Source of the DNA: a virus | Lineage: Duplodnaviria > Caudoviricetes | Virus record (IMG/VR): IMGVR_UViG_3300032167_000106 | Span: 4,424-68,423 of that record | DNA: 64,000 bases | Strand: one strand, 5' to 3' | In this document: one piece after another, positions 1-64,000 of the stretch | Layout: every line of letters begins with the position of its first letter | Position numbering within the stretch: the first letter of the stretch is position 1 | The notes under the pieces: model-generated | Databases searched by the model: none | Seen by the model: the letters and a program-made list of their open reading frames with translations, nothing else | What the model was told of the DNA's origin: nothing | Translations under genes and position numbers: made by a program

Positions 1-2
1 AG

Positions 3-1661
3 AAGGCAGCAAGAACCGCCAAGATCAATGCCGCCAGCGACGACACTTTCGGCTTCGACTGTGTCTGCCTGATTAAGGGTGTCCTGTGGGGATGGGACGG
101 CGACAAGGGAGAGACCTACGGCGGTGCCGGTTACGCCATCAACGGCGTTCCGGACATTGGTGCCGACGCAATGATTAAGAAATGCTCCGATGTGACCACC
201 GACTTTACCGACATCGAAATCGGCGAAGCGGTGTGGATGTCCGGGCATATCGGCGTCTATGTCGGCGACGGCCTTGCTGTCGAATGTACCCCGAAGTGGG
301 CTGATGGTGTTCAGCTCACCGCCTGCAACCGGTCCGTCAGCGGCTACAACCGCCGGGACTGGACGAAGCACGGCAAGTTGCCCTACATCACCTACGAAAA
401 GGCTGCCGAGGCACCGAAACCTACGGCTCCCGCACCGGCTTTGACGGTAATGACTGCCGCAGAGACCGAGAAGGCGATGTACAAGTACCTGACCGAGGAG
501 CTTGGCTTGAATTGTGCCGCCGCCTGCGGTGTGCTGGCTAACATCAACGCCGAGTCTGCGTTCGAGTCCACCAACCTGCAGCAGACCTATGAGAAGTCTC
601 TGGGCTTCACAGATGCCACCTATACCGCAGCGGTAGACAATGGCACCTATGACAACTTCGTCAGGGATGCCGCCGGCTACGGTTTGGCACAGTGGACATA
701 CTGGAGCCGCAAGCAGAAGCTGTTGGATTACGCCAAGAGCAAGGGCAAGTCCATCGGCGATGCAGAGATGCAGTTCCAGTTCTTCGGGCAGGAGATCAAG
801 GGATACTCCGCTGTATGGAATACCCTGAGATCTGTGCCGAACACCGCAGAGGGTGCGTATAAAGCGGCCTACGATGTCTGCTACCACTACGAAGCTCCTG
901 CAAATAAGGCTGTCCGGGCTGAGGAGCGTGGCAAGAGTGCCAAGAAATACTTTGCCAACTACGGCGGAGGATCTGCACCTGCTACTCCCACGACTCCGCC
1001 TGCAACCACCGATTTCGCTGTGGGCGACAAGGTCTATGTCACCGGCAAGATCTACGCCTACGGCAACGGCACTGGAAATTCCCTGACCAAGGAAAATTCG
1101 GTGATGTACATCTGCGAGTTCGTTGACTCCAAGAGATTTACACACTACATCGGCGTGTCCGCTGTGAAGGGCGGTCGCAGACAGGGTTGGGCAAAGCCCG
1201 ACATCCTGTCCAAGACCAGTTCCGCAACTCAGCCTGCACCGAAGCCCTCCACGGGCACCACGCAGGGCTACATTGAGTACCCTGTGCAGATCGGCGATAC
1301 GCTGACCAAGATCGCAGCGAAGTACAAGACGACCATCGCTAAGATCGTTGCCGCCAACGGCATCAAGGATGCCAACAAGATCTATGTCAATCAGATCTTG
1401 AAGATCCCCACCGAGGGTGTTACCGAAAATGTGACGACCGCAAAGCCTGCGACATTCGCTGTGGGCGATGCGGTCGTTGTTAATGGTACGATCACCGCCT
1501 ACGGCAGCGGTGGGGGCAAGAAGCTCACCAAGAAGGGTGTCCGGATGTATGTCTGCGACATCGAGAACTCCAAAGTTTACCCGAACTACATCGGCGTATC
1601 TGCCGTAAAGGGCAGTGCCCGTCAGGGCTGGGCGAACCCGGAGATCCTGACGAAACAGTAA
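3..1661 (+). CDS. Endolysin, 5'-truncated: NlpC/P60-like peptidase, phage tail lysozyme-like domain, two SH3-like repeats, LysM
   Basis: Frame is open from base 3 (FDCVCLIKG...GHIGVY); middle GVLANINAES...GYGLAQWT; LysM YPVQIGDTLTKIAAKY...IYVNQILKIP; ORF-track start 171 is internal. Confidence 0.9.
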   Translation, partial: KAARTAKINAASDDTFGFDCVCLIKGVLWGWDGDKGETYGGAGYAINGVPDIGADAMIKKCSDVTTDFTDIEIGEAVWMSGHIGVYVGDGLAVECTPKWADGVQLTACNRSVSGYNRRDWTKHGKLPYITYEKAAEAPKPTAPAPALTVMTAAETEKAMYKYLTEELGLNCAAACGVLANINAESAFESTNLQQTYEKSLGFTDATYTAAVDNGTYDNFVRDAAGYGLAQWTYWSRKQKLLDYAKSKGKSIGDAEMQFQFFGQEIKGYSAVWNTLRSVPNTAEGAYKAAYDVCYHYEAPANKAVRAEERGKSAKKYFANYGGGSAPATPTTPPATTDFAVGDKVYVTGKIYAYGNGTGNSLTKENSVMYICEFVDSKRFTHYIGVSAVKGGRRQGWAKPDILSKTSSATQPAPKPSTGTTQGYIEYPVQIGDTLTKIAAKYKTTIAKIVAANGIKDANKIYVNQILKIPTEGVTENVTTAKPATFAVGDAVVVNGTITAYGSGGGKKLTKKGVRMYVCDIENSKVYPNYIGVSAVKGSARQGWANPEILTKQ

Positions 1662-1673
1662 GGGGTGATCTGT

Positions 1674-2168
1674 ATGGGCAGAAAAATCCTTGCTTGGATC
1701 GTCGTGTTCCTGCTTCTGCTCCCGTTCCTGATCCTGATCTTGTCCGGATGTTCTGCACCCAGACAAGCTGTTCCGGAAACGGTGCCGCAGACGACCGCTC
1801 CGGTGGAAACGGAGACTGAGGGTATCGGAGATATAGAAACCGTATACAGCGAATACGCCGTGATCGACATCGCCGTAGGCGAGGACGGGGCGTATTGCTT
1901 AATGGCGGAGATCTCTGTGGATATGCTTGATGGGGAGCCCATCGGGGTCGTGATATGCGACCCCACGCTCCTGGCGTTCCAAGTATCCTCTAAGCACGAC
2001 AACGGCGTCTTCCTGTTCGATATGAATGACGGCTTTGAAGCTATTGACGAACTGAAAGACATCAGGGATGCGTTGGTTGACCAAGGCAATGCTGAGCTTG
2101 CCGAAAGAGTACAGAATGTAATTGACCGCTTCGATCGTGCAGGACCGTATTGCGGAGAAAGCACCTGA
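1674..2168 (+). CDS. Predicted lipoprotein in the lysis cassette
   Basis: MGRK, hydrophobic stretch, lipobox LSGC; RBS GGGGTGA. Confidence 0.75.
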   Translation: MGRKILAWIVVFLLLLPFLILILSGCSAPRQAVPETVPQTTAPVETETEGIGDIETVYSEYAVIDIAVGEDGAYCLMAEISVDMLDGEPIGVVICDPTLLAFQVSSKHDNGVFLFDMNDGFEAIDELKDIRDALVDQGNAELAERVQNVIDRFDRAGPYCGEST

Positions 2169-2182
2169 CGGGGTGATAGATA

Positions 2183-2350
2183 ATGCTTGAGGCTCTTTTG
2201 AACCTGCTGCCATACGCCATCGGCTTGGCAGTGGCCGGCTTCTGGATCTATTGCCTTGCAACGGAAGACCGTAGCGAAACAGTCTGCCAGCCTGAAGACT
2301 GTGAATATTGTCCGTTCCCGTGTGAAGGCTGCACCGGGAAAAATAAATAA
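2183..2350 (+). CDS. Small membrane protein with Cys-rich tail (55 aa)
   Basis: Read by hand: MLEALLNLLPYAIGLAVAGFWIYCL...CQPEDCEYCPFPCEGC; below the ORF-track cutoff. Confidence 0.65.
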   Translation: MLEALLNLLPYAIGLAVAGFWIYCLATEDRSETVCQPEDCEYCPFPCEGCTGKNK

Positions 2351-2371
2351 CCAGAAACGAGGTAATTGATT

Positions 2372-2875
2372 ATGACTGCAATGGAAATTGTTGAGATCAT
2401 CATCGTCCTTCTCTGCGTCATCGCATACGGCTTTATGCTGTACTTCAAGGTGAAGGGCAATGTCGTCGGGGCTGTCAGTGAACTGATCGCCCTTGCCGAA
2501 AAGACCGGGCTCCCCGGCAGTGAGAAGATGGCACAGGTCGTCGATGCTCTGTATGCCAAAGTCCCGGCTTGGCTCCGGAAGATTTTTACGAAAGAACGAC
2601 TGCAAGACATCGCACAGTGGATTTTTGACTGGATGCGGAAATATGCCGATACCTATGTCGAGATGGCAAAGGATGATACGACTGATGCAGAACTGAAAGA
2701 AACTGCCGTCGAAGTAGGTACGGAAGCAATCGCAGATCTTGTTACACAGCTGATGAACGCAGGACTCCAGGAACTCCACGATCTTGCGGTTGAGAAGGGC
2801 GTATTCACCGATGGTCTCAAGACCAAGAAGGATTATGCTCAGGCCATCATCAAGGCCGTCCTGAACAAAGCGTAA
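2372..2875 (+). CDS. Holin-like protein (LL-H-type) with C-terminal extension
   Basis: One N-terminal TM helix, AEKTGLPGSEKMAQVVDAL motif, located in the lysis cassette. Confidence 0.65.
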   Translation: MTAMEIVEIIIVLLCVIAYGFMLYFKVKGNVVGAVSELIALAEKTGLPGSEKMAQVVDALYAKVPAWLRKIFTKERLQDIAQWIFDWMRKYADTYVEMAKDDTTDAELKETAVEVGTEAIADLVTQLMNAGLQELHDLAVEKGVFTDGLKTKKDYAQAIIKAVLNKA

Positions 2876-2961
2876 ACGGGCTTCAACCTCCGGCCCGATA
2901 CGCCCGTCATTCAGGGCGGTGCCCCCTCACTGCCTGATAACTGAATGACGGTATATAGCAG

Positions 2962-2998
2962 TACCCCCACTCCGGATTGCCGGGGTGGGGGTATTTTT
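2962..2998 (+). terminator. Intrinsic terminator ending the lysis/late operon
   Basis: TACCCCCACTCCGG-ATTG-CCGGGGTGGGGGTA followed by TTTTT. Confidence 0.9.
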
Positions 2999-3382
2999 GC
3001 GTTTATGGGAAAATACCACTTAGGATCAAAGGGCAGCCAAGGGGAACGGAGGTTAGCACAATTTGGACACTCATTACCTCCGGGACAAAAACCCGCCAAA
3101 AGGCTGCCAAATGCCTCCTACGGGGGTTTGAAATCAGGAAGGCGGAGCCTCCAAAAAGTAAAGAAGATAAGATACCACATACGCACGGAAAATCAATTCA
3201 CAAAATAGACAAAAAATGAAGTTCGTTTTTTACATATCAGTCTCTCGGGCACTTTAGACCTTTGCCATATACAATCACCTCTGAATGGAAAACCCCGGTA
3301 AACCCCGCCAAATGGCCCGTATGTAATTTGTCCTTGTAAATGATTATTTTGAAAAATAATTTGAAAAATCCGAAAATAATAC

Positions 3383-3410
3383 TTGACTTAGGAGGTAGGT
3401 GTTGTAAGAT
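3383..3410 (+). promoter_or_regulatory. Repeated phage promoter P1
   Basis: TTGACT-TAGGAGGTAGGTGTTG-TAAGAT, 16-nt spacer, A-rich upstream tract. Confidence 0.85.
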
Positions 3411-3425
3411 TAAGGTACAAATAAA

Positions 3426-3439
3426 TTACCAATCGGTAA
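3426..3439. promoter_or_regulatory. Palindromic operator TTACCAATCGGTAA
   Basis: Same motif occurs in the cI-cro switch (40661, 40932). Confidence 0.75.
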
Positions 3440-3474
3440 CAGCCGAAAGGTACAACGGTAAAGGAGTAACCGAA

Positions 3475-3666
3475 ATGGACGAACAGATGATCCAGGCGAA
3501 ATTCCAGAAGGCTCAGGCCGATAGCATCCGCTACGGCATTTGCTACATCCTCAGCAACGGCAAAGACCTGCAGACGGCAGTGACCGAGCAGCTCAAGGAA
3601 GACCTGAAAGAGAAGGGCTACTGGGTGGCCTTGATCTTCCAGAATGGCTACAAGGTAGACTTGTAA
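3475..3666 (+). CDS. Hypothetical protein, first gene after P1
   Basis: RBS AAGGAG, ATG 3475. Confidence 0.7.
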   Translation: MDEQMIQAKFQKAQADSIRYGICYILSNGKDLQTAVTEQLKEDLKEKGYWVALIFQNGYKVDL

Positions 3667-3678
3667 GGAGGATCCGGA

Positions 3679-3861
3679 ATGAGACGAAAGAACGGACGGA
3701 CCGCAAAGGTCCTGAACCAGTCCTGGCACGGAATTGCCCGTTGGGTAGTCCAGCACTATCTGGACGATTGCCTGATCTGTGAAACGGTTCGTAACAGCCG
3801 ACAGGCTGCAAGAAAGGTAGCCCAGAACTACATCGCAACCGGGATGATCCCGCTGAACTAA
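3679..3861 (+). CDS. Hypothetical protein
   Basis: ORF with RBS AAGGAGG. Confidence 0.65.
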   Translation: MRRKNGRTAKVLNQSWHGIARWVVQHYLDDCLICETVRNSRQAARKVAQNYIATGMIPLN

Positions 3862-3873
3862 GGAGGAACAGAA

Positions 3874-4230
3874 ATGATTGATCTTCGTAAGTACGAAAGT
3901 CTGATCCGGGAGCTGGTCGAAAAGGAAAGCGAAAAAGACCGGAATTGGAAATGGTCGATCAAGTACCTCGGAAAGTCGGTTGTCAGGATCGGCTGGGGCT
4001 ACCTGAACTACATCGGCGAGAAGGATACCTTCAAGCTGGAGATGCAGAATGAGGAACCTGGTTCCGGAGTTGGTGACTGGCTTTGGGCGAAATCCCCCAA
4101 CGGCGAATATGAGTGCTACTTGGTAGTCGAAGGCAAGCCGAACCCCCGGATCGGTGCTGAGATGAATATCGAGAACGCAATCCGTGATGCGATTTGGGAG
4201 ATCTCCTACATCGCACACAGCAGATATTGA
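3874..4230 (+). CDS. Hypothetical protein
   Basis: ORF with RBS AAGGAGG. Confidence 0.75.
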   Translation: MIDLRKYESLIRELVEKESEKDRNWKWSIKYLGKSVVRIGWGYLNYIGEKDTFKLEMQNEEPGSGVGDWLWAKSPNGEYECYLVVEGKPNPRIGAEMNIENAIRDAIWEISYIAHSRY

Positions 4231-4245
4231 TAGGAGGAAACGACA

Positions 4246-4503
4246 ATGAAACTGTACCTGGTTCAGGAGAAGCTCCCCGACGGAGAAATGTTCGCCAAGA
4301 TGAAACCCGCAACCGAAATCATCAACGACTTCGGCTTCCGGGATTGTACCGACGCCGAATACGAGGTCTACGATGTGAGCGAGTTCGGCAAGATCGTCAA
4401 GCTGGAGCACTGGCCGGCAATCTCGGCCCCGTTCAACTACCATCGGTTCGTCAATCCCGAAAGCGGCGAGATCGTATTTGAGGGTTACAGCCCGGAGCAT
4501 TAA
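4246..4503 (+). CDS. Hypothetical protein
   Basis: ORF with RBS AGGAGG. Confidence 0.75.
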   Translation: MKLYLVQEKLPDGEMFAKMKPATEIINDFGFRDCTDAEYEVYDVSEFGKIVKLEHWPAISAPFNYHRFVNPESGEIVFEGYSPEH

Positions 4504-4513
4504 GGAGGACGAT

Positions 4514-4693
4514 ATGACAGAGATCAGTATTGAACGATATGCCCAAAAGGTGCAGGAAGCGGCAAAGAAGTACCCCGGAGCTAAGATCACCAGCGTTGGC
4601 TTTGGAGCCGTAGATCGTCAGTGGGTGTATTTCCTGTTTATGAAGAAGGGCGAGGTTGAAATCAAAGTGACGATACCCGCCGAGGAGGAATGA
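4514..4693 (+). CDS. Hypothetical protein
   Basis: RBS AAGGAGG, ATG 4514. Confidence 0.7.
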   Translation: MTEISIERYAQKVQEAAKKYPGAKITSVGFGAVDRQWVYFLFMKKGEVEIKVTIPAEEE

Positions 4694-4989
4694 GGATGAA
4701 CGCAATGAAAAATGTGCGGCCCGAACAGGTGAAGCACTTGATCGTCAAGAGCATCGAGGAGTTCCAGAAGGATGTAAGATCCGCAGTTCACAAGAGTGCG
4801 TACCCCTTCGTTACCTGCGGCAAGGTTGAGTTCTTCGATGACATTGGCTACCGCAGCAAGTATGAAACAATGCTAAGACTGTCCGAATACTACGGTGTGG
4901 AAGTCGTGGCTGTTGAACCGGAGGACGAAGTCGAGGCGAAGAATATCTTGATTGAGTTCACCGATAAAGAAGTAAAATCCGAAACCTGA
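4690..4989 (+). CDS. Hypothetical protein
   Basis: ATGA overlap with upstream gene. Confidence 0.7.
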   Translation: MRMNAMKNVRPEQVKHLIVKSIEEFQKDVRSAVHKSAYPFVTCGKVEFFDDIGYRSKYETMLRLSEYYGVEVVAVEPEDEVEAKNILIEFTDKEVKSET

Positions 4990-5008
4990 ATTATAGGAGG
5001 ACAAAGAA

Positions 5009-5347
5009 ATGGTAGGCAAGATGATGTTCGTAGCTGTAAGCAAACCCGTTGTTTCCAGAAGAAAGCCCGAGGCTCCCGAGGTCGACGCAGACCAGGTGGT
5101 CTTGCAGATGGTGAACTCTGCGACCCGCAAGCGTATCAATGAGCAGAAGAAGCAGGAGCTGATCCACCGGATCGAGGAGCTCCAGCGTCGTGAAGCGGCT
5201 GTGCTTCGCCGTGAACAGGTCGTAGGCCGCAAGGAAGCTAAGCAGAGAGCTTGGGACAGACGGGTCAACCTCATTGTTGACAGTCTGCTTGTCCTGTTCT
5301 CCACGATCGGTATGGTCGTGACTGTCATGTTCCTATTGGGACTGTGA
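5009..5347 (+). CDS. Hypothetical protein, coiled coil plus C-terminal TM helix
   Basis: RBS AGGAGG; hydrophobic C-terminus. Confidence 0.75.
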   Translation: MVGKMMFVAVSKPVVSRRKPEAPEVDADQVVLQMVNSATRKRINEQKKQELIHRIEELQRREAAVLRREQVVGRKEAKQRAWDRRVNLIVDSLLVLFSTIGMVVTVMFLLGL

Positions 5348-5354
5348 GGTTGAT

Positions 5355-5561
5355 ATGAGTAAGACGGTAGACGGTGTTCGGTACTTCGTTTGCAAGAAGT
5401 GCGGACAGCCTAAGCAGGAAGGTATCGCTCACTGGAAGAAGAAAAGTCAGAAAGATAAGAATGTCTGCCTCGACTGCATCAAGCGGCGGAAGATTATGGA
5501 GCAGACCCGTGAGGAGATGGGGCTGAGCATCGGCTCCTTCTTCGGCAGATACAGAATGTGA
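5355..5561 (+). CDS. Small CxxC...CxxC zinc-finger-like protein
   Basis: CKKC...CLDC. Confidence 0.7.
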   Translation: MSKTVDGVRYFVCKKCGQPKQEGIAHWKKKSQKDKNVCLDCIKRRKIMEQTREEMGLSIGSFFGRYRM

Positions 5562-5569
5562 GGTGCTAT

Positions 5570-5839
5570 ATGGCAGTGAATGTAAAGAAACTGGCAGAGT
5601 GCGTGTATGACATTACATCGGTCGCCTGCCACGCTCTGTTCGCAGATCCGGACAGAAAAGAGCAGGACATCGACTCCAGAGCATTGTTCGACGACATCTA
5701 TGGATGGGCTCAGGAGTTCGAGAGGGAGAACCCGGACCCGGTTGATTATATGCTGGAGATCGAGATCTTCGCATACAAGAAACTGCGTGAGAATGGCTAT
5801 ATGCCAGAAGGGGGTGACGACGATGATGGTTGCGTTTAA
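5570..5839 (+). CDS. Hypothetical protein
   Basis: RBS GAGGTG, ATG 5570. Confidence 0.7.
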   Translation: MAVNVKKLAECVYDITSVACHALFADPDRKEQDIDSRALFDDIYGWAQEFERENPDPVDYMLEIEIFAYKKLRENGYMPEGGDDDDGCV

Positions 5840-5987
5840 GATCCTGATGTTCATCTGTGCGATCCTGTCCTTCTTTGGCAGTATGGGCGAGAAAGACACG
5901 GCAAAGCAGAAGATGCAGCTTGCTATCTTCGCATCTTCCGGTGTTTTGTTCCTTTTAGCCGAAGCGGTCACGAAATTCATTCATTGA
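5826..5987 (+). CDS. Small two-TM membrane protein
   Basis: MVAFKILMFICAILSFFG...LAIFASSGVLFLLA. Confidence 0.65.
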   Translation: MVAFKILMFICAILSFFGSMGEKDTAKQKMQLAIFASSGVLFLLAEAVTKFIH

Positions 5988-6000
5988 GAGGTGATACAGA

Positions 6001-6234
6001 GTGGAAAGACGGAGAAGGAAAAGGTGCAGATTTCCCGCTGGTGTTACCATCAAACCGGATGGGGTGAACAGTCTTGCCCCTTGTGTGTACGAAACCAAGG
6101 AGATCCATCGCAATGTAACGGTAGAAGTCTGCCAGTGCAAAGTGTGTGGACATATTGAATTATTTTGGACGCCGCAAGAAGACAGCGAACACGAGATCAT
6201 CGCTGAGCTTCAACCGGTGCCCGAAGACGAATAG
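6001..6234 (+). CDS. Hypothetical protein with CQCKVCGH motif
   Basis: ORF track; RBS GAGGTGA. Confidence 0.65.
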   Translation: MERRRRKRCRFPAGVTIKPDGVNSLAPCVYETKEIHRNVTVEVCQCKVCGHIELFWTPQEDSEHEIIAELQPVPEDE

Positions 6235-6247
6235 GAGGTGAAATAGA

Positions 6248-6445
6248 ATGGACCATATCGAACAGAGAGTGCAGACCCTGGTGGCGTTCATCCGGAACGC
6301 CTGCCGCATTTGCGGCCTGAACATCACGATCTTCGACGGCAAGATCGGCTTCGTCGATCAGGAAGCAAAGAAGATTGTGGCAGCCTGGGCACCGGAGTAC
6401 ACGGTGGACGACATCCCCGAGAAGAAAGAGGAGGTAGCGGAATGA
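6248..6445 (+). CDS. Hypothetical protein
   Basis: RBS GGAGGTGA. Confidence 0.7.
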   Translation: MDHIEQRVQTLVAFIRNACRICGLNITIFDGKIGFVDQEAKKIVAAWAPEYTVDDIPEKKEEVAE

Positions 6446-6765
6446 GTGACCTGCCTCGTTCTCTGCGGGAACTGAGTGAGTTCCTGATGCCGCAAAACGC
6501 AGAGCTTGTCCGGTTGGCGGCAGACAGCATCGAGAGCCTTGAAGCTCAGAACGACCGCCTGAAAGGGGCGTTGCAGGAGTGGATCGACGGAAAGTGTATT
6601 TCACAGAAGTACCTGACTATGATCGGCGATCTACAACAAAGCCTTGCTAAGGCTAAACACGAGCGGGCTTTGGCAGTCGACGACGCTGCGGTCGCAAACA
6701 ATATTCTTAAACTGGTGTATGACCACCTAAGGTCGTGTCCTGGAATGACTGGAGGCGAAGACTGA
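6442..6765 (+). CDS. Hypothetical coiled-coil protein
   Basis: RBS GGAGGT, ATGA overlap. Confidence 0.7.
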   Translation: MSDLPRSLRELSEFLMPQNAELVRLAADSIESLEAQNDRLKGALQEWIDGKCISQKYLTMIGDLQQSLAKAKHERALAVDDAAVANNILKLVYDHLRSCPGMTGGED

Positions 6766-7014
6766 ATGTTGGATACATCGAATAGAGCTGACTACAAGAG
6801 AGGCGGCTACCTTTTCGTAGAGTGCCTCTGTTGTGGAGAGCGTTTCAACGCAGGTCGTGGAGGCAACGGTGCTGGTGTTAGGTACTGTGCGGCTCTCAAG
6901 AACGACTGGTGGGCAAGGCACACCGGGCAGAAAAGCCCTGAGGTTGTCCATGTATGCGACGACGATGTTAAGCTCTGCAGTAAATTGAACCCGGAGGAGA
7001 TCAGGAATGAGTAA
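6766..7014 (+). CDS. Hypothetical Cys-containing protein
   Basis: ORF track; abuts neighbours. Confidence 0.65.
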   Translation: MLDTSNRADYKRGGYLFVECLCCGERFNAGRGGNGAGVRYCAALKNDWWARHTGQKSPEVVHVCDDDVKLCSKLNPEEIRNE

Positions 7015-7216
7015 GATTACCCAAGAACAGTATTTGCAGATCAAGGAAGCAAGATCCATCCAGGAGAGGGCTCAGTTGTTGGAAGAATACGCAGGCATCG
7101 AAACCCGGCCATACACGGGATGCCAGTATTTTTGCGGCGGTAATTTCGTTGGCGACGACAGCGAGTACACCTTGGATGAAGTCCTGAAAAATGCGTTTGT
7201 GGAGGTGGAAGAATGA
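7007..7216 (+). CDS. Hypothetical protein
   Basis: RBS GGAGGAG. Confidence 0.7.
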   Translation: MSKITQEQYLQIKEARSIQERAQLLEEYAGIETRPYTGCQYFCGGNFVGDDSEYTLDEVLKNAFVEVEE

Positions 7217-7551
7217 GCTTCGGAGTACCGAAATACGAGATCCCGAAGAATGTAAGGTGGGAGCCACCGGCACCCAAGAAGGTGGCGATCACTACATCCG
7301 ATTACCGCCCCTGCAGCGTGGATGGCATCAAGGCAATCTTCCACCGGTGGGCTGAAAAGTCCTGGGTCGTTCCGCCCTCACCGTTGGTAGGCGGTCATTC
7401 CGGAGGCACCGTTCGTGGCGTGTTCGCCATCATTGAGATGGAGGACGGCACGGTTCGTGAGGTAGAGCCTACGCAGATCAAGTTCGACACGACAGACCGG
7501 CGATTTGAAACGCTGAGGCGGCATTGTCTTGGCCAGTTTGAGGATGAGTGA
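7213..7551 (+). CDS. Hypothetical protein
   Basis: ATGA overlap; RBS GGAGGT. Confidence 0.7.
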   Translation: MSFGVPKYEIPKNVRWEPPAPKKVAITTSDYRPCSVDGIKAIFHRWAEKSWVVPPSPLVGGHSGGTVRGVFAIIEMEDGTVREVEPTQIKFDTTDRRFETLRRHCLGQFEDE

Positions 7552-7738
7552 TATGGGAAAGTATTACTCGTCCGATATTACCTGGTGCAGTTGCGGCTGC
7601 GCCAATAAGGACTGCTCCTGCAATATCTGCCACCTTGACCGTTTAAGGGGGCGTGGCTATTACAGCCAAGCTGATTACAGCAGTAAGTGCCCGAACTACA
7701 AACCGAAAGGAACGAAGAAAAGCGATGTTACACAGTAA
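7544..7738 (+). CDS. Small Cys-rich protein
   Basis: DITWCSCGCANKDCSCNIC...C. Confidence 0.6.
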   Translation: MSDMGKYYSSDITWCSCGCANKDCSCNICHLDRLRGRGYYSQADYSSKCPNYKPKGTKKSDVTQ

Positions 7739-8132
7739 CCAGAAGTTTTGTATATCCTGTGAGGAGGAACACCTCAAAGAAGTCGTGCAGCTGATACTCG
7801 GAATGGAGGGTAGCGGCAAAAAGTGCAGACCGCTTGCTTACCAGATAGTCGGTGATCGGTTTGTGGTAGGCTATTACTACGACGAACCGAAACCGGGCTG
7901 GACCAAGTTTATGTTCGGTGAAAAAACTGGCATTGAGCTGATCCTGGCTGCGATCAAACAGTTCACCCACGACAACCCGTCCCACGAGTATAATGGGGGA
8001 GACGGATCGTTCTATCCTGGCTATCTCGTAGAAACTGTAAAAGAAAGCCTTGCAGATGTGTCGGAAGGCATTAAGAACCCTTGGTACGGCATCTTCTCTG
8101 TCAGGGCGTACAACTGCTACTACTCGAAGTAG
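7725..8132 (+). CDS. Hypothetical protein
   Basis: ORF track, in-frame ATG 7725. Confidence 0.7.
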   Translation: MLHSNQKFCISCEEEHLKEVVQLILGMEGSGKKCRPLAYQIVGDRFVVGYYYDEPKPGWTKFMFGEKTGIELILAAIKQFTHDNPSHEYNGGDGSFYPGYLVETVKESLADVSEGIKNPWYGIFSVRAYNCYYSK

Positions 8133-8139
8133 GTGCCCT

Positions 8140-8433
8140 ATGACGAGAAAAAAGTTCATCAAGAGATATATGGCATACGGGATGCCAAGAAATGCCGCTA
8201 AGTGGCTTGCAAGAGAGGCAGTCAAAGCGATGGGTTCGTATGGCAGTTTTGCGGAAGCGGATTGCTGCAGGCTATCAAATGGGCTGACTATCCGGAATGT
8301 GCTGATAGACAGATCTTCTATTCAGCCCAAGCAAGAAACTGAGTGGAAAAGAACCGATTTATCAAGGTGGTGCGACTCACAGAGGACACTTGCACCAGCT
8401 TATGAGACCAAGTTGAAGATGTGCAGCCCTTGA
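8140..8433 (+). CDS. Hypothetical protein
   Basis: RBS AGGTG, ATG 8140. Confidence 0.6.
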   Translation: MTRKKFIKRYMAYGMPRNAAKWLAREAVKAMGSYGSFAEADCCRLSNGLTIRNVLIDRSSIQPKQETEWKRTDLSRWCDSQRTLAPAYETKLKMCSP

Positions 8434-8444
8434 GCGTCAGTTAG

Positions 8445-8509
8445 GAGCCAACACAGCGAACCCGGACATACACTCCATCATTAGGCTCCGCTCTATCAGC
8501 TCCATTCTG
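8445..8509 (+). repeat. Intergenic repeat family A, copy 1
   Basis: GAGCCAACACAGCGAACCCGGACATACACTCCATCATTAGG...ATCAGCTCCATT aligns with the 59281 copy. Confidence 0.7.
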
Positions 8510-8527
8510 TTTGTAGGAGGTGGAAAC

Positions 8528-9049
8528 TTGAGTAAATATACCTTGTACCGGATATATTACGGCGACGACATCGTCTACATAGGTAGGACGAAGCAACCGT
8601 TGCAGAACCGTATCCGTGGGCATCTGTTCGCAAAGCCGATGCACAGAACCATTGCTATCAGTCAGGTGTCGAAGATCGAATACGCAGAGTTCCAGACCGA
8701 AGCGGATATGAACCTGTACGAGATCTACTTCATACTGAAGGTGAAACCTCCGTTAAATGTCGATGATAAGACACGGGACGAGCTGACGGTCAGCCTTCCG
8801 GATGTGGAGTGGAAACGGTGGAGGACGCACCTTTGGGAGAAATGGAAGGATGAGATCCTGCACCGGGAAACCGAGTACGATAAGATGAAGCGAAGGTATC
8901 ACGAGATACCGGAAGCCAAGAGCGTTCTGCGGTCGATGTATGAAATGGGAGAAATCGACGAGAGCGAACTACGGCGAGGTCTTAGGGAGCTCGACAAGGA
9001 ACGCAACATCCTGTACGACAAGATGCGTGGCAATCCACAGCTTTGGTAA
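8528..9049 (+). CDS. GIY-YIG nuclease family protein
   Basis: YTLYRIYY...VYIGRTKQPLQNRIRGH...E; TTG start after GGAGGT. Confidence 0.85.
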   Translation: MSKYTLYRIYYGDDIVYIGRTKQPLQNRIRGHLFAKPMHRTIAISQVSKIEYAEFQTEADMNLYEIYFILKVKPPLNVDDKTRDELTVSLPDVEWKRWRTHLWEKWKDEILHRETEYDKMKRRYHEIPEAKSVLRSMYEMGEIDESELRRGLRELDKERNILYDKMRGNPQLW

Positions 9050-9056
9050 GATGAAG

Positions 9057-9094
9057 AAGACGGAGACCGAGGGAACTCGATCTCCGTCTTTTGT
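9057..9094. terminator. Terminator between convergent genes
   Basis: AAGACGGAGA...TCTCCGTCTT-TTG hairpin. Confidence 0.75.
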
Positions 9095-9098
9095 TGCT

Positions 9099-10112
9099 TC
9101 AGGGGTTGAGCGTATGGTAAAGGGCATCAGATGCCTTCTCATTGGAGCACATGAACTGGATGTTCAGGCCACTGGGGGAGGAAATGTGGATGTTGCCGTA
9201 TTTCATCACCGGGTACTGCCGATTGTTTGCATAACGGCGATCAGGAGAGCCGTCGTTGTTTGCGTATGCCCAGACCTGCTTCACCAGCTCGGAGTCCCGG
9301 GGGACGGGGCCGGTCTCCAAGAAGCCGATGGCAGTGATGTCGATCTTTGCTTCGTTGTAGTCGATGGCACCGAGCTTTCCCTTGTTGAATACGAGGATCC
9401 GATCGGGCATTATGGCGAAGCGGCAGTTTTGTAAGGTGAATACAACAGGCTTGATATTTGTCCGGAGATACCAAGGCAGCTTGCCTCCGGACTTGACCTT
9501 GACGGTCGAAACGGAGTGCTCGATGCCGGCGTTCGTCCGGGTATCCTGGGCCTTGGCGTTTGCGGTGATCTCCTGCAAGGACTGACTGGATGCAACGGCT
9601 CTCCAGGCGGCGGATAGCTTGTTCCATTTCGCTTGCTCTACATCGTCGAACTCGTGCTCAATGTAGTTGCGGCTCAGGATGAACAAGGCAGCACAGGCAG
9701 CGACGCAGATGTAGAAGAAGACCATACCGACTTGAGAGCTTAGGGCAGTCAGGATCACGGCAGCAATGCGGACGATGTTGGCGAACTTGATCTGCTTGAA
9801 CAGCTCCTCGTAGGCTCCGGAACGCAGCTTGTCGATGTCAGCGGATTTGACCTGCTCGACATCGGTGTATCCTGCGTAGGGATCTACCGGCTCTACCTGT
9901 GCAGCAGTCCTGGAGGATCCTCTGTGTGGACCGTGTTCGTCTACATAGCTGATGCCGGTGCCGGGTAGGGACACCGTCTGGCGGGTGCGACCATCTGCTG
10001 TCTTGGTGATGGTGTAACCTTTGACGCCCCAGCTGTAACCGATACCCTTCGTACTCAGGTTTACCCTGAAACCTCCACCGAGCCGTATGCTTTTCCTGTA
10101 TCTAAAGCCCAT
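9099..10112 (-). CDS. DUF4236 domain membrane protein (moron)
   Basis: MGFRYRKSIRLGGGFRVNLSTKGIGYSWG...SLPGTGISY; two TM helices; RBS GGAGGT before ATG 10112. Confidence 0.85.
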   Translation of the reverse strand: MGFRYRKSIRLGGGFRVNLSTKGIGYSWGVKGYTITKTADGRTRQTVSLPGTGISYVDEHGPHRGSSRTAAQVEPVDPYAGYTDVEQVKSADIDKLRSGAYEELFKQIKFANIVRIAAVILTALSSQVGMVFFYICVAACAALFILSRNYIEHEFDDVEQAKWNKLSAAWRAVASSQSLQEITANAKAQDTRTNAGIEHSVSTVKVKSGGKLPWYLRTNIKPVVFTLQNCRFAIMPDRILVFNKGKLGAIDYNEAKIDITAIGFLETGPVPRDSELVKQVWAYANNDGSPDRRYANNRQYPVMKYGNIHISSPSGLNIQFMCSNEKASDALYHTLNP

Positions 10113-10148
10113 AAGTATACCTCCGTATGGCTGGAATTGATAAGATTT

Positions 10149-10177
10149 ATTGTACCAAGGCAGATTTTGGGTGTCAA
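10149..10177 (-). promoter_or_regulatory. Consensus sigma-A promoter of the DUF4236 gene
   Basis: TTGACA-17 nt-TACAAT on the minus strand. Confidence 0.85.
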
Positions 10178-10200
10178 CGAACATCTGGGTAACAGAAATT

Positions 10201-10285
10201 ACCGAATACAGCGTTTTCTGCGGATCTCAGCAATACTTACCTCATTCGGACATCGGCAATCAGCTCCAAACTGTTCGCTTACAGG
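10201..10285 (+). repeat. Intergenic repeat family A, copy 2
   Basis: CCGAATACAGCG...AGCAATACTTACCTCATTCGG...CGGCAATCAGCTCCAAACTGTTCGC. Confidence 0.85.
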
Positions 10286-10392
10286 ACACATCTTGTCTGC
10301 AAGAAGGGCACGGATTTTGAAGTCGATCAGGTGCGTTTGGTAAACGGAAACGAGGACGGAGAAAAATATTTTCGGAAATCACGAAATTACTA

Positions 10393-10420
10393 TTGACACC
10401 GGAGGTAGGTATGTTAAAGT
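10393..10420 (+). promoter_or_regulatory. Repeated phage promoter P2
   Basis: TTGACA-CCGGAGGTAGGTATGT-TAAAGT, 16-nt spacer. Confidence 0.8.
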
Positions 10421-10465
10421 ATAGTTAAGGAAGAAATTCCAGACCAGTATTAGGAGGAACCCGCA

Positions 10466-10840
10466 ATGAAAGAAACGATGATTACCCCTGATGGATTGAA
10501 GCTGACCGCCAAATATCGTGCGGTCTATCAGAACCGCAATATGAAAGCCGAAGGTCGCTGTATGTGCGTCAGCAACCCGAAGAAGCAGGGTCAGGGCTTG
10601 GCAGCGTCACAGCTGTTCGACACACCGGAGGAGGCAAAGGCTGAACTGGTGAAGCTGATCCGGAAATACAACAAGGGTGCCCGGATCGAGACCACCGCTT
10701 GCGGTATGATCGGCATTGATCTCGTTATCAACGAGGAAGATGCAAAGTATATGGAGATCGTCTACTGGGAGATCGAGAAGCAGTGGCGTAGCAACTGGGA
10801 AGTCGTGGACAGCCCGGAACACCCCGCTAAATCCGAATAA
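10466..10840 (+). CDS. Hypothetical protein, first gene after P2
   Basis: RBS AGGAGG. Confidence 0.75.
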   Translation: MKETMITPDGLKLTAKYRAVYQNRNMKAEGRCMCVSNPKKQGQGLAASQLFDTPEEAKAELVKLIRKYNKGARIETTACGMIGIDLVINEEDAKYMEIVYWEIEKQWRSNWEVVDSPEHPAKSE

Positions 10841-10961
10841 ACCAGCGGCACGAGGCGTAAATGAAAAAGACCTAAATCTACATACCCCGAATAAAAGTGG
10901 CTCCCAGGGGCGGCAAACGCCCTTGGGTTGCCAATCGGTAAACAGAAAGGAAGCAGCGGTA

Positions 10962-11219
10962 ATGACGAAGAAGCAGATGGAAGCCTTGAAACCCGGCGAC
11001 ATCGTAGTCGAAAAGGCGACAGGCGACCAGTTTAAGTTCGTGAACCTGGCAGAAGTGAAAGATGTAAAGTTCCTGCCGGGACGAGTAGATTTCACCAACC
11101 CGAGAAAAGAGCTCGCCGTCGAACTGATCCCTGGGTTTGAGTATTCCAGAAAGATGTATCCAGGCGGAAAGTATTTCTACTTCAAGCATACACAGATGGC
11201 GGTGAAGGAGGAGCAATGA
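10962..11219 (+). CDS. Hypothetical protein
   Basis: RBS AAAGGAAG, ATG 10962. Confidence 0.7.
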   Translation: MTKKQMEALKPGDIVVEKATGDQFKFVNLAEVKDVKFLPGRVDFTNPRKELAVELIPGFEYSRKMYPGGKYFYFKHTQMAVKEEQ

Positions 11220-11602
11220 ACAAGTACGAGAAGATCTACAATGAAGCTGCCAGAAACGGCGGAAATCCAAAGTGGATGAACACCTGCATCAGGCCGCTTG
11301 CGGCTGACCTTGAAGAACTGACCGGACTGAAAGCGGAAGTGAGTGGTCCTTACGGCCTCCGGGCAGAGTGTGTTATCTACCTGAACAAGGATGGCGGAGA
11401 AGGCAATCGGAAGTACCTGGTCCTGACACCGGACTTCTATCACAAGGATAACCATATTGAAATCCAGTTTTTCTACGATACGGGCGAAACGGATGAGAGA
11501 TACCCGGCGAACTCCTTGGGCGATTACAACGGATTCAACAATGTGTCGGCAAGGCTTCCGGATACCCTTGAAGAAATTGCGGCACTGCTACGAACCTACT
11601 AA
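11216..11602 (+). CDS. Hypothetical protein
   Basis: RBS AAGGAGG, ATGA overlap. Confidence 0.75.
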   Translation: MNKYEKIYNEAARNGGNPKWMNTCIRPLAADLEELTGLKAEVSGPYGLRAECVIYLNKDGGEGNRKYLVLTPDFYHKDNHIEIQFFYDTGETDERYPANSLGDYNGFNNVSARLPDTLEEIAALLRTY

Positions 11603-11614
11603 GGAGGCGAAGAT

Positions 11615-11821
11615 ATGAGACTGAAAGTTAATGACACCAACGAGTTCAACCTGACACTGGATCTGAATGTCGACTATGAGAATGAGCGTATCACCGCAGT
11701 TGTTCACTTCTGGAATAAGCTGCAACACCAGACAACGACCTGGGAGTACGCAGCAAACGAGTTCGATCAGGCATTGGCGACATACCGCCAGCTCGAAAAG
11801 ACCTACTTTGGTGGCAAATAG
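11615..11821 (+). CDS. Hypothetical protein
   Basis: RBS AAGGAGG. Confidence 0.7.
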   Translation: MRLKVNDTNEFNLTLDLNVDYENERITAVVHFWNKLQHQTTTWEYAANEFDQALATYRQLEKTYFGGK

Positions 11822-11832
11822 GAGGTAAGGCT

Positions 11833-12021
11833 ATGTACAAAATTTGGTTCCGTTACATCAAGGGCGGCAAGGTCGTATCCGAAGGCCAGTCGTACAATAG
11901 CTACGAAAGAAAGTGCGATGCGACTCGGGTTGCGAAGAAGCAGTTCACCGATCTTTCGGAAGAAACTACCTGCGAGTGGGTGGTTGCCCGTGAGTACCCT
12001 TGGGAAGATAAGGAGGTTTAG
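11833..12021 (+). CDS. Hypothetical protein
   Basis: RBS GGAGGT. Confidence 0.7.
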   Translation: MYKIWFRYIKGGKVVSEGQSYNSYERKCDATRVAKKQFTDLSEETTCEWVVAREYPWEDKEV

Positions 12022-12023
12022 AA

Positions 12024-12212
12024 ATGCAAGAATGGGCATACGAGAAAGCGAAGATGGCTGTCGAAGATAATGAGTGCAATGTAGAGGAGATCTACCACGG
12101 CATTGCTTTCCTCTACCACACAGACATTATCAGCCACGAACAGTATAAGAACCTGATGAAGCTGTTCGATGAGAAGCACTACGGGTACATGGTGGGGGCG
12201 AGCTACGAATGA
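12024..12212 (+). CDS. Hypothetical protein
   Basis: RBS AGGAGGT. Confidence 0.7.
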   Translation: MQEWAYEKAKMAVEDNECNVEEIYHGIAFLYHTDIISHEQYKNLMKLFDEKHYGYMVGASYE

Positions 12213-12553
12213 AAAGTCTGAAGAAGCGGTTGATCCAGAAAGCCGAGGAGCTCGACTGGAATGTAACGGTTGAGAAAAAGGAATGGACATTCCAACAGCA
12301 CTCGCCAGCCGGTGAGGATTTCTTCTTCTATATCACCGTGGAGAACCCGAAGGATCTGTGGCGTGAAGTGCGTAGATATGCAAACGACTTCGACCCCGAT
12401 GAACACATCGAGATGTGGGTTGAAGCCAAGCATAACGGCAGAGAAGGCATCCCCAGTATCCGTGAGCTTGTCGAAGACGCAGACGAAATCGACAAGATGC
12501 TGGATGCACTGGCAGATGCTCTGTACGAGGTAACCGAGGAGGGAAAAGAATGA
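12209..12553 (+). CDS. Hypothetical protein
   Basis: ATGA overlap; SPAGEDF motif. Confidence 0.75.
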   Translation: MKSLKKRLIQKAEELDWNVTVEKKEWTFQQHSPAGEDFFFYITVENPKDLWREVRRYANDFDPDEHIEMWVEAKHNGREGIPSIRELVEDADEIDKMLDALADALYEVTEEGKE

Positions 12554-12861
12554 GCAACGAGTTCAAGAACACCTGCGTGAAATCCACGCAGATCTATTCG
12601 CCGCAGGCGTTCGTGGAAGCGGTGACGGGATATTGTTACTGCTTCAATCACGAGGATACGATAAAGGAGATCGAGCAGAAGCTGGAACGGCACTGCTCCC
12701 AGACCCTTTGGAACTACCCGATCACGGAGATCGAGCACATTGTTGAGAACGGGCTTAGCGTGGTGCTGGTGGATGTAACCGGTATGTACGGCGGTAGCGA
12801 GATGGTTCGGATGTACCGGTGGTTCGAGGTGCCCGAAGGTTTTGAGGAGGGCGGAGAATGA
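12550..12861 (+). CDS. Hypothetical protein
   Basis: ATGA overlap. Confidence 0.7.
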   Translation: MSNEFKNTCVKSTQIYSPQAFVEAVTGYCYCFNHEDTIKEIEQKLERHCSQTLWNYPITEIEHIVENGLSVVLVDVTGMYGGSEMVRMYRWFEVPEGFEEGGE

Positions 12862-13373
12862 TCGTTGGTACTAAAGTCTGCCCCGAATGTCGCTACTATG
12901 TAAGCGTGAATGTCCAGTTCAACAAAGACGGCCAACCGTTTTGGGTTTGTCCGCACTGCGGCAAGGTCAACAAGGAGCATAACTGGTATGAGTATGTCAG
13001 CCACAAGGAGGCTATCGAGATCATCGAGCACCGTGGCCGGCGTGGCTTGTTTGTAGAGAACACCGGTTCCAAGTTCGTCGGCATCGATAATTCGACCGGT
13101 GATGCCTGGACTGAGGAGTTCGCAAGCATTACAGAGTGCTTGCGATGGTTGGCCGGGGAACATAAGGCAGCCATCGAGCAGAACCGGCGGAAAGATGGAT
13201 ATGTTACCGGCGGCGGTCCTGCTGAGGATGTTGAGCTCTGCCTGCACCGGTGCCTTAGCTGCGGCCATACCTGGTACGAGGACTGCAATGCGGAGAAGAA
13301 CCCGGGCTGGTGCCCCGGATGCGGCAAGGAATTGAAAAGAAAGGCAGCGTGGTACGGAAATGACAAAGGATGA
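12858..13373 (+). CDS. Protein with N- and C-terminal zinc ribbons
   Basis: CPEC...CPHC and CLSC...CPGC. Confidence 0.7.
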   Translation: MIVGTKVCPECRYYVSVNVQFNKDGQPFWVCPHCGKVNKEHNWYEYVSHKEAIEIIEHRGRRGLFVENTGSKFVGIDNSTGDAWTEEFASITECLRWLAGEHKAAIEQNRRKDGYVTGGGPAEDVELCLHRCLSCGHTWYEDCNAEKNPGWCPGCGKELKRKAAWYGNDKG

Positions 13374-13770
13374 ATTGAGAGAATGTTTCCACCAAGGGTT
13401 TACGCTTGAATGGGCGTTACCGCCTACGCAGGGGCAGGAGTGCCTGATCTACAAGGCGGAGCAGTTTAGAACGGACGATACGATCATCTACATCCCGGAT
13501 ATGACCCTGAACAACATCACGGTGTTCTCGGTGCCGGTAGATGAAGATGTTGACTACACCCTGAACCGTTGCTATACCGGTGCCGATTTTGTTGAGCTCT
13601 GTGAGGGCGACGAAGCTCTTGCCTACCGGTTGTTCTGTTACTGCGACTGGCAGCATCCCAGTTCTGCGTTCCCCGAAGTCGATTATGACGACGAGGAGGA
13701 CAAGGCGTGGGTGAAGCAAGCCTACGAGACTGCAAAGAAAGAAGGTAGAGTGTATGTTAAAGCTCAGTGA
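13360..13770 (+). CDS. Hypothetical protein
   Basis: ORF track; overlapping stop and start. Confidence 0.7.
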   Translation: MTKDELRECFHQGFTLEWALPPTQGQECLIYKAEQFRTDDTIIYIPDMTLNNITVFSVPVDEDVDYTLNRCYTGADFVELCEGDEALAYRLFCYCDWQHPSSAFPEVDYDDEEDKAWVKQAYETAKKEGRVYVKAQ

Positions 13771-14320
13771 CCTGATCCAGCTTGAAAAGAAGGTGGACAT
13801 CGACATCGGCAAGGCTCATTGGCAGGATACCGATGTGGAATTAGGTAGGATCCGCACCGTAGTTGAGATGGACGGGCGGTATTACCTCCGGGAGCTCACC
13901 GATGGAGAGATCACAGCGTTCTTTGAGGTTGCGGTAGACTGGAAGATCAACGCACAGAAGACGCAGTTTGCTTTCACCCCTGATGATCGCCACATTTACT
14001 ACTTCTGCACAGGCCAGAAGATCCGGTACTCAGTCCGGTGCCTGGATTACGACCAGGTAAAGACCGGCGACACCTGTACATACAACGGAATGACCGCTGA
14101 GTTCGTTCACGATGGCAAGATCAGGCTCAACGGCAAGGATATTCCGGTCCAGACTGACCCGAATTACACTTACAGCCTGCTGAAAAAGAAGATCAAAGCC
14201 ATCGGCGGAGCCCGGGGGCTGTTTATCTTCCTTGACCAGATTGCAGAAGAAGCAACAACAGGTACGCTGCCGCTGTTCGAGGCGGTTTGGAAGAAAATTG
14301 CCGATCAATACGGCGTATAA
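13754..14320 (+). CDS. Hypothetical protein
   Basis: ORF track. Confidence 0.7.
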   Translation: MLKLSDLIQLEKKVDIDIGKAHWQDTDVELGRIRTVVEMDGRYYLRELTDGEITAFFEVAVDWKINAQKTQFAFTPDDRHIYYFCTGQKIRYSVRCLDYDQVKTGDTCTYNGMTAEFVHDGKIRLNGKDIPVQTDPNYTYSLLKKKIKAIGGARGLFIFLDQIAEEATTGTLPLFEAVWKKIADQYGV

Positions 14321-14335
14321 GACTGGAGGTACAGT

Positions 14336-14722
14336 ATGGCAAAGGAAATTCCGTTTGAAGGAGAAGCTGTTACCCGTTTTCGGGTGTACCCGACAGCAAT
14401 GGACAACATCCTGTTCACATTCTGCGTCCTTGGCGAGAAGGAAAAGAGATGGTGGGAGAAGACTTTTGTTCCCGCCTGCCATAATGTGAAGCATTACTGG
14501 GAACTGGTGTCCAAGGGCAAGACCCTGTGCGTCATCGACAAGGCCACGGGGAACACACATCACATCGACAGCGAGAATTTGATGCAGGGCATCCGGATGT
14601 GGATCGAAAGTGGTGAGGGGACGATCACAAATGGCTCAATCGACATCCGCTATGATGAAACCAGAGCCGATCACATCGTACAGTATGCGATTTTCGGGAG
14701 GGTTAAGTATGAGTTGGGTTAG
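14336..14722 (+). CDS. Hypothetical protein, paralogous to the C-terminal half of 16593-17249
   Basis: RBS GGAGGT; ends ADHIVQYAIFGRVKY. Confidence 0.75.
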   Translation: MAKEIPFEGEAVTRFRVYPTAMDNILFTFCVLGEKEKRWWEKTFVPACHNVKHYWELVSKGKTLCVIDKATGNTHHIDSENLMQGIRMWIESGEGTITNGSIDIRYDETRADHIVQYAIFGRVKYELG

Positions 14723-14921
14723 ATTACCTTGCTCCACCAAGGAAAACGACATCGGGAAGAAGAACTGCGACTGGGTCATTGAGCAGGCGAGAGAGGTAAA
14801 GGCTCTGCTGTCCTATAATTCCGCACCTATGATCGCTGCGAACCGGGTTAGAGCCCTGTCTGCGATTGAAACAGCTATGAGTTCCCTGCGGGATCTACAG
14901 GCGTACATCGAAAGCGTGTAG
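14709..14921 (+). CDS. Hypothetical protein
   Basis: In-frame ATG 14709. Confidence 0.55.
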   Translation: MSWVRLPCSTKENDIGKKNCDWVIEQAREVKALLSYNSAPMIAANRVRALSAIETAMSSLRDLQAYIESV

Positions 14922-14933
14922 GAGGTAGCGTTT

Positions 14934-15095
14934 ATGAAAGAATTTACCGTTAAGGTTGTCGCTCAGATGACCGGCTATGCCCACATTGAAGCAGCAAGCG
15001 AAGATGAGGCTATCCGGAAGGCGAAGGAACTGTACGAGAACCGGGAAATGGACTGGTATGAAGAAAAACTCGCATCCTGTGAGGTGGAGGATTGA
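14934..15095 (+). CDS. DpnD/PcfM-like small protein (53 aa)
   Basis: Read by hand: MKEFTVKVVAQMTGYAHIEAASEDEAIRKAKELYEN; RBS GGAGGT. Confidence 0.7.
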   Translation: MKEFTVKVVAQMTGYAHIEAASEDEAIRKAKELYENREMDWYEEKLASCEVED

Positions 15096-15100
15096 AAACA

Positions 15101-15286
15101 ATGGTGAAGAAGGTTAAGGACTTCTTGTTGATGGTGCTGGCTACCCTGATAGCCCTGCCGTTCTTGATTATTGGATTTGTACGATGGCTCGTTCTTCCGT
15201 CGCCTGACGATTGCAAGGGCTGCCCGAAGGCAGGAGAAAACTGCGGCGACTGCAAGAGTCACCCAAGGAATTTTCCGGACTGGTAA
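15101..15286 (+). CDS. Small membrane protein with Cys-rich tail
   Basis: TM helix then DCKGCP...NCGDC. Confidence 0.65.
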   Translation: MVKKVKDFLLMVLATLIALPFLIIGFVRWLVLPSPDDCKGCPKAGENCGDCKSHPRNFPDW

Positions 15287-15360
15287 TGTCCGTAGGAGCC
15301 AAAACTGCGGATGCTGACATACCTACACTCATCCGGAACCCGGCAAATTGCTCCATCAGG
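15285..15360 (+). repeat. Intergenic repeat family A, copy 3
   Basis: AATGTCCG...GAGCCAAAAC...CATACCTACACTCATCCGGAACCCGGCAAATTGCTCCAT. Confidence 0.8.
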
Positions 15361-15430
15361 CAATTCGGGTTCCGTTTGTCAGCGAATACGAATACTTTTG
15401 AAAATATTTTGAAAAAATCCGTAATTCTTA

Positions 15431-15458
15431 TTGACTTAGGCGGTAGGTAAGTTAAGAT
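15431..15458 (+). promoter_or_regulatory. Repeated phage promoter P3
   Basis: TTGACT-TAGGCGGTAGGTAAGT-TAAGAT. Confidence 0.85.
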
Positions 15459-15501
15459 AAGTATGTAGATAAACCACCCCGAATAACAAGGAGGAAACGA
15501 A

Positions 15502-15810
15502 ATGGAACTGAAGCTCGTTGAAGCATTTGAGGTAGACGACAGAAAGGTTGACCGTTACGAGATCGGCGATTATGAAGTGATTGCCCGGACATATAGCTGG
15601 GGTTGTCGAGTAGAAGTTAGCACCGTGAACAGAGAAAGATATTTGCCTGACATCTACTGCAGAACCGACGGAGGTGAAATCGTCGGATTTAAGGTGCAGA
15701 CCACATCCTACGGTACACTTCCGGTCGACGAGGTAAAGAAGGTCGTCGATGGACTGAACGAGGCAATCGAGGTTGTCGAGATCCTGACCAAGACCTTCGT
15801 TGGGAAGTAA
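15502..15810 (+). CDS. Hypothetical protein, first gene after P3
   Basis: RBS AAGGAGG. Confidence 0.75.
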   Translation: MELKLVEAFEVDDRKVDRYEIGDYEVIARTYSWGCRVEVSTVNRERYLPDIYCRTDGGEIVGFKVQTTSYGTLPVDEVKKVVDGLNEAIEVVEILTKTFVGK

Positions 15811-15827
15811 GACTGGAGGTGTACAAG

Positions 15828-16145
15828 ATGACCCTGAGTGGAATGAAGGCGATCCGGTACTTCTCTTGGATGAATGATTTCCTCGATTTCACGGTGATCG
15901 TTCCAGAGAAGCAGGCGGACGAGGCAGCCGAGCTGATTAAGAAGGCTCTCGATATGTACTGGGACGATGAATACGAAACCTACGGCGACGCAGTATACGG
16001 CGAACTCAACGGTGCTGGTATCCCGTTCTTTATGATCGGGCAGCCGTGGAACGATAAGAGCGATTGCCCGGACACGAGCGTAATGGACTACGAGAAGTGG
16101 CTGGATGAATTTGACGAGGGTGATGTCATCACCTTGCACAGCTGA
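15828..16145 (+). CDS. Acidic hypothetical protein
   Basis: RBS GGAGGT, ATG 15828. Confidence 0.7.
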   Translation: MTLSGMKAIRYFSWMNDFLDFTVIVPEKQADEAAELIKKALDMYWDDEYETYGDAVYGELNGAGIPFFMIGQPWNDKSDCPDTSVMDYEKWLDEFDEGDVITLHS

Positions 16146-16159
16146 TAGGAGGAACTGAA

Positions 16160-16516
16160 ATGAAAGCAATCCTGTATGTGGATGACGGATACGGTGATTT
16201 CTACGAGATTGGCCAGTACCCGAATATGATCGCCGCTGAAAAGGCGATGTACCAGTCCTACGACGGCGGAAAGCACGAAGACCACCGGATTAAGTGGGAT
16301 GGTAGGCTGTACCATTACCCGTCTTACAAGCTCTGCTTGTCCCCTTGCCGCAGATGCGGAGAAGAAGCCAGAGTCAACGAAATGCAGCTGACCCACGACT
16401 GCCACGGGATCCCGTACCGGAGTGTATGCCCGAAGTGCTACGACCAAGTTCGGCGGATCGGATACGACGGTGTTAGGTACGGTGTTGGAGACGAGAACCT
16501 CGACTACGATTACTGA
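16160..16516 (+). CDS. Hypothetical protein with CRRC...CPKC zinc finger
   Basis: RBS AGGAGG. Confidence 0.75.
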   Translation: MKAILYVDDGYGDFYEIGQYPNMIAAEKAMYQSYDGGKHEDHRIKWDGRLYHYPSYKLCLSPCRRCGEEARVNEMQLTHDCHGIPYRSVCPKCYDQVRRIGYDGVRYGVGDENLDYDY

Positions 16517-16528
16517 TCGTAGTTTTTT
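16503..16528 (+). terminator. Intrinsic terminator overlapping a stop codon
   Basis: ACTACGAT-TACTG-ATCGTAGT-TTTTT. Confidence 0.7.
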
Positions 16529-16540
16529 GATAGCCAGGAG

Positions 16541-16554
16541 TTACCGATTGGTAA
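16541..16554. promoter_or_regulatory. Palindromic operator TTACCGATTGGTAA
   Basis: Exact reverse complement of the 3426 and 40932 site. Confidence 0.75.
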
Positions 16555-16592
16555 ACCGTAAGAATACAACGGAAACGAAAGGAAGGATCTGT

Positions 16593-17249
16593 ATGGTTGA
16601 AAAGATCATCGAAAACTGGAGCAAGGCACAAAAGTCCGGTGCTTGGCTCCCTTGCCCTCGCTGCGGACTGCTGACAATGAAGGAGGATCTTGACGACAAC
16701 CCCGTCAGTCGCAGATGTGATGTTTATATCTGCGAGGAGTGCGGAACCCAGGAGGCGATCGAAGATATGCCTTATAGCGGCTGCCCCGAGGGCGAACTGA
16801 AAAAGCTTCCGTTCGAGGCGTGGTTCCTGAGTCGTAACATCTACCGCCAGTCCGGTATCGTCCGGAAAGGCAAAGGATTTGAAGTGACCGCAACGCAGAA
16901 TATCTTCCTGCGGGTGCAGGACATCGACGACATTATGGTCGGTGCATTGGAGGGCGGCATCAACTACTGGGCTGACTCCGCCGATGTGATCGAGGAGAAG
17001 CGAGTGGCCGATTGGGGTCACGAGCAGATTGCCCGGGGCGGTGTCCTGATGATCCACGACTTTGAAGATGATGTAACCCACGAGTTGACCTTGGATAAAT
17101 TCCTGACCGGTTTCAAACTTTGGGTGGAGCAGGGTCTTGACCACTACAACGCAGTCTGTGGTAAGACGGTGGACTGTTGCAAAATCGACGCAACCTGTGC
17201 TGACAATATCATTCAGCTCGCTCTGTTTGGGGAGGTAGTATATGGGTGA
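16593..17249 (+). CDS. Two-domain hypothetical protein: CPRC...ICEEC zinc finger plus a domain shared with 14336-14722
   Basis: RBS AAAGGAAGG, ATG 16593. Confidence 0.75.
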   Translation: MVEKIIENWSKAQKSGAWLPCPRCGLLTMKEDLDDNPVSRRCDVYICEECGTQEAIEDMPYSGCPEGELKKLPFEAWFLSRNIYRQSGIVRKGKGFEVTATQNIFLRVQDIDDIMVGALEGGINYWADSADVIEEKRVADWGHEQIARGGVLMIHDFEDDVTHELTLDKFLTGFKLWVEQGLDHYNAVCGKTVDCCKIDATCADNIIQLALFGEVVYG

Positions 17250-17649
17250 GTTGAAGGTACTGACCGTGCGTCAGCTTGCAGAGCATATCGCCAGCCAGAT
17301 CAATCTGGAGGATGTGATGAAGACCGAGTTCCCGGCCTGCGACTTCGGCCTTATCGACACGGATGGCGAGACGGTATTCGATCAGGAGGAGCTTGAGTTC
17401 CTGCACTCTGGCGTTTGTGGATGGTACGGCATCAAGAATGTCGATACCGGGTTTGACAGCTATGTGCTGGTACTGATCGCTGATTATTACGGGGGCAGCT
17501 GTGCTGAACTGACCCAGATCTACGACGGCATTAGCTTGAAAGATGCCGAGAATGAGATCTGCCGCATAATCCTTAACAGCTTAAAGCATCAGGAAGAAGC
17601 GGATGAGACGACGCTGATGGTGGTCGAATTTGGTGGAGGTAGTAAGTGA
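17242..17649 (+). CDS. Hypothetical protein
   Basis: ORF track; overlap. Confidence 0.7.
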   Translation: MGELKVLTVRQLAEHIASQINLEDVMKTEFPACDFGLIDTDGETVFDQEELEFLHSGVCGWYGIKNVDTGFDSYVLVLIADYYGGSCAELTQIYDGISLKDAENEICRIILNSLKHQEEADETTLMVVEFGGGSK

Positions 17650-17828
17650 TGGGATACATCGGAGGCGGAATGTACCACGCAGAGCCTTGCCCGTTATGCG
17701 GCGAAACACTCTGGAACGGACGATGCGAAAACCCGGACTGCCACTACCATTGGCATCCGAAGGACGACGAGGAGGAAGATGATGAAAGTAACCCCGGAAA
17801 GCTACATCGAACCGATGATGACGATTGA
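17649..17828 (+). CDS. Small zinc-finger protein
   Basis: CPLCG...CENPDC; RBS GGAGGT. Confidence 0.6.
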   Translation: MGYIGGGMYHAEPCPLCGETLWNGRCENPDCHYHWHPKDDEEEDDESNPGKLHRTDDDD

Positions 17829-18024
17829 TGATGACAGCATATATGGTTTCTGCAATTCATTGAGTGCCATATATTATCCGTTGAGAGTTGCGGGAATGGA
17901 GACGGCTGCTCGTCATTGCCTCCGGGCACAAGGCGTGATTACCCGGTTATACGAGGAAAATAAGGAGCTGAAACGCAAGCTCGATCAACTCAAGGAAAGC
18001 GAGGGAGAACCCAATGAAATTTGA
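17779..18024 (+). CDS. Hypothetical protein
   Basis: RBS GAGGAGG. Confidence 0.65.
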   Translation: MMKVTPESYIEPMMTIDDDSIYGFCNSLSAIYYPLRVAGMETAARHCLRAQGVITRLYEENKELKRKLDQLKESEGEPNEI

Positions 18025-18202
18025 AGTTAGCATCCATTACGAAGGCGTAGTCAAGGTGACTGTTGACGCAGAAAACGAATACAAGGCTCGAAAAGCCGCT
18101 GAGAAGAAGTTTGACGAGGTCTCTGCGGTTGAATTGGAAGCAAATCTCGAAAGCGTATCTGTGTGCGATGTCTCCGAAACTGAAGATGAGGAGGAAGAAT
18201 AA
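18014..18202 (+). CDS. DpnD/PcfM-like small protein
   Basis: MKFEVSIHYEGVVKVTVDAENEYKARKAA. Confidence 0.65.
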   Translation: MKFEVSIHYEGVVKVTVDAENEYKARKAAEKKFDEVSAVELEANLESVSVCDVSETEDEEEE

Positions 18203-18203
18203 G

Positions 18204-18500
18204 ATGCAAGTTGCAACCGGTCATTATGTGAATGTTTTCGATGTGATGGGAGCTGATGTGCTCCTTATCCTGAACGAGCCGAACGGTGCACCGCTGCCCG
18301 AGGAGGTCGGGATGCTTGAAGCGGTGATGGCGGGGGCTATCAGGGGTCATGTAGGTGCCAACGGGCAGCAGATGGTAGCCATCCTCAATGAGGCGGTTGA
18401 GCATACCAAGTGCGAATGTATCGCCTATGGCTTCCAGATCATCGTTCGTTATTTGCCCCGCATCAGTGCGGCAGAATACAGCAATTTTCAGGATGAATAG
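18204..18500 (+). CDS. Hypothetical protein
   Basis: ATG 18204 after GAGGAGG. Confidence 0.65.
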   Translation: MQVATGHYVNVFDVMGADVLLILNEPNGAPLPEEVGMLEAVMAGAIRGHVGANGQQMVAILNEAVEHTKCECIAYGFQIIVRYLPRISAAEYSNFQDE

Positions 18501-18555
18501 CAATACCTACATCATTTGAAACCCGGCAAACAGTAGGAAACTGTTCGCCGACAGA
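18499..18555 (+). repeat. Intergenic repeat family A, copy 4 (5'-shortened)
   Basis: AGCAATACCTACATCATTTGAAACCCGGCAAACAG...AAACTGTTCGC. Confidence 0.8.
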
Positions 18556-18584
18556 ACAATATGTACGCAAGGAGGATGCGTTAA

Positions 18585-19118
18585 GTGAAGGCAGAATTTC
18601 TCAGCATAGCTGATAAACGACGAATTGTACTGCTGTCAGCCAGTATCAAGGCGAAGCGGAAGCAGTACGACGAGCAGGAGTGGCACTTGGTCAGCGACCA
18701 GGTTCAGATCACCGTTAAGGATTTCGGCAGCCTCGGTATCGAAGTGAACGGAATGTACCAGAGCGGTAACTTGAGTGTCGATTTCTATGAGCAGATCAAC
18801 GGCAACTGGAAGGTTTGCTGGAGGTTTATTCACAACTCCGGAAGCCGTGAGACCCTCGAAAGTGCCATTGAGCACAACATCGACCTCCTGCTTTGCAAGA
18901 AGCACAAGGATGAGCTGAACCAGAAGCGTAGAAAGTACCGAAAGGGAAGGCCTATCAAGACCCTCGACGAGCTTGCCAATGAGGAGTTCGTATACCTGAA
19001 CGACAAGATCACGCACTGGGGTTGGTTTATGAGCTGGCAGCTCAAGATGGCTCTGGATATGATCGCCCGTGGTGCAATTTGCTACGCAATCCGGAAGGAG
19101 GACGACGAGGATGAATGA
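18585..19118 (+). CDS. Hypothetical protein
   Basis: GTG start after AAGGAGG. Confidence 0.7.
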   Translation: MKAEFLSIADKRRIVLLSASIKAKRKQYDEQEWHLVSDQVQITVKDFGSLGIEVNGMYQSGNLSVDFYEQINGNWKVCWRFIHNSGSRETLESAIEHNIDLLLCKKHKDELNQKRRKYRKGRPIKTLDELANEEFVYLNDKITHWGWFMSWQLKMALDMIARGAICYAIRKEDDEDE

Positions 19119-19503
19119 ACCGAAGGTATACTTGGATGGCAACAAACTGATTTCGGAGACTTTGCACAACCGCCTCGTTTTTGAGGTGGTCGATGAGCCT
19201 CCCCTTGGTTTTGAGGTATGGAATATTGGGCCGAATGTGATACCCGGCTATCTCCCGTTCTGCAGACTCGCCAGAAAACAGCCGTTTCCGGGCGGCAGAA
19301 ACATCGAAGTCGATACGCTGAAGGCTATGAAATTCGATGGGGCCGAAAAAATCCTTAGAGCTGCCAGTTCTGGGAAAACGGTGGAACAGATGGAGCAGTT
19401 CATCGAAAAGAACAGAACATCCAAGAGCGGAGATGTTCAGCACCGGATACGAATTTACGCCGATGCGATCCCGCTGATGAAAAAGCTCGGCATAAGGAAG
19501 TGA
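19111..19503 (+). CDS. Hypothetical protein
   Basis: ATG 19111, overlap. Confidence 0.7.
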   Translation: MNEPKVYLDGNKLISETLHNRLVFEVVDEPPLGFEVWNIGPNVIPGYLPFCRLARKQPFPGGRNIEVDTLKAMKFDGAEKILRAASSGKTVEQMEQFIEKNRTSKSGDVQHRIRIYADAIPLMKKLGIRK

Positions 19504-19509
19504 GATAAG

Positions 19510-19824
19510 ATGAAAGAAATTGATGATATGCCCCAGAACAGCTGTCCTTACACCGGAACAACATTTGCTTTCGAGTGTCCTTATTGCCACCACGGTGTAT
19601 GTTCTGAAACATCGCCCTGCGGCGGCCCCACAGAAATTCATTGCTACGACGAGATGACAGACTTCACGGAGGAGCATTTCGAGGCGGTTAATCGGAGAAT
19701 GAAGATCCGGAAACTGGCAGCAGCCATCGAGGAGTATACCGAAAGCCTGTCTGTCAGGGATATTCACAGGGCGGACTTCGCAGATAAATTCGCTGCGTTC
19801 CTGCTCGATAAGGGAGTGGTTTGA
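19510..19824 (+). CDS. Hypothetical Cys-containing protein
   Basis: ORF track. Confidence 0.65.
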   Translation: MKEIDDMPQNSCPYTGTTFAFECPYCHHGVCSETSPCGGPTEIHCYDEMTDFTEEHFEAVNRRMKIRKLAAAIEEYTESLSVRDIHRADFADKFAAFLLDKGVV

Positions 19825-19825
19825 T

Positions 19826-20032
19826 ATGGATGTCCGATACAGCGTTTATCGTGTGAAAGACGATGCACCGATCGTTATATTCGGGACGATACCGCAGTGT
19901 GCGAAAGCACTCGGCCTCACAATCGACTCGTTTTACAGTCAGGCATCGAAACAGCGGAGCGGAAAGTATTCCGCAGGGAGCAAGCGGAAGTACCGCATAG
20001 TAAGAGAGGAGGCCGACGATGAAACAGCTTAG
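19826..20032 (+). CDS. Small DNA-binding protein (NUMOD1-like HTH)
   Basis: FGTIPQCAKALGLTIDSFY; paralog of 30214-30450. Confidence 0.6.
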   Translation: MDVRYSVYRVKDDAPIVIFGTIPQCAKALGLTIDSFYSQASKQRSGKYSAGSKRKYRIVREEADDETA

Positions 20033-21935
20033 TTATCTCGAAGAAATCATCGTCGATAACTTTGCCGGCGGTGGTGGTGCTTCGACCGGAATTGAACTGG
20101 CATCAGGTAGACCCGTGACAATAGCCATCAACCACGACCCGGATGCAATATTGATGCACCGGACAAATCACCCGTACACGATGCACCTGCAGTCATCCGT
20201 TTGGGAGGTCGACCCGATAGAGGTATGTGCAGGAAGACCTGTTGGCCTCGCTTGGTTCAGTCCTGACTGTAAGCATTTCTCCAAGGCCCGGGGTGATATT
20301 CCGGTAAACAAGGAAATCCGTGCCTTGGCGTGGGTAACTGTCCGCTGGGCACTTGATGTAAAGCCCCGAGTGATAATGCTCGAAAATGTTGAGGAGTTCC
20401 AGACCTGGGGACCGCTGATAAAGGTCATCATCAAGGGTGAAGAAAAGTGGATACCGGATCCCGACCGGGCTGGTGAAACATTTGAGGCGTTCGTGGGGGC
20501 GTTGTCCACAGGCGTCCCCGCCGACCATCCTGCCTTGGATGAAGTGTGCGAATACCTGAAAATCAAAAGGGACGGCCCGGAGATCCAACGGATCATCGAC
20601 GGCCTCGGGTATGATGTAGAGTTCAAGGAATTGGTCGCTGCTGACTACGGTGCTCCCACTACCCGTAAACGGTTTGTACTGGTTGCCCGATGCGACGGAA
20701 AGCCTATTGCTTGGCCTGAGCGTACACACGCACCTCGCAACAGCGAAGAAGTTAAATCCGGAAAGCTCCCCGCCTGGGTTCCTGCAGCAGACATCATCGA
20801 CTGGAGCCTGCCTGGGTATTCGATTTTTGAAAGCAAAGAGGAGATCAAGCGGAAATACGGTGCAAAGGCACAACGACCGCTGGCACCAAACACGCTTCGT
20901 CGTGTTATCAAGGGTGTGGACAAGTTCACGATCAAGAGCGGCGATCCGTTCCTGATTGAGTGTAACCACAGCGGTGGCGGACACATAAGAAGCATAAAGG
21001 ACCCTGTCAACACTGTAACTGGTAAGTTCACCTGTGGTGTGGTCGATCCCGTAATCGCCCCGTTCACATTCAGCAATACGGGTGGAAGTGTAGGCTCCCC
21101 TGCGTCCGAACCTATTGGCACAGTACGAACCTGCGGAGGGCAGATCCTTGCAGCGGCTCAGCTTATGAGCATTGGGCAAACCGGAGGTGGCGATCGTATT
21201 CGTGACATCCGGGATCCTGTACCGACAACGGTATCTAAGCAAGAAACTTGCCTTGTATCCGCCCATCTGTCGGAGTTCCGAAACGCATCCATTGGCAGAG
21301 ATATGAGAGAACCTGCCGGCACTGTTACCAGTCACGACCACGAAGGAGTTGTTTCTGCCCATATCCAGAAGTTCTACGGCGGAGTTATCGGGGAGGATGC
21401 GAGAGAGCCGCTGCCGACGGTGACATCGGTTGACCACAACGCACTCTGCTCGGCTCATATCGTTAAGTTCAAAGGGCAGGAGCTGGGGCAGCATCCGTTG
21501 GATGCGCTGAATACGATAACCGCACAAGGGCTTGAATATGCGGATTGCAGAGCGGTTCTTGCAAAGCTGGACGGTGCGACAGACCTCGGACACTGGGATG
21601 AGATCCGAAAGCTCCTGAATGAGCATTGCGGATACAACCTGGCAGAAGATGAAATCATCCTGCTGATTATCCGTGGTGTCGCTCACTACATTCACGACAT
21701 AACCCTTCGTATGCTGACACCTCGGGAGCTTTACAACGCAATGGGCTTCCCGCCTGATTACGCCATTGAGTTTGATTTCCTCGGGAATGTATATCCCAAG
21801 AATAAACAGGTGGCCCGTTGCGGAAACGCCGTGTGTCCGCCATTGGCAGAGGCAATGACGAAGGCGAACTTCCCTGAGTGGTTTGAAATCAAGATCGTAA
21901 CGATGGCACAGCTCGACGCAGTCGTGACAGCATAG
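20019..21935 (+). CDS. DNA (cytosine-5) methyltransferase, phage type with a long insert
   Basis: Motif I DNFAGGGG, motif IV SPDC, motif VI ENVEEF, motif VIII RKR, C-terminal GNAV. Confidence 0.95.
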   Translation: MKQLSYLEEIIVDNFAGGGGASTGIELASGRPVTIAINHDPDAILMHRTNHPYTMHLQSSVWEVDPIEVCAGRPVGLAWFSPDCKHFSKARGDIPVNKEIRALAWVTVRWALDVKPRVIMLENVEEFQTWGPLIKVIIKGEEKWIPDPDRAGETFEAFVGALSTGVPADHPALDEVCEYLKIKRDGPEIQRIIDGLGYDVEFKELVAADYGAPTTRKRFVLVARCDGKPIAWPERTHAPRNSEEVKSGKLPAWVPAADIIDWSLPGYSIFESKEEIKRKYGAKAQRPLAPNTLRRVIKGVDKFTIKSGDPFLIECNHSGGGHIRSIKDPVNTVTGKFTCGVVDPVIAPFTFSNTGGSVGSPASEPIGTVRTCGGQILAAAQLMSIGQTGGGDRIRDIRDPVPTTVSKQETCLVSAHLSEFRNASIGRDMREPAGTVTSHDHEGVVSAHIQKFYGGVIGEDAREPLPTVTSVDHNALCSAHIVKFKGQELGQHPLDALNTITAQGLEYADCRAVLAKLDGATDLGHWDEIRKLLNEHCGYNLAEDEIILLIIRGVAHYIHDITLRMLTPRELYNAMGFPPDYAIEFDFLGNVYPKNKQVARCGNAVCPPLAEAMTKANFPEWFEIKIVTMAQLDAVVTA

Positions 21936-21943
21936 GAGGTTCT

Positions 21944-22243
21944 ATGAAAAACAGAATTACAGTCCGCCGGGGGATGCTTGCAGACCTCCGGGCATACCTG
22001 GTAAACAGCGGTTGGAAGCTGGAGGAGCCTAAAGGGGAGTACGAAGTGCTCCGGGCGAGGAAACAAGGCTACCCCAGACCGCTTTTAGTTCACGCCCGTG
22101 ACTTCGACAAGAACGGAGGCTGCGGATACAGCATTGACGAGCGTGATATGAAGGTCTACAACGGTTGGATCCGGAACAGAAAGAAGCGTGGGCTCGATCC
22201 TCACTGGGCAACAGAGCAGGAGAGGGCATCGGGAAACGAATAG
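21944..22243 (+). CDS. Hypothetical protein
   Basis: RBS GGAGGT. Confidence 0.7.
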   Translation: MKNRITVRRGMLADLRAYLVNSGWKLEEPKGEYEVLRARKQGYPRPLLVHARDFDKNGGCGYSIDERDMKVYNGWIRNRKKRGLDPHWATEQERASGNE

Positions 22244-22343
22244 CAAGCTCAGGCACGAGGGATAGTTACCATTTGGTACATCTTAACCCCCAGGACGGAA
22301 AATCGCTTAAAAGGCCGCCAAACGGCTCACAGGAGGTACAGAT

Positions 22344-22835
22344 ATGAGTGAAGCACAGATCAAAAGAGGAGATATTTTCTACATACAGAAGTCGGCATCG
22401 GTTTGCGGAAGCGAACAGATCGCCGGCAGACCCGGTATCATCGTTTCCAACGATATTGGTAACAGTACGAGTGAAACGGTGGAGGTAGTCTACCTGACGA
22501 CCCGGCATAAGACGACACTGCCGACCCATGTACCGATCAGCAGTTCTGCGAGGGATAGCACAGCCCTGTGTGAGCAGATCACGACCGTATCCATCGAAAG
22601 GATCGGCGATTACTGCGGCAGGGTAACGGATGAGGAACTGCGGATGATCGACGAAGCCCTTATGGTGTCGCTCAACCTCGCAGATAAGGAATGTCGAGAA
22701 AATGAGAAAAATCTGCGGGGGGGGGGTACTCCTGAAAGAGATAAAGAGCTTGCGGTTGCCCTCGCTGAGCGGGATGTTTACAAGAGCCTGTACGAGCAGC
22801 TGCTTGCTCGTGTAATGCAGGGAGTATCAGTATGA
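22344..22835 (+). CDS. PemK/MazF-family endoribonuclease with C-terminal coiled-coil extension
   Basis: IKRGDIFY...GSEQIAGRPGIIVSND...VYLTT...ALCEQITTV. Confidence 0.88.
   Translation: MSEAQIKRGDIFYIQKSASVCGSEQIAGRPGIIVSNDIGNSTSETVEVVYLTTRHKTTLPTHVPISSSARDSTALCEQITTVSIERIGDYCGRVTDEELRMIDEALMVSLNLADKECRENEKNLRGGGTPERDKELAVALAERDVYKSLYEQLLARVMQGVSV
22717..22726 (+). repeat. G10 homopolymer inside the MazF-like gene
   Basis: CTGC-GGGGGGGGGG-TACT. Confidence 0.95.
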
Positions 22836-23212
22836 GTGAACAGTATTCGCTTTACTCCAGGTTCGACATCGAAAAGCACAAAGCAACCTATGTCAATTAC
22901 CTTGAGATCATCATCGGAGCGGACGGAACAGCCGCCTATGCGGTGCCGTCGCATCAGGAGTTCTTGATAAAGGTCGCTTGTGCGAAGAATGGGTGGACCC
23001 GGGATCAGCTGAAAGCAGCTTGTCCCCGGGAATACTGGTGGGACTTTATGGAATGGCTCACAATCATTACGGGAGCGATGGCGGTGTGGAATGAACATTT
23101 CGTATGCCATAAGCCTACCGTAAAGCAGATTGGTATGCTCCGGAAGCTGAAGATGGCTGGGATCTATAAGGGTGCAATTCCGAATATTTCTGAAATGGAT
23201 GGTGAAAAGTAA
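22832..23212 (+). CDS. Hypothetical protein
   Basis: ATGA overlap; RBS GGGAG. Confidence 0.7.
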   Translation: MSEQYSLYSRFDIEKHKATYVNYLEIIIGADGTAAYAVPSHQEFLIKVACAKNGWTRDQLKAACPREYWWDFMEWLTIITGAMAVWNEHFVCHKPTVKQIGMLRKLKMAGIYKGAIPNISEMDGEK

Positions 23213-23238
23213 TCGAATGAGCATTTTTGCGAAAAGTA

Positions 23239-23267
23239 TTGATTTTGTCTCCGGTTCGGTGTATGAT
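23239..23267 (+). promoter_or_regulatory. Sigma-A promoter of a moron
   Basis: TTGATT-17 nt-TATGAT. Confidence 0.7.
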
Positions 23268-23297
23268 ACAGAAAAAGAACCGAACGGAGGTGGTAAG

Positions 23298-23795
23298 ATG
23301 ACATCGAAGGAACTGCTCACGGCAGCATTTAAGGCTACGAACACTGCACAGGGCGATGGTGCCAAGAAGATTGGCTGGACAAAGCAGCAGCTCAGCAGCA
23401 AGCTGGTCAGAAATTCGCTTAGAGCTGATGAGTTCCTGGCTATCCTGGACGCAATCGGAGTTGACATTGAGTTCAAGGTGCGGGAAACCGGCCAGCCTGT
23501 GACTGCACGGATCCCTGGAGCTGGTCGCCGGGTACGGCGAATGGTCGACAAGGTGATCTACGATACAGCTGCAGCCGATGCACTGGCTAACAACTTCTAC
23601 GCTGATGGCGTAAATGAATATGTTGATGGCAGAGCGATGGAGCTTTACATCGACAAGGAAGGCCGGTACTTCTTTGCGGAGTATTCCGAATGGGAAGGCA
23701 CCAAGGATCGGATCACGCCTGTTACCGCAAATGCCGCAGCCACCTTCATTGAGAAGTATGGCACGGAGATCCACAAAGAACCGAAAGCTGAATAA
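23298..23795 (+). CDS. XRE-like HTH plus unknown C-terminal domain (moron)
   Basis: RBS GGAGGTG, ATG 23298; AKKIGWTKQQLSSKL...LRADEFLAILDAIG. Confidence 0.7.
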   Translation: MTSKELLTAAFKATNTAQGDGAKKIGWTKQQLSSKLVRNSLRADEFLAILDAIGVDIEFKVRETGQPVTARIPGAGRRVRRMVDKVIYDTAAADALANNFYADGVNEYVDGRAMELYIDKEGRYFFAEYSEWEGTKDRITPVTANAAATFIEKYGTEIHKEPKAE

Positions 23796-23803
23796 CGACA
23801 GAG

Positions 23804-23836
23804 ATCCCCACCGGAAACCCCGGTGGGGATTTTTAT
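23804..23836 (+). terminator. Intrinsic terminator
   Basis: ATCCCCACCGG...CCGGTGGGGAT-TTTT. Confidence 0.85.
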
Positions 23837-24001
23837 GCAATTAAGACAAAAACAGACCCTTGTATTTTACATTTAAGTCTCTCGGGCGTTTTAGAACATC
23901 CTGATATACATATACCTTCGAGCGGATCTTTCCGCCAAACCCCGCCAAATGCCTCACAGTGAACCTGTCAACGAAAACGAATAAAACGAAAAAAATTTCC
24001 G

Positions 24002-24076
24002 AAAATCCGAAAATAATACTTGACTTAGGCGGTAGGTGTTGTAAGATTAAGGTACAAATAAATTACCAACCGGTAA
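24002..24076 (+). repeat. 75-bp direct repeat, copy 2: promoter P4 (24020-24047) and operator TTACCAACCGGTAA (24063-24076)
   Basis: 73 of 75 bases identical to 3365-3439. Confidence 0.95.
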
Positions 24077-24158
24077 GCGGTTTGGAACAGCTGGTAAGGA
24101 TGGCAGCCGGGGCAATAGTCCCGGAAGGCCACCTGCCAGATGAAAAGGAGTAATGGTT

Positions 24159-24710
24159 ATGGCAAGTCAGTACGATAAGATCAAGACCCCCAAGGAACTG
24201 CTTGTGCAGGTTTCAATGCACGGCTTTAGTCTCAAGACCGAAGATGTTTGCAGAGCACAGGACATTTTCGGCAGAGCGCCCATCGAAGATCTGGTTGCCC
24301 TCGCAAATGACAATGGCCGGGTGAACGATAAGGACGAACCCGATCCTGAGGGTACTTGGACCAGTGGCCGCAAGGGATACCAGCAGGTGTTCTACCAGGT
24401 TCTGTTCCACATCTGGAACTGGGAGGACGCTACCCGATTCTACAACCAGCACACCAACCCGGAGCCTAAGAAGATGAAGAAGTCCGTTGCGGAACTGGAA
24501 GCAGAGCTGGCCGAAGCCCGTACCGAAGCAGAGGAGAACAAGGAAGATTGCCAAATCTGGAGAGAGCGTTACGAATCCGAAAGAGCTGCACACACCGAGG
24601 TCCGGAAGGAAGCAGACTTCTACCAGAAGGGTTACGAGGCAGCACATCAGGAGATCATCGCCCTGAAAGCTAAGTTGTACGACATGATGGTTGCCAAGGA
24701 GGGAAAGTAA
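24159..24710 (+). CDS. Hypothetical protein with C-terminal coiled coil, first gene after P4
   Basis: RBS AAGGAG. Confidence 0.75.
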   Translation: MASQYDKIKTPKELLVQVSMHGFSLKTEDVCRAQDIFGRAPIEDLVALANDNGRVNDKDEPDPEGTWTSGRKGYQQVFYQVLFHIWNWEDATRFYNQHTNPEPKKMKKSVAELEAELAEARTEAEENKEDCQIWRERYESERAAHTEVRKEADFYQKGYEAAHQEIIALKAKLYDMMVAKEGK

Positions 24711-24965
24711 ATGGAAATTCAAAAGGCCGTTGCAATGAGATTGCCTGACGGCTCCTGCATCTGCATTGCCAGCTACGACAGTAGCTACATAGACGGGAAC
24801 GAACAGAACCAGAAATGGATGTCTGTTGATATTTCTCGGGTACACCCGAACAAGAAAGAGGAGTTACTTGTAAGTGTCGATTTCGATGACACGAAGGGTC
24901 TCCGGACGCTTGTTTTTGATGACACCCAGGCTGACCCGATCTTCACAAAGGAGGATAAATTGTAA
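24711..24965 (+). CDS. Hypothetical protein
   Basis: ORF track; RBS AAGGAGG. Confidence 0.7.
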   Translation: MEIQKAVAMRLPDGSCICIASYDSSYIDGNEQNQKWMSVDISRVHPNKKEELLVSVDFDDTKGLRTLVFDDTQADPIFTKEDKL

Positions 24966-25195
24966 TGAAATTAGCAAAGGATGGAGTAGAGCTCACCGCA
25001 AGGGAAAGCCAGATGTTTGGCGAGGCTCTCGAAACAGTAAAGAACCGACTGGAGATGGCAGGCGTCGATTACAACGACAAACTCGTTGAGTCGGTCCGGT
25101 ACTGCTTGTACGGAGCCCTCTACACGGGTGGCATCCCCGGAATGATGCGATACGCATTAGAGACCCCGATCAAACCGAAAGGAGCAAGAGTATGA
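24965..25195 (+). CDS. Hypothetical protein
   Basis: TAATG overlap. Confidence 0.7.
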   Translation: MKLAKDGVELTARESQMFGEALETVKNRLEMAGVDYNDKLVESVRYCLYGALYTGGIPGMMRYALETPIKPKGARV

Positions 25196-25974
25196 GCAGT
25201 TACCCGATCGCCGATCACCGATACCGGGAACAGCAGGAGTTCCTGAACCACTTGGCAGTCAAGCACGGCTTTGCAACCTACCGGCCCACCTACCACGCAG
25301 CACCCCGGGACAAAAATACTGTTTTGCTCTATACACTGGATGATGAAAAGCATAACAGACATGTTGACAGCCAGCCTGTAACATACAGCCGCAGCGAGGC
25401 GGCACATCGTATGGAATACGGAGGTTTTGTAATCGCAGATGATTGCATATACCGAGATCCTTTCTTCTCGTTCGAGAATACTGATGCAAACGGTATGTTT
25501 GACACGCAGTTTGTCAACTTCGGAAAGATTGATCTGCGTGGAACCGAATGGCGGGATCGCCTGGAGGGGGCGGTTATGCTTGCCCTCACCCGTAAGAAAC
25601 AGAACCAGCACCTTGCGTCGACCGGCGGTGTGTGGGAGCCTCGTGAGGCTGACAGCACCTACAACGATTACAACCGGGAGATCATCAAGTTCTTCCGGAT
25701 GCGATACGGCAAGGCGTACCTCGGCAGTATCAATTTCTACGACGAGAAACGAAAGCAAGTAGCCAAAGGTGAAGCCAGCGTATACGAGGAGTATACAGGA
25801 CAGACCGTATACAACTTTAGCTGTTGCTTCGTGGTGCCGACAGCCGACGAAGAACTGCAGATGCTGATCCGTGACTGGAACGGACCTGGGCAGTTGAGTA
25901 AAGGCGTCGATGATGTCAAGAAGATCACAGACAGGGTTGACAAGATCGGTGGCCACCACCTGATCTGGTATTAA
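25192..25974 (+). CDS. Hypothetical protein (260 aa)
   Basis: RBS AAAGGAG; no domain recognised. Confidence 0.75.
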   Translation: MSSYPIADHRYREQQEFLNHLAVKHGFATYRPTYHAAPRDKNTVLLYTLDDEKHNRHVDSQPVTYSRSEAAHRMEYGGFVIADDCIYRDPFFSFENTDANGMFDTQFVNFGKIDLRGTEWRDRLEGAVMLALTRKKQNQHLASTGGVWEPREADSTYNDYNREIIKFFRMRYGKAYLGSINFYDEKRKQVAKGEASVYEEYTGQTVYNFSCCFVVPTADEELQMLIRDWNGPGQLSKGVDDVKKITDRVDKIGGHHLIWY

Positions 25975-25985
25975 GGAGGTGCGAA

Positions 25986-26447
25986 ATGCCTTACAAAGTA
26001 ACGATCAACACCGATGCCTATGTTTGTCAGAAATGCTCTAAGAAAGATTGGGAACCCGGGACGATGAACGACTATATGCTGACCATCAATGGTTGGCATA
26101 CAACCGAACGCTCTTTGAGAGAAGTGTGGTGGCGAGTGATGATGTTCCGGGGCATCGATTGGATTTCTGACGAGTGGGACGAGCAGAAACAGGGCTTGTC
26201 CGATCGCTATGAAATGTGGCGAAATAAGAAATGCAACTGGGTGCACTTCCTTGATAGGCTGTGTGGCATTGAGCGTATGCACAGACCCAGCGGGTATGGA
26301 TTTATGCAAGGGTACTTCGATGACAGAAAGTGTATCGAAGAACTCAAAAGGAAAGGCACTGTAACCATCCCGTTCTCAGCCTTGTATGATAGTCGGCAGT
26401 ATTACAGAGGACAGAATGGCTGTTATATGCGAATAGAGAAAATCTGA
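25986..26447 (+). CDS. Hypothetical protein
   Basis: RBS AAGGAGGTG. Confidence 0.75.
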   Translation: MPYKVTINTDAYVCQKCSKKDWEPGTMNDYMLTINGWHTTERSLREVWWRVMMFRGIDWISDEWDEQKQGLSDRYEMWRNKKCNWVHFLDRLCGIERMHRPSGYGFMQGYFDDRKCIEELKRKGTVTIPFSALYDSRQYYRGQNGCYMRIEKI

Positions 26448-26460
26448 GGGAGGGATCTTG

Positions 26461-26655
26461 ATGAAGTTTGAAGTAGAAGTGGCCATCAAAGTTACGCTTG
26501 GCGTTGAAGCTGCCACAAGAGACGAGGCTATCGAAAAAGCTGGAGCGATTGCTTGGACTTACGACCCTGACGAGATGAGCATCAAGGTTGTCCGTGAGGA
26601 AAGGGAATGGGGACCGGGCGTTATACAGGAAACCACACAGGAGGTTACAGAATGA
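26461..26655 (+). CDS. DpnD/PcfM-like small protein
   Basis: MKFEVEVAIKVTLGVEAATRDEAIEKA. Confidence 0.65.
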   Translation: MKFEVEVAIKVTLGVEAATRDEAIEKAGAIAWTYDPDEMSIKVVREEREWGPGVIQETTQEVTE

Positions 26656-27194
26656 GGATCTGGAAATGGCTGAAAGAAAGATGGCGGTGGTACATCCTCG
26701 GGCGATACCATTGCGACCGTTGCCCCTACGCCTGGGAAGAAAGGTATTACGAAGGTGACTGCGATTGCGGTTGCGTTATCCGTGGCGACATTCGGGATAC
26801 CTGCAGGCTAATTCCTCCGTTCCGAGGAATTATCGGATGGTTCAAGAGGAACGCCGCTGCCTATTCCGCAGAGCACGAGTACGACGGCCTCGAAGATTGG
26901 ATCGATAAGGATATGGCAGGGGAGAAGGCGATCAAAGAAGCTGTGCGAAAAGGGTTAGGCACTCGCCAAATCTGCTATCAGGACACAGGCGGCTATTGGA
27001 AGCCTGTTGGTGATTTCTACACAGACAGCATTTGCCACACCATCCGTGATGAGTACGATAAGGTTGCCCATCCTATCGTTCATCAGCCTTTGATGCAGAG
27101 ATGGAAGGAACTGCTGAAGGACACTTGGGAGAGATCGCCGTTTTTTAAGATCGTCCCGTATTTTTACCAAAGAAAGAAACGGAGGTATAAGTAA
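26652..27194 (+). CDS. Hypothetical protein with a Cys cluster
   Basis: CDRCPYAW...DCDCGC; ATG 26652. Confidence 0.7.
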   Translation: MRIWKWLKERWRWYILGRYHCDRCPYAWEERYYEGDCDCGCVIRGDIRDTCRLIPPFRGIIGWFKRNAAAYSAEHEYDGLEDWIDKDMAGEKAIKEAVRKGLGTRQICYQDTGGYWKPVGDFYTDSICHTIRDEYDKVAHPIVHQPLMQRWKELLKDTWERSPFFKIVPYFYQRKKRRYK

Positions 27195-27808
27195 TGGAGC
27201 AAGGCAATATCCGGACTGTGCGGTTTATTGGAGAGCAGAGTGCTGAGGATCTGTACAGGTGCGAAGAAACCGGGCGTGTGTATGTTCGTCAGCGGTGCGA
27301 CGACAAGTTCGTCCGGTGGCTTACATCAATCAAGTGGAGAGGCGGATACGAAGCTGACTGCTGCCTAAAAGAAGGGCTGATCCTCCGTATCGTTGACAAG
27401 AATAAACAGGTGTTATTCGAGGAAACGATTGTCAAAGTTGGCGGTTGCCCCGATACAGTAGCTTACAAAGCCGCTCCGTTCTCCGATGAGGCAATTAAAA
27501 ATGCCGCAAAGGATATTGCGGCGAGATACAAACTGAGATCTTACAATGAATGGAAGACTCGTTTGATGAGATCTGCACGGGAACATAAGTTCACCGGGTA
27601 TTCCGACAACTGGTGCTATGCCGAAGTTAAATACCGCAAGGTTAGAACATTGTTCCCGGTCGAGTATCTCGGCGTAACTGCTTATTGCACAGAGCAAGAA
27701 GCTACACATAAAGTAAGTGGACAGAAATGGACTTGCGTAGAGATCCGGGATGAAAAGAAAGAAATAGTCCTTGAGATCTGCGGATACATTTTGGAGGAGG
27801 AAGTATGA
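27194..27808 (+). CDS. Hypothetical protein
   Basis: TAATG overlap; RBS GGAGGT. Confidence 0.7.
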   Translation: MEQGNIRTVRFIGEQSAEDLYRCEETGRVYVRQRCDDKFVRWLTSIKWRGGYEADCCLKEGLILRIVDKNKQVLFEETIVKVGGCPDTVAYKAAPFSDEAIKNAAKDIAARYKLRSYNEWKTRLMRSAREHKFTGYSDNWCYAEVKYRKVRTLFPVEYLGVTAYCTEQEATHKVSGQKWTCVEIRDEKKEIVLEICGYILEEEV

Positions 27809-28134
27809 TTAAGTTTACACACCTTGGCGTTGAGTATGAAATGACCGAGCAACAGATCGAGGCAGCGTTCCGCTACCAGACGAGACAGTATATGAAGGAG
27901 GATGCCAAGAGTCAGATCGACCAGTTCATCTACGGAGATGATCCCGCCAACCTGAGCCAGATTGACCGTGAAATGCAAGAGGAGTATTTCAAGGGACAAT
28001 ACGGTATGGATCCTGCCGAAGTATACGAGCTGATCGACAAGATCCTTGATCGCTACGATAAGGTGGAGAGCTGTGATGTCGACGAAAATACGACTTGGCA
28101 GAACGCAATCCGTGAGGTACTGACCGAGGAATGA
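27805..28134 (+). CDS. Hypothetical protein
   Basis: RBS GGAGGAGG. Confidence 0.7.
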   Translation: MIKFTHLGVEYEMTEQQIEAAFRYQTRQYMKEDAKSQIDQFIYGDDPANLSQIDREMQEEYFKGQYGMDPAEVYELIDKILDRYDKVESCDVDENTTWQNAIREVLTEE

Positions 28135-28183
28135 TGCGGTTTTATTGACACCGAAAAATCTTTCGTTTTTTCCGTATTTCCTA

Positions 28184-28211
28184 TTGACTTAGGTGGTAGG
28201 TATTGTATCGT
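28184..28211 (+). promoter_or_regulatory. Repeated phage promoter P5
   Basis: TTGACT-TAGGTGGTAGGTATTG-TATCGT. Confidence 0.8.
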
Positions 28212-28249
28212 AAAGTTACGGAAACCACATAGAAAGTGAGCTGAAATGT

Positions 28250-28444
28250 ATGAACATCGAACAGTTTATGGAGTATTTGCACCAGAATTTCACGATCGAC
28301 CGGGCGACGAGTAGCTTGATCCGAAACATCCTCGATTATGCCCGGACTTTCGTTGCGGAGGACCAGCAATACGAGTTCTTATGCAAGACCCTGGATGGAA
28401 CGATCGGCCTGTCTGACCGAGAAATCCGGATGATCTGTTTGTAA
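28250..28444 (+). CDS. Hypothetical protein, first gene after P5
   Basis: ORF track. Confidence 0.65.
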   Translation: MNIEQFMEYLHQNFTIDRATSSLIRNILDYARTFVAEDQQYEFLCKTLDGTIGLSDREIRMICL

Positions 28445-28456
28445 GGGGGGCTGAAT

Positions 28457-28711
28457 ATGGAAAGACAGTGGAGACTGGATGATGACCTGATAACGAAGGA
28501 CAACCTGCTTGACGGCATCACCTTCGACGATGTGATCCTGGCACTGCACACGGAACGGGTGATCGACCCCGCTTCTGCTGAACGGGTTCTCAAAGAAACC
28601 TTGGAGATCCGCCTGCAGGATATGAGGCACCTTTTCCAGAACAACATCGACCTGATAATCGCCAAAGCGAAAGAGGGTCGAGCAGAGTACGAAGGCCAGG
28701 GAGGTGAATGA
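28457..28711 (+). CDS. Hypothetical protein
   Basis: RBS AAGGGGGG. Confidence 0.7.
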   Translation: MERQWRLDDDLITKDNLLDGITFDDVILALHTERVIDPASAERVLKETLEIRLQDMRHLFQNNIDLIIAKAKEGRAEYEGQGGE

Positions 28712-29274
28712 TCGTGCTGAAACCCGGCATTTACCACGCCAGCAATGACGAGAGCATCTGGAACGCATACGATGTAAAGATGGAGGTCAAGGAAACCGAT
28801 AAGTCGTACATCTTCGAGCTGGTCAGTTTGGAGAGCCACTATGCGGCTGACCACATCAAGATGCTTTTCAAGAAGTCCAACCGCTTCGTTCTCCGGAAGG
28901 ATCAGGGCGGTCACGCAATGCGGGTATGGGACGATACGCACTTCACGATCTACCCGTTCCAGGCCGGCATCCCGTACTATTTCAAGATGGAGCCTGAAAC
29001 AGACCGGTTCAAAAAGCTCTGCGATGATTTCAGCAAACGGAGACCCGTCGGAAAGCCTACCGGCAGATGTTTTTGGTTCACCACGGAGTTCACGAGCGGA
29101 TCTCAGTCGCTCAACGACCTGCTCCGAAAGTATTTGATCGACCGTGGCTTCCAGTATTTGAATACCCTGAACGGTGATGTATGGTTTCTGTTCCAGGGTG
29201 AATGGAGAATGTGCGAGTTCAAGTGTGATGGCAACAAAGTTGATGTCTATATGCTTGAGTTCGATCTCGGTTAG
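28708..29274 (+). CDS. Hypothetical protein
   Basis: RBS GGAGGTG. Confidence 0.7.
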   Translation: MIVLKPGIYHASNDESIWNAYDVKMEVKETDKSYIFELVSLESHYAADHIKMLFKKSNRFVLRKDQGGHAMRVWDDTHFTIYPFQAGIPYYFKMEPETDRFKKLCDDFSKRRPVGKPTGRCFWFTTEFTSGSQSLNDLLRKYLIDRGFQYLNTLNGDVWFLFQGEWRMCEFKCDGNKVDVYMLEFDLG

Positions 29275-29282
29275 GAGGCAAT

Positions 29283-29546
29283 ATGAAAATTGCGTACAGA
29301 CACAGCAGTACACCCGAAGCGGTGAAGATCCACGACACAGAAAAGTCACTGAAAGGCTGCGAAGGCTTTATCCGGTCGCTGGGTGGAGATCCCAAACAGG
29401 AAGACTGGGATAAGCGAGAGCTTGAGCGATTCCTAAGTGATGTAGCGAAGGGTGTTATCCTTGATTACTGGATTGTAGAAGGTGTGTACAGACCTGACTT
29501 GTCCCACCTGTGGAAGGAGTGCGAGGATGAAACATCCGTGTCTTGA
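29283..29546 (+). CDS. Hypothetical protein
   Basis: RBS AGGAGG. Confidence 0.7.
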   Translation: MKIAYRHSSTPEAVKIHDTEKSLKGCEGFIRSLGGDPKQEDWDKRELERFLSDVAKGVILDYWIVEGVYRPDLSHLWKECEDETSVS

Positions 29547-29712
29547 ATGTGGGCTCCGGTACAGTAGCTACTGTATGGGGTGCGAGAATAAGCCCTTCGG
29601 CATCGGACAGATACCGATCATAGAGCCTGCTCCCCGGAAGAATAAACGCAAAGATGCAAATAAGAATGGTCAAACTTGCACTTTTGCTGAGAAAGATTGT
29701 AAGTATAGTTAG
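29527..29712 (+). CDS. Small Cys-rich protein
   Basis: MKHPCLECG...CMGC. Confidence 0.55.
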   Translation: MKHPCLECGLRYSSYCMGCENKPFGIGQIPIIEPAPRKNKRKDANKNGQTCTFAEKDCKYS

Positions 29713-29729
29713 AATAAAGAGGTAATGAA

Positions 29730-30071
29730 ATGGCAAGAGGTCGTCAACAAAGATGGGTCTGTATGGACTGCAAGGGTGAGTTTTCGGTTCAAGGAAATAC
29801 TCCCCGGCTTTGCTGTTCCTGCGGATCTGGCAATATTGGCAGAGCACCCAGCTATGAGCTTGCCGTTAATTTTGCGGAGAAACGAAAAGAACTGGGTGCC
29901 ATCTGCCTGGAGCTGAACCCGGCCTACGAAAAGGCTATGGGATTGAAAGAGCAGTACGACAAGGTGATGGCGTACTGGAAGCAGCAGAGGAGTCGTGGAT
30001 ACATCACGGCAGAAGAATACGATGTCCTGGCATCCTGTTTTGTCGGATACAAGTCGAAAGATCGGCAGTAA
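29730..30071 (+). CDS. Zinc-ribbon plus coiled-coil protein
   Basis: CMDC...CCSCGS; RBS GAGGT. Confidence 0.7.
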   Translation: MARGRQQRWVCMDCKGEFSVQGNTPRLCCSCGSGNIGRAPSYELAVNFAEKRKELGAICLELNPAYEKAMGLKEQYDKVMAYWKQQRSRGYITAEEYDVLASCFVGYKSKDRQ

Positions 30072-30073
30072 CA

Positions 30074-30130
30074 CCCGAATACAGCGATTTCCACGGATCG
30101 TAGCAATACCTATATCATTCGGTAAATTTC
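30074..30130 (+). repeat. Intergenic repeat family A, copy 5
   Basis: CCCGAATACAGCGATTTCCACGGATCGTAGCAATACCTATATCATTCGG. Confidence 0.85.
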
Positions 30131-30213
30131 CAGCGGCATAGGAGCTGGATTTTTATAGCAGACCAGTTACCAAACGGATATGCTGGCAGAACACAACGGA
30201 AAGGTGGAAGCGA

Positions 30214-30450
30214 TTGAACTATTACGAGATCTATTTGAGAGAAACCGGGAAGCTGGTGGCCAAGGGCACCGCACGGGAGTGCAGAAAGCAGCTTGGATGC
30301 TCCAGCCTTGACAGTTTCTATGCACTCGTCAACCGATCCATCCGAGGGATCAACAAGAAGTACCACGCAATTAAGAAAAAAGGTGGGGAAACGGACTACC
30401 CGGTACTGGGAGCCAATGACCCGATCCACAAACTCAAGGGAGGAACCTGA
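30214..30450 (+). CDS. Small DNA-binding protein (NUMOD1-like HTH)
   Basis: KGTARECRKQLGCSSLDSFY; TTG start. Confidence 0.6.
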   Translation: MNYYEIYLRETGKLVAKGTARECRKQLGCSSLDSFYALVNRSIRGINKKYHAIKKKGGETDYPVLGANDPIHKLKGGT

Positions 30451-30451
30451 A

Positions 30452-30925
30452 ATGATTATGTACGATAAGATCAACCCCGAGCTCGAAGTGATGTTGGACG
30501 AAAATGCGTTCGTGCCCAACCGTGCCCACGCACCCGACGCTGGTATGGACATTTTTTCGCCTGTTGATGTGGACATCCCGGCCCACGGAAGTGCCGAGGT
30601 CAGCACCGGCGTTCACATCAACCTGCCTGTCATCGAAATCGGTGGCGTGTTTATGTATACTGCCGGCCTGCTGAAAAGCAAGAGCGGACTGAATTTCAAG
30701 AACGACATCACAGGCGAGGGCGTCGTGGATGTGGACTACACCGGCAGCATCCGGATCAAGCTGTACAACAACGGCGATAAGGACTACCACATCAACCGGG
30801 GTGATAAGATCACCCAGCTCCTCATTGTACCTGTCCTGACACCTAACCCGAAGGTAGTAGACCAGTTCACAGGCGTCAATCCGAACGGTCGTGGAGACGG
30901 CGGCTTCGGAAGCACCGGTCGATAA
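30452..30925 (+). CDS. dut: Trimeric dUTPase
   Basis: AGMDI, KSGL, GVVDVDYTG, GDKITQLL, RGDGGFGSTG motifs. Confidence 0.95.
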   Translation: MIMYDKINPELEVMLDENAFVPNRAHAPDAGMDIFSPVDVDIPAHGSAEVSTGVHINLPVIEIGGVFMYTAGLLKSKSGLNFKNDITGEGVVDVDYTGSIRIKLYNNGDKDYHINRGDKITQLLIVPVLTPNPKVVDQFTGVNPNGRGDGGFGSTGR

Positions 30926-30936
30926 GGAGGAGCGAT

Positions 30937-31305
30937 ATGCCGAGACACAGCTATACCTATCCTGAGCGGATGATAAAGACCGATGAAGGCAAGGCTGTGT
31001 ATGCCATCTGGAGGCGTGTACGGCACAATGCCTGCGATGCGTTCCAGGCGTACCCGGACTTCTTTGAATGGGCTGTCGGGAGCGGGTATGTGCTTGGTGC
31101 TCGGCTCCGCAGACTCGATGAAACCATAGAATATCGCCCGGACAACTGTTCGTTCTTGCCGAGCTTCGAGGGAAGAAAGCCACTGACACTCGATGAGCGG
31201 GTCCGGGCGAATGAGTGGAACAAGACGGTGAACAAGATCCGCAGAGCATACGGAATGAAGCCGTTTGAAACCTTTACCGATGAGGAGGTCAGACAAGTTG
31301 GCTAA
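30937..31305 (+). CDS. Hypothetical protein resembling a degenerate HNH/AP2-associated domain
   Basis: YPDFFEWA...LRRLDETIEYRPDNC. Confidence 0.55.
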   Translation: MPRHSYTYPERMIKTDEGKAVYAIWRRVRHNACDAFQAYPDFFEWAVGSGYVLGARLRRLDETIEYRPDNCSFLPSFEGRKPLTLDERVRANEWNKTVNKIRRAYGMKPFETFTDEEVRQVG

Positions 31306-31657
31306 GCAAAGATTTAGGAATACCGATATTCCTTATGCACAGCGGATGCTGATGCAGAAATGCCAGACTATCGCAGAACATCGTGATGACGCTGCCAAGG
31401 TTGCCCTGCAAGTCGCCTGTGTCGCCCTGAACGACACAGAAGGCTTGGGCTATCAGCGGTTGTCCAAGTTCGCAAAACGGCTGCAGGAGCTGTTGCACGA
31501 ATACTACGCAGATCCTGAAGTGGGAGAGGCTCACCTGCATCAGCGACTGGAGCAGTTGGGCTTCAAGATCGTCAATGGGCGGATGTTTGCGGTCGAGGAT
31601 GCCGAGGGAAACATCGTCCCCACAAAGATGCTCGGCAAGGATCCCGGCAATGTGTAG
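31298..31657 (+). CDS. Hypothetical protein
   Basis: TTG start after GAGGAGG. Confidence 0.65.
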   Translation: MAKQRFRNTDIPYAQRMLMQKCQTIAEHRDDAAKVALQVACVALNDTEGLGYQRLSKFAKRLQELLHEYYADPEVGEAHLHQRLEQLGFKIVNGRMFAVEDAEGNIVPTKMLGKDPGNV

Positions 31658-31895
31658 CAAGTGTCTGTGCCAGTTCTGTGCGTACAACTGCGAGTTGCAT
31701 CCGATGTATACGACCCCGAGGGAGGTTGACCACTGCTGCTTCACCTGCGATGAGTGCAGGCACTACGACGGAGACACCCAGAAGCGGAGCCAATGGAGGA
31801 CAGAATGTCCGAAATATCGGGAGGCAGCCAAACGAGCTGAACACCGTGCGAATATAGCAAGATCGAAGCTGACGGTGGTAGGAGGTAAGAAATGA
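31650..31895 (+). CDS. Cys-rich small protein
   Basis: MCSKCLCQFCAYNC...CCFTCDEC...C. Confidence 0.65.
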   Translation: MCSKCLCQFCAYNCELHPMYTTPREVDHCCFTCDECRHYDGDTQKRSQWRTECPKYREAAKRAEHRANIARSKLTVVGGKK

Positions 31896-32170
31896 GCGTA
31901 AAAAAGGAAGCAAAAAGCTGTTATAATTGCCGCTATTTCGCAAAGCTGGAGAAGCCCTACGAAAGATCCGACGGTGCCGTGATCTATGGATACTGCTTCG
32001 TGAAAGGCGATAAAGACTATTCCCCGAATATGGGAAAGGGGCTTGCGGTGTTCATTGACGGCGGCTGCTGCGATGAACACAAAGGCCCGAAGAAAGAAAA
32101 GGAGGATGGTTCTTATGACCCCGTTAGAAGCATGGAGCGTTATCTCACGGAACTTGGCAAAACTGTATAG
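31892..32170 (+). CDS. Cys-containing small protein
   Basis: SCYNCRYF; RBS GGAGGT. Confidence 0.65.
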   Translation: MSVKKEAKSCYNCRYFAKLEKPYERSDGAVIYGYCFVKGDKDYSPNMGKGLAVFIDGGCCDEHKGPKKEKEDGSYDPVRSMERYLTELGKTV

Positions 32171-32492
32171 CCTGTGCCGAACACCTCACTGCAAAGGCTA
32201 TGTCCCGACGGATACTGAAGCTGAGGTAATCGCATTTAAGGCATTACAGGAAATGCAGGAGCGGCAGTACCCGAAACCGTTGACGGTGGATCAGTTGAAA
32301 GAAATGGTTGACGAACCTGTATGGGTGCAGCCTCCTGAAATGCCCGAGCATGGTAGATGGGGCATTGTCGAAAGTGCCGGCGAATATGACGGCGACAAGG
32401 TGCTTTGGCTCCATAACGACTATACCTGCCACTACCTTGGAAAGTCCTGGGTGGCATACAAACATAAACCGAAGGAGGTCAACGATGTTTGA
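32115..32492 (+). CDS. Hypothetical protein
   Basis: RBS GGAGGA, ATG 32115. Confidence 0.65.
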   Translation: MTPLEAWSVISRNLAKLYSLCRTPHCKGYVPTDTEAEVIAFKALQEMQERQYPKPLTVDQLKEMVDEPVWVQPPEMPEHGRWGIVESAGEYDGDKVLWLHNDYTCHYLGKSWVAYKHKPKEVNDV

Positions 32493-32664
32493 GGTTATTC
32501 ACGAACCCACCGGAAAGATATTCACGGTGTACGAAGTTCACGGGGATATGTTCCTGATATACGGAATGGTAGAAAGTGATGATGCTCTTTGCTGGAGATC
32601 TGTCCCTATGGAGGACTGCGTACCGATCGGAGGTGAGCGAGGATGCACAACGAGGGCTCGGTGA
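32485..32664 (+). CDS. Hypothetical protein
   Basis: RBS AAGGAGGT. Confidence 0.65.
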   Translation: MFEVIHEPTGKIFTVYEVHGDMFLIYGMVESDDALCWRSVPMEDCVPIGGERGCTTRAR

Positions 32665-32787
32665 TCCAACTGTCGCCCCGGCAGGCGGCGTTGGCACTGA
32701 TCTACACCTTGCTCGATGAGAACCTGACACCGGAACAGCGTGAGCGGATCCGGATCGGCTGGAACGAATATGCAAGGAGGCACAACA

Positions 32788-33063
32788 ATGCCAGAAAATG
32801 AAAAGATCCTGTGCTCGGACAGTAGTTGCCGGTTTAATGTCGGCGGCGGATATTACGGTGTTTGCCATCACCCGGCTCAGCTTGCACCGCACTACACCGG
32901 CGGCATTGACCGCCTGTACAGAAGCTCCTGCAAGGCACGGGAGCCCAGAAGCTCCAAGGTAGTGGTTATGGGTGGGATGCGAGGCGGTGGAAAGACTGCT
33001 ATGATCGAAGCCATCGAGAAGGCGTTTAAGGAGGCGGAGTATGATCGAACTAAGACTGACTGA
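32788..33063 (+). CDS. Hypothetical protein
   Basis: RBS AAGGAGG, ATG 32788. Confidence 0.6.
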   Translation: MPENEKILCSDSSCRFNVGGGYYGVCHHPAQLAPHYTGGIDRLYRSSCKAREPRSSKVVVMGGMRGGGKTAMIEAIEKAFKEAEYDRTKTD

Positions 33064-33385
33064 AGAACAGGCGAACATCGTTTCGTCTGCTTGCGAGTTT
33101 TACGCAAGGATCCTGATGGGACAGTTTCAAGAAATCCCAAGGATTTGCCCCGGCACTCAACTGCTTTGCAACCACAAGGAGATACAGGATGCGTGGCTGA
33201 ACCTGCGTAGCTATATCTACCACGATTTGGGTGGACCTGGTCATAGTTACGGGATCGGAAAATTTCCGCAGGCAGATAAGGCATACGATGTCCATCAGGT
33301 TATCCGATATACTATGGGCGGAAAGGAACCGTTTAGTTATTACCAGCTCCCGAAGTGCAGAAAGGTGGCAGATACCAATGATTGA
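33041..33385 (+). CDS. Hypothetical protein
   Basis: RBS GGCGGAG. Confidence 0.7.
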   Translation: MIELRLTEEQANIVSSACEFYARILMGQFQEIPRICPGTQLLCNHKEIQDAWLNLRSYIYHDLGGPGHSYGIGKFPQADKAYDVHQVIRYTMGGKEPFSYYQLPKCRKVADTND

Positions 33386-33770
33386 AAAGACTGGCGACCT
33401 GATAGAACGGGACTGGCTGCTCGGAGAAATCGAACATGACCTGAAATGCTTTGAGATCGACGGCAAGAAACCGGGAATATTGCTGGCCAACCTTTCGCAG
33501 ATCGTAAAGATGATCGTGTCAGCTCCGAAGGTGCCGGCTATTCGCATCCCGTGCGTAGAAGGTGACGCTGTTTGGATGATCCGGAGCTACCACGGCATCA
33601 AGCATCCTCAACAAGGAGTTGTGTCCGAACTGATGGTTACTCGGGATCTACGCCTTATGATTACCGTCAAGCACATCGGCAGAGGAGAATGGGGCAAAGA
33701 GATCTTCCGTACATACCAGGAAGCAGATGATGCAATCCGAAAACAGAACACAATTTTCAGGGAGGACTGA
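33378..33770 (+). CDS. Hypothetical protein
   Basis: ATG 33378, overlap. Confidence 0.7.
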   Translation: MIEKTGDLIERDWLLGEIEHDLKCFEIDGKKPGILLANLSQIVKMIVSAPKVPAIRIPCVEGDAVWMIRSYHGIKHPQQGVVSELMVTRDLRLMITVKHIGRGEWGKEIFRTYQEADDAIRKQNTIFRED

Positions 33771-33772
33771 AC

Positions 33773-33970
33773 ATGAGATGGAAACAAGGTGACCGCTTTT
33801 CCTACATCCGTATGTGCGGAGGGTGGGGAAACGGAACGGTTCTTGAAGTTAAAGAAGATAGAATTGTTGGGAGACTTGATTGTCAAAAAGAGGGAGAAAC
33901 CTACCAATTCCACGCTTCTGACCCGTATTTCGTCAAAGGGGAAATGAAGAATCCAACCAACCGCTTTTGA
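33773..33970 (+). CDS. Hypothetical protein
   Basis: RBS GGGAGG. Confidence 0.6.
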   Translation: MRWKQGDRFSYIRMCGGWGNGTVLEVKEDRIVGRLDCQKEGETYQFHASDPYFVKGEMKNPTNRF

Positions 33971-33992
33971 GAGGGAAGGAGGGCGAAAGCGA

Positions 33993-34289
33993 ATGTTAGA
34001 AAAATGCCCGTTCCGAAAAGGCGATATTCTCAGGAATGATTGGGCCGGGGACGAAAGCCCGATCAAATACACGATGTTTGTCGGGTGCGGTACGATCAAA
34101 CAGGGGCGGTTCACAACCAAATCCTATGACTGCATCGCCTACAATGGTGCGAAAGTCCAGCATTTGCGACACGACCACCGCCTTGTAAAGGTTGGCCATA
34201 TCGACGAGTTCGATGCGTTTATGAGTGTACTGAAAAAACTGAAAGGATGGGACGGGAATGAAAGTCAAGACGAAAAGGCCGGCGGGTAA
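33993..34289 (+). CDS. Hypothetical protein
   Basis: RBS AAGGAGG. Confidence 0.7.
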   Translation: MLEKCPFRKGDILRNDWAGDESPIKYTMFVGCGTIKQGRFTTKSYDCIAYNGAKVQHLRHDHRLVKVGHIDEFDAFMSVLKKLKGWDGNESQDEKAGG

Positions 34290-34440
34290 AGCCAAGCGTG
34301 TTTACCGCCGCAAATGCGGTGTATGCGGGTTCGTCCACGAGCAGTCCAAGATGATCCGAACGGATCTGTCGCCGAATGGTTGGATCTGTCGGCATTGCTG
34401 GCAAGAAAACAACGATCCTGAATGGGAGGAAGAAGTATGA
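34258..34440 (+). CDS. Small zinc-finger protein
   Basis: CGVC...CRHC. Confidence 0.6.
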   Translation: MKVKTKRPAGKAKRVYRRKCGVCGFVHEQSKMIRTDLSPNGWICRHCWQENNDPEWEEEV

Positions 34441-35123
34441 AATCTGTTTTGATTAGCATCCAGCCGTACTGGGTGTTTTTAATCATCGCAAAAGCGATGG
34501 GTTGGAAGGTTGACAAAGAAAAGACAATCGAGGTCAGGAAGAACCTGCCCAAGGATGCGAACTGGGATAAGACTGTCAAAATATATTGCAGCAAAGACAA
34601 GCGGTCCTTTTCACTGATACCGAAAGAGTATCAGCCTGCAATGAGGGAGCTCCTTGGCAAAGTCGTTGGCGAATTTGTATGCCCCCTTATTGACAGATAT
34701 GAGTTCGACTGGTGTGACCATCCTGAGCTCGGGATCTCCGGAGATGGAGGGGATAATTGGTATTGCATCGACGATGATGATCTGAAAAAGACCTGCATCC
34801 CTGAGATCGACTTTTACGCATACGGCAGCAGAGAGGATCTGTACGGGTGGCACATTGCTGATTTGAAGATCTACGACGACCCGAAACCGTTGTGGATGTT
34901 TATGAAGTGCGGTGCCCCGTCAGAAAAGGAACTCGACGAGGAGCTTTGCAGCTACTGTGAGCAAACGGAATGGGGAGAAAGAAGATCCTACGGAACTCCG
35001 ACCGGCCCCGTTATGTGCGAGGGAGCTTTCTGTGGTCAGGCATACGATCTGTATCTGGACGAACATTTTACCCTCAAGAGACCGCCCCAGAGCTGGTGCT
35101 ATGTGGAGGAAGTGAAATTATGA
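34437..35123 (+). CDS. ASCH/PUA-like domain protein
   Basis: MKSVLISIQP...KTIEVRK...KVVGEF...HIADLKIY...RPPQSWCYV. Confidence 0.75.
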   Translation: MKSVLISIQPYWVFLIIAKAMGWKVDKEKTIEVRKNLPKDANWDKTVKIYCSKDKRSFSLIPKEYQPAMRELLGKVVGEFVCPLIDRYEFDWCDHPELGISGDGGDNWYCIDDDDLKKTCIPEIDFYAYGSREDLYGWHIADLKIYDDPKPLWMFMKCGAPSEKELDEELCSYCEQTEWGERRSYGTPTGPVMCEGAFCGQAYDLYLDEHFTLKRPPQSWCYVEEVKL

Positions 35124-35389
35124 CATATACAGAAAAGACTGCGGTTGACGCCAAGGAAGAACTGCCACGGCTTTTTGGAGAGTTCGCTGATGGGACATAC
35201 AGCAGTAATGGAACAATCATTGATGGCACCAGGGTTGATGATGTCGTGGATCACCTTGTTTCCAACGGAGTAAGGATACCGGTGCTATGTAAAGAATGTG
35301 TCTACCGGTTTGAGCGGACGAACTGCCGAGGTCGAGGCCCTGATTTCTTCTGTGCTGACGGAAAGAAACGAAAGGGGTGTTTGCGATGA
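35120..35389 (+). CDS. Hypothetical protein
   Basis: ATG 35120; C-terminal CKEC...C...FC. Confidence 0.65.
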   Translation: MTYTEKTAVDAKEELPRLFGEFADGTYSSNGTIIDGTRVDDVVDHLVSNGVRIPVLCKECVYRFERTNCRGRGPDFFCADGKKRKGCLR

Positions 35390-35568
35390 TTGACAGAAAG
35401 AGATGCTGCTGTAACTGTGGCAACTGTGAGCGGATCGACAAGGGAACATACAAAGAAAACCGATGTACCATCGACGGGCGGTACATCGGATACATCGAAA
35501 CTTTTGAGAGATGGTGCAAGCATTGGTGCAAAGACCACACATTTGATGAGATGGAGGCTCCGAAATGA
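35386..35568 (+). CDS. Small Cys-rich protein
   Basis: CCCNCGNC...WCKHWC. Confidence 0.6.
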   Translation: MIDRKRCCCNCGNCERIDKGTYKENRCTIDGRYIGYIETFERWCKHWCKDHTFDEMEAPK

Positions 35569-35975
35569 AAGCGTGGATCGTAAGAGAAAAGGATGAATTT
35601 AGTGCCGCCGTCGTTTTTGCGGAAACGAGAGGTCAGGCAAAGTATCTGGCGAGGCTCACAGATGCCTGCGAAGATGTTCCGTACACCAGGATCGAGGCAA
35701 TTCGCATCCCGTCGGTGGACAAGTATTACAAAGAGGGTATGACTTGGCTTGACTGGCGAGACCAGAAAGACCGGCTGATTATGGTCAAGGAGTGCGGATT
35801 TACCTGCGACCACGACTCGTTCTACGCCGGCCTGGAAGACTGCCACGAATGTCAGTCGAGAGAGTATTGCGATATGTACCAATGTCGATTTGGAGAAGAT
35901 AAGGAGGATCTCGATGGAGAAGACAGCGTGGCTGATCGTGAGCACCGGGCAGGAACCGGTTCCCGTCCCTGCTGA
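35565..35975 (+). CDS. Hypothetical protein
   Basis: RBS GGAGG. Confidence 0.7.
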   Translation: MKAWIVREKDEFSAAVVFAETRGQAKYLARLTDACEDVPYTRIEAIRIPSVDKYYKEGMTWLDWRDQKDRLIMVKECGFTCDHDSFYAGLEDCHECQSREYCDMYQCRFGEDKEDLDGEDSVADREHRAGTGSRPC

Positions 35976-36210
35976 TGGCAAACTTGTAATTGACGCTGCG
36001 TCAGTCCTGCTTGCAAGGGTAGGCGACCCTGTATTTGTGGCAGGAGGCCGGTACAGAGCCGGCAGGATCGAATACTGGATTAACGCAGGGAAATTCAGGC
36101 TTTCGGATGCCGGCAAGATCGGCGACACCATTTTCTTCAATGTAGAAGATGCCGAAAGGCGGATTGCAGAGTGGAAGGAGCGTAACTATGACCCCACATA
36201 CGACAAATGA
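35914..36210 (+). CDS. Hypothetical protein
   Basis: RBS AAGGAGG, ATG 35914. Confidence 0.6.
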   Translation: MEKTAWLIVSTGQEPVPVPADGKLVIDAASVLLARVGDPVFVAGGRYRAGRIEYWINAGKFRLSDAGKIGDTIFFNVEDAERRIAEWKERNYDPTYDK

Positions 36211-36624
36211 ACCTCGTAATGAACCTTGCGACGATTGCTTGCGTTGGAGCGAGTGCAACGGAGTCGATAAAGATTACTGCCCGATGACCGCAGAGGAGGG
36301 CGAGAAGAATGAATAACACGCTCACCTACTTCTGGAAGAAGATCGGCAAGCTCAAGATCCGGTTTCAGGGCAATCAGGCAGCGACCCTCAGGTTTACTCC
36401 GTCAAAGGAAGCCATCCAAGAAGGTCTTGCAAGGGCTCAGGGATGCCACAAAGGGCGGGGGAACGGTAAAGACAACACCTAACCCACCTCGGGCGGAAAA
36501 ACCCGCCCTACAAGCGGCAAATTGATTTCACGGCATTTTCAGGCTTCACTTCTTAGACCAGATGCGATATACTAAAGGCGGCTGTTCTTAAAAAAGCAGT
36601 CGCCTTTGCCATAGGAGGATCGAA

Positions 36625-37041
36625 ATGGAGAAAAACTACGACGCAGAGTACAGGCGGTTGTCCCAGAAGGGGCAGGGGTTTATGAGGACTGGAAACCTGC
36701 ACCTGTACTCTGCAACTCTGAAACAGATGTCAAACATCCTGCTGGAGGAGAACAAAAGGATCGACGAGATCAAGGTGCTGATGCTGGCGTTCTATATTGA
36801 CCTCAGCGGTATCGGTGTAGGGCCGTACATAGACACGATCTTCGCCGAAAAGATGCGGAAAGCTCTGGTAGATACGCAGATGGATCTGTACCAGTTCAGG
36901 GAACTGTATCTGGATACGATCAGGGCTGATGTGACCCCGAGGCACACGATGAAAGTCAGCGATACCCTGTATCTGTTGGAAAAGCTCCTGACCGGCAGAG
37001 GGGATGTTGTCGCAGAGATCCTCAGCAAGATTGACCTGTGA
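36625..37041 (+). CDS. Helical hypothetical protein preceded by a hairpin leader
   Basis: RBS AGGAGG; AAAGGCGGCTG...CAGTCGCCTTT hairpin upstream. Confidence 0.7.
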   Translation: MEKNYDAEYRRLSQKGQGFMRTGNLHLYSATLKQMSNILLEENKRIDEIKVLMLAFYIDLSGIGVGPYIDTIFAEKMRKALVDTQMDLYQFRELYLDTIRADVTPRHTMKVSDTLYLLEKLLTGRGDVVAEILSKIDL

Positions 37042-37054
37042 TGTAGAATAGAAT

Positions 37055-37122
37055 GTGCGGGAACAAAAGCGTGGCTAAGCCACTGATGCTCGCACGGGAG
37101 CCGTAACAGCTCCGCAACCGTG
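37055..37122 (+). ncRNA. Candidate structured RNA leader
   Basis: Nested stems GTGCGGG/CTCGCAC, GTGGC/GCCAC, GGAGC/GCTCC. Confidence 0.3.
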
Positions 37123-37189
37123 ATCGTTTTGATTTTGAAGTTATTACCTCCGGTGTATGAGTATCGACATAAACCGAAGGAGAATGACT

Positions 37190-37438
37190 ATGAACAGAAA
37201 TCTGAATAATGCAATCTTTGAGCTTGGCAAGGCGGATGCCCTGATGCACTCCATAGAGAGCCTGTACCTGGACTTCGAGTTCCTTCCGGAAGAAAAGGAG
37301 AAAGCGGAAAGGGGAGCCTATGTGTTTTACGCATTGTGGGATGCGGTGAAGAAAGCGGCAGACAGCATTGAAGAATACTGCGGGGACTGCCGTGTCGTTG
37401 ATGTCCTTGAGGCCGTAGAGAAGCTGCGGAACAAATGA
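37190..37438 (+). CDS. Hypothetical protein, last rightward gene before the integrase
   Basis: RBS AAGGAGA. Confidence 0.7.
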   Translation: MNRNLNNAIFELGKADALMHSIESLYLDFEFLPEEKEKAERGAYVFYALWDAVKKAADSIEEYCGDCRVVDVLEAVEKLRNK

Positions 37439-37468
37439 ACCTTGAAAATCAAAGAGTGACTACGAACT

Positions 37469-37503
37469 ATGCCGGGGATCTGTATGGGATCCTCGGCATT
37501 TTT
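37469..37503 (+). terminator. Intrinsic terminator closing the accessory region
   Basis: ATGCCGGGGATC-TGTATGG-GATCCTCGGCAT-TTTT. Confidence 0.8.
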
Positions 37504-37813
37504 GATATATGGGCTTGAAAATCCGGAGGTGAAGCGGTATAATCACGGAAAAAGCCGAGTGTATGGATTGCATAAAGGATGAATATCCTATAAGCCGTAC
37601 ACTTTGGTGATGCGATGTATATAGGTTAAAGGATGTCCAAAACCGGGCAAAGTGGAGGAAAACCCCTTGAAAACAGGCACTTTTCGCTTTCGGCTCCCAG
37701 TTCAAGGACGACCGAAAATGTCAGTTTTGCGAAATCTTTAATACCCTCATTACCCGATGTGTATAAAACCGGCTGAAAAGTGTATACAAATTCAGGTGAA
37801 TATCGACGAATAA

Positions 37814-37856
37814 ACGCCCAGGACTATGCAAAGCCCTGGGCGTCTGTTATTTTTTG
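37814..37856. terminator. Hairpin at the integrase 3' end
   Basis: ACGCCCAGG...CCTGGGCGT stem next to the stop at 37847. Confidence 0.65.
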
Positions 37857-39568
37857 TAGGTGAATGAGTGCCTAATGCCGTTTTTGAATACGATCGCCGT
37901 GATCTTGCCGTCCGTAGCCTCGATGCTTTCGATGACGCTCTTGATGAAGCTCCTGGGGATGCTGGGATCTATTTGGCGGATGTATTTCTCATAGTCGACA
38001 TAGGTGTCCTCCAACAGCTTGGAGACCATAATGAAATAGCTTGCCTTTTCGATGAACTCGTCGTCGGCAAGTGGGCCGTAGTTGTCCTCGTCCTCTTTGA
38101 ACTCGCTCAGTTTCTGGTCGATCTCGTCGATGGCAGATAAGATCCGTTGCCGCTCGACGATGTAGTCCTTCTCGGCAAGGTTGCCTTCGCCGTACAGATA
38201 GAGCGACTTGAGCCGGTTCATCGCTACCTCGTGCTTCCGCTTCCGGGATAGCAGAGCATCCCGTTCGTTGACCGACTCGGATGTCTTGCTGAAGACGCCT
38301 GCAGGTCGATACTCCAGACCTGACACGCCGGTGAGCAGGAGGTCGTGCATTTGCTGCAGACCATCAGGGCAGATAGCTTCGACTTCGGAGAAGATCTCGC
38401 CACGGAGCAGCTTCTTCTCCAGACCCACAAGACCAGTCCGCTTTGTAACGGAGTCTTTGGCACGAATGATGTTCGCAATGTAGTTGAACACGAATGGACC
38501 GACGACGATGTCGGAGATATACTTGTTTCGGCAGTCGATGTTACTGCTCCGTCGCCTGTTACAGCCGTAGATCGAAGGCCGCCAACCGTCTGCCCGGACA
38601 CGGTCGAGCGTAGCACTCATATTGGAGCCGCAGCTTCCGCACCGGACGATGCCGGCGAAAATGTGGGTATTCTTCCGGACATAGCTTGTACCCTCGGCAA
38701 CGCCACCACGCCTGTTCCGTTTCAGCAGGAACTGGATGCGGTCGAAAAGGACATCGTCAATGATGGGAGGATGGTGATCCTCGTAGGTGATCCACTCGGA
38801 CGCATCCCTGGCCTTGTACCCGCCGTCGCCTTGCTGTGTAACATTGTACCGGTAGTGCCCGATGTAAAATGGGTTCTTCAGGACTTTGCTGACAGAAGTG
38901 GGAGTCCAAGGCTTTCCGGAGCGGGTGAAGATCTCGTGCTCGTTCATGTACCGGGCAACATAGAGAAGGGACTGCTCCCGCTCGTATAGCTCGTAGATCC
39001 TGCGGACCACCTTAGCCTCGACGGAATCTGGCTCGAACACCTTGGTCAGCTTGTCGTATTTGTATCCGTATGGGATGCGTCCACCGTTCCATTGACCGTT
39101 CTCTGCACGGGACAGCATAACGGAGGTGACACGCTCACCGGTCATCTTCCGCTCCAGCTCCGCAAAAACGAGGATGATCTTCTGCATTGCCTCGCCGATC
39201 GCTGTGCTGGTGTCCAGCTGCTCGTTCTTTGAAACGAAGGTAACGCCGAGACGCTTGAGCTCCTCGTACATACCGGCAAAGTCGAGAAGGTTTCTGCTGA
39301 TGCGGTCGATCTTCCAGACCAGCAGGTGTGAGAACTCACCGGAACGCAATCGCTCCATCATCTCCTGATAGTCCGGGCGATCGGTGTTCTTTGCAGAGTA
39401 GCCTGCGTCCTCGAATACGAAATAGTCCTGGATACCAAGAACCATCTGTGCGTAGGCGATCAGCTCCCGCTTCTGTACCTGAAGGGAGTCTTTGTCCACC
39501 TGCCAGTGGGTTGAAACACGAATGTAAATGGCAACCTTGAGTGCCCGTAATTTCTCAAGTACGCTCAA
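37847..39568 (-). CDS. Large serine recombinase (phage integrase)
   Basis: VAIYIRVST...DRPDY...WKIDRISRN catalytic domain, recombinase domain, CGSCG zinc ribbon, coiled coil; RBS AAGGAGG favours TTG 39568 over 39622. Confidence 0.95.
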   Translation of the reverse strand: MSVLEKLRALKVAIYIRVSTHWQVDKDSLQVQKRELIAYAQMVLGIQDYFVFEDAGYSAKNTDRPDYQEMMERLRSGEFSHLLVWKIDRISRNLLDFAGMYEELKRLGVTFVSKNEQLDTSTAIGEAMQKIILVFAELERKMTGERVTSVMLSRAENGQWNGGRIPYGYKYDKLTKVFEPDSVEAKVVRRIYELYEREQSLLYVARYMNEHEIFTRSGKPWTPTSVSKVLKNPFYIGHYRYNVTQQGDGGYKARDASEWITYEDHHPPIIDDVLFDRIQFLLKRNRRGGVAEGTSYVRKNTHIFAGIVRCGSCGSNMSATLDRVRADGWRPSIYGCNRRRSSNIDCRNKYISDIVVGPFVFNYIANIIRAKDSVTKRTGLVGLEKKLLRGEIFSEVEAICPDGLQQMHDLLLTGVSGLEYRPAGVFSKTSESVNERDALLSRKRKHEVAMNRLKSLYLYGEGNLAEKDYIVERQRILSAIDEIDQKLSEFKEDEDNYGPLADDEFIEKASYFIMVSKLLEDTYVDYEKYIRQIDPSIPRSFIKSVIESIEATDGKITAIVFKNGIRHSFTYKK

Positions 39569-39599
39569 TGGTAGTGCCTCCTTGCTTTTGATAGGATAT

Positions 39600-39681
39600 T
39601 CCACGGAAATTCCACCGGACAATCCGTGGATTTTCCTGCCTTAACCGTAACCGTAACCTAACCGTAACCGTAATCATACCG
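39600..39681 (+). repeat. Iteron-like repeats: CCACGG/CCGTGG-type motifs followed by a (TAACCG)n tract
   Basis: TCCACGGAAATTCCACCGGACAATCCGTGGATTTTCC then TTAACCGTAACCGTAACCTAACCGTAACCGTAATCATACCG. Confidence 0.85.
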
Positions 39682-39694
39682 CACCATAAAGAAA

Positions 39695-39720
39695 AGGGGC
39701 ATCGCAGAGGCGATACCCCT
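39695..39720 (-). terminator. Terminator between the cI operon and the integrase
   Basis: AGGGGCATCGC-AGAG-GCGATACCCCT, followed by TTTTCTTT on the minus strand. Confidence 0.7.
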
Positions 39721-39724
39721 GATT

Positions 39725-40222
39725 TTACTTTTGAAGGAATGGTAAGTCGCCGTCAATGAAGGAGAAGTACAGATGCGAGTCGGCGAACTTTCCACAGGTG
39801 AAATCCTTCTGTCTGGCTTTACTATCAGTTGTGGATACGACCACGAGATGCTGCTCTGTACTAAGGCCACGATCCAGCCTGATAGAGAACAGCCCTTCAT
39901 CTGCGAACTGCAGACAGCCGGCACGAGCCATAAGGTCGATGAGGCGGAAAGCCTGACCTTCTGTGCGGTAGTAGTATTCCTCTGCCATCCCGTTCAATGC
40001 CTCCCAGCCGAAGTTGCGGAGGTAATCGGAGCAGCGGGTGACACGGGCGAGGAATTGTTCCTCGGGCTCACCGGTAATGGCGGGATCTTGCTCTACGATG
40101 GCAACTCGACCGGATGGCGATACACAGATGCAGCCGACGGTGTCGTTCTCGTTGGGGCCGACTTGAATGTCCTCTCCAATGGGGAACAGGGGGTAGTATG
40201 CTTTGTTGCCTTCGTACAGCAT
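39725..40222 (-). CDS. Hypothetical protein co-transcribed with the repressor
   Basis: RBS AAGGAGT overlapping the repressor stop; no HEXXH motif. Confidence 0.7.
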   Translation of the reverse strand: MLYEGNKAYYPLFPIGEDIQVGPNENDTVGCICVSPSGRVAIVEQDPAITGEPEEQFLARVTRCSDYLRNFGWEALNGMAEEYYYRTEGQAFRLIDLMARAGCLQFADEGLFSIRLDRGLSTEQHLVVVSTTDSKARQKDFTCGKFADSHLYFSFIDGDLPFLQK

Positions 40223-40227
40223 TTGGA

Positions 40228-40554
40228 TCACTCCTTGGATTTGTATTTATTCAGAACGGCCTGAACCACCTTGCGGTCGTCCTCGGTCGCTAAGTAGTAG
40301 AGTTGGGATACCTCACGGATCTCCTGAGGCAATGTTTCATAGCGGTCGTCATTGATGCCGAGGATCCAGTCGATAGAAACCCCGAAGAACTCAGCCAGCT
40401 TGACTACATAGGGCAGATCGGGAGATCTGTTTCCGGAAAGATACCGAGAGAGGGTAGCGGAGGTGATGTTCATTTTGTCCGCCAGTGCCTTGATGCCATA
40501 GCCTCGGCTGTCCATAAGAGCCTTGAGCCGTTCCTGAAATGCTGAATAATCCAT
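40228..40554 (-). CDS. CI-like XRE-family repressor
   Basis: FQERLKALM...ALADKMNITSATLSRYLSGNRSPDL...LAEFFGVSIDWILG; RBS AAAGGAG, ATG 40554. Confidence 0.9.
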   Translation of the reverse strand: MDYSAFQERLKALMDSRGYGIKALADKMNITSATLSRYLSGNRSPDLPYVVKLAEFFGVSIDWILGINDDRYETLPQEIREVSQLYYLATEDDRKVVQAVLNKYKSKE

Positions 40555-40629
40555 AGTCTGTACTCCTTTACCGTTGTTATATGGTTTAGATACCATTGTA
40601 TAAGTTTTTTGCCACTTTTGCAACAAAAA

Positions 40630-40682
40630 TTACCGAAATCGGTAAAAAACTTATTGACATTTACCGACTGGTAAGTTAAGAT
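40630..40682 (+). promoter_or_regulatory. Lysis-lysogeny switch: rightward promoter with operators
   Basis: TTGACA (40654)-17 nt-TAAGAT (40677) with TTACCGACTGGTAA (40661-40674) in the spacer; TTACCGAAATCGGTAA at 40630-40645. Confidence 0.85.
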
Positions 40683-40727
40683 ATACACGATGGTAATACC
40701 AACCACGAAACGAAAGGGGTGAACTCA

Positions 40728-40952
40728 ATGAAACCACGCGAAATCAAAGGAGCCCGAGCAAGGCTTGGATATACGCAGCAGTTTATGGCGGACCAGCTTG
40801 AAATGAATTACCACTCGTACCGGAAGAAAGAGAGTGGCGAAGTTAGGTTCACCGAAGACGAGAAGATCGCAGTCGCTCGTATCCTGGAATTGACACCGGG
40901 GCAGATGAACGATTTTCTTTTTGATGGCAAATTACCAATCGGTAACGCATAG
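40728..40952 (+). CDS. Cro-like XRE HTH protein
   Basis: EIKGARARLGYTQQFMADQL...YRKKESGEVRFT; divergent from the repressor. Confidence 0.88.
   Translation: MKPREIKGARARLGYTQQFMADQLEMNYHSYRKKESGEVRFTEDEKIAVARILELTPGQMNDFLFDGKLPIGNA
40932..40945. promoter_or_regulatory. Operator TTACCAATCGGTAA in the last codons of cro (variant at 40991-41004)
   Basis: Identical to 3426-3439. Confidence 0.7.
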
Positions 40953-41047
40953 TAACCGCTGTGGTAACTGCCAGTTGTTTTGCGGATAGGTTGCCAATCG
41001 GTTGCTTGTCGCTTTGACTATGGTAATTGTAAACCAATCAGGAGGAA

Positions 41048-41548
41048 ATGAAAATGGGACGAGATGCTAAGAAAGCGGCAGGTAATCCGTGGTACGAAGC
41101 CAGAATTAACGCTGCAAAATATGACGACAGGCTAAGCAGCCGAGAAGGAGCCGCTGAGCGGCTGGGGATGTCCGCTTCGTCTGTGGCGGACGCAGAACTT
41201 GGGTTGACCAAGTTTATGCCGGTGGATAAGGCGGTGCTTATGGCAGATGCCTATAACGCACCGCACCTGCTGAACCACTACTGCCTGAACGAGTGCCCGA
41301 TCGGGTGCCGCAGGCCGTTATCGGATGAGGACCTCGACATTGATCGAGTGACCGTTCGGTTATTGAAGAACCTGAAGGTCAGCCAGCTGAACGATATTAA
41401 GGACAAGCTCCTTGACATTGCAGAAGATGGCGTAATCAGCGACGAGGAGAAGCCTGATCTCAAGGAAGTAATGGAGTACCTGAACGAATTGGCAAGGGCA
41501 CTGAGCGAACTGCAAACTGTAAGTCAAAAGGTGCTGAATGGAGGTTAA
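41048..41548 (+). CDS. XRE HTH / CII-like phage regulatory protein
   Basis: SREGAAERLGMSASSVADAELG...APHLLNHYCLNECPIG. Confidence 0.8.
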   Translation: MKMGRDAKKAAGNPWYEARINAAKYDDRLSSREGAAERLGMSASSVADAELGLTKFMPVDKAVLMADAYNAPHLLNHYCLNECPIGCRRPLSDEDLDIDRVTVRLLKNLKVSQLNDIKDKLLDIAEDGVISDEEKPDLKEVMEYLNELARALSELQTVSQKVLNGG

Positions 41549-41723
41549 GACGGTGAGCAAACGGTCCGAACTCGCAGAGATCTTGAAAAGCGAATATGGG
41601 ATCGGTTCTGTGGCAGAGCTTGAGAAAGCCATAGAGCGAATGGGAGCTGTCGACATTTCTCCGTTCTGTGCTGATATAACACCGAAAAGGAGAAAGCGTA
41701 ATGAACAGAAAATCCATTCGTAG
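41538..41723 (+). CDS. Hypothetical protein
   Basis: ORF track; overlaps neighbours. Confidence 0.55.
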   Translation: MEVKTVSKRSELAEILKSEYGIGSVAELEKAIERMGAVDISPFCADITPKRRKRNEQKIHS

Positions 41724-42396
41724 AGCACGGACCGCACGGATTATGAGGATGGCACTGCTGCTGACAGCGGTGGTCCTGATCTTCCTGATGTTCCCCGCAA
41801 CGGCGGGATCTACCGGAGGAGAAACGACAATCCCCGAAGCCACCGAAGTACCGTTCAAGCAGACCGAACCGGTTGACACAGACAGCGGGCTTGTACCTCT
41901 TGTCCACAAGATTACATACGACCAGGTGCAGACGGAAGACATCGAACCGGAGGTGACAGACCCCGTAGTTGTCGAGTATGAGAAGCTCTACACCGAAGCG
42001 GATGTAATTGCCTTGGCAAAGATGGCCTGGGGCGAAGCACTCGTCACCAAGTCAGACACCGAGATGGCGGCGACAATGTGGTGTGTACTGAACCGCTTCG
42101 ATTGTAACGACCCGTACTACCGGAACTGCAAGACCATAGAAGCAATCGTCAAGCAGAGCGGAGCTTTCGCCGGCTACTCCTCCAGAAATCCGGAGGATGA
42201 GCATTTGATTTGGCTTGCCAGAGATGTACTGGATAGATGGAACGCAGAACAGCACGGAGAAACAGATGTAGGCCGTGTCCTGCCTGCCGACTACCTGTTC
42301 TTCCACGGGGACGGCAAGCACAACCATTTCCGGAAGGAATACAAGCACGACGGGCATTACTGGGACTGGAGCCTGGAAAGCCCGTATGAAACCTGA
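41701..42396 (+). CDS. Membrane-anchored cell wall hydrolase (SleB/Hydrolase_2 family)
   Basis: N-terminal TM helix; LAKMAWGEA...VLNR...IVKQSGAF. Confidence 0.85.
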   Translation: MNRKSIRRARTARIMRMALLLTAVVLIFLMFPATAGSTGGETTIPEATEVPFKQTEPVDTDSGLVPLVHKITYDQVQTEDIEPEVTDPVVVEYEKLYTEADVIALAKMAWGEALVTKSDTEMAATMWCVLNRFDCNDPYYRNCKTIEAIVKQSGAFAGYSSRNPEDEHLIWLARDVLDRWNAEQHGETDVGRVLPADYLFFHGDGKHNHFRKEYKHDGHYWDWSLESPYET

Positions 42397-42408
42397 GGAG
42401 GAGCGTAT

Positions 42409-42666
42409 ATGACAGAAAAGATCGTTGAAGCCATCTATGCGGCAGAGGAACAACTGGGAAGAAAGATCCCGGAAGGCGTCTGGCTGGAGGTGTTGGGTCA
42501 TTCCTACCGGAAGCTCGACTACATCAGGAAGCCGATCGAGTATCTGCCGATCCTGTTCCAGAACGAGCTGACCGATTACTACGCTCGTCTTGAGATCAAC
42601 CTGAAAGGAGCAGCCAACTATGTGCAGCGAATGTTTGCAGACGCCCTGTCACCCCAGGTGTCCTAA
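42409..42666 (+). CDS. Hypothetical protein
   Basis: RBS GAGGAGG. Confidence 0.7.
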   Translation: MTEKIVEAIYAAEEQLGRKIPEGVWLEVLGHSYRKLDYIRKPIEYLPILFQNELTDYYARLEINLKGAANYVQRMFADALSPQVS

Positions 42667-42868
42667 TGCACCTGATCCGAAGCCTGTGGAGACTTGCCAC
42701 AAGTGCGGAGAAGGGATTTTGCCCGGTGATGAGTACGCAAAGATCGACGGTGTTTGTTACTGCGAGAGCTGTATCGACGATATGCCGTACAGCGTTTTGA
42801 TCCCGCTTTTGGGCGGAGATTGGTGCAAAGCCAGTGAGGAGGACTACGAAGATGGATGCGACGACTAA
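42620..42868 (+). CDS. Small zinc-finger protein
   Basis: MCSEC...CHPRC...CHKC...CESC. Confidence 0.7.
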   Translation: MCSECLQTPCHPRCPNAPDPKPVETCHKCGEGILPGDEYAKIDGVCYCESCIDDMPYSVLIPLLGGDWCKASEEDYEDGCDD

Positions 42869-43481
42869 GGTGCTGGTTGCACCTGAGCTCCCGGAATTGA
42901 CATTCGATGATGCAAGCCATATCTACCGGTTGGATGGGGCAGACATCCCGAGTGTGTCCCGGATAATGGAGCCGCTGAAAGATGCGAATTACGCAGGCAT
43001 CAGCGAACGGACTCTGCAAAGGGCAGCCAATAAAGGCACATCTGTCCACAACACGATCGAGAATTTTATCAAGTTTGGCATCGAGGATGTATGCCCGGAG
43101 CATCAGGCGTACTTCGATGCGTTTATGGCTTGGTGGACGGAAGTTCAGCCGGTGGTGATCGGCTCCGAAATCCGGATTTACCATAAGCTCCTGCGGTACG
43201 GCGGAACCATTGACCTGCTGTGTTACATCGAAGACAAGCTCACCCTGATCGACTTTAAGACGACCTATTCGGTAAGCGATATGACCTGCGGTGTTCAGCT
43301 CGAAGCCTATGCCAAGGCACTGGAGAGCCACGGCATCAAGGTCGACCAGAAGATGATCCTGCTCCTGAAGCGGGACGGAAAGCACAAGCCGATTTTCTAC
43401 CCGGCGAATGATAGCCTGCGGTGGAGAGTGTTCGGCTCTTTGAAGGTAGTGTATGACTATACCAAGTCTTACCATAAATGA
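42852..43481 (+). CDS. PD-(D/E)XK exonuclease, partner of RecT
   Basis: GTSVH...SE...YGGTIDLL...IDFKT...QLEAY. Confidence 0.85.
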   Translation: MDATTKVLVAPELPELTFDDASHIYRLDGADIPSVSRIMEPLKDANYAGISERTLQRAANKGTSVHNTIENFIKFGIEDVCPEHQAYFDAFMAWWTEVQPVVIGSEIRIYHKLLRYGGTIDLLCYIEDKLTLIDFKTTYSVSDMTCGVQLEAYAKALESHGIKVDQKMILLLKRDGKHKPIFYPANDSLRWRVFGSLKVVYDYTKSYHK

Positions 43482-43503
43482 TTTTCAGAAAGGATGTGTC
43501 AGT

Positions 43504-44214
43504 ATGAACGAAGCAATCGCTACCAAAGGTAGCAACGCCCTTGTCCTTGACACCGCTGAGCGGTCTCTCGGCGAGGAGGTCAGTCTGGTAGAACAGAACG
43601 CAGCCGGCGTCGTTGTGCACGACAGTGCGAGTTACGAGCAGGCCGCTGAGATCACCAGAACCATCAAGCAGATGCACAAGAGGGTGACAGATTATTGGGA
43701 GCCCCTGCGTGTGTCCGCAAAGAAAACCTACGACGATGTTCTTGGTAAGAAGAAGCGGATGATCGAGCCGCTGGAGAAAGCCGAGAAGATCCTGAAGGGA
43801 AAGATGGGTGCCTTCGTCGCCCAACAGGAAGCAGAGCGTAGAGCGAAGGAAGAAGCCGCTCGTAAGGCAGCCCAGGACGAAGCCAACCGCAGACTGGAGG
43901 AAGCTGCAGCACTCGAAAAGGCAGGCGATGCCATCGGTGCAGAGATGGCTATGGCAGAAGCTGAAGTCTATGACGATGCTGCTGCCGGCATCACCGTATC
44001 CGGTAAAGCTCCCAAGGTCGAAGGCGTGTCTACCGCAAAGGCGTGGGAGATCACGAATATCGACCCTGCGAAAGTACCCGTAGAGATCGCCGGTGTGGTG
44101 ATCCGCCCCGTGGATGAGAAGGCAGTCGCTCGACTCATTAAGATGTCGAAAGGACAGATCAAGATCCCTGGTGTCGAGTACAAGGAAACCGTATCCGTAA
44201 GCATCCGGGCTTAA
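43504..44214 (+). CDS. Coiled-coil recombination-module protein
   Basis: Between the exonuclease and RecT; RBS AAAGGA. Confidence 0.75.
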   Translation: MNEAIATKGSNALVLDTAERSLGEEVSLVEQNAAGVVVHDSASYEQAAEITRTIKQMHKRVTDYWEPLRVSAKKTYDDVLGKKKRMIEPLEKAEKILKGKMGAFVAQQEAERRAKEEAARKAAQDEANRRLEEAAALEKAGDAIGAEMAMAEAEVYDDAAAGITVSGKAPKVEGVSTAKAWEITNIDPAKVPVEIAGVVIRPVDEKAVARLIKMSKGQIKIPGVEYKETVSVSIRA

Positions 44215-44237
44215 CCCGGAAACATAGGAGGTAACAA

Positions 44238-45110
44238 ATGAGTCAAGAACTGATGAAGGTCGAGTTTGAGAGCCTGTCCGGTATTATGGTCAAGCTCGAC
44301 GCAGCCACAGTCCGCAACACGCTCACCAGAGGCAATGGCGAGGTTACGGATCAGGAAGTGGCGATGTTCCTTCGTACCTGTCAGGCAAAGCGTCTGGATC
44401 CCTTGGAGAACGGCGAGGTATACCTGATTAAGTACGACAACAAGGCTCCTGCAAACCTGGTCGTCGGTTACTTTGCGTATATCCGCAGAGCAGACCACTT
44501 CCCTGATTACAGAGGCTTTAAGGCAGGCATCACCGTTGTGCGTGGACCCGCAGAGAACCCCCAGGTTATCCAAAAGGAAGGTGCTTGCCTTTATAAGGCG
44601 ATCGGCGAACAGCTGATCGGCGGCTGGTGTAGGGTATACCGGGAACGCTCCAATGGCAACATCGAAGAAACCTTTATGGAAGTGCCCTTGGAGGAGTACA
44701 GCACCGGTATGAGCAACTGGAAGGCGAAGCCTGCAACGATGATCCGGAAGGTTGCAATCAGTCAGGCGTTCCGTGCGGCATTCCCCAACGAGTACGAGGG
44801 TCTTTACACCGTCGATGAAATGCAGGCAGCAGGAGCAATTCCTGACAATGTGGTCGTGGATGGAGAAATTGTCGAAGTCCCCGACGATCCCGTCATTTCC
44901 CAGGAGCAGCGGCAGAACCTGTTCAAGCTGGCGAAAGAGCATATCGGGCAGAACGCCAATGATGTGTTGAAAGCTGTGCTTGCCGAGTTCGGTCGTGAGT
45001 CCACAACCGATATGCCGCTGTCTGTGTACAACAAGGTCCTCGACCGTGTGATGAAGATCGCAGACGACATCCGTGATGCCGAAGCTGCAGGCGAAGCCCC
45101 CACCGAATGA
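44238..45110 (+). CDS. recT: RecT/Red-beta single-strand annealing protein
   Basis: EVAMFL..C...LDP...EVYLIKY...W...PATMIRKVAISQAFR.AFP. Confidence 0.9.
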   Translation: MSQELMKVEFESLSGIMVKLDAATVRNTLTRGNGEVTDQEVAMFLRTCQAKRLDPLENGEVYLIKYDNKAPANLVVGYFAYIRRADHFPDYRGFKAGITVVRGPAENPQVIQKEGACLYKAIGEQLIGGWCRVYRERSNGNIEETFMEVPLEEYSTGMSNWKAKPATMIRKVAISQAFRAAFPNEYEGLYTVDEMQAAGAIPDNVVVDGEIVEVPDDPVISQEQRQNLFKLAKEHIGQNANDVLKAVLAEFGRESTTDMPLSVYNKVLDRVMKIADDIRDAEAAGEAPTE

Positions 45111-45160
45111 AGCAATACCAAAGACGGCGGGGGACCGCCAACAGATAGGCAGGTGATGAA

Positions 45161-45991
45161 ATGGCGTGGATAAGCGTACACGAGAACATTGTCGGTGCAA
45201 AGCTACGGCAGTTCCGGAGTTTGATTGGCTGTTCGCAGTGGGAAGCCGAGGGTATCCTTGTTTCCCTGTGGTTATGGGGTCTCAACAATGCTGACAAGTA
45301 CGGCTTGATCCCGTATGCCGACAGATCTGACATCGAGATCGCCCTGTCTGGATCCTCGAAAGGAAGTACGATTGACCTGCACAAGATCGTCGACTCGCTC
45401 GTACTGAGCGGATGGATCGACGAAGCTGATGACGGTATCTACATCCACGACTGGGAAGTCTGGCAGGAGCAGTGGTACAAAGCCAAAGAACGCCGTGAAA
45501 AAGATACCCAAAGAAAGCGGGAAAATCGGAGCAAAGAGAAAGCACCTGCACTCCCGGTGGCAGAAGACGAGGTGGAAGCAAAGCCACCCGTCCTGCCTCC
45601 TGCGGAGCCTCCTAAGGTGGAAGTTCCGAAGGAACCGCCCCAAGGTCCGCCGGTTAACCCGAAGCGGAAAGCTACGAATTACGGTCCGGAGTTCGATGAA
45701 TTTTGGACCGTATATCCCAGAAAGGTCGGCAAAGGGGATGCTGCCAAGGCGTACCAAGCCCGTCGCAATGACGGCTGGTCAGCCGAGACCCTGCTGACTG
45801 CAGCAAAGAACTATGCACTCCAATGCAACAAGCAGCACACCGCACTGGAGTACATCAAGCACCCCAAGACATTCCTAAGTGTGAGCACCCCGTTTACGGA
45901 CTATGTGCCCAAGCGGAAGGTCGCAGATCCTGAGCAGACAGTTCCGGATGGAAAGAACCCGTTTTCTGAATACGGAAAGGAGGGCTCTTAA
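45161..45991 (+). CDS. Phage replication initiator
   Basis: EAEGILVSLWLW N-terminus, HDWEVWQ, C-terminal FDEFW.VYPRKVGK; directly before the loader. Confidence 0.8.
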   Translation: MAWISVHENIVGAKLRQFRSLIGCSQWEAEGILVSLWLWGLNNADKYGLIPYADRSDIEIALSGSSKGSTIDLHKIVDSLVLSGWIDEADDGIYIHDWEVWQEQWYKAKERREKDTQRKRENRSKEKAPALPVAEDEVEAKPPVLPPAEPPKVEVPKEPPQGPPVNPKRKATNYGPEFDEFWTVYPRKVGKGDAAKAYQARRNDGWSAETLLTAAKNYALQCNKQHTALEYIKHPKTFLSVSTPFTDYVPKRKVADPEQTVPDGKNPFSEYGKEGS

Positions 45992-46881
45992 TGGAAGATC
46001 TGCAAAGGCCGGCAATCAATGCGTATGAGATGATGCTCCCGATCTGCAGGAACCTGCTCCGGAAACAGATCAGAAATGCGGTTGATTACGAGAATGAGGA
46101 TGGCTTGCTTGTCTGCGGAATTTGTGGAGAAACGAAGCAGACATACCTGACATTGCCCAACCCGACCGAGGACAATATGGGCAAGATCCTGACGACCAAA
46201 GCCTGCGGTTGCGACAGGAAGGCTGAGCAGGAAGAAGCTGCTCGAAAAAAGGCGATGGAAGACCGTGATAAGATCTCGAAATTCCGGTCGCTCAGTATGA
46301 TCGACAGCAAGTTCAACGGAGTTCGGTTCGACCAGCTCGAACGAACAAAGTTCAATGAGAAGAACCTCCGCATCTGCGAGAGGTATGTAGCGAAATTCCC
46401 GGAGATGCTCCAAAAGAACCAAGGCCTTCTGCTTTGGGGAGATGTGGGAACGGGAAAGAGCTTTGCGGCAGCGGCGATAGCAAACGCCCTGCTTGAGCAG
46501 GTAGTTCCGGTCGTAATGGTATCGTTCGTAGAGATCCTCAAACGGATCGAGTCGAAGGCGATGACCCATGACCAGATCGTATCGCTCATAAACACCGCCA
46601 ACCTCGTCGTGTTTGATGACCTCGGGGCTGAGCGGGACTCAGACTATGCACTGGAAAAGGTATATGCCATCGTCGATGCCAGATACCGGAAACAGTTGCC
46701 TATGATCGTAACGACGAACCTGCCGATGGAGCAGATGAAGGGCGAGGAGGACATCCGATACCGTCGGATCTACGACCGCATCTTCGAGAATTGCTACCCG
46801 ATGCAGTTCACAGGCCCGAGCTGGAGGCGTGTCGAGGCGAACAGACGGTTCTCCGAGATGTCTTCACTCCTGAAAGATTGA
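45991..46881 (+). CDS. DnaC/IstB-like helicase loader ATPase
   Basis: Walker A GDVGTGKS, Walker B LVVFDDLG, IVTTN. Confidence 0.92.
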   Translation: MEDLQRPAINAYEMMLPICRNLLRKQIRNAVDYENEDGLLVCGICGETKQTYLTLPNPTEDNMGKILTTKACGCDRKAEQEEAARKKAMEDRDKISKFRSLSMIDSKFNGVRFDQLERTKFNEKNLRICERYVAKFPEMLQKNQGLLLWGDVGTGKSFAAAAIANALLEQVVPVVMVSFVEILKRIESKAMTHDQIVSLINTANLVVFDDLGAERDSDYALEKVYAIVDARYRKQLPMIVTTNLPMEQMKGEEDIRYRRIYDRIFENCYPMQFTGPSWRRVEANRRFSEMSSLLKD

Positions 46882-46893
46882 GAGGTGGGGAAT

Positions 46894-47088
46894 ATGTGCA
46901 GTAACGATATGATCCTCCTGAAGATCGGCAATGAGGCAGACCGTGTAACGGTAGCCTCGATCCTGTATAAGAACGGCTACGAGGTGAAGCCGGTTCGCCG
47001 CAAGAAAAACGGCAAGAGCTACGAATACTTCGTCGGGTGCAGACCTGCAACTGACGACCAGCAGGGAGGTGCAACTGATGACAGTTAG
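46894..47088 (+). CDS. Hypothetical protein
   Basis: RBS GAGGTGG. Confidence 0.65.
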   Translation: MCSNDMILLKIGNEADRVTVASILYKNGYEVKPVRRKKNGKSYEYFVGCRPATDDQQGGATDDS

Positions 47089-47512
47089 GTTCACAATCCC
47101 GGGAGAGCCGTATGGTAAGGGCAGACCTCGCTTTAGAAACGCAGGTACGCACCAGCAGCCGTACACGCCGGCAAAGACAGCGAACTATGAGAACCTCGTA
47201 AAGCTGGCTTATACGGCGGAGGCAAAGAACTACCGGTTCCCTGATGACGCAATGATTGATGTCAGGATCTTTGCTTATTATGCAATCCCCAAATCTGCCA
47301 GCAAAAAGAAGCGGCAGGCGATGCTGGATAGAAAGATCCGACCGACGAAGAAACCTGACTACGACAACATCGGCAAGATCGTCTGCGACTCGCTGAACCA
47401 GATCGCATATAAGGACGACTCGCAGATAGTCGACGCAATGGTCAGGAAATTCTATGATGAGATCCCCAGAGTGGTCGTTACAATCCGTGACATTGCGGAG
47501 GAGACGGAATGA
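47078..47512 (+). CDS. rusA: RusA-family Holliday junction resolvase
   Basis: IPGEP.GK.RPR...KPDYDNIGK...DSLN..AYKDDSQIV. Confidence 0.92.
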   Translation: MTVRFTIPGEPYGKGRPRFRNAGTHQQPYTPAKTANYENLVKLAYTAEAKNYRFPDDAMIDVRIFAYYAIPKSASKKKRQAMLDRKIRPTKKPDYDNIGKIVCDSLNQIAYKDDSQIVDAMVRKFYDEIPRVVVTIRDIAEETE

Positions 47513-47748
47513 GTAGGGAGCTTGTCTTTGACGGATATTGGGAGGGCACTGCCGATTACTCCTGCGACCAATGCGGGAAGACCGTCAAGTTCCGCTTTGA
47601 TAGCGAAGAAAGTGCCAACAATGCCAAAGGGCACCGGCAAGCACTCCGGACGAAGCGAGGCTGGATCACCACGAAGGTGGAGGGTCACTGGCACGACTTC
47701 TGCGGGGAGCCTTGCAGAAATAAGTACATTCGAGAACAGACTTTTTGA
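47509..47748 (+). CDS. Small zinc-finger protein
   Basis: CDQC...FCGEPC. Confidence 0.7.
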   Translation: MSRELVFDGYWEGTADYSCDQCGKTVKFRFDSEESANNAKGHRQALRTKRGWITTKVEGHWHDFCGEPCRNKYIREQTF

Positions 47749-47763
47749 AAGGAAGTAACAGCT

Positions 47764-48609
47764 ATGAGCAAGCAAGATTTGGTACTGAGCCTGAATGAGG
47801 AGACTTTCTCCGCACTGAAGAAAGACTTCGACACAATCCTGAACCGCACCCTGGGCAATATGGAGATGAAGGGTGCAACTGATGCAGTTATCACCCTGAA
47901 GCTGACCGTCGGCCTGGATGAGCGGTCCTTCTCTGTGGGCGAAGGCATTCAGAAATACAAGAAGCCCACCTTCAAGCACGAGATCAACTCCGTGATGCAG
48001 ATCAAGGACAAGATGACCGGCCAGCTCAGTGGCGAGTATGCTATGGTTTGGGACGAAGATGAAAAGCGGTTCGTCCTCCGCCACTTCGACGGAAACCAGA
48101 CCAGCATCTTCGACAGCGACTACGAGACGGTAGATGAGGAGCCTATGGGCCGCTTCACTGACCTGCCTAACGGTGAGGCAATCGGCCTGCCTGCTCCTGA
48201 CGATGAGGATGAGGAAGCCGAGGAGATGACCCCGTTCAGTTGGCTGTGCCAGTTCGTCGGTGAGACGCTGATCGTCACTGAGGCAATGGGCAACTACACC
48301 GTCCGGACCGAGGGCAACAAGGTGGTGCTTTCCTCCGCAACGAGCGAGGAGAACCCCTTCTACTGTCCTGCTGAGAAACTGGAGCCCCATGTCGGTCACA
48401 AGGTCGTCTGTGTCGGCTACGGCGATGACGAGATCGTGAATGTTTCCATCGAGTGCGAGGATTGCAACACAGTCCTGTTTGACATCAACGCACCTGAGGC
48501 GACCGACGAGGAAGTAACCGATGCTGTTAAGTCCTCCGATGCTGAGGAAGACGCAACTGATGGAAGCTCCGCAGATGAAGGCTTAGAATACGAAGACCCC
48601 GAGGAGTAA
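47764..48609 (+). CDS. Two-domain acidic hypothetical protein
   Basis: RBS AAAGGAAG; D/E-rich linker and tail. Confidence 0.75.
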   Translation: MSKQDLVLSLNEETFSALKKDFDTILNRTLGNMEMKGATDAVITLKLTVGLDERSFSVGEGIQKYKKPTFKHEINSVMQIKDKMTGQLSGEYAMVWDEDEKRFVLRHFDGNQTSIFDSDYETVDEEPMGRFTDLPNGEAIGLPAPDDEDEEAEEMTPFSWLCQFVGETLIVTEAMGNYTVRTEGNKVVLSSATSEENPFYCPAEKLEPHVGHKVVCVGYGDDEIVNVSIECEDCNTVLFDINAPEATDEEVTDAVKSSDAEEDATDGSSADEGLEYEDPEE

Positions 48610-48636
48610 TGCCTCCCCGGGGTGAGGGAGGAAATT

Positions 48637-49326
48637 ATGAAATCACCCATTGATGTGATAAAGGGACGGATCGTCGACTTCGATGAGAATGGCAAGCTGA
48701 CCATCGAGGCGTATTACCCGGACTGGCGGACGATGACCCGCCGGGAGTACAGCGAGTGCAATATCCAGATGATCGACGGACGCCCGTTATCCAATAAGCA
48801 GCGGCGAACCTGTTACAAGCTGCTTCGGGAGATTTCGGCTTACACGGGTATGGGACTGGATCCCACGAAGGAATGGACGAAGATCAAGTTCCTTGCTGAG
48901 GATCTGGAAGAAACAGCGGATAAGATATTCTCCCTATCCGACGCCCCGATGTCCCTGGTATGTGCCTACCAGCGGTTCCTGGTACGGTTCATTCTTGACT
49001 GGGACATCCCGTGTAGCTTCTCCCTGTTAGACTTTGTGGATGATACCAACGATTACATCTATGCCTGCCTTGAACATAAGAAGTGTTGCATCTGCGGACA
49101 GCACTGCGACCTGCACCATGTAGACCGAGTAGGTATGGGCGGCGATCGTGAAGAAATGGTACACGAGGGTATGGAAGTTCTCCCGCTTTGCCGTGGACAC
49201 CACACAGAGCTCCACAACACCGGCGACCGAGAGTTCTACGCCCAGTACCATCTCGTCAAAGGCATCATCCTCGATAAGTACCTCTGTAAAATTTATGGCT
49301 TGAAATCGAGCAAGGAGGAAATGTAA
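48637..49326 (+). CDS. Putative HNHc nuclease (DUF968-like)
   Basis: KKCCICG...DLHHVDRVG...LPLCRGHHTELH. Confidence 0.85.
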   Translation: MKSPIDVIKGRIVDFDENGKLTIEAYYPDWRTMTRREYSECNIQMIDGRPLSNKQRRTCYKLLREISAYTGMGLDPTKEWTKIKFLAEDLEETADKIFSLSDAPMSLVCAYQRFLVRFILDWDIPCSFSLLDFVDDTNDYIYACLEHKKCCICGQHCDLHHVDRVGMGGDREEMVHEGMEVLPLCRGHHTELHNTGDREFYAQYHLVKGIILDKYLCKIYGLKSSKEEM

Positions 49327-49761
49327 ATGCTCAACCACATTACGATTATGGGCCGCCTGACAAAGGACCCTGAGCTACGCAGAACCGGAACCGGTGTTGC
49401 TGTGACCAGCTTTACGGTGGCGGTAGACCGGGACTTCGGAACCGGTGATGACGGCAAGAAAGAAGCGGACTTCATCGACTGCGTTGCGTGGCGGCAGACC
49501 GGTGAGTTCGTGAGCAAGTATTTCAAGAAAGGCTCCGTGGCAGTTGTGTCTGGACGGCTCCAGATCCGGGGCTGGACTGACAAGGAAGGCAACAAGCGGA
49601 GAGCTGCCGAGGTCGTGGCAGAAAATGTCTACTTCGGCGACAACAAGAAGAACGACGGTAACGATAACGCAGGCGGGTACAATGCACCGGGAAGTTACGG
49701 CTCACAGCCGGCCAGCGACTTCGGCACCATCGACGAAGACGATGCACAGCTCCCGTTTTGA
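49327..49761 (+). CDS. ssb: Single-stranded DNA-binding protein
   Basis: MLNHITIMGRLTKDPELR...; C-terminal DDAQLPF. Confidence 0.95.
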   Translation: MLNHITIMGRLTKDPELRRTGTGVAVTSFTVAVDRDFGTGDDGKKEADFIDCVAWRQTGEFVSKYFKKGSVAVVSGRLQIRGWTDKEGNKRRAAEVVAENVYFGDNKKNDGNDNAGGYNAPGSYGSQPASDFGTIDEDDAQLPF

Positions 49762-49773
49762 TCGGAGGTAGCA

Positions 49774-50559
49774 ATGGAGAAGACGAAAATCGAGTGGGCT
49801 GACTCCTCGTGGAACCCGGTAACGGGCTGCTACCACACCTGCCCCTATTGCTACGCAAGAGGAACCTCGAACCGGTTCAAGGGTTGCGATGCGTCCCCGG
49901 ACGGCACCGCTCCCGATAAGATCGTGGCATTGACCGAGCGACTGCCCGTAACTGATAGCCACGGCAAAACAAGAAATGCCGCATATCCCTATGGCTTCAC
50001 CCCGACCCTGCACGAGTACCGCCTGAACGACCCTGCAACCAAAGGCTTCGGCAAGACGATCTTCGTCTGCTCGATGGCAGATCTGTTCGGCAACTGGGTG
50101 CCTGACGAATGGATCCTGAAGGTGTTTGAAGCCTGCAAAGCGGCACCCGGCCACAGATACCTGTTCCTGACAAAGAACCCCGAGCGATACCTGAAACTCG
50201 CTATGAAGGGGCTGCTTCCCAAGGGCGACGAATACTGGTACGGAACCACCGTAACAGATCCCAGTGTTGAGGCGTTTTGGGCAGACGGATACAACACATT
50301 CATCAGTATGGAACCGATCCTGCAGCCGTTTGGAAAAGCGGAAACAGACTACGCAGGGAAGGTCACGGCAGATTACATCGACTGGATCATTCTCGGAGCT
50401 GAGACCGGGAACCGCAAGGACAAGGTCGTTCCGGAGAGATCCTGGGTCGAAGATGTTGTCCGGGAGTTCCAGGAACGAGGAAAGCCGGTCTTTATGAAAG
50501 ATAGTATGATCCCCATTTGGGGAGAGGAAATCCTCACGCAGACACCGTGGGATGATTGA
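49774..50559 (+). CDS. DUF5131 (phage Gp37/Gp68) radical-SAM-like protein
   Basis: TKIEWADSSWNPVTGC...C.YCYA...FVCSMADLF...LTK.P.R. Confidence 0.9.
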   Translation: MEKTKIEWADSSWNPVTGCYHTCPYCYARGTSNRFKGCDASPDGTAPDKIVALTERLPVTDSHGKTRNAAYPYGFTPTLHEYRLNDPATKGFGKTIFVCSMADLFGNWVPDEWILKVFEACKAAPGHRYLFLTKNPERYLKLAMKGLLPKGDEYWYGTTVTDPSVEAFWADGYNTFISMEPILQPFGKAETDYAGKVTADYIDWIILGAETGNRKDKVVPERSWVEDVVREFQERGKPVFMKDSMIPIWGEEILTQTPWDD

Positions 50560-50570
50560 AGGAGAGCAGT

Positions 50571-51740
50571 ATGACTAAGGATGTAAAGATCTTCGCCAAG
50601 ACAATCGAAGACGAAGCCCGTGAGCAGATTGAAAGGCTTGCAGACCATCCGGTAAGTGATGGAAGCAAGATCCGGGTAATGCCTGATGTTCACGCTGGTG
50701 CAGGTTGCACCATTGGAACGACGATGACCATAACCGATAGGATCTGCCCGAACCTTGTAGGTGTAGACATCGGCTGCGGTATGCTGGCTGTGAGTCTGGG
50801 AGTAAAGAACATTGACTTTGCCAAGCTCGACAGCGTCATCCGATGGAATGTTCCTTCCGGCTTCAACATCCACCCGACGGCGAAGGCGTTCTTCAATCTC
50901 GACGACTTGAAATGTCCGACTGCTGATAAAGTTCGGGCGATCCGGAGCCTTGGCACCTTGGGTGGAGGCAACCACTTCATAGAGGTGAACAGAGGCCGGG
51001 ACGGATACCTCTGGCTCGTCATCCACTCCGGAAGCCGGCATCTCGGCCTGGAGGTAGCGGGATAATACCAGGATCTTGCGTGGAAGACGATGTCTCAGCC
51101 GGGACAGGAGGAGATGGCCGAGCTGATCGCACGGTACAAGGCAGAAGGCAGGCAGAAAGAAATCGCAGATGCCCTGGCTGCCCTGAAAGCCAAGAAACAG
51201 GACTGCGGACCCAAGGATCTGGCGTACCTGACCGGCGATGCAATGGCTGACTATCTGCACGATATGGGCATTGTCCAGCGATTTGCAGACAAGAACCGGA
51301 TGACAATCGCCGAAGCCATCCTGAAAGGGCTTGGCCTTGGCTGGGGACGGTTTTTCACCACGACCCACAACTACATCGATTTGGAGGAAAAGATCCTGCG
51401 GAAGGGTGCTGTGGCATCCTACCGGGGTGAACAGCTCCTGATCCCGATGAATATGCGGGACGGCTCCCTTCTGTGTGAGGGCAAGGGCAATCCGGACTGG
51501 AACTGCTCGGCTCCCCACGGTGCAGGACGGCTGATGTCTCGGGCGAAGGCGAGGGACACGCTCACAATGGGCGAGTACAAGGCGGCAATGGAGAAGGTTT
51601 ATACCACCTGCGTCAGCTACGATACCATCGACGAGGCACCGGCGGCCTACAAGAAAATGAGCGAGATCATCGAGTGCATTGAACCGACCTGCAAGATCGT
51701 AGATGTACTCAAGCCGGTATACAATTTCAAGGCATCCTAA
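50571..51740 (+). pseudogene. rtcB: RtcB RNA ligase interrupted by one in-frame TAA (51063-51065)
   Basis: MPDVHAG, VGVDIGCG, TLGGGNHF, HSGSR, then TAA, then THNY, RKGA, HGAGR, DEAP.AYK in the same frame. Confidence 0.9.
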
Positions 51741-51751
51741 GGAGGTCCATT

Positions 51752-52126
51752 ATGGGTAAGAACAAGAAAGGCAAGGGCGTATCAATCCCGAAAGGTAGAA
51801 ATGGCTACCGTGAACGGGAGAAGACGAAGATCGACATCTTCCGGACGGCGGAGAAGGATACGCAGATCCAGTATATGACGGATACTCTTGTCCTGACTCT
51901 GAATGACCCTGCTATAATGGGCAAGGATGTGTTCGGCAAGAAGCGGCTCCTGAAGATCATCGAAGCCTGGGGCAAAAAGTACGACGAGTTTCACGCAGTT
52001 TTTGAAAACAACGATGAGACCGACTACTACCAGATGAAGCTGGATAAATGCCTGAGGCAGATCTTCGGTGATGATATGGAGAATTTTGGAGCGAGATACC
52101 CTTGGATTAAGGACCAGACATTCTAA
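51752..52126 (+). CDS. Hypothetical protein
   Basis: RBS AAGGAGGT. Confidence 0.75.
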   Translation: MGKNKKGKGVSIPKGRNGYREREKTKIDIFRTAEKDTQIQYMTDTLVLTLNDPAIMGKDVFGKKRLLKIIEAWGKKYDEFHAVFENNDETDYYQMKLDKCLRQIFGDDMENFGARYPWIKDQTF

Positions 52127-52163
52127 TGCGGTGATGTAGAAAGCGAGGTGAAGGGCACCCATA

Positions 52164-52658
52164 ATGGAAACGGAAAAGTTGTTTGATGCTGACTCGGTCA
52201 AGGAATGGCTCGAAGACTATGTCCTGGCAGAGGAAGACATCGACGGTGAAATTGAGCGGCTCGAATACTTTGTATCCAAGATGACCAGCCTCGGCTCTCA
52301 GAATATGGATGGGATGCCCAGAGCCACAAACGCTTCCACAGACCGAATGGCCGAGATGCTTGCCCGGAAGGAGGAGCTTGAAGGATCTATCCGGGAGTCA
52401 GTCCGGAAGCAGGCAGAGGTCAGAAAGAAAATCGAGGCGGTTGTCCGGAAACTCCGGAAGGTAGAGCGAAGATCCGTGATCCGGTTGAAATACCTCGACC
52501 GTACTGAATGGGACGATGTGCTCGAAGTGATGTACGGCAAGAGGGATGACTTCGACGATAGGTACGATACATACCGTCGGGCGATGTACCGGCATCACGA
52601 GGACGCTCTTGCAGAAATGGCCAGGGTGATGAACCTAATGGCAACGCAGGAAGTTTGA
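52164..52658 (+). CDS. DUF1492 / RinA-ArpU-like late transcriptional regulator
   Basis: Coiled coil then ERSVIRLKYL...WDDV...HEDAL; end of the replication module. Confidence 0.7.
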   Translation: METEKLFDADSVKEWLEDYVLAEEDIDGEIERLEYFVSKMTSLGSQNMDGMPRATNASTDRMAEMLARKEELEGSIRESVRKQAEVRKKIEAVVRKLRKVERRSVIRLKYLDRTEWDDVLEVMYGKRDDFDDRYDTYRRAMYRHHEDALAEMARVMNLMATQEV

Positions 52659-52662
52659 AATA

Positions 52663-52748
52663 CCCGAATACAGCGGTTTCCAGACCAAGAAGCAATACCC
52701 TCTATCATCCGGATAATTTCTATCCGATCTATCAGCCAATTTTGTAGG
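52663..52748 (+). repeat. Intergenic repeat family A, copy 6
   Basis: CCCGAATACAGCGGTTTC...AAGCAATACCCTCTATCATCCGG...ATCAGCCAATTTTG. Confidence 0.85.
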
Positions 52749-52762
52749 CGAAATCTTGTAAG

Positions 52763-52803
52763 AAAAGGAGCAGGCGAGGAGAAATACCTGGCCTGCTCTT
52801 TTG
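52763..52803 (+). terminator. Intrinsic terminator after the replication operon
   Basis: GAGCAGGC...GCCTGCTC-TTTT. Confidence 0.7.
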
Positions 52804-52858
52804 TAATCTCCGCCACCGTTGACTACGAAAAATATTTAGAAAAATCCTGAAAAAACTA

Positions 52859-52886
52859 TTGACTTAGGTGGTAGGTAAGTTAAGAT
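52859..52886 (+). promoter_or_regulatory. Repeated phage promoter P6
   Basis: TTGACT-TAGGTGGTAGGTAAGT-TAAGAT. Confidence 0.85.
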
Positions 52887-52964
52887 AAGATTGTAAAAAC
52901 AAACAAAATTCGGTGAAAAACAGCCAGTTTTGCACCTGAAATGTTCGGAAAAAGGAGAACCGAA

Positions 52965-53189
52965 ATGAAAGTCAAGATCTTAGAAACCATCGACTACACC
53001 CTGAGCCGAAAAGGCCACCGGGTATATACGATCGTAGATGAAAACGGTCGGCCTATAAGCAAGTCCGGGTGCTGGAAGTCCAAGGCTACTTGCCGCAAGC
53101 ATATCGAAGAACTCGGCCACGAGTTTACCGGAGTCGTAACGAAGCACCAGAACTACTCGCACTGGGCATCCTTCGTCCCGGTTCAGTAA
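52965..53189 (+). CDS. Hypothetical protein, first gene after P6
   Basis: RBS AAAGGAG. Confidence 0.7.
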   Translation: MKVKILETIDYTLSRKGHRVYTIVDENGRPISKSGCWKSKATCRKHIEELGHEFTGVVTKHQNYSHWASFVPVQ

Positions 53190-53202
53190 GGAGGCGGCGA
53201 AG

Positions 53203-53421
53203 ATGATGGTGAAAGCAAAGGATCTCCAGCAAGGAGATGTGATCCGGATCGACCACTGGAGCAACCTGTGGAAGCGGGTGGCACCGACGACAGCGACAGT
53301 CCTGGCAGTAAGTGAGTTCGGTAGCAACCGAAGTATCCTCGCCAAGGTTCGGGACGGCATGAACGAATTTGTTTCCGACATCTTCGCAGACGCAGAAAAA
53401 GAATACGAGAAGATCGCTTGA
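53203..53421 (+). CDS. Hypothetical protein
   Basis: RBS AAGGAGG. Confidence 0.7.
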   Translation: MMVKAKDLQQGDVIRIDHWSNLWKRVAPTTATVLAVSEFGSNRSILAKVRDGMNEFVSDIFADAEKEYEKIA

Positions 53422-53435
53422 AAGGAGCACTGAAA

Positions 53436-53678
53436 ATGGCTGATAAGAAAATCGAAGTGACCTTGACCTGCAACCTGATTGCAGAAGGCCAGTATTACCT
53501 GAACGGAACCCGGCTCCACTTTGACGAGCCCTGGGCGGTGTATGTGGTAAACGGCGACCTGTATATGCCTTACTTCCGCATTTACATCAACGGCGAATTT
53601 AGAGGTGTCGCAAGATACGAGCGTGAAGCGTTCGATTTCCTCCTGAAGGCGACGAACAGCTTGGCAACAAGAGTGTAA
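53436..53678 (+). CDS. Hypothetical protein
   Basis: RBS AAAGGAG. Confidence 0.7.
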   Translation: MADKKIEVTLTCNLIAEGQYYLNGTRLHFDEPWAVYVVNGDLYMPYFRIYINGEFRGVARYEREAFDFLLKATNSLATRV

Positions 53679-53693
53679 GGGTAGGCGGAAGAT

Positions 53694-53930
53694 ATGTTCG
53701 ATAAGAAGACCTCAGGCAGCATGAAGTATTCGGATCTGCCGCCGAAGTACCAGCATCAGGCGAGGTGCTGGGCGGTAGATGCCTGGAATGAGCTGTACTC
53801 GGAACAGGGCTTGCCACTGATCGACGGAGCGGCCCCAGAAGTAGAACAGCTCCTGGCCGATTGGGAGTTTGAGATCGTAAGCGGCAGTTACGAACCCGGT
53901 GTTAGATACGAAAGATTGGAGCGGATTTGA
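53694..53930 (+). CDS. Hypothetical protein
   Basis: ORF track. Confidence 0.65.
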   Translation: MFDKKTSGSMKYSDLPPKYQHQARCWAVDAWNELYSEQGLPLIDGAAPEVEQLLADWEFEIVSGSYEPGVRYERLERI

Positions 53931-54196
53931 TGAAGAAGTTAGTAGATCAGGACTGGAGAGAGGCGAGTGTAGCCTGCTCCGTATTGTCCGTTCTTAAATC
54001 GGAGGGGATGGAGCCTGTTGTGAAAGCGATACAGGATAAGCTCCCCGCCACCGCCGAAGCCTTGCTGATGGAGATCGAAGCAGATCACGCAGCGACAATG
54101 CAGGAGTACACGGCGGCAGAAAATCGTTACATTGATATGGCCATCGAGGAGTGCTGGAAGCGAGTCGAGCGGCTGTACGAAGAACAGAAAGGATGA
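53930..54196 (+). CDS. Hypothetical protein
   Basis: TGATG overlap. Confidence 0.65.
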   Translation: MKKLVDQDWREASVACSVLSVLKSEGMEPVVKAIQDKLPATAEALLMEIEADHAATMQEYTAAENRYIDMAIEECWKRVERLYEEQKG

Positions 54197-54201
54197 ACTG
54201 T

Positions 54202-54660
54202 ATGAAATTTTTGACAGACAGGCAAGAGATTGCGAAGGCAATGAACTTCGGAAAGTATCCGGTGCTCTACATCGACCGTGATAATAAGAAGTACGATTCG
54301 CCTGAACACCCGAGCGACTTTTGTATCGGCAGTAAGTGCCGGCTCGATTGGGAGCACAAGAATCCACGATACGCAGATATGACTGCCCGATGCGAGCTGT
54401 ATTACAGCAACGGCAGGTATCACCTGAGCCAGGGAGCCGGTTGCCTGCACGCTGATTTCGGCAGACACGATGTCCTTGAGATGGTCGAGTGGGCACGGGT
54501 GCCCCTGGTACGCTGCGGCCAGACTGTCATCGTAGTCGAAGATTTCACCAAGCAGAAGCTTTGCAAGGTTCGGGTGATGAAGATCGCTGACCACAAGGAT
54601 TTGAACTGTTCGACCGTGACATCTTTGGAAGACATTGAGGAGGAAAAATATGAACCCTGA
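54202..54660 (+). CDS. Hypothetical protein
   Basis: RBS AAAGGA. Confidence 0.7.
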   Translation: MKFLTDRQEIAKAMNFGKYPVLYIDRDNKKYDSPEHPSDFCIGSKCRLDWEHKNPRYADMTARCELYYSNGRYHLSQGAGCLHADFGRHDVLEMVEWARVPLVRCGQTVIVVEDFTKQKLCKVRVMKIADHKDLNCSTVTSLEDIEEEKYEP

Positions 54661-55006
54661 GAGAATTGCCGCCATCGAAGCGGCTTGGGAGAAGATCAAG
54701 GTATTCTGCAAGAAATACGAAGGAGCCTGCGTGGATGACATCCAGGTGCGGTTCCAGTCCGACGGATACCATTGGGTAGAGTTCGGAGTAACACCGATGG
54801 GTGTACCGTATATCAATTTTGCCGGCCACAATTATGGATCACGGTCGGTTTCCTCTGACTGGATCGGGCATCCCAGACAGAAGGAGTATAGGATGGACGC
54901 CCGGTACAACTATATGGAGAAGGTCATCAAAAGTTGGCCTGGGATCAAAAAGGCAATCGAGAGGAAAGTCGAGGAAGAAAATCGGCTGTTCAACTTTGAA
55001 CCTTGA
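54650..55006 (+). CDS. Hypothetical protein
   Basis: RBS GAGGAGG. Confidence 0.7.
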   Translation: MNPERIAAIEAAWEKIKVFCKKYEGACVDDIQVRFQSDGYHWVEFGVTPMGVPYINFAGHNYGSRSVSSDWIGHPRQKEYRMDARYNYMEKVIKSWPGIKKAIERKVEEENRLFNFEP

Positions 55007-55018
55007 GGGGTGGATGAA

Positions 55019-55255
55019 ATGTTCAAGTTCGTTAAACCATTCCTGGTCGAAGTGGAGGAAGTGGTAAGAAAGAAAGTCGTGGTATATGCAGAGGTGGAGG
55101 AAGATGCCGCTGCCCTTGCTGTGAAAATGATAAAGCAAGGGGTTGTTGCGGTCACTGATGAGCCTGCATCGTATACCTGCAGATCCGTCGTAGACTTTAC
55201 GCCTGAAAACGCATCCAGGTGGTATCCCCGTTACGGGATGGAGGTGAGCAGATGA
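55019..55255 (+). CDS. DpnD/PcfM-like small protein
   Basis: FLVEVEEVVRKKVVVYAEVEEDA. Confidence 0.6.
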   Translation: MFKFVKPFLVEVEEVVRKKVVVYAEVEEDAAALAVKMIKQGVVAVTDEPASYTCRSVVDFTPENASRWYPRYGMEVSR

Positions 55256-56100
55256 AGATCCTGTCTTGCGGTGCTGGTATGCAGTCCACCGCTCTGGCCC
55301 TGATGAGCTGTGAAAATGCCTTGGCTGCCCGGAAAGGGTGGGAGATCCCGCATCCGGAAGTCCCGATCTACGATATTGTCATCTTCTGCGATCTCGGCTT
55401 GGAGCCGTCGTGGGTGATGCGGCAATGGTTGTTCATTGAGAGAGCCTGCGACTCGGCAGGCATCCGCCACGAGATGCTTGACACAGATCTGTACGGTCAT
55501 ATTATGGAGAACTTCGGCGAACGCCGAACCGTCAGTGTACCGTGGTGGACTCTGGGTGATGATGGAAAGAAATCTAAGATGCCCAGGAACTGCACAATCG
55601 ACTTTAAGGTTGAGATGATCTCCAAATACATCCGATGGGAAGTCCTCGGCTACAAGAAAGGACAGCGTCTCAAAGACCACGATAAGAAAGCCCACGAGAT
55701 GCACATGGGCTTTTCCAAGGAGGAAGAACGGCGGTGTAAGGAGAGCCCGAACCCGATGTTTATCAACAAGTTCCCGCTCTGCGTTATGGGCTGGACCCGA
55801 GCTGAGTCGTATGCGTACTGTCTGGATGTGTGGGGCCTTGACACCAAGGCTTCCGCCTGCTCGTTCTGCCCGTTCCACCAGAATTACTTCTACAAGTACC
55901 TGAAGGAAAACCACCCGGAAGAATATGCCGCTCTCGTCGAGGTGGACGAGCTCCTGCGGGACAAAAACCCGAAGCCACCGATGGACTCGGATCTGTTCAT
56001 TTCCCGGAGCCGCAAGCGGCTGGAGGATCTCACAGACGAGGACTGCAATGATGCGGTATGCTTTGAATACTGCGGCAAGCAGATCTGGAATGGATTTTAG
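55252..56100 (+). CDS. PAPS-reductase-like (adenine nucleotide alpha hydrolase) protein
   Basis: PP-loop-like ILSCGAGMQST, IFCDLG.E, CT..FK, MGFS..E, SACSFCPF. Confidence 0.8.
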   Translation: MKILSCGAGMQSTALALMSCENALAARKGWEIPHPEVPIYDIVIFCDLGLEPSWVMRQWLFIERACDSAGIRHEMLDTDLYGHIMENFGERRTVSVPWWTLGDDGKKSKMPRNCTIDFKVEMISKYIRWEVLGYKKGQRLKDHDKKAHEMHMGFSKEEERRCKESPNPMFINKFPLCVMGWTRAESYAYCLDVWGLDTKASACSFCPFHQNYFYKYLKENHPEEYAALVEVDELLRDKNPKPPMDSDLFISRSRKRLEDLTDEDCNDAVCFEYCGKQIWNGF

Positions 56101-56112
56101 GAGGTGAAAGCA

Positions 56113-56400
56113 ATGGAAAAGAATTGCCCTTGCAGGATGTGCCTGAACGCAACGGTAGACGGTGATCTCCGCCACGACAACGATCTGTCCTACATAGGGA
56201 TCGGAGATTGCAACCCCGGGCTCAGGCTTATGTTCAAAACTGGAGATGGCAGGCCGACAGAGATCCTCGTTGAGAGATGGGATAAAAAGAACGGGTGGCA
56301 GACCGTTGGTGTGTATCGACCGGCGTATTGCCCCAACTGTGGCAGGCTCTTGGTCGAGAACCTGAAGAACGGAGGACGGAGGTACGGAAATGGCCAGTAA
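56113..56400 (+). CDS. Small zinc-finger protein
   Basis: CPCRMC...YCPNCGR. Confidence 0.7.
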   Translation: MEKNCPCRMCLNATVDGDLRHDNDLSYIGIGDCNPGLRLMFKTGDGRPTEILVERWDKKNGWQTVGVYRPAYCPNCGRLLVENLKNGGRRYGNGQ

Positions 56401-56545
56401 GAAAACAGCCAAGATGAGCAACTGCAAGTGTCCCAAGTGCGGGGCGAAGCTGGTGGTTACAGAGTTTACTGAATACTGCCGGCGGTGCGGGTACAGCAAA
56501 CACCGGGAGCCCAGCAACCTGACAAAGCGACTATATGGATTTTAG
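56390..56545 (+). CDS. Small zinc-finger protein (51 aa)
   Basis: Read by hand: CKCPKCG...CRRCG. Confidence 0.6.
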   Translation: MASKKTAKMSNCKCPKCGAKLVVTEFTEYCRRCGYSKHREPSNLTKRLYGF

Positions 56546-56557
56546 GAGGCAGCGGCG

Positions 56558-56950
56558 ATGAATAGATTGACTCAACGCATAGGTGTCAATGGTGAGGCGA
56601 TCCTCATTAGCGATATGGAGGAAAAGTTCACTGCTGAGGAGCTGATCGACATCTTGCTTGCTCGGTTGGCAGAGTATGAAGATACCGGATACAGTCCGAA
56701 TGGTGTTATCGCTCTTGCCGAGAAGGTGAAGAAAGGCACGATCGAAGACAAGCCATCCGCCACCGCAAAGACGGATGGGAGCCAGGATGAACTGGCACCG
56801 TGTCCTTTCTGCGGCAGGGAGCCTTATATGCAGATCAGACCTACCGCACGAAAGACCAAGATTTATTCCGTGAAGTGTCAATGTGGTGCAATGCACCGCT
56901 TTGTTGACAGGCGATACAAAGCGGTAGACCAATGGAATGGGAGGGTGTGA
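56558..56950 (+). CDS. Protein with C-terminal Lar (restriction alleviation)-like domain
   Basis: LAPCPFCG...VKCQCGA...AVDQWNGR. Confidence 0.75.
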   Translation: MNRLTQRIGVNGEAILISDMEEKFTAEELIDILLARLAEYEDTGYSPNGVIALAEKVKKGTIEDKPSATAKTDGSQDELAPCPFCGREPYMQIRPTARKTKIYSVKCQCGAMHRFVDRRYKAVDQWNGRV

Positions 56951-56951
56951 A

Positions 56952-57329
56952 ATGAAGGTTAGTCGTTCCACTGAATTGGGTAGCTATTTTTCTTTTCCGG
57001 AAAACATAAAGTCGGAGTCCGATGGCCTGCGAGAAAGAATAACACAACAGATTGCGGTGAAGATGGTGGATAATTATGAGTCCGCCGTCGTTGAGGAAAT
57101 CGCTATGAGTGCGAGAGCAGAGGGCATTACTGACTGCGCTGTGCTGAACAAGCAGGCGATCATTGATGCGTTGAAAAAAGCGGTTCCTACAAAACCGAAC
57201 AATTCCGAAACGAGAGCACCTCTGTGCCCGTTCTGCAATCGGTTCATTGACAGAAATGAGCATAAGCACGGAAATATCGATATTCCGCACTGTAAATGGT
57301 GCGGACAGGCTTTGAACTGGGAGGGGTGA
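56952..57329 (+). CDS. Hypothetical protein with C-terminal zinc ribbon
   Basis: CPFC...HCKWCGQAL. Confidence 0.7.
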   Translation: MKVSRSTELGSYFSFPENIKSESDGLRERITQQIAVKMVDNYESAVVEEIAMSARAEGITDCAVLNKQAIIDALKKAVPTKPNNSETRAPLCPFCNRFIDRNEHKHGNIDIPHCKWCGQALNWEG

Positions 57330-57331
57330 AG

Positions 57332-57496
57332 ATGGAGCACAGAAGGGATCCTCGCATTGATGAGGACGAGACCATATTCGACGATAACGGGACGGAGATT
57401 TCGCCCCTGGATGATGACTATGAATATTGGAAGTCCGTGCAGGAGAGCCTGAATGATCTGTTGTCCGACGACTACTGTAAATACGATCACGATTAG
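57332..57496 (+). CDS. Small acidic protein
   Basis: RBS GAGGGGTG. Confidence 0.55.
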   Translation: MEHRRDPRIDEDETIFDDNGTEISPLDDDYEYWKSVQESLNDLLSDDYCKYDHD

Positions 57497-57507
57497 GAGG
57501 AAAGGAA

Positions 57508-57903
57508 ATGAAATTGAAATGTCTGCACTGCCAGAATGAATTTGATGGCACAATCGAAAAGGACGACCTCGGGTGGCATAGTTCCTGCCCAAAGTGCGGA
57601 GGTAGCTTCGATGTAGATGTTCCCGAAGGGAAGATCGTAGTTGCCTTTACAGATCCGCTTGACGGAGAAGACGAGCCCTATAAGTCGTTCGATCAAGCGG
57701 TTCCCACTTGGAACATCCACGGGTACTACGCTTTCGATAGCGTGGAGGAGTTCCTGCAGAAGTGGAAGGAGTTTGTCGATGAGCCCTACGGTATGTGGTA
57801 CTGGGTGATCGACGAAGGCAAGGTGATATGCAGTGGTGCCGTTGACCCGTATGACATCGAGATATTCCAGGAACACTGGGGACTGAAAGAGGAGGAAGAC
57901 TGA
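57508..57903 (+). CDS. Hypothetical protein with N-terminal zinc ribbon
   Basis: CLHC...CPKCG. Confidence 0.7.
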   Translation: MKLKCLHCQNEFDGTIEKDDLGWHSSCPKCGGSFDVDVPEGKIVVAFTDPLDGEDEPYKSFDQAVPTWNIHGYYAFDSVEEFLQKWKEFVDEPYGMWYWVIDEGKVICSGAVDPYDIEIFQEHWGLKEEED

Positions 57904-58184
57904 TGAAAAAATGGAAGTCCGGAATAAATAGGCACGAGCTGTTCTTGCAGGGCGTTTCTGTTTGCGTATTGCACTTTGGACCTGACTGCGGCTACTACTG
58001 TGAGGCACAGATCGGGAACGGCATCCGTAACGAGAGCTTCGGTTTCTGCACGGAGTACGAAGCGAAGATCAGTGCCGAGGCTTGGTATGCAGCACAGATG
58101 AGAGCCTGTTATCGGTTTTACAGGCGGTGTGCAACGGAATGTCTGGACAGACTGAGGGACTTGGGGGTATCGGAGAAGGTATGA
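57903..58184 (+). CDS. Hypothetical protein
   Basis: TGATG overlap. Confidence 0.65.
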   Translation: MKKWKSGINRHELFLQGVSVCVLHFGPDCGYYCEAQIGNGIRNESFGFCTEYEAKISAEAWYAAQMRACYRFYRRCATECLDRLRDLGVSEKV

Positions 58185-58423
58185 AGAAGTATGTTTGCAC
58201 AGCAGGCTTCGCTCTGGAGCAGTTCGACGATGACGGGTTCACTACTGAAAAGTGGATGACAGTCGAAGAAGGCGATATATGGACTGAAGATGACACCGCC
58301 TTCCGCATGGTTGGAGGCGACGACACAGTCAGACTGGTACGGAAGAAAGAGAACTCCGAAGGCTGGATGGAGATCACGAAGGAGACCCTGGCCACACACT
58401 TTGCCCTGGTCGAAAATACTTAG
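58181..58423 (+). CDS. Hypothetical protein
   Basis: ATGA overlap, ATG 58181. Confidence 0.65.
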   Translation: MKKYVCTAGFALEQFDDDGFTTEKWMTVEEGDIWTEDDTAFRMVGGDDTVRLVRKKENSEGWMEITKETLATHFALVENT

Positions 58424-58442
58424 CCGGCGACCGCCTTTCTTA

Positions 58443-58471
58443 TTGACTTTTCACGGTACTGTGATATAATA
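58443..58471 (+). promoter_or_regulatory. Consensus sigma-A promoter of the DUF4160-DUF2442 pair
   Basis: TTGACT-17 nt-TATAAT. Confidence 0.88.
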
Positions 58472-58492
58472 AAAGAAAAGGTGGTAGCACAG

Positions 58493-58747
58493 ATGCCGAC
58501 AATTTCTCGATTTTATGGACTTATCATTCGCATGAACCTCCGCAGCCGGGAACATAATCCCCCTCATATCCACGCAGAATACGGGGAATATGAAGCCTTA
58601 ATCGACCTGCGGGATTTATCGGTGGTCCGGGGCAAACTCCCAAATCGTGCCTTGGAAATGACCCTTGAGTGGACTTCCCAAAATCAGCAAAAACTGCTTG
58701 AAATGTGGGAAACCTCCCAAATCACAAAACTGCCCCCGCTCGTCTGA
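58493..58747 (+). CDS. DUF4160 family protein (putative TA toxin)
   Basis: MPTISRFYGLIIRM...EHNPPHIHAEYGEY...LPNRALEMTLEW. Confidence 0.9.
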   Translation: MPTISRFYGLIIRMNLRSREHNPPHIHAEYGEYEALIDLRDLSVVRGKLPNRALEMTLEWTSQNQQKLLEMWETSQITKLPPLV

Positions 58748-58772
58748 GCGGGGCATCCGACAGGAGGAGCTT

Positions 58773-59228
58773 ATGGAAAACTTTGTCGAATATCCGATCA
58801 GGACGCTGACCTTGGTTAAGGACTACGAGGTGATCGCCCACTTCAAGAATGGCGATGTGAAGCGGTATGATTTCCGGAAGATCATCGACCAGCTGGAACC
58901 GCTGAGGATCTTGGCGGAAGACTACGAGCTGTTCCAGAAAATCCATCTGTCTGCCGGCGGATACAGCATCATCTGGAACGACGACCTTGACCTCGAAGCT
59001 GAGGAGCTGTGGTACGAAGGTGAAGATGTTGACTCCCCGTTCCGGGATCTTATGGCTTTCCGTGATGCGGAAGAAACCTGGGGCTTGAAACCGAGTGCCC
59101 TCCGGAAGGCTGTTCAGTACAAGCGGTTCACAGTCGGCGAAGATGTGATGCACTTCGGTAAGCAGTGGGTGATAACCAAGAAGGCTATGGTACGGGAATA
59201 CGGCCCCGAACCCAGGCAAGCTGAATAA
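58773..59228 (+). CDS. DUF2442 domain plus C-terminal HTH (putative antitoxin)
   Basis: VIAHFKNGDVKRYDF...GGYSIIWNDDLDL; WGL..SALRKAV...KQWVITK. Confidence 0.85.
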   Translation: MENFVEYPIRTLTLVKDYEVIAHFKNGDVKRYDFRKIIDQLEPLRILAEDYELFQKIHLSAGGYSIIWNDDLDLEAEELWYEGEDVDSPFRDLMAFRDAEETWGLKPSALRKAVQYKRFTVGEDVMHFGKQWVITKKAMVREYGPEPRQAE

Positions 59229-59232
59229 GACG

Positions 59233-59261
59233 AGCGGCTCTCGAAAGAGGGCCGCTTTTTT
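59233..59261 (+). terminator. Intrinsic terminator
   Basis: AGCGGCTCTC-GAAA-GAGGGCCGCT-TTTTT. Confidence 0.88.
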
Positions 59262-59267
59262 ATGCCC

Positions 59268-59360
59268 AAATGTCCGACTCAAGCCAATACCAGAACCCGA
59301 AGCAATACCCTACATCATTCGGCACCCGGCAATCAGCTCCATTTGCCAATTTTGCAGACC
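59268..59360 (+). repeat. Intergenic repeat family A, copy 7
   Basis: AATGTCCG...AAGCCAATACC...AAGCAATACCCTACATCATTCGGCACCCGGCAATCAGCTCCATTTGCCAATTTTG. Confidence 0.85.
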
Positions 59361-59387
59361 TGAAAGACGGTGATTATGGTCATTTCC

Positions 59388-59464
59388 TGTCACTGTCACT
59401 AAATGACACGATTTCGCACTGAATTGCATTGAGTTGTCATAAATGCTGGTGTATCGTGTATAAC
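59388..59464 (+). promoter_or_regulatory. Putative late promoter with TGTCAC-like direct repeats
   Basis: TGTCACTGTCACTAAATGACAC...TTGTCATAAA upstream of TATAAC (59459-59464). Confidence 0.5.
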
Positions 59465-59506
59465 AGCAAAAACCGGATGACTGTTGGGGGACAGGAAATC
59501 CACAGA

Positions 59507-59531
59507 GCGTCGCTGAAAAGCGGCGTTTTTT
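59507..59531 (+). terminator. Terminator-like hairpin in the operon leader
   Basis: GCGTCGCT-GAAA-AGCGGCGT-TTTTT, 26 nt before the ATG. Confidence 0.5.
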
Positions 59532-59557
59532 CATTCTCATTTATGGAGGTTCAAGTT

Positions 59558-60196
59558 ATGGCAAAGAGAATTGAGGTTGTCCAACGCAGAGTTGGTGACC
59601 TGAAACTGGACTTCGGCAATCCTCGTAAGATCAAGAAGCAAAAGAAAGAGGATCTCGAACAGTCCCTGAATGACCACGGCGACTTTGGTATTATCATTAT
59701 CAATGAAAAAGACCAGGTCCTTGGTGGCAACCAGCGTGTTATGATCTTCCAGAAGCAGGATCCTGATATGATGGTGTGGTGTAAGCTGCTGGTCGGCTAT
59801 ACGATTGCCGAGCAGAAGTATGTCAATATCAAGGCGAACAGCCACGCCGGTGAATGGGATCTCGAAGAACTGGGCGACTGGACAGCTGACCTGATGAGCA
59901 GCTTCAAGCTGGATCTGGAGAAACCCGATAAGCCTCTGGAGGAACGGAGCATCAAGGAGATGGAGCCGATCCACTATGAGCAGTATGACTATGTGCTCAT
60001 TGCTTGCCGTAATGAGCTTGACTATAACGACCTCGTCCGGAAGCTGGGCATCGAAGGCGGCACCGTCAAGGTTGCCAAGACCCGGCGGATCAAGGGCAGA
60101 GCGATCTGGTATGACCAGATGAAGTCCCAGATCATCAGTGCTGAGGAGGTCGCCGCAAGAGAGGCGGAGGAGGCTGGCGATGATGAAGAAGAATAA
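59558..60196 (+). CDS. ParB/Srx N-terminal-domain protein
   Basis: LKLDFGNPRKI...IIIINEKDQVLGGNQRV; RBS GGAGGT. Confidence 0.8.
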   Translation: MAKRIEVVQRRVGDLKLDFGNPRKIKKQKKEDLEQSLNDHGDFGIIIINEKDQVLGGNQRVMIFQKQDPDMMVWCKLLVGYTIAEQKYVNIKANSHAGEWDLEELGDWTADLMSSFKLDLEKPDKPLEERSIKEMEPIHYEQYDYVLIACRNELDYNDLVRKLGIEGGTVKVAKTRRIKGRAIWYDQMKSQIISAEEVAAREAEEAGDDEEE

Positions 60197-61418
60197 TCCC
60201 ATCAAGTTTGCGTCCCCCGACCTGAGCAAGAAAGAGCTGAACGAGATCCGGAAGGTACTGGATAGCGGTTGGCTCACGAATGGCCCGGTCGTCCGGGATT
60301 TCGAGCGGAAGATTGCTTCGATGAGCAACTGCCGCAGAGCAGTCGCTTTTGACAGCTGTACCGCAGCGATGGAGATGACGCTCCGTGCCTTGGGCATCGG
60401 CCCTGGGGATGAAGTCATCACCACACCGTATACATATTCCGCAACGGCGGAAGTCATCCGAAACACGGGAGCCAAGATCGTATTCGTCGATCTGGCTCCT
60501 AACTCTTTTGAGATGGACTACCACCTGGTTGAAAAGGCGATTACGCCCCGTACCAAGGCAGTCATTCCGGTTGACATCGGCGGCAAGCTCTGCAACTACG
60601 CAGCACTCCAGCTTGCGATCGAACTGAAGTCCAACATCTTCAAGCCGGCCAATCCGGTGCAGGAGGCGATGGGCAGAGTTGCTATTGTAGCAGATGCAGC
60701 TCACAGCTTCGGTGCAGAACAGGACAGCCACCTTGCCGGCGAACTGGCGGATTTCACCTGCTTCAGTTTCCATGTGCTGAAATGTATCACCACCGGAGGC
60801 GAGGGTGGTGCGGTAGTGTGGAAAGAGATCCACGGTATCGACAACGCCAAGTTCGAGGAAACCCTGAGGCTGCTTGGCGATCACGGCCAAACATCCCGGG
60901 ATAAGTCGACCGGTTGGGAGTACGACATCGCCCTGTTCGGCTATAACCACATTATGACGAACATCGACGCCGCAATGGGCATTGCCCAGTTGGATCGGTT
61001 CAAGGAGATCTGCGACAGACGGATGGAGGTAACGCTCCGGTACGATGAGCTGTTCGCCAAGACCGATGTGGCGGAGCCGATGATCCAGCACTTCGGGTCG
61101 AACTACACCAGCTCGATGCACCTGTACCCGATCCGGTTGGCAACACCTGCGTTCCTGACTGAACAGGACAAGGGACACGAGTTCTGGAGAAATATGGTGT
61201 ACCGCCAGCTCCGGGCAGCAGGGATCCCCTGCAATGTTCACTACAAGCCCCTGCCTATGATGACGGCCTACAAGAACGCAGGCTTCGACATCGCAGATTA
61301 CCCCAACGCCTACAAGCAGTTCCGTAGCTTGCTGACGATCCCGTACCACACCTACCTGACTGCAGAACAGCAGGAGTTCATCGTGGATACCATCGGAAAG
61401 GTGGCGATGGGCGTATGA
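60180..61418 (+). CDS. DegT/DnrJ/EryC1/StrS PLP-dependent sugar aminotransferase
   Basis: SGWLTNGP, PGDEVITT, ADAAHSFG, SFHVLKCITTGGEGG (PLP lysine), GYN. Confidence 0.95.
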   Translation: MMKKNNPIKFASPDLSKKELNEIRKVLDSGWLTNGPVVRDFERKIASMSNCRRAVAFDSCTAAMEMTLRALGIGPGDEVITTPYTYSATAEVIRNTGAKIVFVDLAPNSFEMDYHLVEKAITPRTKAVIPVDIGGKLCNYAALQLAIELKSNIFKPANPVQEAMGRVAIVADAAHSFGAEQDSHLAGELADFTCFSFHVLKCITTGGEGGAVVWKEIHGIDNAKFEETLRLLGDHGQTSRDKSTGWEYDIALFGYNHIMTNIDAAMGIAQLDRFKEICDRRMEVTLRYDELFAKTDVAEPMIQHFGSNYTSSMHLYPIRLATPAFLTEQDKGHEFWRNMVYRQLRAAGIPCNVHYKPLPMMTAYKNAGFDIADYPNAYKQFRSLLTIPYHTYLTAEQQEFIVDTIGKVAMGV

Positions 61419-62392
61419 GTGATACCATCAAGGGTGCGACCATACTGATTACCGGCGGCACCGGTACATTCGGCAATGCCTTCCTCGACAAGTGCTTGGA
61501 GATGGATGCAGCCGAAGTCCGGATCTTCAGCCGGGATGAGAAGAAACAGTATGATATGGCACAGAGATACCGGGAGCACAAGAATGTCAAGTTCTTCCTC
61601 GGAGACATCCGGGATAAGCGGACACTTGACCCGGCTATGTACGGCGTTGACTATGTGTTCCACGCCGCAGCTATGAAGCAGGTTCCCTCCTGCGAACGCT
61701 TCCCGATGGAGGCTGTGAAGACCAACATCCAGGGCAGCGAGAACCTCTTGATCTCCGCAGTCCAGCGGCGGGTCAAGAAGGTTGTTTGCCTGTCTACCGA
61801 TAAGGCGGTGTATCCCACCTCCGCTATGGGTATGACCAAGGCATATATGGAGAAGTTGGCTCTGCAAAGAGCTGAGGAGCAGGACCGTACACAGATCTGC
61901 ATCACCCGGTTTGGCAACCTGGTTGCATCCCGGGGTAGTGCTGTGCCTCTGTTCATTGAGCAGGTGCAGACTGGTATGCCGATCACGATTACCCATCCGG
62001 ATATGACCCGCTTCCTGATGACCGTCAATGAGGCGGTCGATCTGGTAGCCCGTGCGTTCAGCCTGGGTCAGAACGGTGAGCTCCTCGTCAAGAAGTCCTC
62101 TGCCTGTACGACCGGAGATCTGGCGAGTGCGGTATGTAAGTACCTGAACCTGCCTGAGGATTACCCCAAGAAGATCATCGGCATCCGCCCCGGCGAGAAA
62201 ATGCACGAAGCATTGCTGACCGAGGAGGAGGCAGAGCTGGCCACTGTGAAGGGAGACTACATCGTAGTATCCCGGAAGCGGGACAGCGTGGGTAGGATTG
62301 ACGCCCAGTACAAGTCCGAGCTTGCACCCCGTATGACGGAGGAGCAGGTATTGAACCTGATCCGCAGTGTGTTCGAGGGAGGTGTTCACTGA
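61415..62392 (+). CDS. UDP-GlcNAc 4,6-dehydratase (CapE/FnlA/PseB-type)
   Basis: ITGGTGTFG, FSRDEKKQ, HAAAMKQVPSCE, STDKAVYP..AMGMTK, IRPGEKMHE. Confidence 0.93.
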   Translation: MSDTIKGATILITGGTGTFGNAFLDKCLEMDAAEVRIFSRDEKKQYDMAQRYREHKNVKFFLGDIRDKRTLDPAMYGVDYVFHAAAMKQVPSCERFPMEAVKTNIQGSENLLISAVQRRVKKVVCLSTDKAVYPTSAMGMTKAYMEKLALQRAEEQDRTQICITRFGNLVASRGSAVPLFIEQVQTGMPITITHPDMTRFLMTVNEAVDLVARAFSLGQNGELLVKKSSACTTGDLASAVCKYLNLPEDYPKKIIGIRPGEKMHEALLTEEEAELATVKGDYIVVSRKRDSVGRIDAQYKSELAPRMTEEQVLNLIRSVFEGGVH

Positions 62393-63096
62393 TGCCTAAG
62401 AAGATCCTGTTTGTAGTTGCCCATCCGGACGACGAGCTCCTGGGAGCCGGTGCGTTCATCCACGATGCAGCTAAGGCAGGCCACGAGATTGCCGTGGCGG
62501 TGCTGAACACCTGTGACACTACCCGCTATCAGGATGATTTTAAGCGGATCGTCGCTGATATGGTACGGACACACCACGAAGTCGGTATTTCGCAGTTGTA
62601 TCCATTCTGCTATACCGACAGCAACTTCCACAATGCCGACCATCGCCAGATGGTACAGGACATTGAGAAGGTGATGCGGGAGTTCCAGCCTGATTACATT
62701 TTCACCCAGCACCCCGGTGATATTAACACCGATCACTACTGGACGGCAGCATCCTGTATGGAAGCCTTCCGCCTGTGGCAACGGGGCCGGGAGGAGATGA
62801 AGCCGGTCAAGGCTCTCTACCTGATGGAAGTCCAGTCCTCTACCGACTGGGCACTGAACCCGTCGATCAAGAAATTCGACGCCAATACCTACATCCCGGT
62901 AACGGAGGCAGGTGTGGCGGCTAAGATCCGTGCATTGGGACTGTATGAGAATGTCATCCGTCCCGTTCCGCATCCCCGGAGCGAGGAAGCTCTTTGGGCA
63001 TTGCCCCGGCTCCGTGGTGCACAGTGCGGTATGCCGTATGCTGAGGCGTTCGAGTGCGTGTTCAGACTGGAGGGGATTGTATGGGGGACTTGGTAG
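62392..63096 (+). CDS. PIG-L/LmbE family N-acetyl sugar deacetylase
   Basis: VAHPDDE and HPGDINTDH metal motifs; AEAF near the C-terminus. Confidence 0.92.
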   Translation: MPKKILFVVAHPDDELLGAGAFIHDAAKAGHEIAVAVLNTCDTTRYQDDFKRIVADMVRTHHEVGISQLYPFCYTDSNFHNADHRQMVQDIEKVMREFQPDYIFTQHPGDINTDHYWTAASCMEAFRLWQRGREEMKPVKALYLMEVQSSTDWALNPSIKKFDANTYIPVTEAGVAAKIRALGLYENVIRPVPHPRSEEALWALPRLRGAQCGMPYAEAFECVFRLEGIVWGTW

Positions 63097-63785
63097 TCCT
63101 TGCGTCCCACCAGCCTGACTTTTTCCCGTGGATGGGATATTTCTACAAGATATTCCGGAGTAAGATCTTCGTATTCTCCGACAATGTCCAGTATTCCAAG
63201 TCAGCCCGACACAACTACAACGACATCCTGACTGCCAATGGTCCGCAGCGGTTCACGCTGCCGATCCACTACCATTGCGTTGACATCGACAAGATGGAGA
63301 TCGCAGCGGATGAGCGAGTTGTGGAGAAGATGCTGAAGACCTTGAAGTTTGCATACGGAAAGGCAAAGCACTTCGATGAGGTGTACCCGGTAATGGAGGA
63401 GCTGCTCGGTCGGGCACCGACGGCGAAAAGCCTTGCCGATTTCAACTATATGTGCATATTCGATTTCTGCCATCGGTTCGGTATGTTCGATGATGGTACT
63501 GAGCGGGAGTTCTATCGCTCCTCTTGGCTCAACCTCAAGGAACGCCGGGACGCACGGATCATCGAGATGTGCAAGCTCCTGAACGCAGATATGTATATCA
63601 GCGGGTCAGGGGCGAAAGATTACCACATCGAGGAAGATTACCGGAACAACGGGATCGACCTCGTCTATTCTGACTATGAACCGGTGGTTTACGATCAGGT
63701 GGGAGGCAAGCAGGTTATCAACCTGTCTGTCATCGACTATGTGATGAACTGCGGGTTTGAGATCCCGAGGGGGTGGAAAGTATGA
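63081..63785 (+). CDS. wbqC: WbqC family protein (putative glycyl/aminoacyl transferase)
   Basis: HQPDFFPWMGYFYKI...DNVQY...YISGSGAKDY...LSVIDYVMN. Confidence 0.88.
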   Translation: MGDLVVLASHQPDFFPWMGYFYKIFRSKIFVFSDNVQYSKSARHNYNDILTANGPQRFTLPIHYHCVDIDKMEIAADERVVEKMLKTLKFAYGKAKHFDEVYPVMEELLGRAPTAKSLADFNYMCIFDFCHRFGMFDDGTEREFYRSSWLNLKERRDARIIEMCKLLNADMYISGSGAKDYHIEEDYRNNGIDLVYSDYEPVVYDQVGGKQVINLSVIDYVMNCGFEIPRGWKV

Positions 63786-64000
63786 ATGAACCGACATTCG
63801 GTATCTATATTCCCAGCTACAAGCGGTTCAAGACCTGTACCGCCCACCAGTTTTTGGAGTATGGTACTTACATCGTAAGAGAGAGCGAGTACGAGGACTA
63901 TGTAGCGGCTCTGGCTGACTACCCTCACATCAAGGTGCAGGCGGTCGAAGATAGCCAGATCTGCGGACTGACTGAAGTAAACCAATGGCTCATTGATAAC
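63782..64000 (+). CDS. GT-A glycosyltransferase, TAGT/GREB1-like, 3'-truncated
   Basis: Read by hand (absent from the ORF track): MNEPTFGIYIPSYKRFKTCTAHQFLEYGTYIVRESEYEDY...ICGLTEVNQWLIDN; ATGA overlap with wbqC. Confidence 0.65.
   Translation, partial: MNEPTFGIYIPSYKRFKTCTAHQFLEYGTYIVRESEYEDYVAALADYPHIKVQAVEDSQICGLTEVNQWLIDN

Follow-up and report, generated by a model that had tools for sequence, protein, structure and literature searches.

An undescribed ~85-base signal at gene-block junctions of uncultured human-gut phages, possibly read as unfolded sense RNA

Why should one intergenic repeat recur seven times, always in the same orientation, at the gene-block junctions of a single tailed phage? 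The window analyzed here is a stretch of 64,000 nucleotides (positions 4,424 to 68,423 of IMG/VR record IMGVR_UViG_3300032167_000106), and all coordinates below refer to it. The original prediction described seven copies and considered a recombination site, an antitermination or processing RNA, or a single-strand entry promoter. We built a profile from the seven copies and searched the whole 68,423-base record with it. Exactly seven matches were returned, all on the plus strand, with E between 1e-15 and 1e-19, and the next best match in the record stood at E ~0.8, which bears out a seven-copy family of one orientation. The start of the fourth copy was corrected from 18499 to 18467, about 30 nt earlier. 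The copies, with the gene that directly follows the first of them and the parts of the fifth, are as follows.

8433–8517, plus strand: element copy 1, of a divergent subtype, 3 nt past a stop codon and running into the ribosome-binding site of a GIY-YIG gene
8528–9049, plus strand: GIY-YIG homing-endonuclease-like gene, directly after copy 1
10197–10282, plus strand: element copy 2, 110 nt 5' of a GGTAGG-type promoter and abutting the promoter of a minus-strand DUF4236 gene
15286–15368, plus strand: element copy 3; a strong hairpin makes up its 3' half and a short T-rich stretch comes next, with a GGTAGG-type promoter 63 nt on
18467–18552, plus strand: element copy 4, in which a conserved TAG (18498–18500) terminates the upstream frame; the next gene starts at 18585
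30070–30156, plus strand: element copy 5, of the window's copies the most like those of relatives
30101–30103, 30104–30120, 30127–30145 and 30129–30154, within copy 5: TAG, G-free run, second conserved box, and hairpin with T-run
52659–52746, plus strand: element copy 6, immediately 3' of the DUF1492 late-regulator gene, which is the ancestral position
59269–59356, plus strand: element copy 7, about 5 nt past the T-run of a terminator and about 30 nt 5' of the late-promoter module

A TnpB/IS605-type element around 9099–10184 was also considered and rejected; the gene there encodes a DUF4236 protein.

The family extends well beyond this phage. At least 15 further IMG/VR records carry the element, with one to five copies each and on a single strand per record, as do 28 metagenome loci, several of which are labelled human gut. 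Three subtypes of the element can occur in one genome. Relatives with an element-free DUF1492 gene have no copy anywhere in their records, and Faecalibacterium phage FP_Brigit has none. The element model found no match in 151 genomes of one order, the DUF1492 profile found none in 399 genomes of one class, and a pattern scan of species genomes gave chance matches only, among the screened loci of the matches listed. The original prediction had allowed for a known Rfam family; none in Rfam 15 matched at gathering score over the whole window, and at E up to 5 only chance-level matches appeared, far under the gathering scores. The seven repeats are a real, undescribed ~85-base signal common to a clade of uncultured human-gut phages.

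The sequence of the element is strikingly strand-asymmetric. Among 36 non-redundant copies, the variable columns contain 8.9% G and 36% C, as opposed to 26% G and 22% C in other plus-strand intergenic DNA. Every one of these copies has a G-free run of 15–20 nt, whereas only 4% of background windows reach 17 nt. Fixed boxes containing G alternate with G-free spacers, and the boxes persist between phages whose flanking DNA no longer aligns. The sense core folds with −7.2 kcal/mol, compared with −12.6 kcal/mol for background windows and −12.2 kcal/mol for its own antisense, which folds at background level only. Selection keeps the sense strand unfolded. Single-base indels between copies exclude a shared reading frame, and the element was dismissed as a coding sequence.

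A folded RNA was likewise dismissed. RNAalifold returned no consensus structure from the seven copies or from the 36, on either strand, and both candidate stems were weak or without signal. The CCGAAT/ATTCGG stem proposed originally is poorly supported: 70% of cells pair, with few compensatory changes, and the pairing is broken in closely related copies. The candidate stem at the second box averaged 3.1 bp as opposed to 2.9 bp with shuffled partners. Frpo-type single-strand promoters are long hairpins that mimic a duplex promoter. Because that type needs an extensive hairpin, and the element is unfolded on the sense strand and folds antisense only to the background level, the suggestion of a Frpo-like entry promoter was rejected. 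No sigma-70 promoter lies inside any copy, and this candidate was dropped as well.

The proposed recombination site for the serine integrase or RecT did not find support as such, as the element has no dyad symmetry and breakpoints are not enriched at it. Among seven related phages, 22 ends of nucleotide homology fell at the element where 20.7 were expected. In a search for attC and serine-integrase att features, the only inverted repeat was a poorly kept 6-nt pair about 45 nt apart, and an attC-type foldable bottom strand is not conserved among the copies. Inspection of the aligned flanks by eye revealed neither terminal inverted repeats nor target-site duplications of the MITE type.

What the copies do share is their position at the ends of gene blocks. 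Across the family, the gap between the upstream stop codon and the element is 0–10 nt, or the frame ends inside the element at a conserved TAG. Five of the window's copies had been placed near a stop codon; four indeed start 2–4 nt past one (8431–8433, 15284–15286, 30069–30071 and 52656–52658), but in copy 4 the stop lies inside the element. Copy 2 has no plus-strand gene ahead of it, and copy 7 is preceded by a terminator. By a crude home-made predictor, used without a matched intergenic control, a strong intrinsic terminator adjoins at least 26 of the 36 non-redundant copies. The same crude predictor places it 5–50 nt downstream in at least 17 of the 36, a nut-type layout with the stop codon 0–10 nt before or inside the element, and ending 4–10 nt upstream in nine. 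Copies 1, 2 and 4 have no convincing terminator nearby. The original statement that the element has no U-tract is right only in part: copy 5 ends in its hairpin and T-run, and copy 3 combines its hairpin with the T-rich stretch; at copy 6 the terminator is separate and lies 3' of the element. The order of terminator and then element, as at copy 7, recurs in at least eight non-redundant copies of relatives. In about a dozen copies the end of the element lies in or next to a ribosome-binding site, among them copies of relatives in the order terminator, element, gene. GGTAGG-type promoters follow three of the window's copies at 63–113 nt, where 70–110 nt had been stated, and copy 7 precedes the putative late promoter, as originally described; promoters of the GGTAGG type occur with and without the element.

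The surroundings of copies 6 and 7 comprise the ancestral site of the family, two candidate partners and the late promoter.

51752–52126, plus strand: gene for a 124-aa protein of no known family, with a Lys/Arg-rich N-terminal tail
52164–52658, plus strand: DUF1492 (LtrB-family) late-regulator gene, directly 5' of copy 6
52767–52803, plus strand: intrinsic terminator, 20 nt past copy 6
52859–52886: GGTAGG-type promoter, after that terminator
59232–59263, plus strand: intrinsic terminator, directly 5' of copy 7
59380–59536, plus strand: Ltr-type late-promoter module, distinct from the element and located ahead of the ParB-like gene; made up of short direct repeats, extended −10 (59456–59463), leader and built-in terminator (59504–59536)

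The element is oldest at the 3' end of the late-regulator gene (DUF1492, LtrB-type); this ancestral site marks the close of the early operon, immediately past the regulator genes. In relatives, the last 10 codons and the stop codon of the DUF1492 gene lie within the element. The first 31 nt of the element correspond to the tail of the DUF1492 frame in those phages. The DUF1492 fold was modelled confidently, with very weak best matches in the PDB, to ECF sigma factors, and a sequence search of the PDB was uninformative. The 124-aa gene is found directly upstream in 15 of 16 element-bearing loci and in none of five loci without a detected element, which makes its basic-tailed product a candidate partner by co-occurrence, an association that may reflect linkage alone because gene and element lie less than 1 kb apart. 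The structure model of this protein was poor (pLDDT 52), too poor for a fold search.

Our preferred reading, at a probability of about 0.4, is a linear RNA landing pad through which termination or read-through at operon junctions would be controlled, more like a nut site than a rut site. The element would act in cis within the transcript, in the form of single-stranded sense RNA, of which some 85 nt, linear and unfolded, could receive a protein or protein complex. This pad would be exposed where translation of the upstream gene block has just ended, mostly beside an intrinsic terminator, and would set whether RNA polymerase stops or reads through at the junction, comparable to lambda nutR beside tR1, though without a boxB hairpin. 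Its likeliest partner would be a co-inherited phage protein, either the 124-aa basic-tailed protein or the DUF1492 regulator. Whereas the family and its positions, strand asymmetry, missing structure and co-occurrences are observations, the action as RNA, the involvement of termination and the choice of partner are inferences. An antitermination or processing RNA, one of the original suggestions, survives as the best class of explanation, given the sense-strand constraint, the lack of structure and the terminators adjoining most copies. A narrower version, which we regard as doubtful, would make the element an RNA loading site for an undescribed kind of hairpin-independent, phage-encoded termination control by the 124-aa protein, with or without DUF1492, in Faecalibacterium-like hosts mostly lacking Rho. 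If true, such a hairpin-independent system would couple or insulate successive operons.

The strand asymmetry and the lack of structure would also suit a sense RNA with another role, namely stabilizing or processing of 3' ends, perhaps as 3'-UTR-derived small RNAs that share the terminator, or ribosome standby. The arrangement of element and terminator resembles the layout of 3'-derived small RNAs, and the copies ending at ribosome-binding sites would suit standby. However, no single role fits both the element-terminator and the terminator-element-gene orders, and there is no conserved hairpin for processing of the RNase III type; we consider this explanation unlikely.

The element could instead be a duplex-DNA binding block for the DUF1492 (Ltr) regulator, copied to seven sites as a late regulon. 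Many relatives have two occurrences, some 40 nt apart, of an internal direct repeat of ~17 nt, and in the commoner subtype conserved G clusters recur every ~10 nt, about once per helical turn, a spacing also compatible with a protein on one face of the DNA duplex. The element would then correspond to the repeat region that staphylococcal and enterococcal phages have immediately past their ltr genes. This region, distal to rinA, ltrC and arpU, lies at the end of the late-regulator gene and contains direct repeats (Quiles-Puchalt et al. 2013, PMC3753634). The likeness to it comprises about 60–85 nt at the end of a regulator gene, direct repeats, then a terminator and then a promoter; the element differs in being multi-copy, strand-asymmetric and conserved across diverged regulators, and the published Ltr target is better fitted by the repeat and promoter module before the ParB-like gene.

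That single-copy module, and not the element, is the true Ltr-type late promoter. Its three to four short direct repeats, spaced by ~11 nt, abut an extended −10 with no good −35, and these repeats change from phage to phage along with the DUF1492 proteins, in contrast to the element, which is conserved between phages with DUF1492 proteins 32–50% identical. Moreover, the element is missing at this promoter in four of six phages, three subtypes within one genome fit poorly with one regulator, and GGTAGG-type promoters do without the element as well. Nor would a duplex-DNA site account for the G avoidance or the unfolded sense strand. A DUF1492 binding block is also unlikely.

A rut site for Rho loading, as a back-up to intrinsic terminators and an insulator between adjacent operons, would agree with ~80 nt of C-rich, G-poor, unstructured and untranslated RNA right after stop codons, followed by hairpins that could pause polymerase. 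We nevertheless consider it quite improbable. Among isolated phages, the nearest ones infect Faecalibacterium, with 50% identity to FP_Brigit in the portal protein and 28% identity to FP_Lagaffe in DUF1492. In a sample of 61 genomes from the order of a Ruminococcaceae genome, an order that may not be the host's and that presumably includes Faecalibacterium, Rho turned up in just two. The phage probably infects a Gram-positive anaerobe, of a kind that seldom carries Rho. Rut sites are not known to be conserved in sequence, unlike the fixed boxes kept here between phages with non-aligning flanks.

Cargo genes do insert beside the element. The GIY-YIG family that follows copy 1 also follows an element copy in two other phage lineages, three in total, and in one contig its gene is placed precisely between element and terminator, with a sister contig lacking the gene. 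The GIY-YIG homing endonuclease inserts at the 3' edge of the element. As the gene can part the element from its terminator, strict adjacency of the two is not needed. In two phages, a block of 5.5–6.5 kb is flanked by two element copies. These cargo blocks and the clean presence or absence of the endonuclease gene would suit scattered relics of stacked promoter-cargo-terminator modules, partly GIY-YIG homing targets, with no function beyond the first site, but this is quite improbable, as relics should decay, yet fixed boxes and G avoidance are kept in 36 of 36 copies, and homology breakpoints are not enriched at the element.

How phages of strictly anaerobic gut Firmicutes regulate their genes has hardly been studied. 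The element offers a defined, conserved and testable cis signal, alongside two possible partners encoded nearby and a distinct late promoter that has a built-in terminator; together these mark the transcription units of a whole uncultured phage clade. If control of read-through by a linear RNA landing pad proved true, the element would be a processive or local antitermination signal of linear RNA and would explain the joint switching of long arrays of small accessory genes. As a natural landing site of a homing endonuclease, it is also useful for following cargo turnover.

Among known systems, phage T7 carries about ten co-oriented, intergenic, conserved hairpins of 60–90 nt as RNase III sites. 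The element is likewise co-oriented, intergenic and of similar length, but it has no conserved structure, its RNA being selected to stay unfolded. The stoperators of cluster A mycobacteriophages are 13–14 bp repressor sites on duplex DNA. They too form numerous asymmetric sites of one orientation that lie in short gaps between genes, along the direction of transcription, whereas the element spans ~85 nt under constraints of a single-strand type. Lambda nutR, at tR1, is untranslated sense RNA after the last stop codon of a regulatory block and before a terminator, and is partly linear (boxA, rut). No homologue of lambda N was recognized, and the element differs from nut sites in having no boxB-type hairpin and seven copies per genome as opposed to two. 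Yet it shares with nutR/tR1 an untranslated position past a stop codon and beside a terminator, co-oriented with transcription.

The window spans bases 4424-68423 of a 68,423-base virus record. A repeat search and an alignment both revealed the element family there, and a profile built from it gave exactly seven matches in the whole record, all on the + strand (E-values 1e-15 to 1e-19), with the next best match at an E-value of about 0.8. The seven same-orientation copies of the original prediction were thus all recovered, and its coordinates hold overall, except for the fourth copy, whose start moves to 18467, about 30 nt ahead of the position first given. Four of the seven copies have a stop codon 2-4 nt before their start, one comes after a terminator and one has no + strand gene ahead of it; in another, the upstream frame runs in and stops at a conserved TAG within the element.

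Features referred to in the text (window positions)
8433, 10197, 15286, 18467, 30070, 52659 and 59269, + strand: starts of the seven element copies
51752-52126: one of four carrier-only genes, encoding a protein of 124 aa whose N-terminal tail is rich in Lys and Arg
52164-52658: DUF1492 gene
about 59380-59536: late-promoter module, from comparison of homologous places in five relatives

Rfam 15 contained no match to the element at the gathering score and only chance-level matches at E-values up to 5. Relatives of the element were gathered by pattern scans, and the candidates were then screened with the profile. The family occurs in at least 15 further IMG/VR records, with one to five copies apiece that always share a strand within any one record, and in 28 metagenome loci, several labelled as human gut. 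All records and loci were condensed into a non-redundant set of 36 copies. The portal protein of one relative shares 50% identity with its counterpart in the isolated Faecalibacterium phage FP_Brigit, whose genome contains no copy of the element, and the DUF1492 protein shares 28% identity with the one encoded by another Faecalibacterium phage, FP_Lagaffe.

DUF1492 corresponds to the late-regulator family LtrB (PMC3753634), and the element overlaps or directly abuts the 3' end of its gene in this genome. Of 15 related loci identified via the DUF1492 protein, 10 have the element at the same position, as do six metagenome loci; in these loci the final ten codons of DUF1492, together with its stop codon, fall inside the element. 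Of the five loci in which no copy was detected, four have nothing downstream of DUF1492 and one has a divergent block missed by the profile; end-to-end searches of the records of four of the five found no copy anywhere. One further DUF1492 locus retains only a partial copy, and the DUF1492 protein tree is too poorly resolved to tell loss of the element from gain. In this genome and in relatives, the element at the DUF1492 end is followed by a strong terminator and then by a GGTAGG-type promoter. Such promoters were found both with and without the element: the promoter carries an A/T-rich upstream tract after DUF1492, element and terminator in the related loci L372-L374, L382 and L384 (about 3600-3700), and stands directly after the DUF1492 stop codon in one relative lacking the element. 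Across the set, a strong terminator lies 5-50 nt downstream in at least 17 of 36 copies, and a terminator T-run ends 4-10 nt upstream in at least nine of 36, both being raw counts and lower bounds, because our own predictor is a crude one that overlooked some clear examples. Where the terminator is upstream, the ribosome-binding site of the next gene is often at the 3' end of the element.

At about 85 nt, the element has variable spacers between conserved boxes, and in many relatives a unit of about 17 nt recurs once, about 40 nt further on. In the window, six of the seven copies differ from the commoner form in their 3' half, which five of them share with the copy that precedes the ParB-like gene in the closest relative; the 30070 copy alone has the commoner 3' form. 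RNAalifold found no conserved secondary structure on either strand. The six-base CCGAAT/ATTCGG stem proposed earlier is poorly supported, as 70% of cells pair with few compensatory changes and closely related copies break it. A hairpin around the second box was rejected, its pairing being no better than with shuffled partners.

The most telling sequence property of the element is its strand asymmetry. The 23 least conserved columns contain 8.9% G and 36% C, as against 26% G and 22% C elsewhere in the window's + strand intergenic DNA. All 36 copies have a G-free run of 15-20 nt, the sequence of which varies, whereas only 4% of background windows reach a 17-nt run. The sense core has a mean folding energy of -7.2 kcal/mol, compared with -12.6 for background windows and -12.2 for its own reverse complement. 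Avoidance of G on one strand at otherwise free positions is unexplained for a duplex-DNA site and fits the need for a single-stranded sense RNA.

Our favored reading, tentative at a probability of roughly 0.4, is a linear RNA signal at operon junctions. The sense RNA, kept single-stranded, would load a factor there, and the loaded factor would control whether transcription terminates or reads through. Some other RNA role ranks behind this reading, as does an Ltr-protein site on duplex DNA, which suits the position of the element but accounts neither for the strand asymmetry nor for conservation across diverged regulators. A Rho-loading (rut) site, also behind, would agree with the composition. 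However, the rho family model scored above cut-off in only two of 61 sampled genomes from the order of the Ruminococcaceae MAG G020, to which Faecalibacterium, the host genus of the nearest isolated phages, presumably belongs, and Rho was undetected in three of four Clostridia test genomes. Moreover, to our knowledge, the rut sites known so far do not preserve fixed boxes, unlike the element. Copies as mere relics likewise fall behind the linear RNA signal.

The original prediction also entertained a cassette-junction recombination site. Nucleotide-homology ends among seven related genomes were, however, not enriched at the element (22 seen, 20.7 expected). Cargo does enter beside it: in one metagenome contig a 170-aa GIY-YIG gene fills precisely the gap from the element to the terminator belonging to it (L425:2273-3300), and a sister contig with matching flanks lacks the gene (L392:9477-9700), a presence/absence polymorphism. 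In this genome a gene of that endonuclease family (8528-9049) comes directly after the 8433 copy, and in a 98-kb relative one lies between two copies. Two phages carry a 5.5-6.5 kb block with a copy on either side. The GIY-YIG gene and the 10197 copy enclose a DUF4236 gene (9099-10184), the only minus-strand gene in that stretch, with a near-consensus promoter with an extended -10 (10149-10177) and its own terminator (9057-9090).

When the gene content of element-carrying phages was compared with that of relatives without the element, four conserved genes were restricted to carriers. In 15 of 16 element-bearing loci, the gene for the 124-aa protein is the immediate upstream neighbor of DUF1492; this holds for none of the five loci lacking a detected copy. 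The protein matched no Pfam or PHROG family, its look-alikes are solely viral hypothetical proteins, and its structure model is poor. It is a possible partner of the element; given the tight linkage between the two in the genome, the co-occurrence serves as a lead and not as evidence of interaction. An RtcB RNA ligase is split over the adjacent frames 50571-51065 and 51114-51740. The first aligns with the N-terminal 84 positions of the Pfam model and the second with the C-terminal 220, leaving the central part of the domain unmatched.

Ahead of the ParB-like gene, six phages (this one and five relatives) share a single-copy late-promoter module. Three to four short direct repeats, spaced about 11 nt apart, are followed by an extended -10 that lacks a good -35, then by a short leader and, directly before the gene, by a built-in terminator. 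The repeats vary between phages, as do their DUF1492 proteins. Only this genome and its closest relative have the element in front of the module, and element and module are distinct. The built-in terminator implies that late transcription from this Ltr-type promoter needs read-through. The published Ltr target consists of direct repeats upstream of a late promoter that are bound by the regulator (PMC3753634), and the ParB-side module fits that description better than the element does.

Follow-up and report, generated by a model that had tools for sequence, protein, structure and literature searches.

Six overlapping genes on the plus strand, at positions 59558-64000 of the window (the whole 64,000-nt stretch of DNA analysed here), encode a candidate system for coupling an aminoacylated amino sugar to phage DNA late and after replication, a reading to which we assign a probability of roughly 0.55. 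The cassette is carried by a temperate gut phage and is located at the head of its late DNA-packaging operon. Sequence comparisons indicate that it contributes the sugar-making, variable portion to a system whose fixed core, encoded just before terS and terL, consists of a ParB-CTPase-fold protein, a GT-A glycosyltransferase of the TET-associated glycosyltransferase (TAGT) family and an MgsA_C-like protein. No paper describing the cassette or the system was found in the literature. The phage origin of this DNA, as given by an earlier sequence-only reading, is borne out by the integrase, endolysin, RecT and DnaC genes of the contig and by the terminase genes located downstream of the cassette in its relatives. 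The integrase is of the serine type and the phage is temperate, so any DNA modification would need to be confined to lytic growth.

Consecutive cassette genes overlap by 17, 4, 1, 16 and 4 nt (start and stop codons included), and 11 IMG/VR contigs, with protein identities of 55-83%, show the same gene order, which excludes chance as an explanation for the order and agrees with the previous description of six tightly coupled genes. Five of the six were confirmed by family searches. The last ORF is cut at position 64000, where the 68.4-kb viral contig itself stops; the glycosyltransferase described as truncated by the window is truncated by the contig end as well. Upstream of the cassette, a terminator-like hairpin (59232-59257, plus strand, 11-bp stem with a T run) is located behind an HTH_59/DUF2442 gene and marks where the preceding transcription unit ends. 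It is followed on the same strand by a ~90-nt segment (59268-59357) that is 73-77% identical to positions 52658-52747, where the first copy comes after a DUF1492-like late-regulator gene; the repeated segment is probably part of a late-operon control region. A promoter-like element (TTGTCA-17-TGTATAAC, 59434-59465) lies ahead of a second plus-strand hairpin with a T run (59504-59529), which is 28 nt 5' of the first cassette gene and may function as a leader or attenuator.

The genes that follow the cassette were recovered from near-identical and related contigs. In three of these (L017, L018 and L019), the transferase gene is followed by genes for the MgsA_C-like protein, a 76-aa protein, TerS, TerL and the portal protein, and in the relatives the cassette directly precedes the TerS, TerL and portal genes. 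A flippase or polymerase gene in this position had been named beforehand as a finding that would speak against a DNA target; neither was present 3' of the cassette, where the genes are packaging genes only. Likewise, no initiating phosphoglycosyl transferase, second glycosyltransferase or membrane protein is encoded in or after the cassette. Its proteins are all soluble and lack any hydrophobic segment, with a highest 19-residue Kyte-Doolittle mean of at most 1.25. A surface polysaccharide, O-antigen or teichoic-acid locus was rejected on these grounds, there being no flippase, polymerase, ABC exporter, initiating transferase or membrane protein.

The second and third genes encode a sugar-making pair. 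The DegT-family PLP-dependent sugar 4-aminotransferase (60180-61418, alternative start 60138; 412 aa) matches PF01041 with an E value of 2e-86, carries its catalytic lysine in the motif SFHVLK and, among solved structures, is by far closest to Spr1654 (6EWJ, E 3e-96), the predicted aminotransferase for UDP-AATGal (2-acetamido-4-amino-2,4,6-trideoxygalactose) of the Streptococcus pneumoniae teichoic acid. The adjacent UDP-GlcNAc 4,6-dehydratase (61415-62392, 325 aa) matches PF02719 (Polysacc_synt_2, E 2e-97), with FnlA and then PseB as its best NCBIfam families and 4j2o and CapE (3vvb) as its closest structures (E values of 4e-96 and 1e-92 for the FnlA/CapE type). Its motifs are GGTGTFG at residue 14, TDKA at 128 and MGMTK at 138; the last of these is of the MxxxK form which marks the CapE/FnlA-type subfamily in place of YxxxK, and the protein is accordingly a short Polysacc_synt_2 SDR of this type. 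The closeness of the DegT protein to Spr1654 together with the CapE/FnlA-type dehydratase points to 2-acetamido-4-amino-2,4,6-trideoxyhexose as the predicted product, and the conversion of UDP-GlcNAc to a 4-amino sugar by this pair, as proposed earlier, is supported by the MGMTK and TDKA motifs and by the Spr1654 relationship. The intact motifs and the combination of 4,6-dehydratase and DegT 4-aminotransferase acting on UDP-GlcNAc are shared with the UDP-AATGal and UDP-4-amino-4,6-dideoxy-HexNAc pathways (Spr1654, CapE/FnlA, PseB/PseC), but the cassette proteins score under every NCBIfam equivalog cut-off, and stereochemistry is not readable from sequence. The dehydratase is not an FnlA equivalog, since its score of 343 is below the cut-off of 730. 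The pseudaminic acid pathway was rejected, with scores of 284 for PseB (cut-off 408) and 278 for PseC (cut-off 424), and none of PseH, PseG, PseI or PseF is encoded in the cassette or downstream; unlike the UDP-AATGal, Pse and Fnl pathways, the cassette has neither lipid-carrier machinery nor Pse, Leg or Fnl enzymes downstream.

The next two genes encode putative tailoring enzymes. The PIG-L/LmbE-family de-N-acetylase (62392-63096, 234 aa) matches PF02585 (E 9e-19; 68.6 bits, cut-off 28.2) and carries the motif AHPDDE at residues 10-15; its best NCBIfam matches are BshB1, BshB2 and MshB, at 40.9 bits against a cut-off of 182.5. PIG-L enzymes act on glycosides after sugar transfer, and the cassette's PIG-L and WbqC proteins probably likewise act on the conjugate after transfer rather than on the nucleotide sugar. 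The WbqC-family protein (63081-63785, alternative start 63054; 234 aa) matches PF08889 with an E value of 5e-54 (183.8 bits, cut-off 21.3), and its atlas neighbours are all WbqC proteins; no experimentally established function for this family was found in the literature. An ATP-grasp ligase takes its place in otherwise identical sister cassettes, a substitution that supports the amide-forming role suggested earlier, and we infer that WbqC carries out aminoacyl or acyl transfer. The protein resembles WbqC of the Escherichia coli O121/Shigella dysenteriae 7 O-antigen cluster, both in its PF08889 match and in its position beside a 4-amino-4,6-dideoxy sugar pathway, but differs in its location in a phage packaging operon and in being interchangeable with ATP-grasp ligases.

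The final gene (63782-64000, alternative start 63773) comprises the N-terminal 73 codons of a transferase of ~240 aa, and the 76-aa window fragment alone had no match to the TAGT family profile. The full-length protein (240 aa) was obtained from a 95% identical 100-kb contig (L017:11394-12116). It has the GT-A fold and a DDD motif whose residues (D83, D84 and D85) show complete or near-complete conservation. The top BFVD matches of its AF2 model (pLDDT 87.7) are TAGT-annotated phage proteins with TM scores of 0.72-0.81, and the matches include a T-even-type beta-glucosyl-HMC-alpha-glucosyltransferase (TM 0.73), whereas solved GT-A enzymes reach a TM of ~0.55 at most. This nearest full-length protein scores 19.4 bits against PF20691 (TAGT), under the gathering threshold of 27.5; each of the 21 aligned homologues matches the family at E <0.01 (best 1.8e-12), and many homologues at 50-60% identity carry PF20691 in precomputed domain tables. 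PHROG 842, annotated as beta-glucosyl-HMC-alpha-glucosyltransferase, also matches (1.5e-8). With its fold, its acidic motif and its nearest structural neighbours all of this kind, the transferase is a distant, TAGT-like member of the family. In T6-like phages and in TET clusters, TAGT enzymes have DNA-linked acceptors (PMC13390438, PMC8256090), and the eukaryotic TAGT-like protein GREB1 O-GlcNAcylates protein (PMC7968844).

The first gene (59558-60196, beginning at ATG 59558) encodes a 212-aa protein that has no Pfam match, ParBc being absent at E <0.01, but which matches the PHROG ParB-like families 498 and 620 with E values of 5e-17 and 6e-15. The best PDB Foldseek matches of its AF2 model are ParB N-domain/CTPase structures, including pNOB8 ParB-N, Noc, ParB-CDP, PadC, KorB and Srx, with both sulfiredoxin and a serine kinase among the fold matches. 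Its alignment contains the invariant residues G20, N21, P22 and R23 (GNPR) and G57, Q59 and R60 (GxQR), so that the ParB N-domain fold is present along with the Box I and Box II arginine motifs; the label of "ParB-like" applied to this gene from the sequence is upheld by the PHROG and fold matches. Alignment to ParB structures is limited to the N-domain, residues 117-143 are of low confidence, and the C-terminal domain is conserved but has no assigned fold. A canonical partition ParB was rejected, given the length of 212 aa and the lack of a central HTH; the protein has no recognisable HTH or other DNA-binding domain, and no ParA-like gene is found among the called neighbours. The likeness of the third core protein to MgsA_C was confirmed against RarA/MgsA structures. 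The transferase is present in 78 of 78 testable IMG/VR loci retrieved via the ParB-like protein and in every testable locus retrieved via the MgsA_C-like protein.

This invariant trio occurs in hundreds of gut prophages of Oscillospiraceae, Lachnospiraceae and Bacteroidota, and the genes inside it are swapped as modules: DegT with the dehydratase, PglD, PIG-L, WbqC or ATP-grasp, and also Orn/DAP decarboxylase, UDP-Glc dehydrogenase, Glf, FemAB-like and SAM methyltransferase genes. Minimal versions consist of the ParB-like, transferase and MgsA_C-like genes, with no tailoring genes. Rather than a one-off, this cassette belongs to a large modular family, of which it is one variant.

The closest known systems are the 5mYOX (TET/JBP) post-replicative hypermodification clusters (Burke et al. 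2021, PMC8256090; O'Toole et al. 2026, PMC13229309), which also contain ParB-like activators and glycosyltransferases of the TAGT type. Phage ParB-like proteins of this kind have a nucleotide-binding and a C-terminal domain, lack a DNA-binding domain and activate T-dioxygenases on dsDNA, and the T-dioxygenase neighbourhoods are rich in glycosyltransferases, ParBs and terminases (PMC13229309). The cassette shares with these clusters a TAGT-family GT-A enzyme, a short protein of the ParB-CTPase fold that lacks a DNA-binding domain, terminase and HNH genes that are often adjacent, accessory sugar epimerases or dehydratases, and amino-acid-handling enzymes. It differs in that its ParB-like protein pairs with the transferase itself, in its additional, invariant MgsA_C-like protein, and in a set of amino-sugar, deacetylase and ligase genes undescribed for 5mYOX clusters. 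It also lacks the 5-hydroxymethyl pyrimidine source (TET/JBP or dCMP/dUMP hydroxymethylase) with which TAGT-type enzymes are associated: neither Tet_JBP (PF12851) nor Thymidylat_synt (PF00303) had any match in the contig and 10 related viral records, five of them of 94-100% completeness. A ParB-dependent 5mYOX system was rejected, as a ParB-like protein is present but PF12851 is found in no record; divergent 5mYOXs may evade this profile (PMC13229309). The contig encodes a 638-aa C5-methylase, which is absent from the five relatives searched, one of 94% completeness among them, and all-against-all clustering of the flanks identified no other conserved candidate gene. The T2/T6-type beta-glucosyl-HMC-alpha-glucosyltransferase, of the same fold family as the cassette enzyme, adds a second glucose to glucosyl-5hmC derived from pre-replicative 5hm-dCTP, whereas the cassette lacks a hydroxymethylase and a first glycosyltransferase and its predicted donor is an amino-trideoxyhexose.

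What the sequences show directly is the enzyme families, intact motifs, gene order, co-occurrence and exchange of modules; every step of the following scheme is inferred, including DNA as the target, the sequence of reactions and the source of the acyl group. During late lytic growth, the dehydratase and DegT would turn host UDP-GlcNAc into UDP-2-acetamido-4-amino-2,4,6-trideoxyhexose, and the transferase would place the amino sugar on replicated phage DNA, with the ParB-like partner activating the transferase or keeping it on dsDNA, in the manner of the ParB-like activators of phage thymine dioxygenases. PIG-L would then strip the 2-N-acetyl group from the DNA-bound sugar, and WbqC would acylate one free amine, probably with an amino acid. 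The packaged DNA would then carry a large hypermodification, probably with a positive charge, that protects it from host nucleases. The DNA target proposed earlier stands in so far as it is supported by the TAGT-family transferase, its obligatory ParB-CTPase-fold partner, the MgsA_C-like partner and the late-operon start, with two terminator-like hairpins and the late-regulator repeat upstream and packaging genes downstream, by the soluble proteins and lack of surface-glycan machinery, and by the modular tailoring genes between members of the fixed trio. Against it are the absence of a base-priming enzyme (TET/JBP, ThyA-like hydroxymethylase or, in relatives, the C5-methylase), a transferase below the TAGT threshold, the protein substrate of GREB1, the acidic core proteins (median pI ~5.5 for the transferase, ParB-like and MgsA_C-like proteins), the ParB-like protein's lack of a DNA-binding domain, and the temperate nature of the phage.

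Several of these points would also suit a transferase that acts on a protein of the phage or host (capsid, portal or terminase, for example), with PIG-L and WbqC tailoring the protein-bound sugar for a role at the virion surface or in the regulation of packaging. The cassette adjoins head and packaging genes, its high variability is like that of surface-glycan diversity, and the missing base-priming enzyme in 11 records, the acidic core and the GREB1 precedent (PMC7968844) all fit. Such a target is unlikely, as it leaves the strict co-occurrence of the ParB-CTPase-fold and MgsA_C-like proteins, both of DNA-handling lineages, unexplained; the nearest structural neighbours of the transferase are phage DNA-modification enzymes, one transferase would give a monosaccharide as in DNA modification, and the cassette is upstream of terS, outside the structural genes.

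Synthesis of mycothiol and bacillithiol proceeds by glycosyltransferase, PIG-L and ligase, followed by an acetyltransferase. The cassette's transferase, PIG-L and WbqC or ATP-grasp, with or without PglD, best fit the step order of these pathways and of 2-deoxystreptamine aminoglycosides, which could point to a soluble small molecule: a HexNAc placed on a metabolite, deacetylated by PIG-L and joined to an amino acid by the ligase, with the ParB/Srx-fold protein acting like a kinase. The BshB1, BshB2 and MshB matches agree with this, as do the sulfiredoxin and serine kinase in the ParB/Srx fold and the ATP-grasp and PglD variants, which suit ligase and acetylase steps. This product is nevertheless distinctly improbable: PIG-L scores far under the family cut-offs, minimal loci lack tailoring genes, and the transferase is a GT-A of the TAGT group rather than a GT-B enzyme like MshA, BshA or BtrM. 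The genomic setting and presumed acceptor differ as well, and a small molecule offers no rationale for the constant site before terS in several phage lineages. Lysogenic conversion, in which the prophage uses the amino sugar to alter the wall teichoic acid, capsule or S-layer glycan of its host and thereby blocks superinfection or changes immune recognition, is highly improbable. The serine integrase, the origin of the closest solved DegT and dehydratase relatives (Spr1654 and CapE) in teichoic-acid and capsule pathways, and the precedent of teichoic-acid modification by known prophage GT-A enzymes are consistent with it, but the surface-glycan machinery listed above is missing, and the cassette is behind terminator-like hairpins in a late packaging operon rather than at a moron site near att or lysis genes. 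The transferase is also nearer to DNA-modification enzymes than to any solved polysaccharide glycosyltransferase, and the ParB-like and MgsA_C-like partners would have no explanation.

Returning to DNA as the acceptor, we tentatively suggest, as a doubtful but specific form of this reading, that, once the DNA has been replicated, a Leloir-type GT-A enzyme glycosylates an unmodified base or another of its native atoms without a hydroxymethyl handle, in concert with the ParB-CTPase-fold and MgsA_C-like partners, and that the aminoacyl-aminosugar is built in situ by PIG-L and WbqC or ATP-grasp. If true, such handle-free DNA glycosylation would be a new DNA modification chemistry in hundreds of gut prophages.

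Contigs of ~100 kb, 95% identical across the cassette, encode a PIG-L protein identical to that of the window; on them WbqC is followed by a 240-aa transferase, then by proteins of 296-311 aa and 76 aa, TerS, TerL, a portal-NUDIX fusion and MuF. The sequence-only reading, which favored attachment of an amino sugar to phage DNA, had named a flippase or polymerase downstream as the finding that would speak against it; on the ~100-kb contigs neither of these, nor any membrane protein, comes after the cassette. In all close relatives the portal protein (Phage_portal_3) ends in a NUDIX hydrolase domain, as at 15608-18238 of locus L003, 15616-17757 of L017 (the ~100-kb contig that supplied the full-length transferase) and 15032-17686 of L020, a related phage with a PglD variant of the cassette. 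A nucleoside-diphosphate-X hydrolase within a portal is unusual and could be connected with the chemistry of nucleotide sugars or ADP-ribose. A 446-aa gene among the head genes of L020 (20540-20717), also present on a matching JGI contig, encodes an ADP-ribosyltransferase exotoxin domain (PF03496).

Loci were gathered with four baits: WbqC, the transferase in species genomes, the ParB-like protein, and the protein following the transferase, here termed MgsA_C-like. All four sets share one frame, consisting of the ParB-like gene, variable genes, the transferase, the MgsA_C-like gene, the 76-aa protein, TerS and TerL. The transferase is present in all 78 testable loci retrieved via the ParB-like protein and in every testable locus retrieved via the MgsA_C-like protein, which has at least 540 relatives in IMG/VR. 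All-against-all clustering of the flanking ORFs, in which a hidden conserved enzyme was sought, gave no further universal gene beside those for packaging, the 76-aa protein and the core trio of ParB-like protein, transferase and MgsA_C-like protein. The interval between the ParB-like and transferase genes holds DegT, dehydratase, PIG-L and WbqC in the window; elsewhere it holds PglD, PIG-L and WbqC; PIG-L and WbqC; DegT, dehydratase, PIG-L and an ATP-grasp ligase; ATP-grasp with an Orn/DAP decarboxylase; just DegT and dehydratase; or UDP-glucose dehydrogenase, or it is empty. Additional genes encode Glf, a FemAB-like enzyme or a SAM methyltransferase. The genome records from the transferase search name as hosts Lawsonibacter, Oscillospiraceae, Acutalibacteraceae, Lachnospiraceae, Ruminococcus, Faecalibacterium, Bacteroides, Parabacteroides, Alloprevotella and Treponema. 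A cultured strain, Parabacteroides faecalis AGMB00274 (L067), bears the ATP-grasp variant.

Family searches bore out the DegT, Polysacc_synt_2 dehydratase, PIG-L and WbqC assignments of the sequence-only reading, each at the position it had given, and the first gene starts at the same ATG (59558). Start and stop codons overlap throughout the cassette (59558-64000, plus strand). The catalytic motifs of the dehydratase (GGTGTFG, TDKA and MGMTK), the catalytic lysine of DegT (in SFHVLK) and the PIG-L metal motif AHPDDE are all intact. The dehydratase is nearest to FnlA-type 4j2o and CapE, with FlaA1/PseB and PglF farther away, and the nearest relative of DegT by a wide margin is Spr1654 (6EWJ), the aminotransferase assigned to UDP-AATGal synthesis. 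Because of these two relationships, the donor is most likely a UDP-2-acetamido-4-amino-2,4,6-trideoxyhexose. A pseudaminic acid or bacillosamine pathway was rejected as a full explanation since the later enzymes of these pathways are missing.

A literature search for the function of WbqC found nothing; the Protein Atlas merely returned WbqC again and a weak MgsA_C lead, and searching PDB chains with the sequences of WbqC, the transferase and the ParB-like protein gave nothing useful. WbqC and the ATP-grasp ligase share one slot in cassettes that are otherwise identical and the FemAB-like enzyme occurs in another cassette, so WbqC is best read, from gene context, as an amide-forming step. PIG-L enzymes remove the acetyl group of GlcNAc glycosides once the sugar has been transferred, as with GlcNAc-PI, GlcNAc-inositol, GlcNAc-malate and N-acetylparomamine, and cassettes limited to PIG-L, WbqC and the transferase must depend on a host nucleotide sugar. 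The steps would thus likely run from donor synthesis to transfer, deacetylation and then acylation. In the ATP-grasp variants (L035, L063, L046 and ~20 other loci) an Orn/DAP/Arg-type PLP decarboxylase always occurs with the ligase, and UDP-galactopyranose mutase is often present too. This combination suggests ligation of an amino acid followed by its decarboxylation, which would leave a polyamine-like side chain.

The transferase adopts a GT-A fold, and its DDD motif is invariant or nearly so. The Pfam TET-associated glycosyltransferase family (TAGT, PF20691) was matched by 21 of 21 aligned homologues (best E 1.8e-12), the nearest full-length transferase scoring below the TAGT gathering score, and PHROG 842, the T-even "beta-glucosyl-HMC-alpha-glucosyltransferase", also matches. 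Its best structural neighbors in BFVD are phage TAGT proteins (TM 0.72-0.81), with solved GT-A enzymes at ~0.55. Searching 1.84 billion representatives with a profile detected 844 relatives, of which 51 have E values of 1e-30 or lower, and the transferase is present in 51 GTDB species genomes. In T6-like phages, TAGT enzymes add the second glucose to glucosyl-hmC, and TET clusters also contain TAGT enzymes (PMC13390438, PMC8256090). The ParB-like protein had no hits in a Pfam search and was matched by PHROG ParB-like models; the top structures for its AF2 model, built from 28 homologues, are pNOB8 ParB-N, Noc, ParB with CDP, PadC, KorB and sulfiredoxin. The MgsA_C-like protein resembles the C-terminal domain of RarA/MgsA, with matches to the structures 2r9g (E 9e-5), 8g28 and 3pvs, and derives from a replication-associated protein.

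The parent of the window is a linear 68.4-kb IMG/VR viral contig, 63% complete by CheckV, of which the window covers bases 4424-68423; it ends where the window ends and carries nearly all of its genes on the plus strand; no head or tail genes are found on it, these being located past its end. Its gene content shows it to be a temperate phage, with a serine integrase (37847-39622, minus strand), an amidase endolysin (171-1661) related to those of Acutalibacter and Faecalibacterium phages, and an exonuclease, RecT, replication initiator and DnaC at 42.8-46.9 kb; a dUTPase is also present. The RtcB RNA ligase gene is split or interrupted, two adjoining ORFs (50556-51065 and 51090-51740; PHROG 1075, profile positions 61-236 and 245-442) covering its N- and C-terminal parts. 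A DUF5131 (phage Gp37/Gp68) protein with a weak radical-SAM-like N terminus (49774-50559) adjoins an HNHc_6 nuclease (48622-49326) and is not conserved among cassette-bearing phages. A PAPS-reductase-like identity for 55219-56100 was rejected, with no Pfam match at E up to 0.05 and no PHROG match at E up to 1e-5. Ahead of the window, ~1.7 kb upstream of the endolysin, lies a 413-aa reverse transcriptase (L001, the contig's own earlier part, 1367-2608; PHROG 1423, E 6e-57), which may belong to a diversity-generating retroelement or retron. The cassette has no blastn match among GenBank phages (INPHARED), and the stretch is present in sequencing runs from animal gut and faecal metagenomes. Contigs from two metatranscriptome libraries partly cover a related cassette; such contigs cannot show transcription, and DNA carry-over is possible. 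The sequencing runs yielded no information on DNA modification. A segment of ~90 nt following the DUF1492-type late regulator gene (52164-52658) recurs 6610 nt away with 73-77% identity (52658-52747 and 59268-59357), the second copy sitting just ahead of the cassette. The block between the copies, which contains a Lar-like gene (56558-56950) and numerous small ones, may be an insertion separating the late regulator from its promoter.

Our best guess for the target of the transferase is DNA. Several lines of analysis point this way: its family has characterized phage members that work on DNA; its obligatory partner has a ParB-CTPase fold without a DNA-binding domain, comparable to the dioxygenase activators (PMC13229309); the MgsA_C-like partner has its replication-associated origin; the cassette opens the late packaging operon, downstream of two terminator-like hairpins and the 90-nt repeat; and all cassette proteins are soluble. 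Phage thymine dioxygenases acting on double-stranded DNA require such activators, and their neighborhoods are rich in glycosyltransferases and terminases (PMC13229309). A protein target, for which GREB1 is the comparison case, is less likely, and a small-molecule target less likely still. Counting against DNA are the acidity of all three core proteins and the missing base-priming enzyme: the contig and ten related records, among them five that are 94-100% complete, gave no Tet_JBP or thymidylate-synthase-like hydroxymethylase.

The lack of conservation of the C5 cytosine methylase (638 aa, 20019-21935) counts against DNA as well. In this perhaps multispecific enzyme, ~380 residues separate the conserved N- and C-terminal motif blocks. 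No homologue was found in the five relatives searched, and L020/L021 have one of equal size, 5.5 kb upstream of their PglD-variant cassette. Because of its absence from those five relatives the methylase is placed outside the core, and it was rejected, together with TET/JBP and ThyA-like enzymes, as an acceptor-making partner.

With DNA as the preferred target, we file the system as a variant among the post-replicative phage DNA hypermodification clusters. No paper describing a ParB-like protein paired with a TAGT enzyme and with genes for amino-sugar tailoring was found in the literature. To our knowledge, the known phage DNA glycosylations all rely on a hydroxymethyl-pyrimidine handle, whereas the cassette would follow a route without one; nor do we know of any report on DNA of an amino-trideoxyhexose, glucosamine, or possibly uronic acid or galactofuranose, or of the amino-acid or polyamine-like additions. 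A transferase acting on an unmodified base, if true, would be categorically new. Were the target protein, this would still be an undescribed modular phage glycosylation system. If it is DNA, the cassettes would represent a large, unstudied hypermodification family in temperate phages of dominant gut anaerobes, and a second role for the ParB-CTPase fold as the partner of a DNA-modifying enzyme. Such a family would provide new DNA-labelling tools, would be relevant to gut virome sequencing because modified DNA is under-recovered, and could help account for phage escape from restriction and CRISPR.
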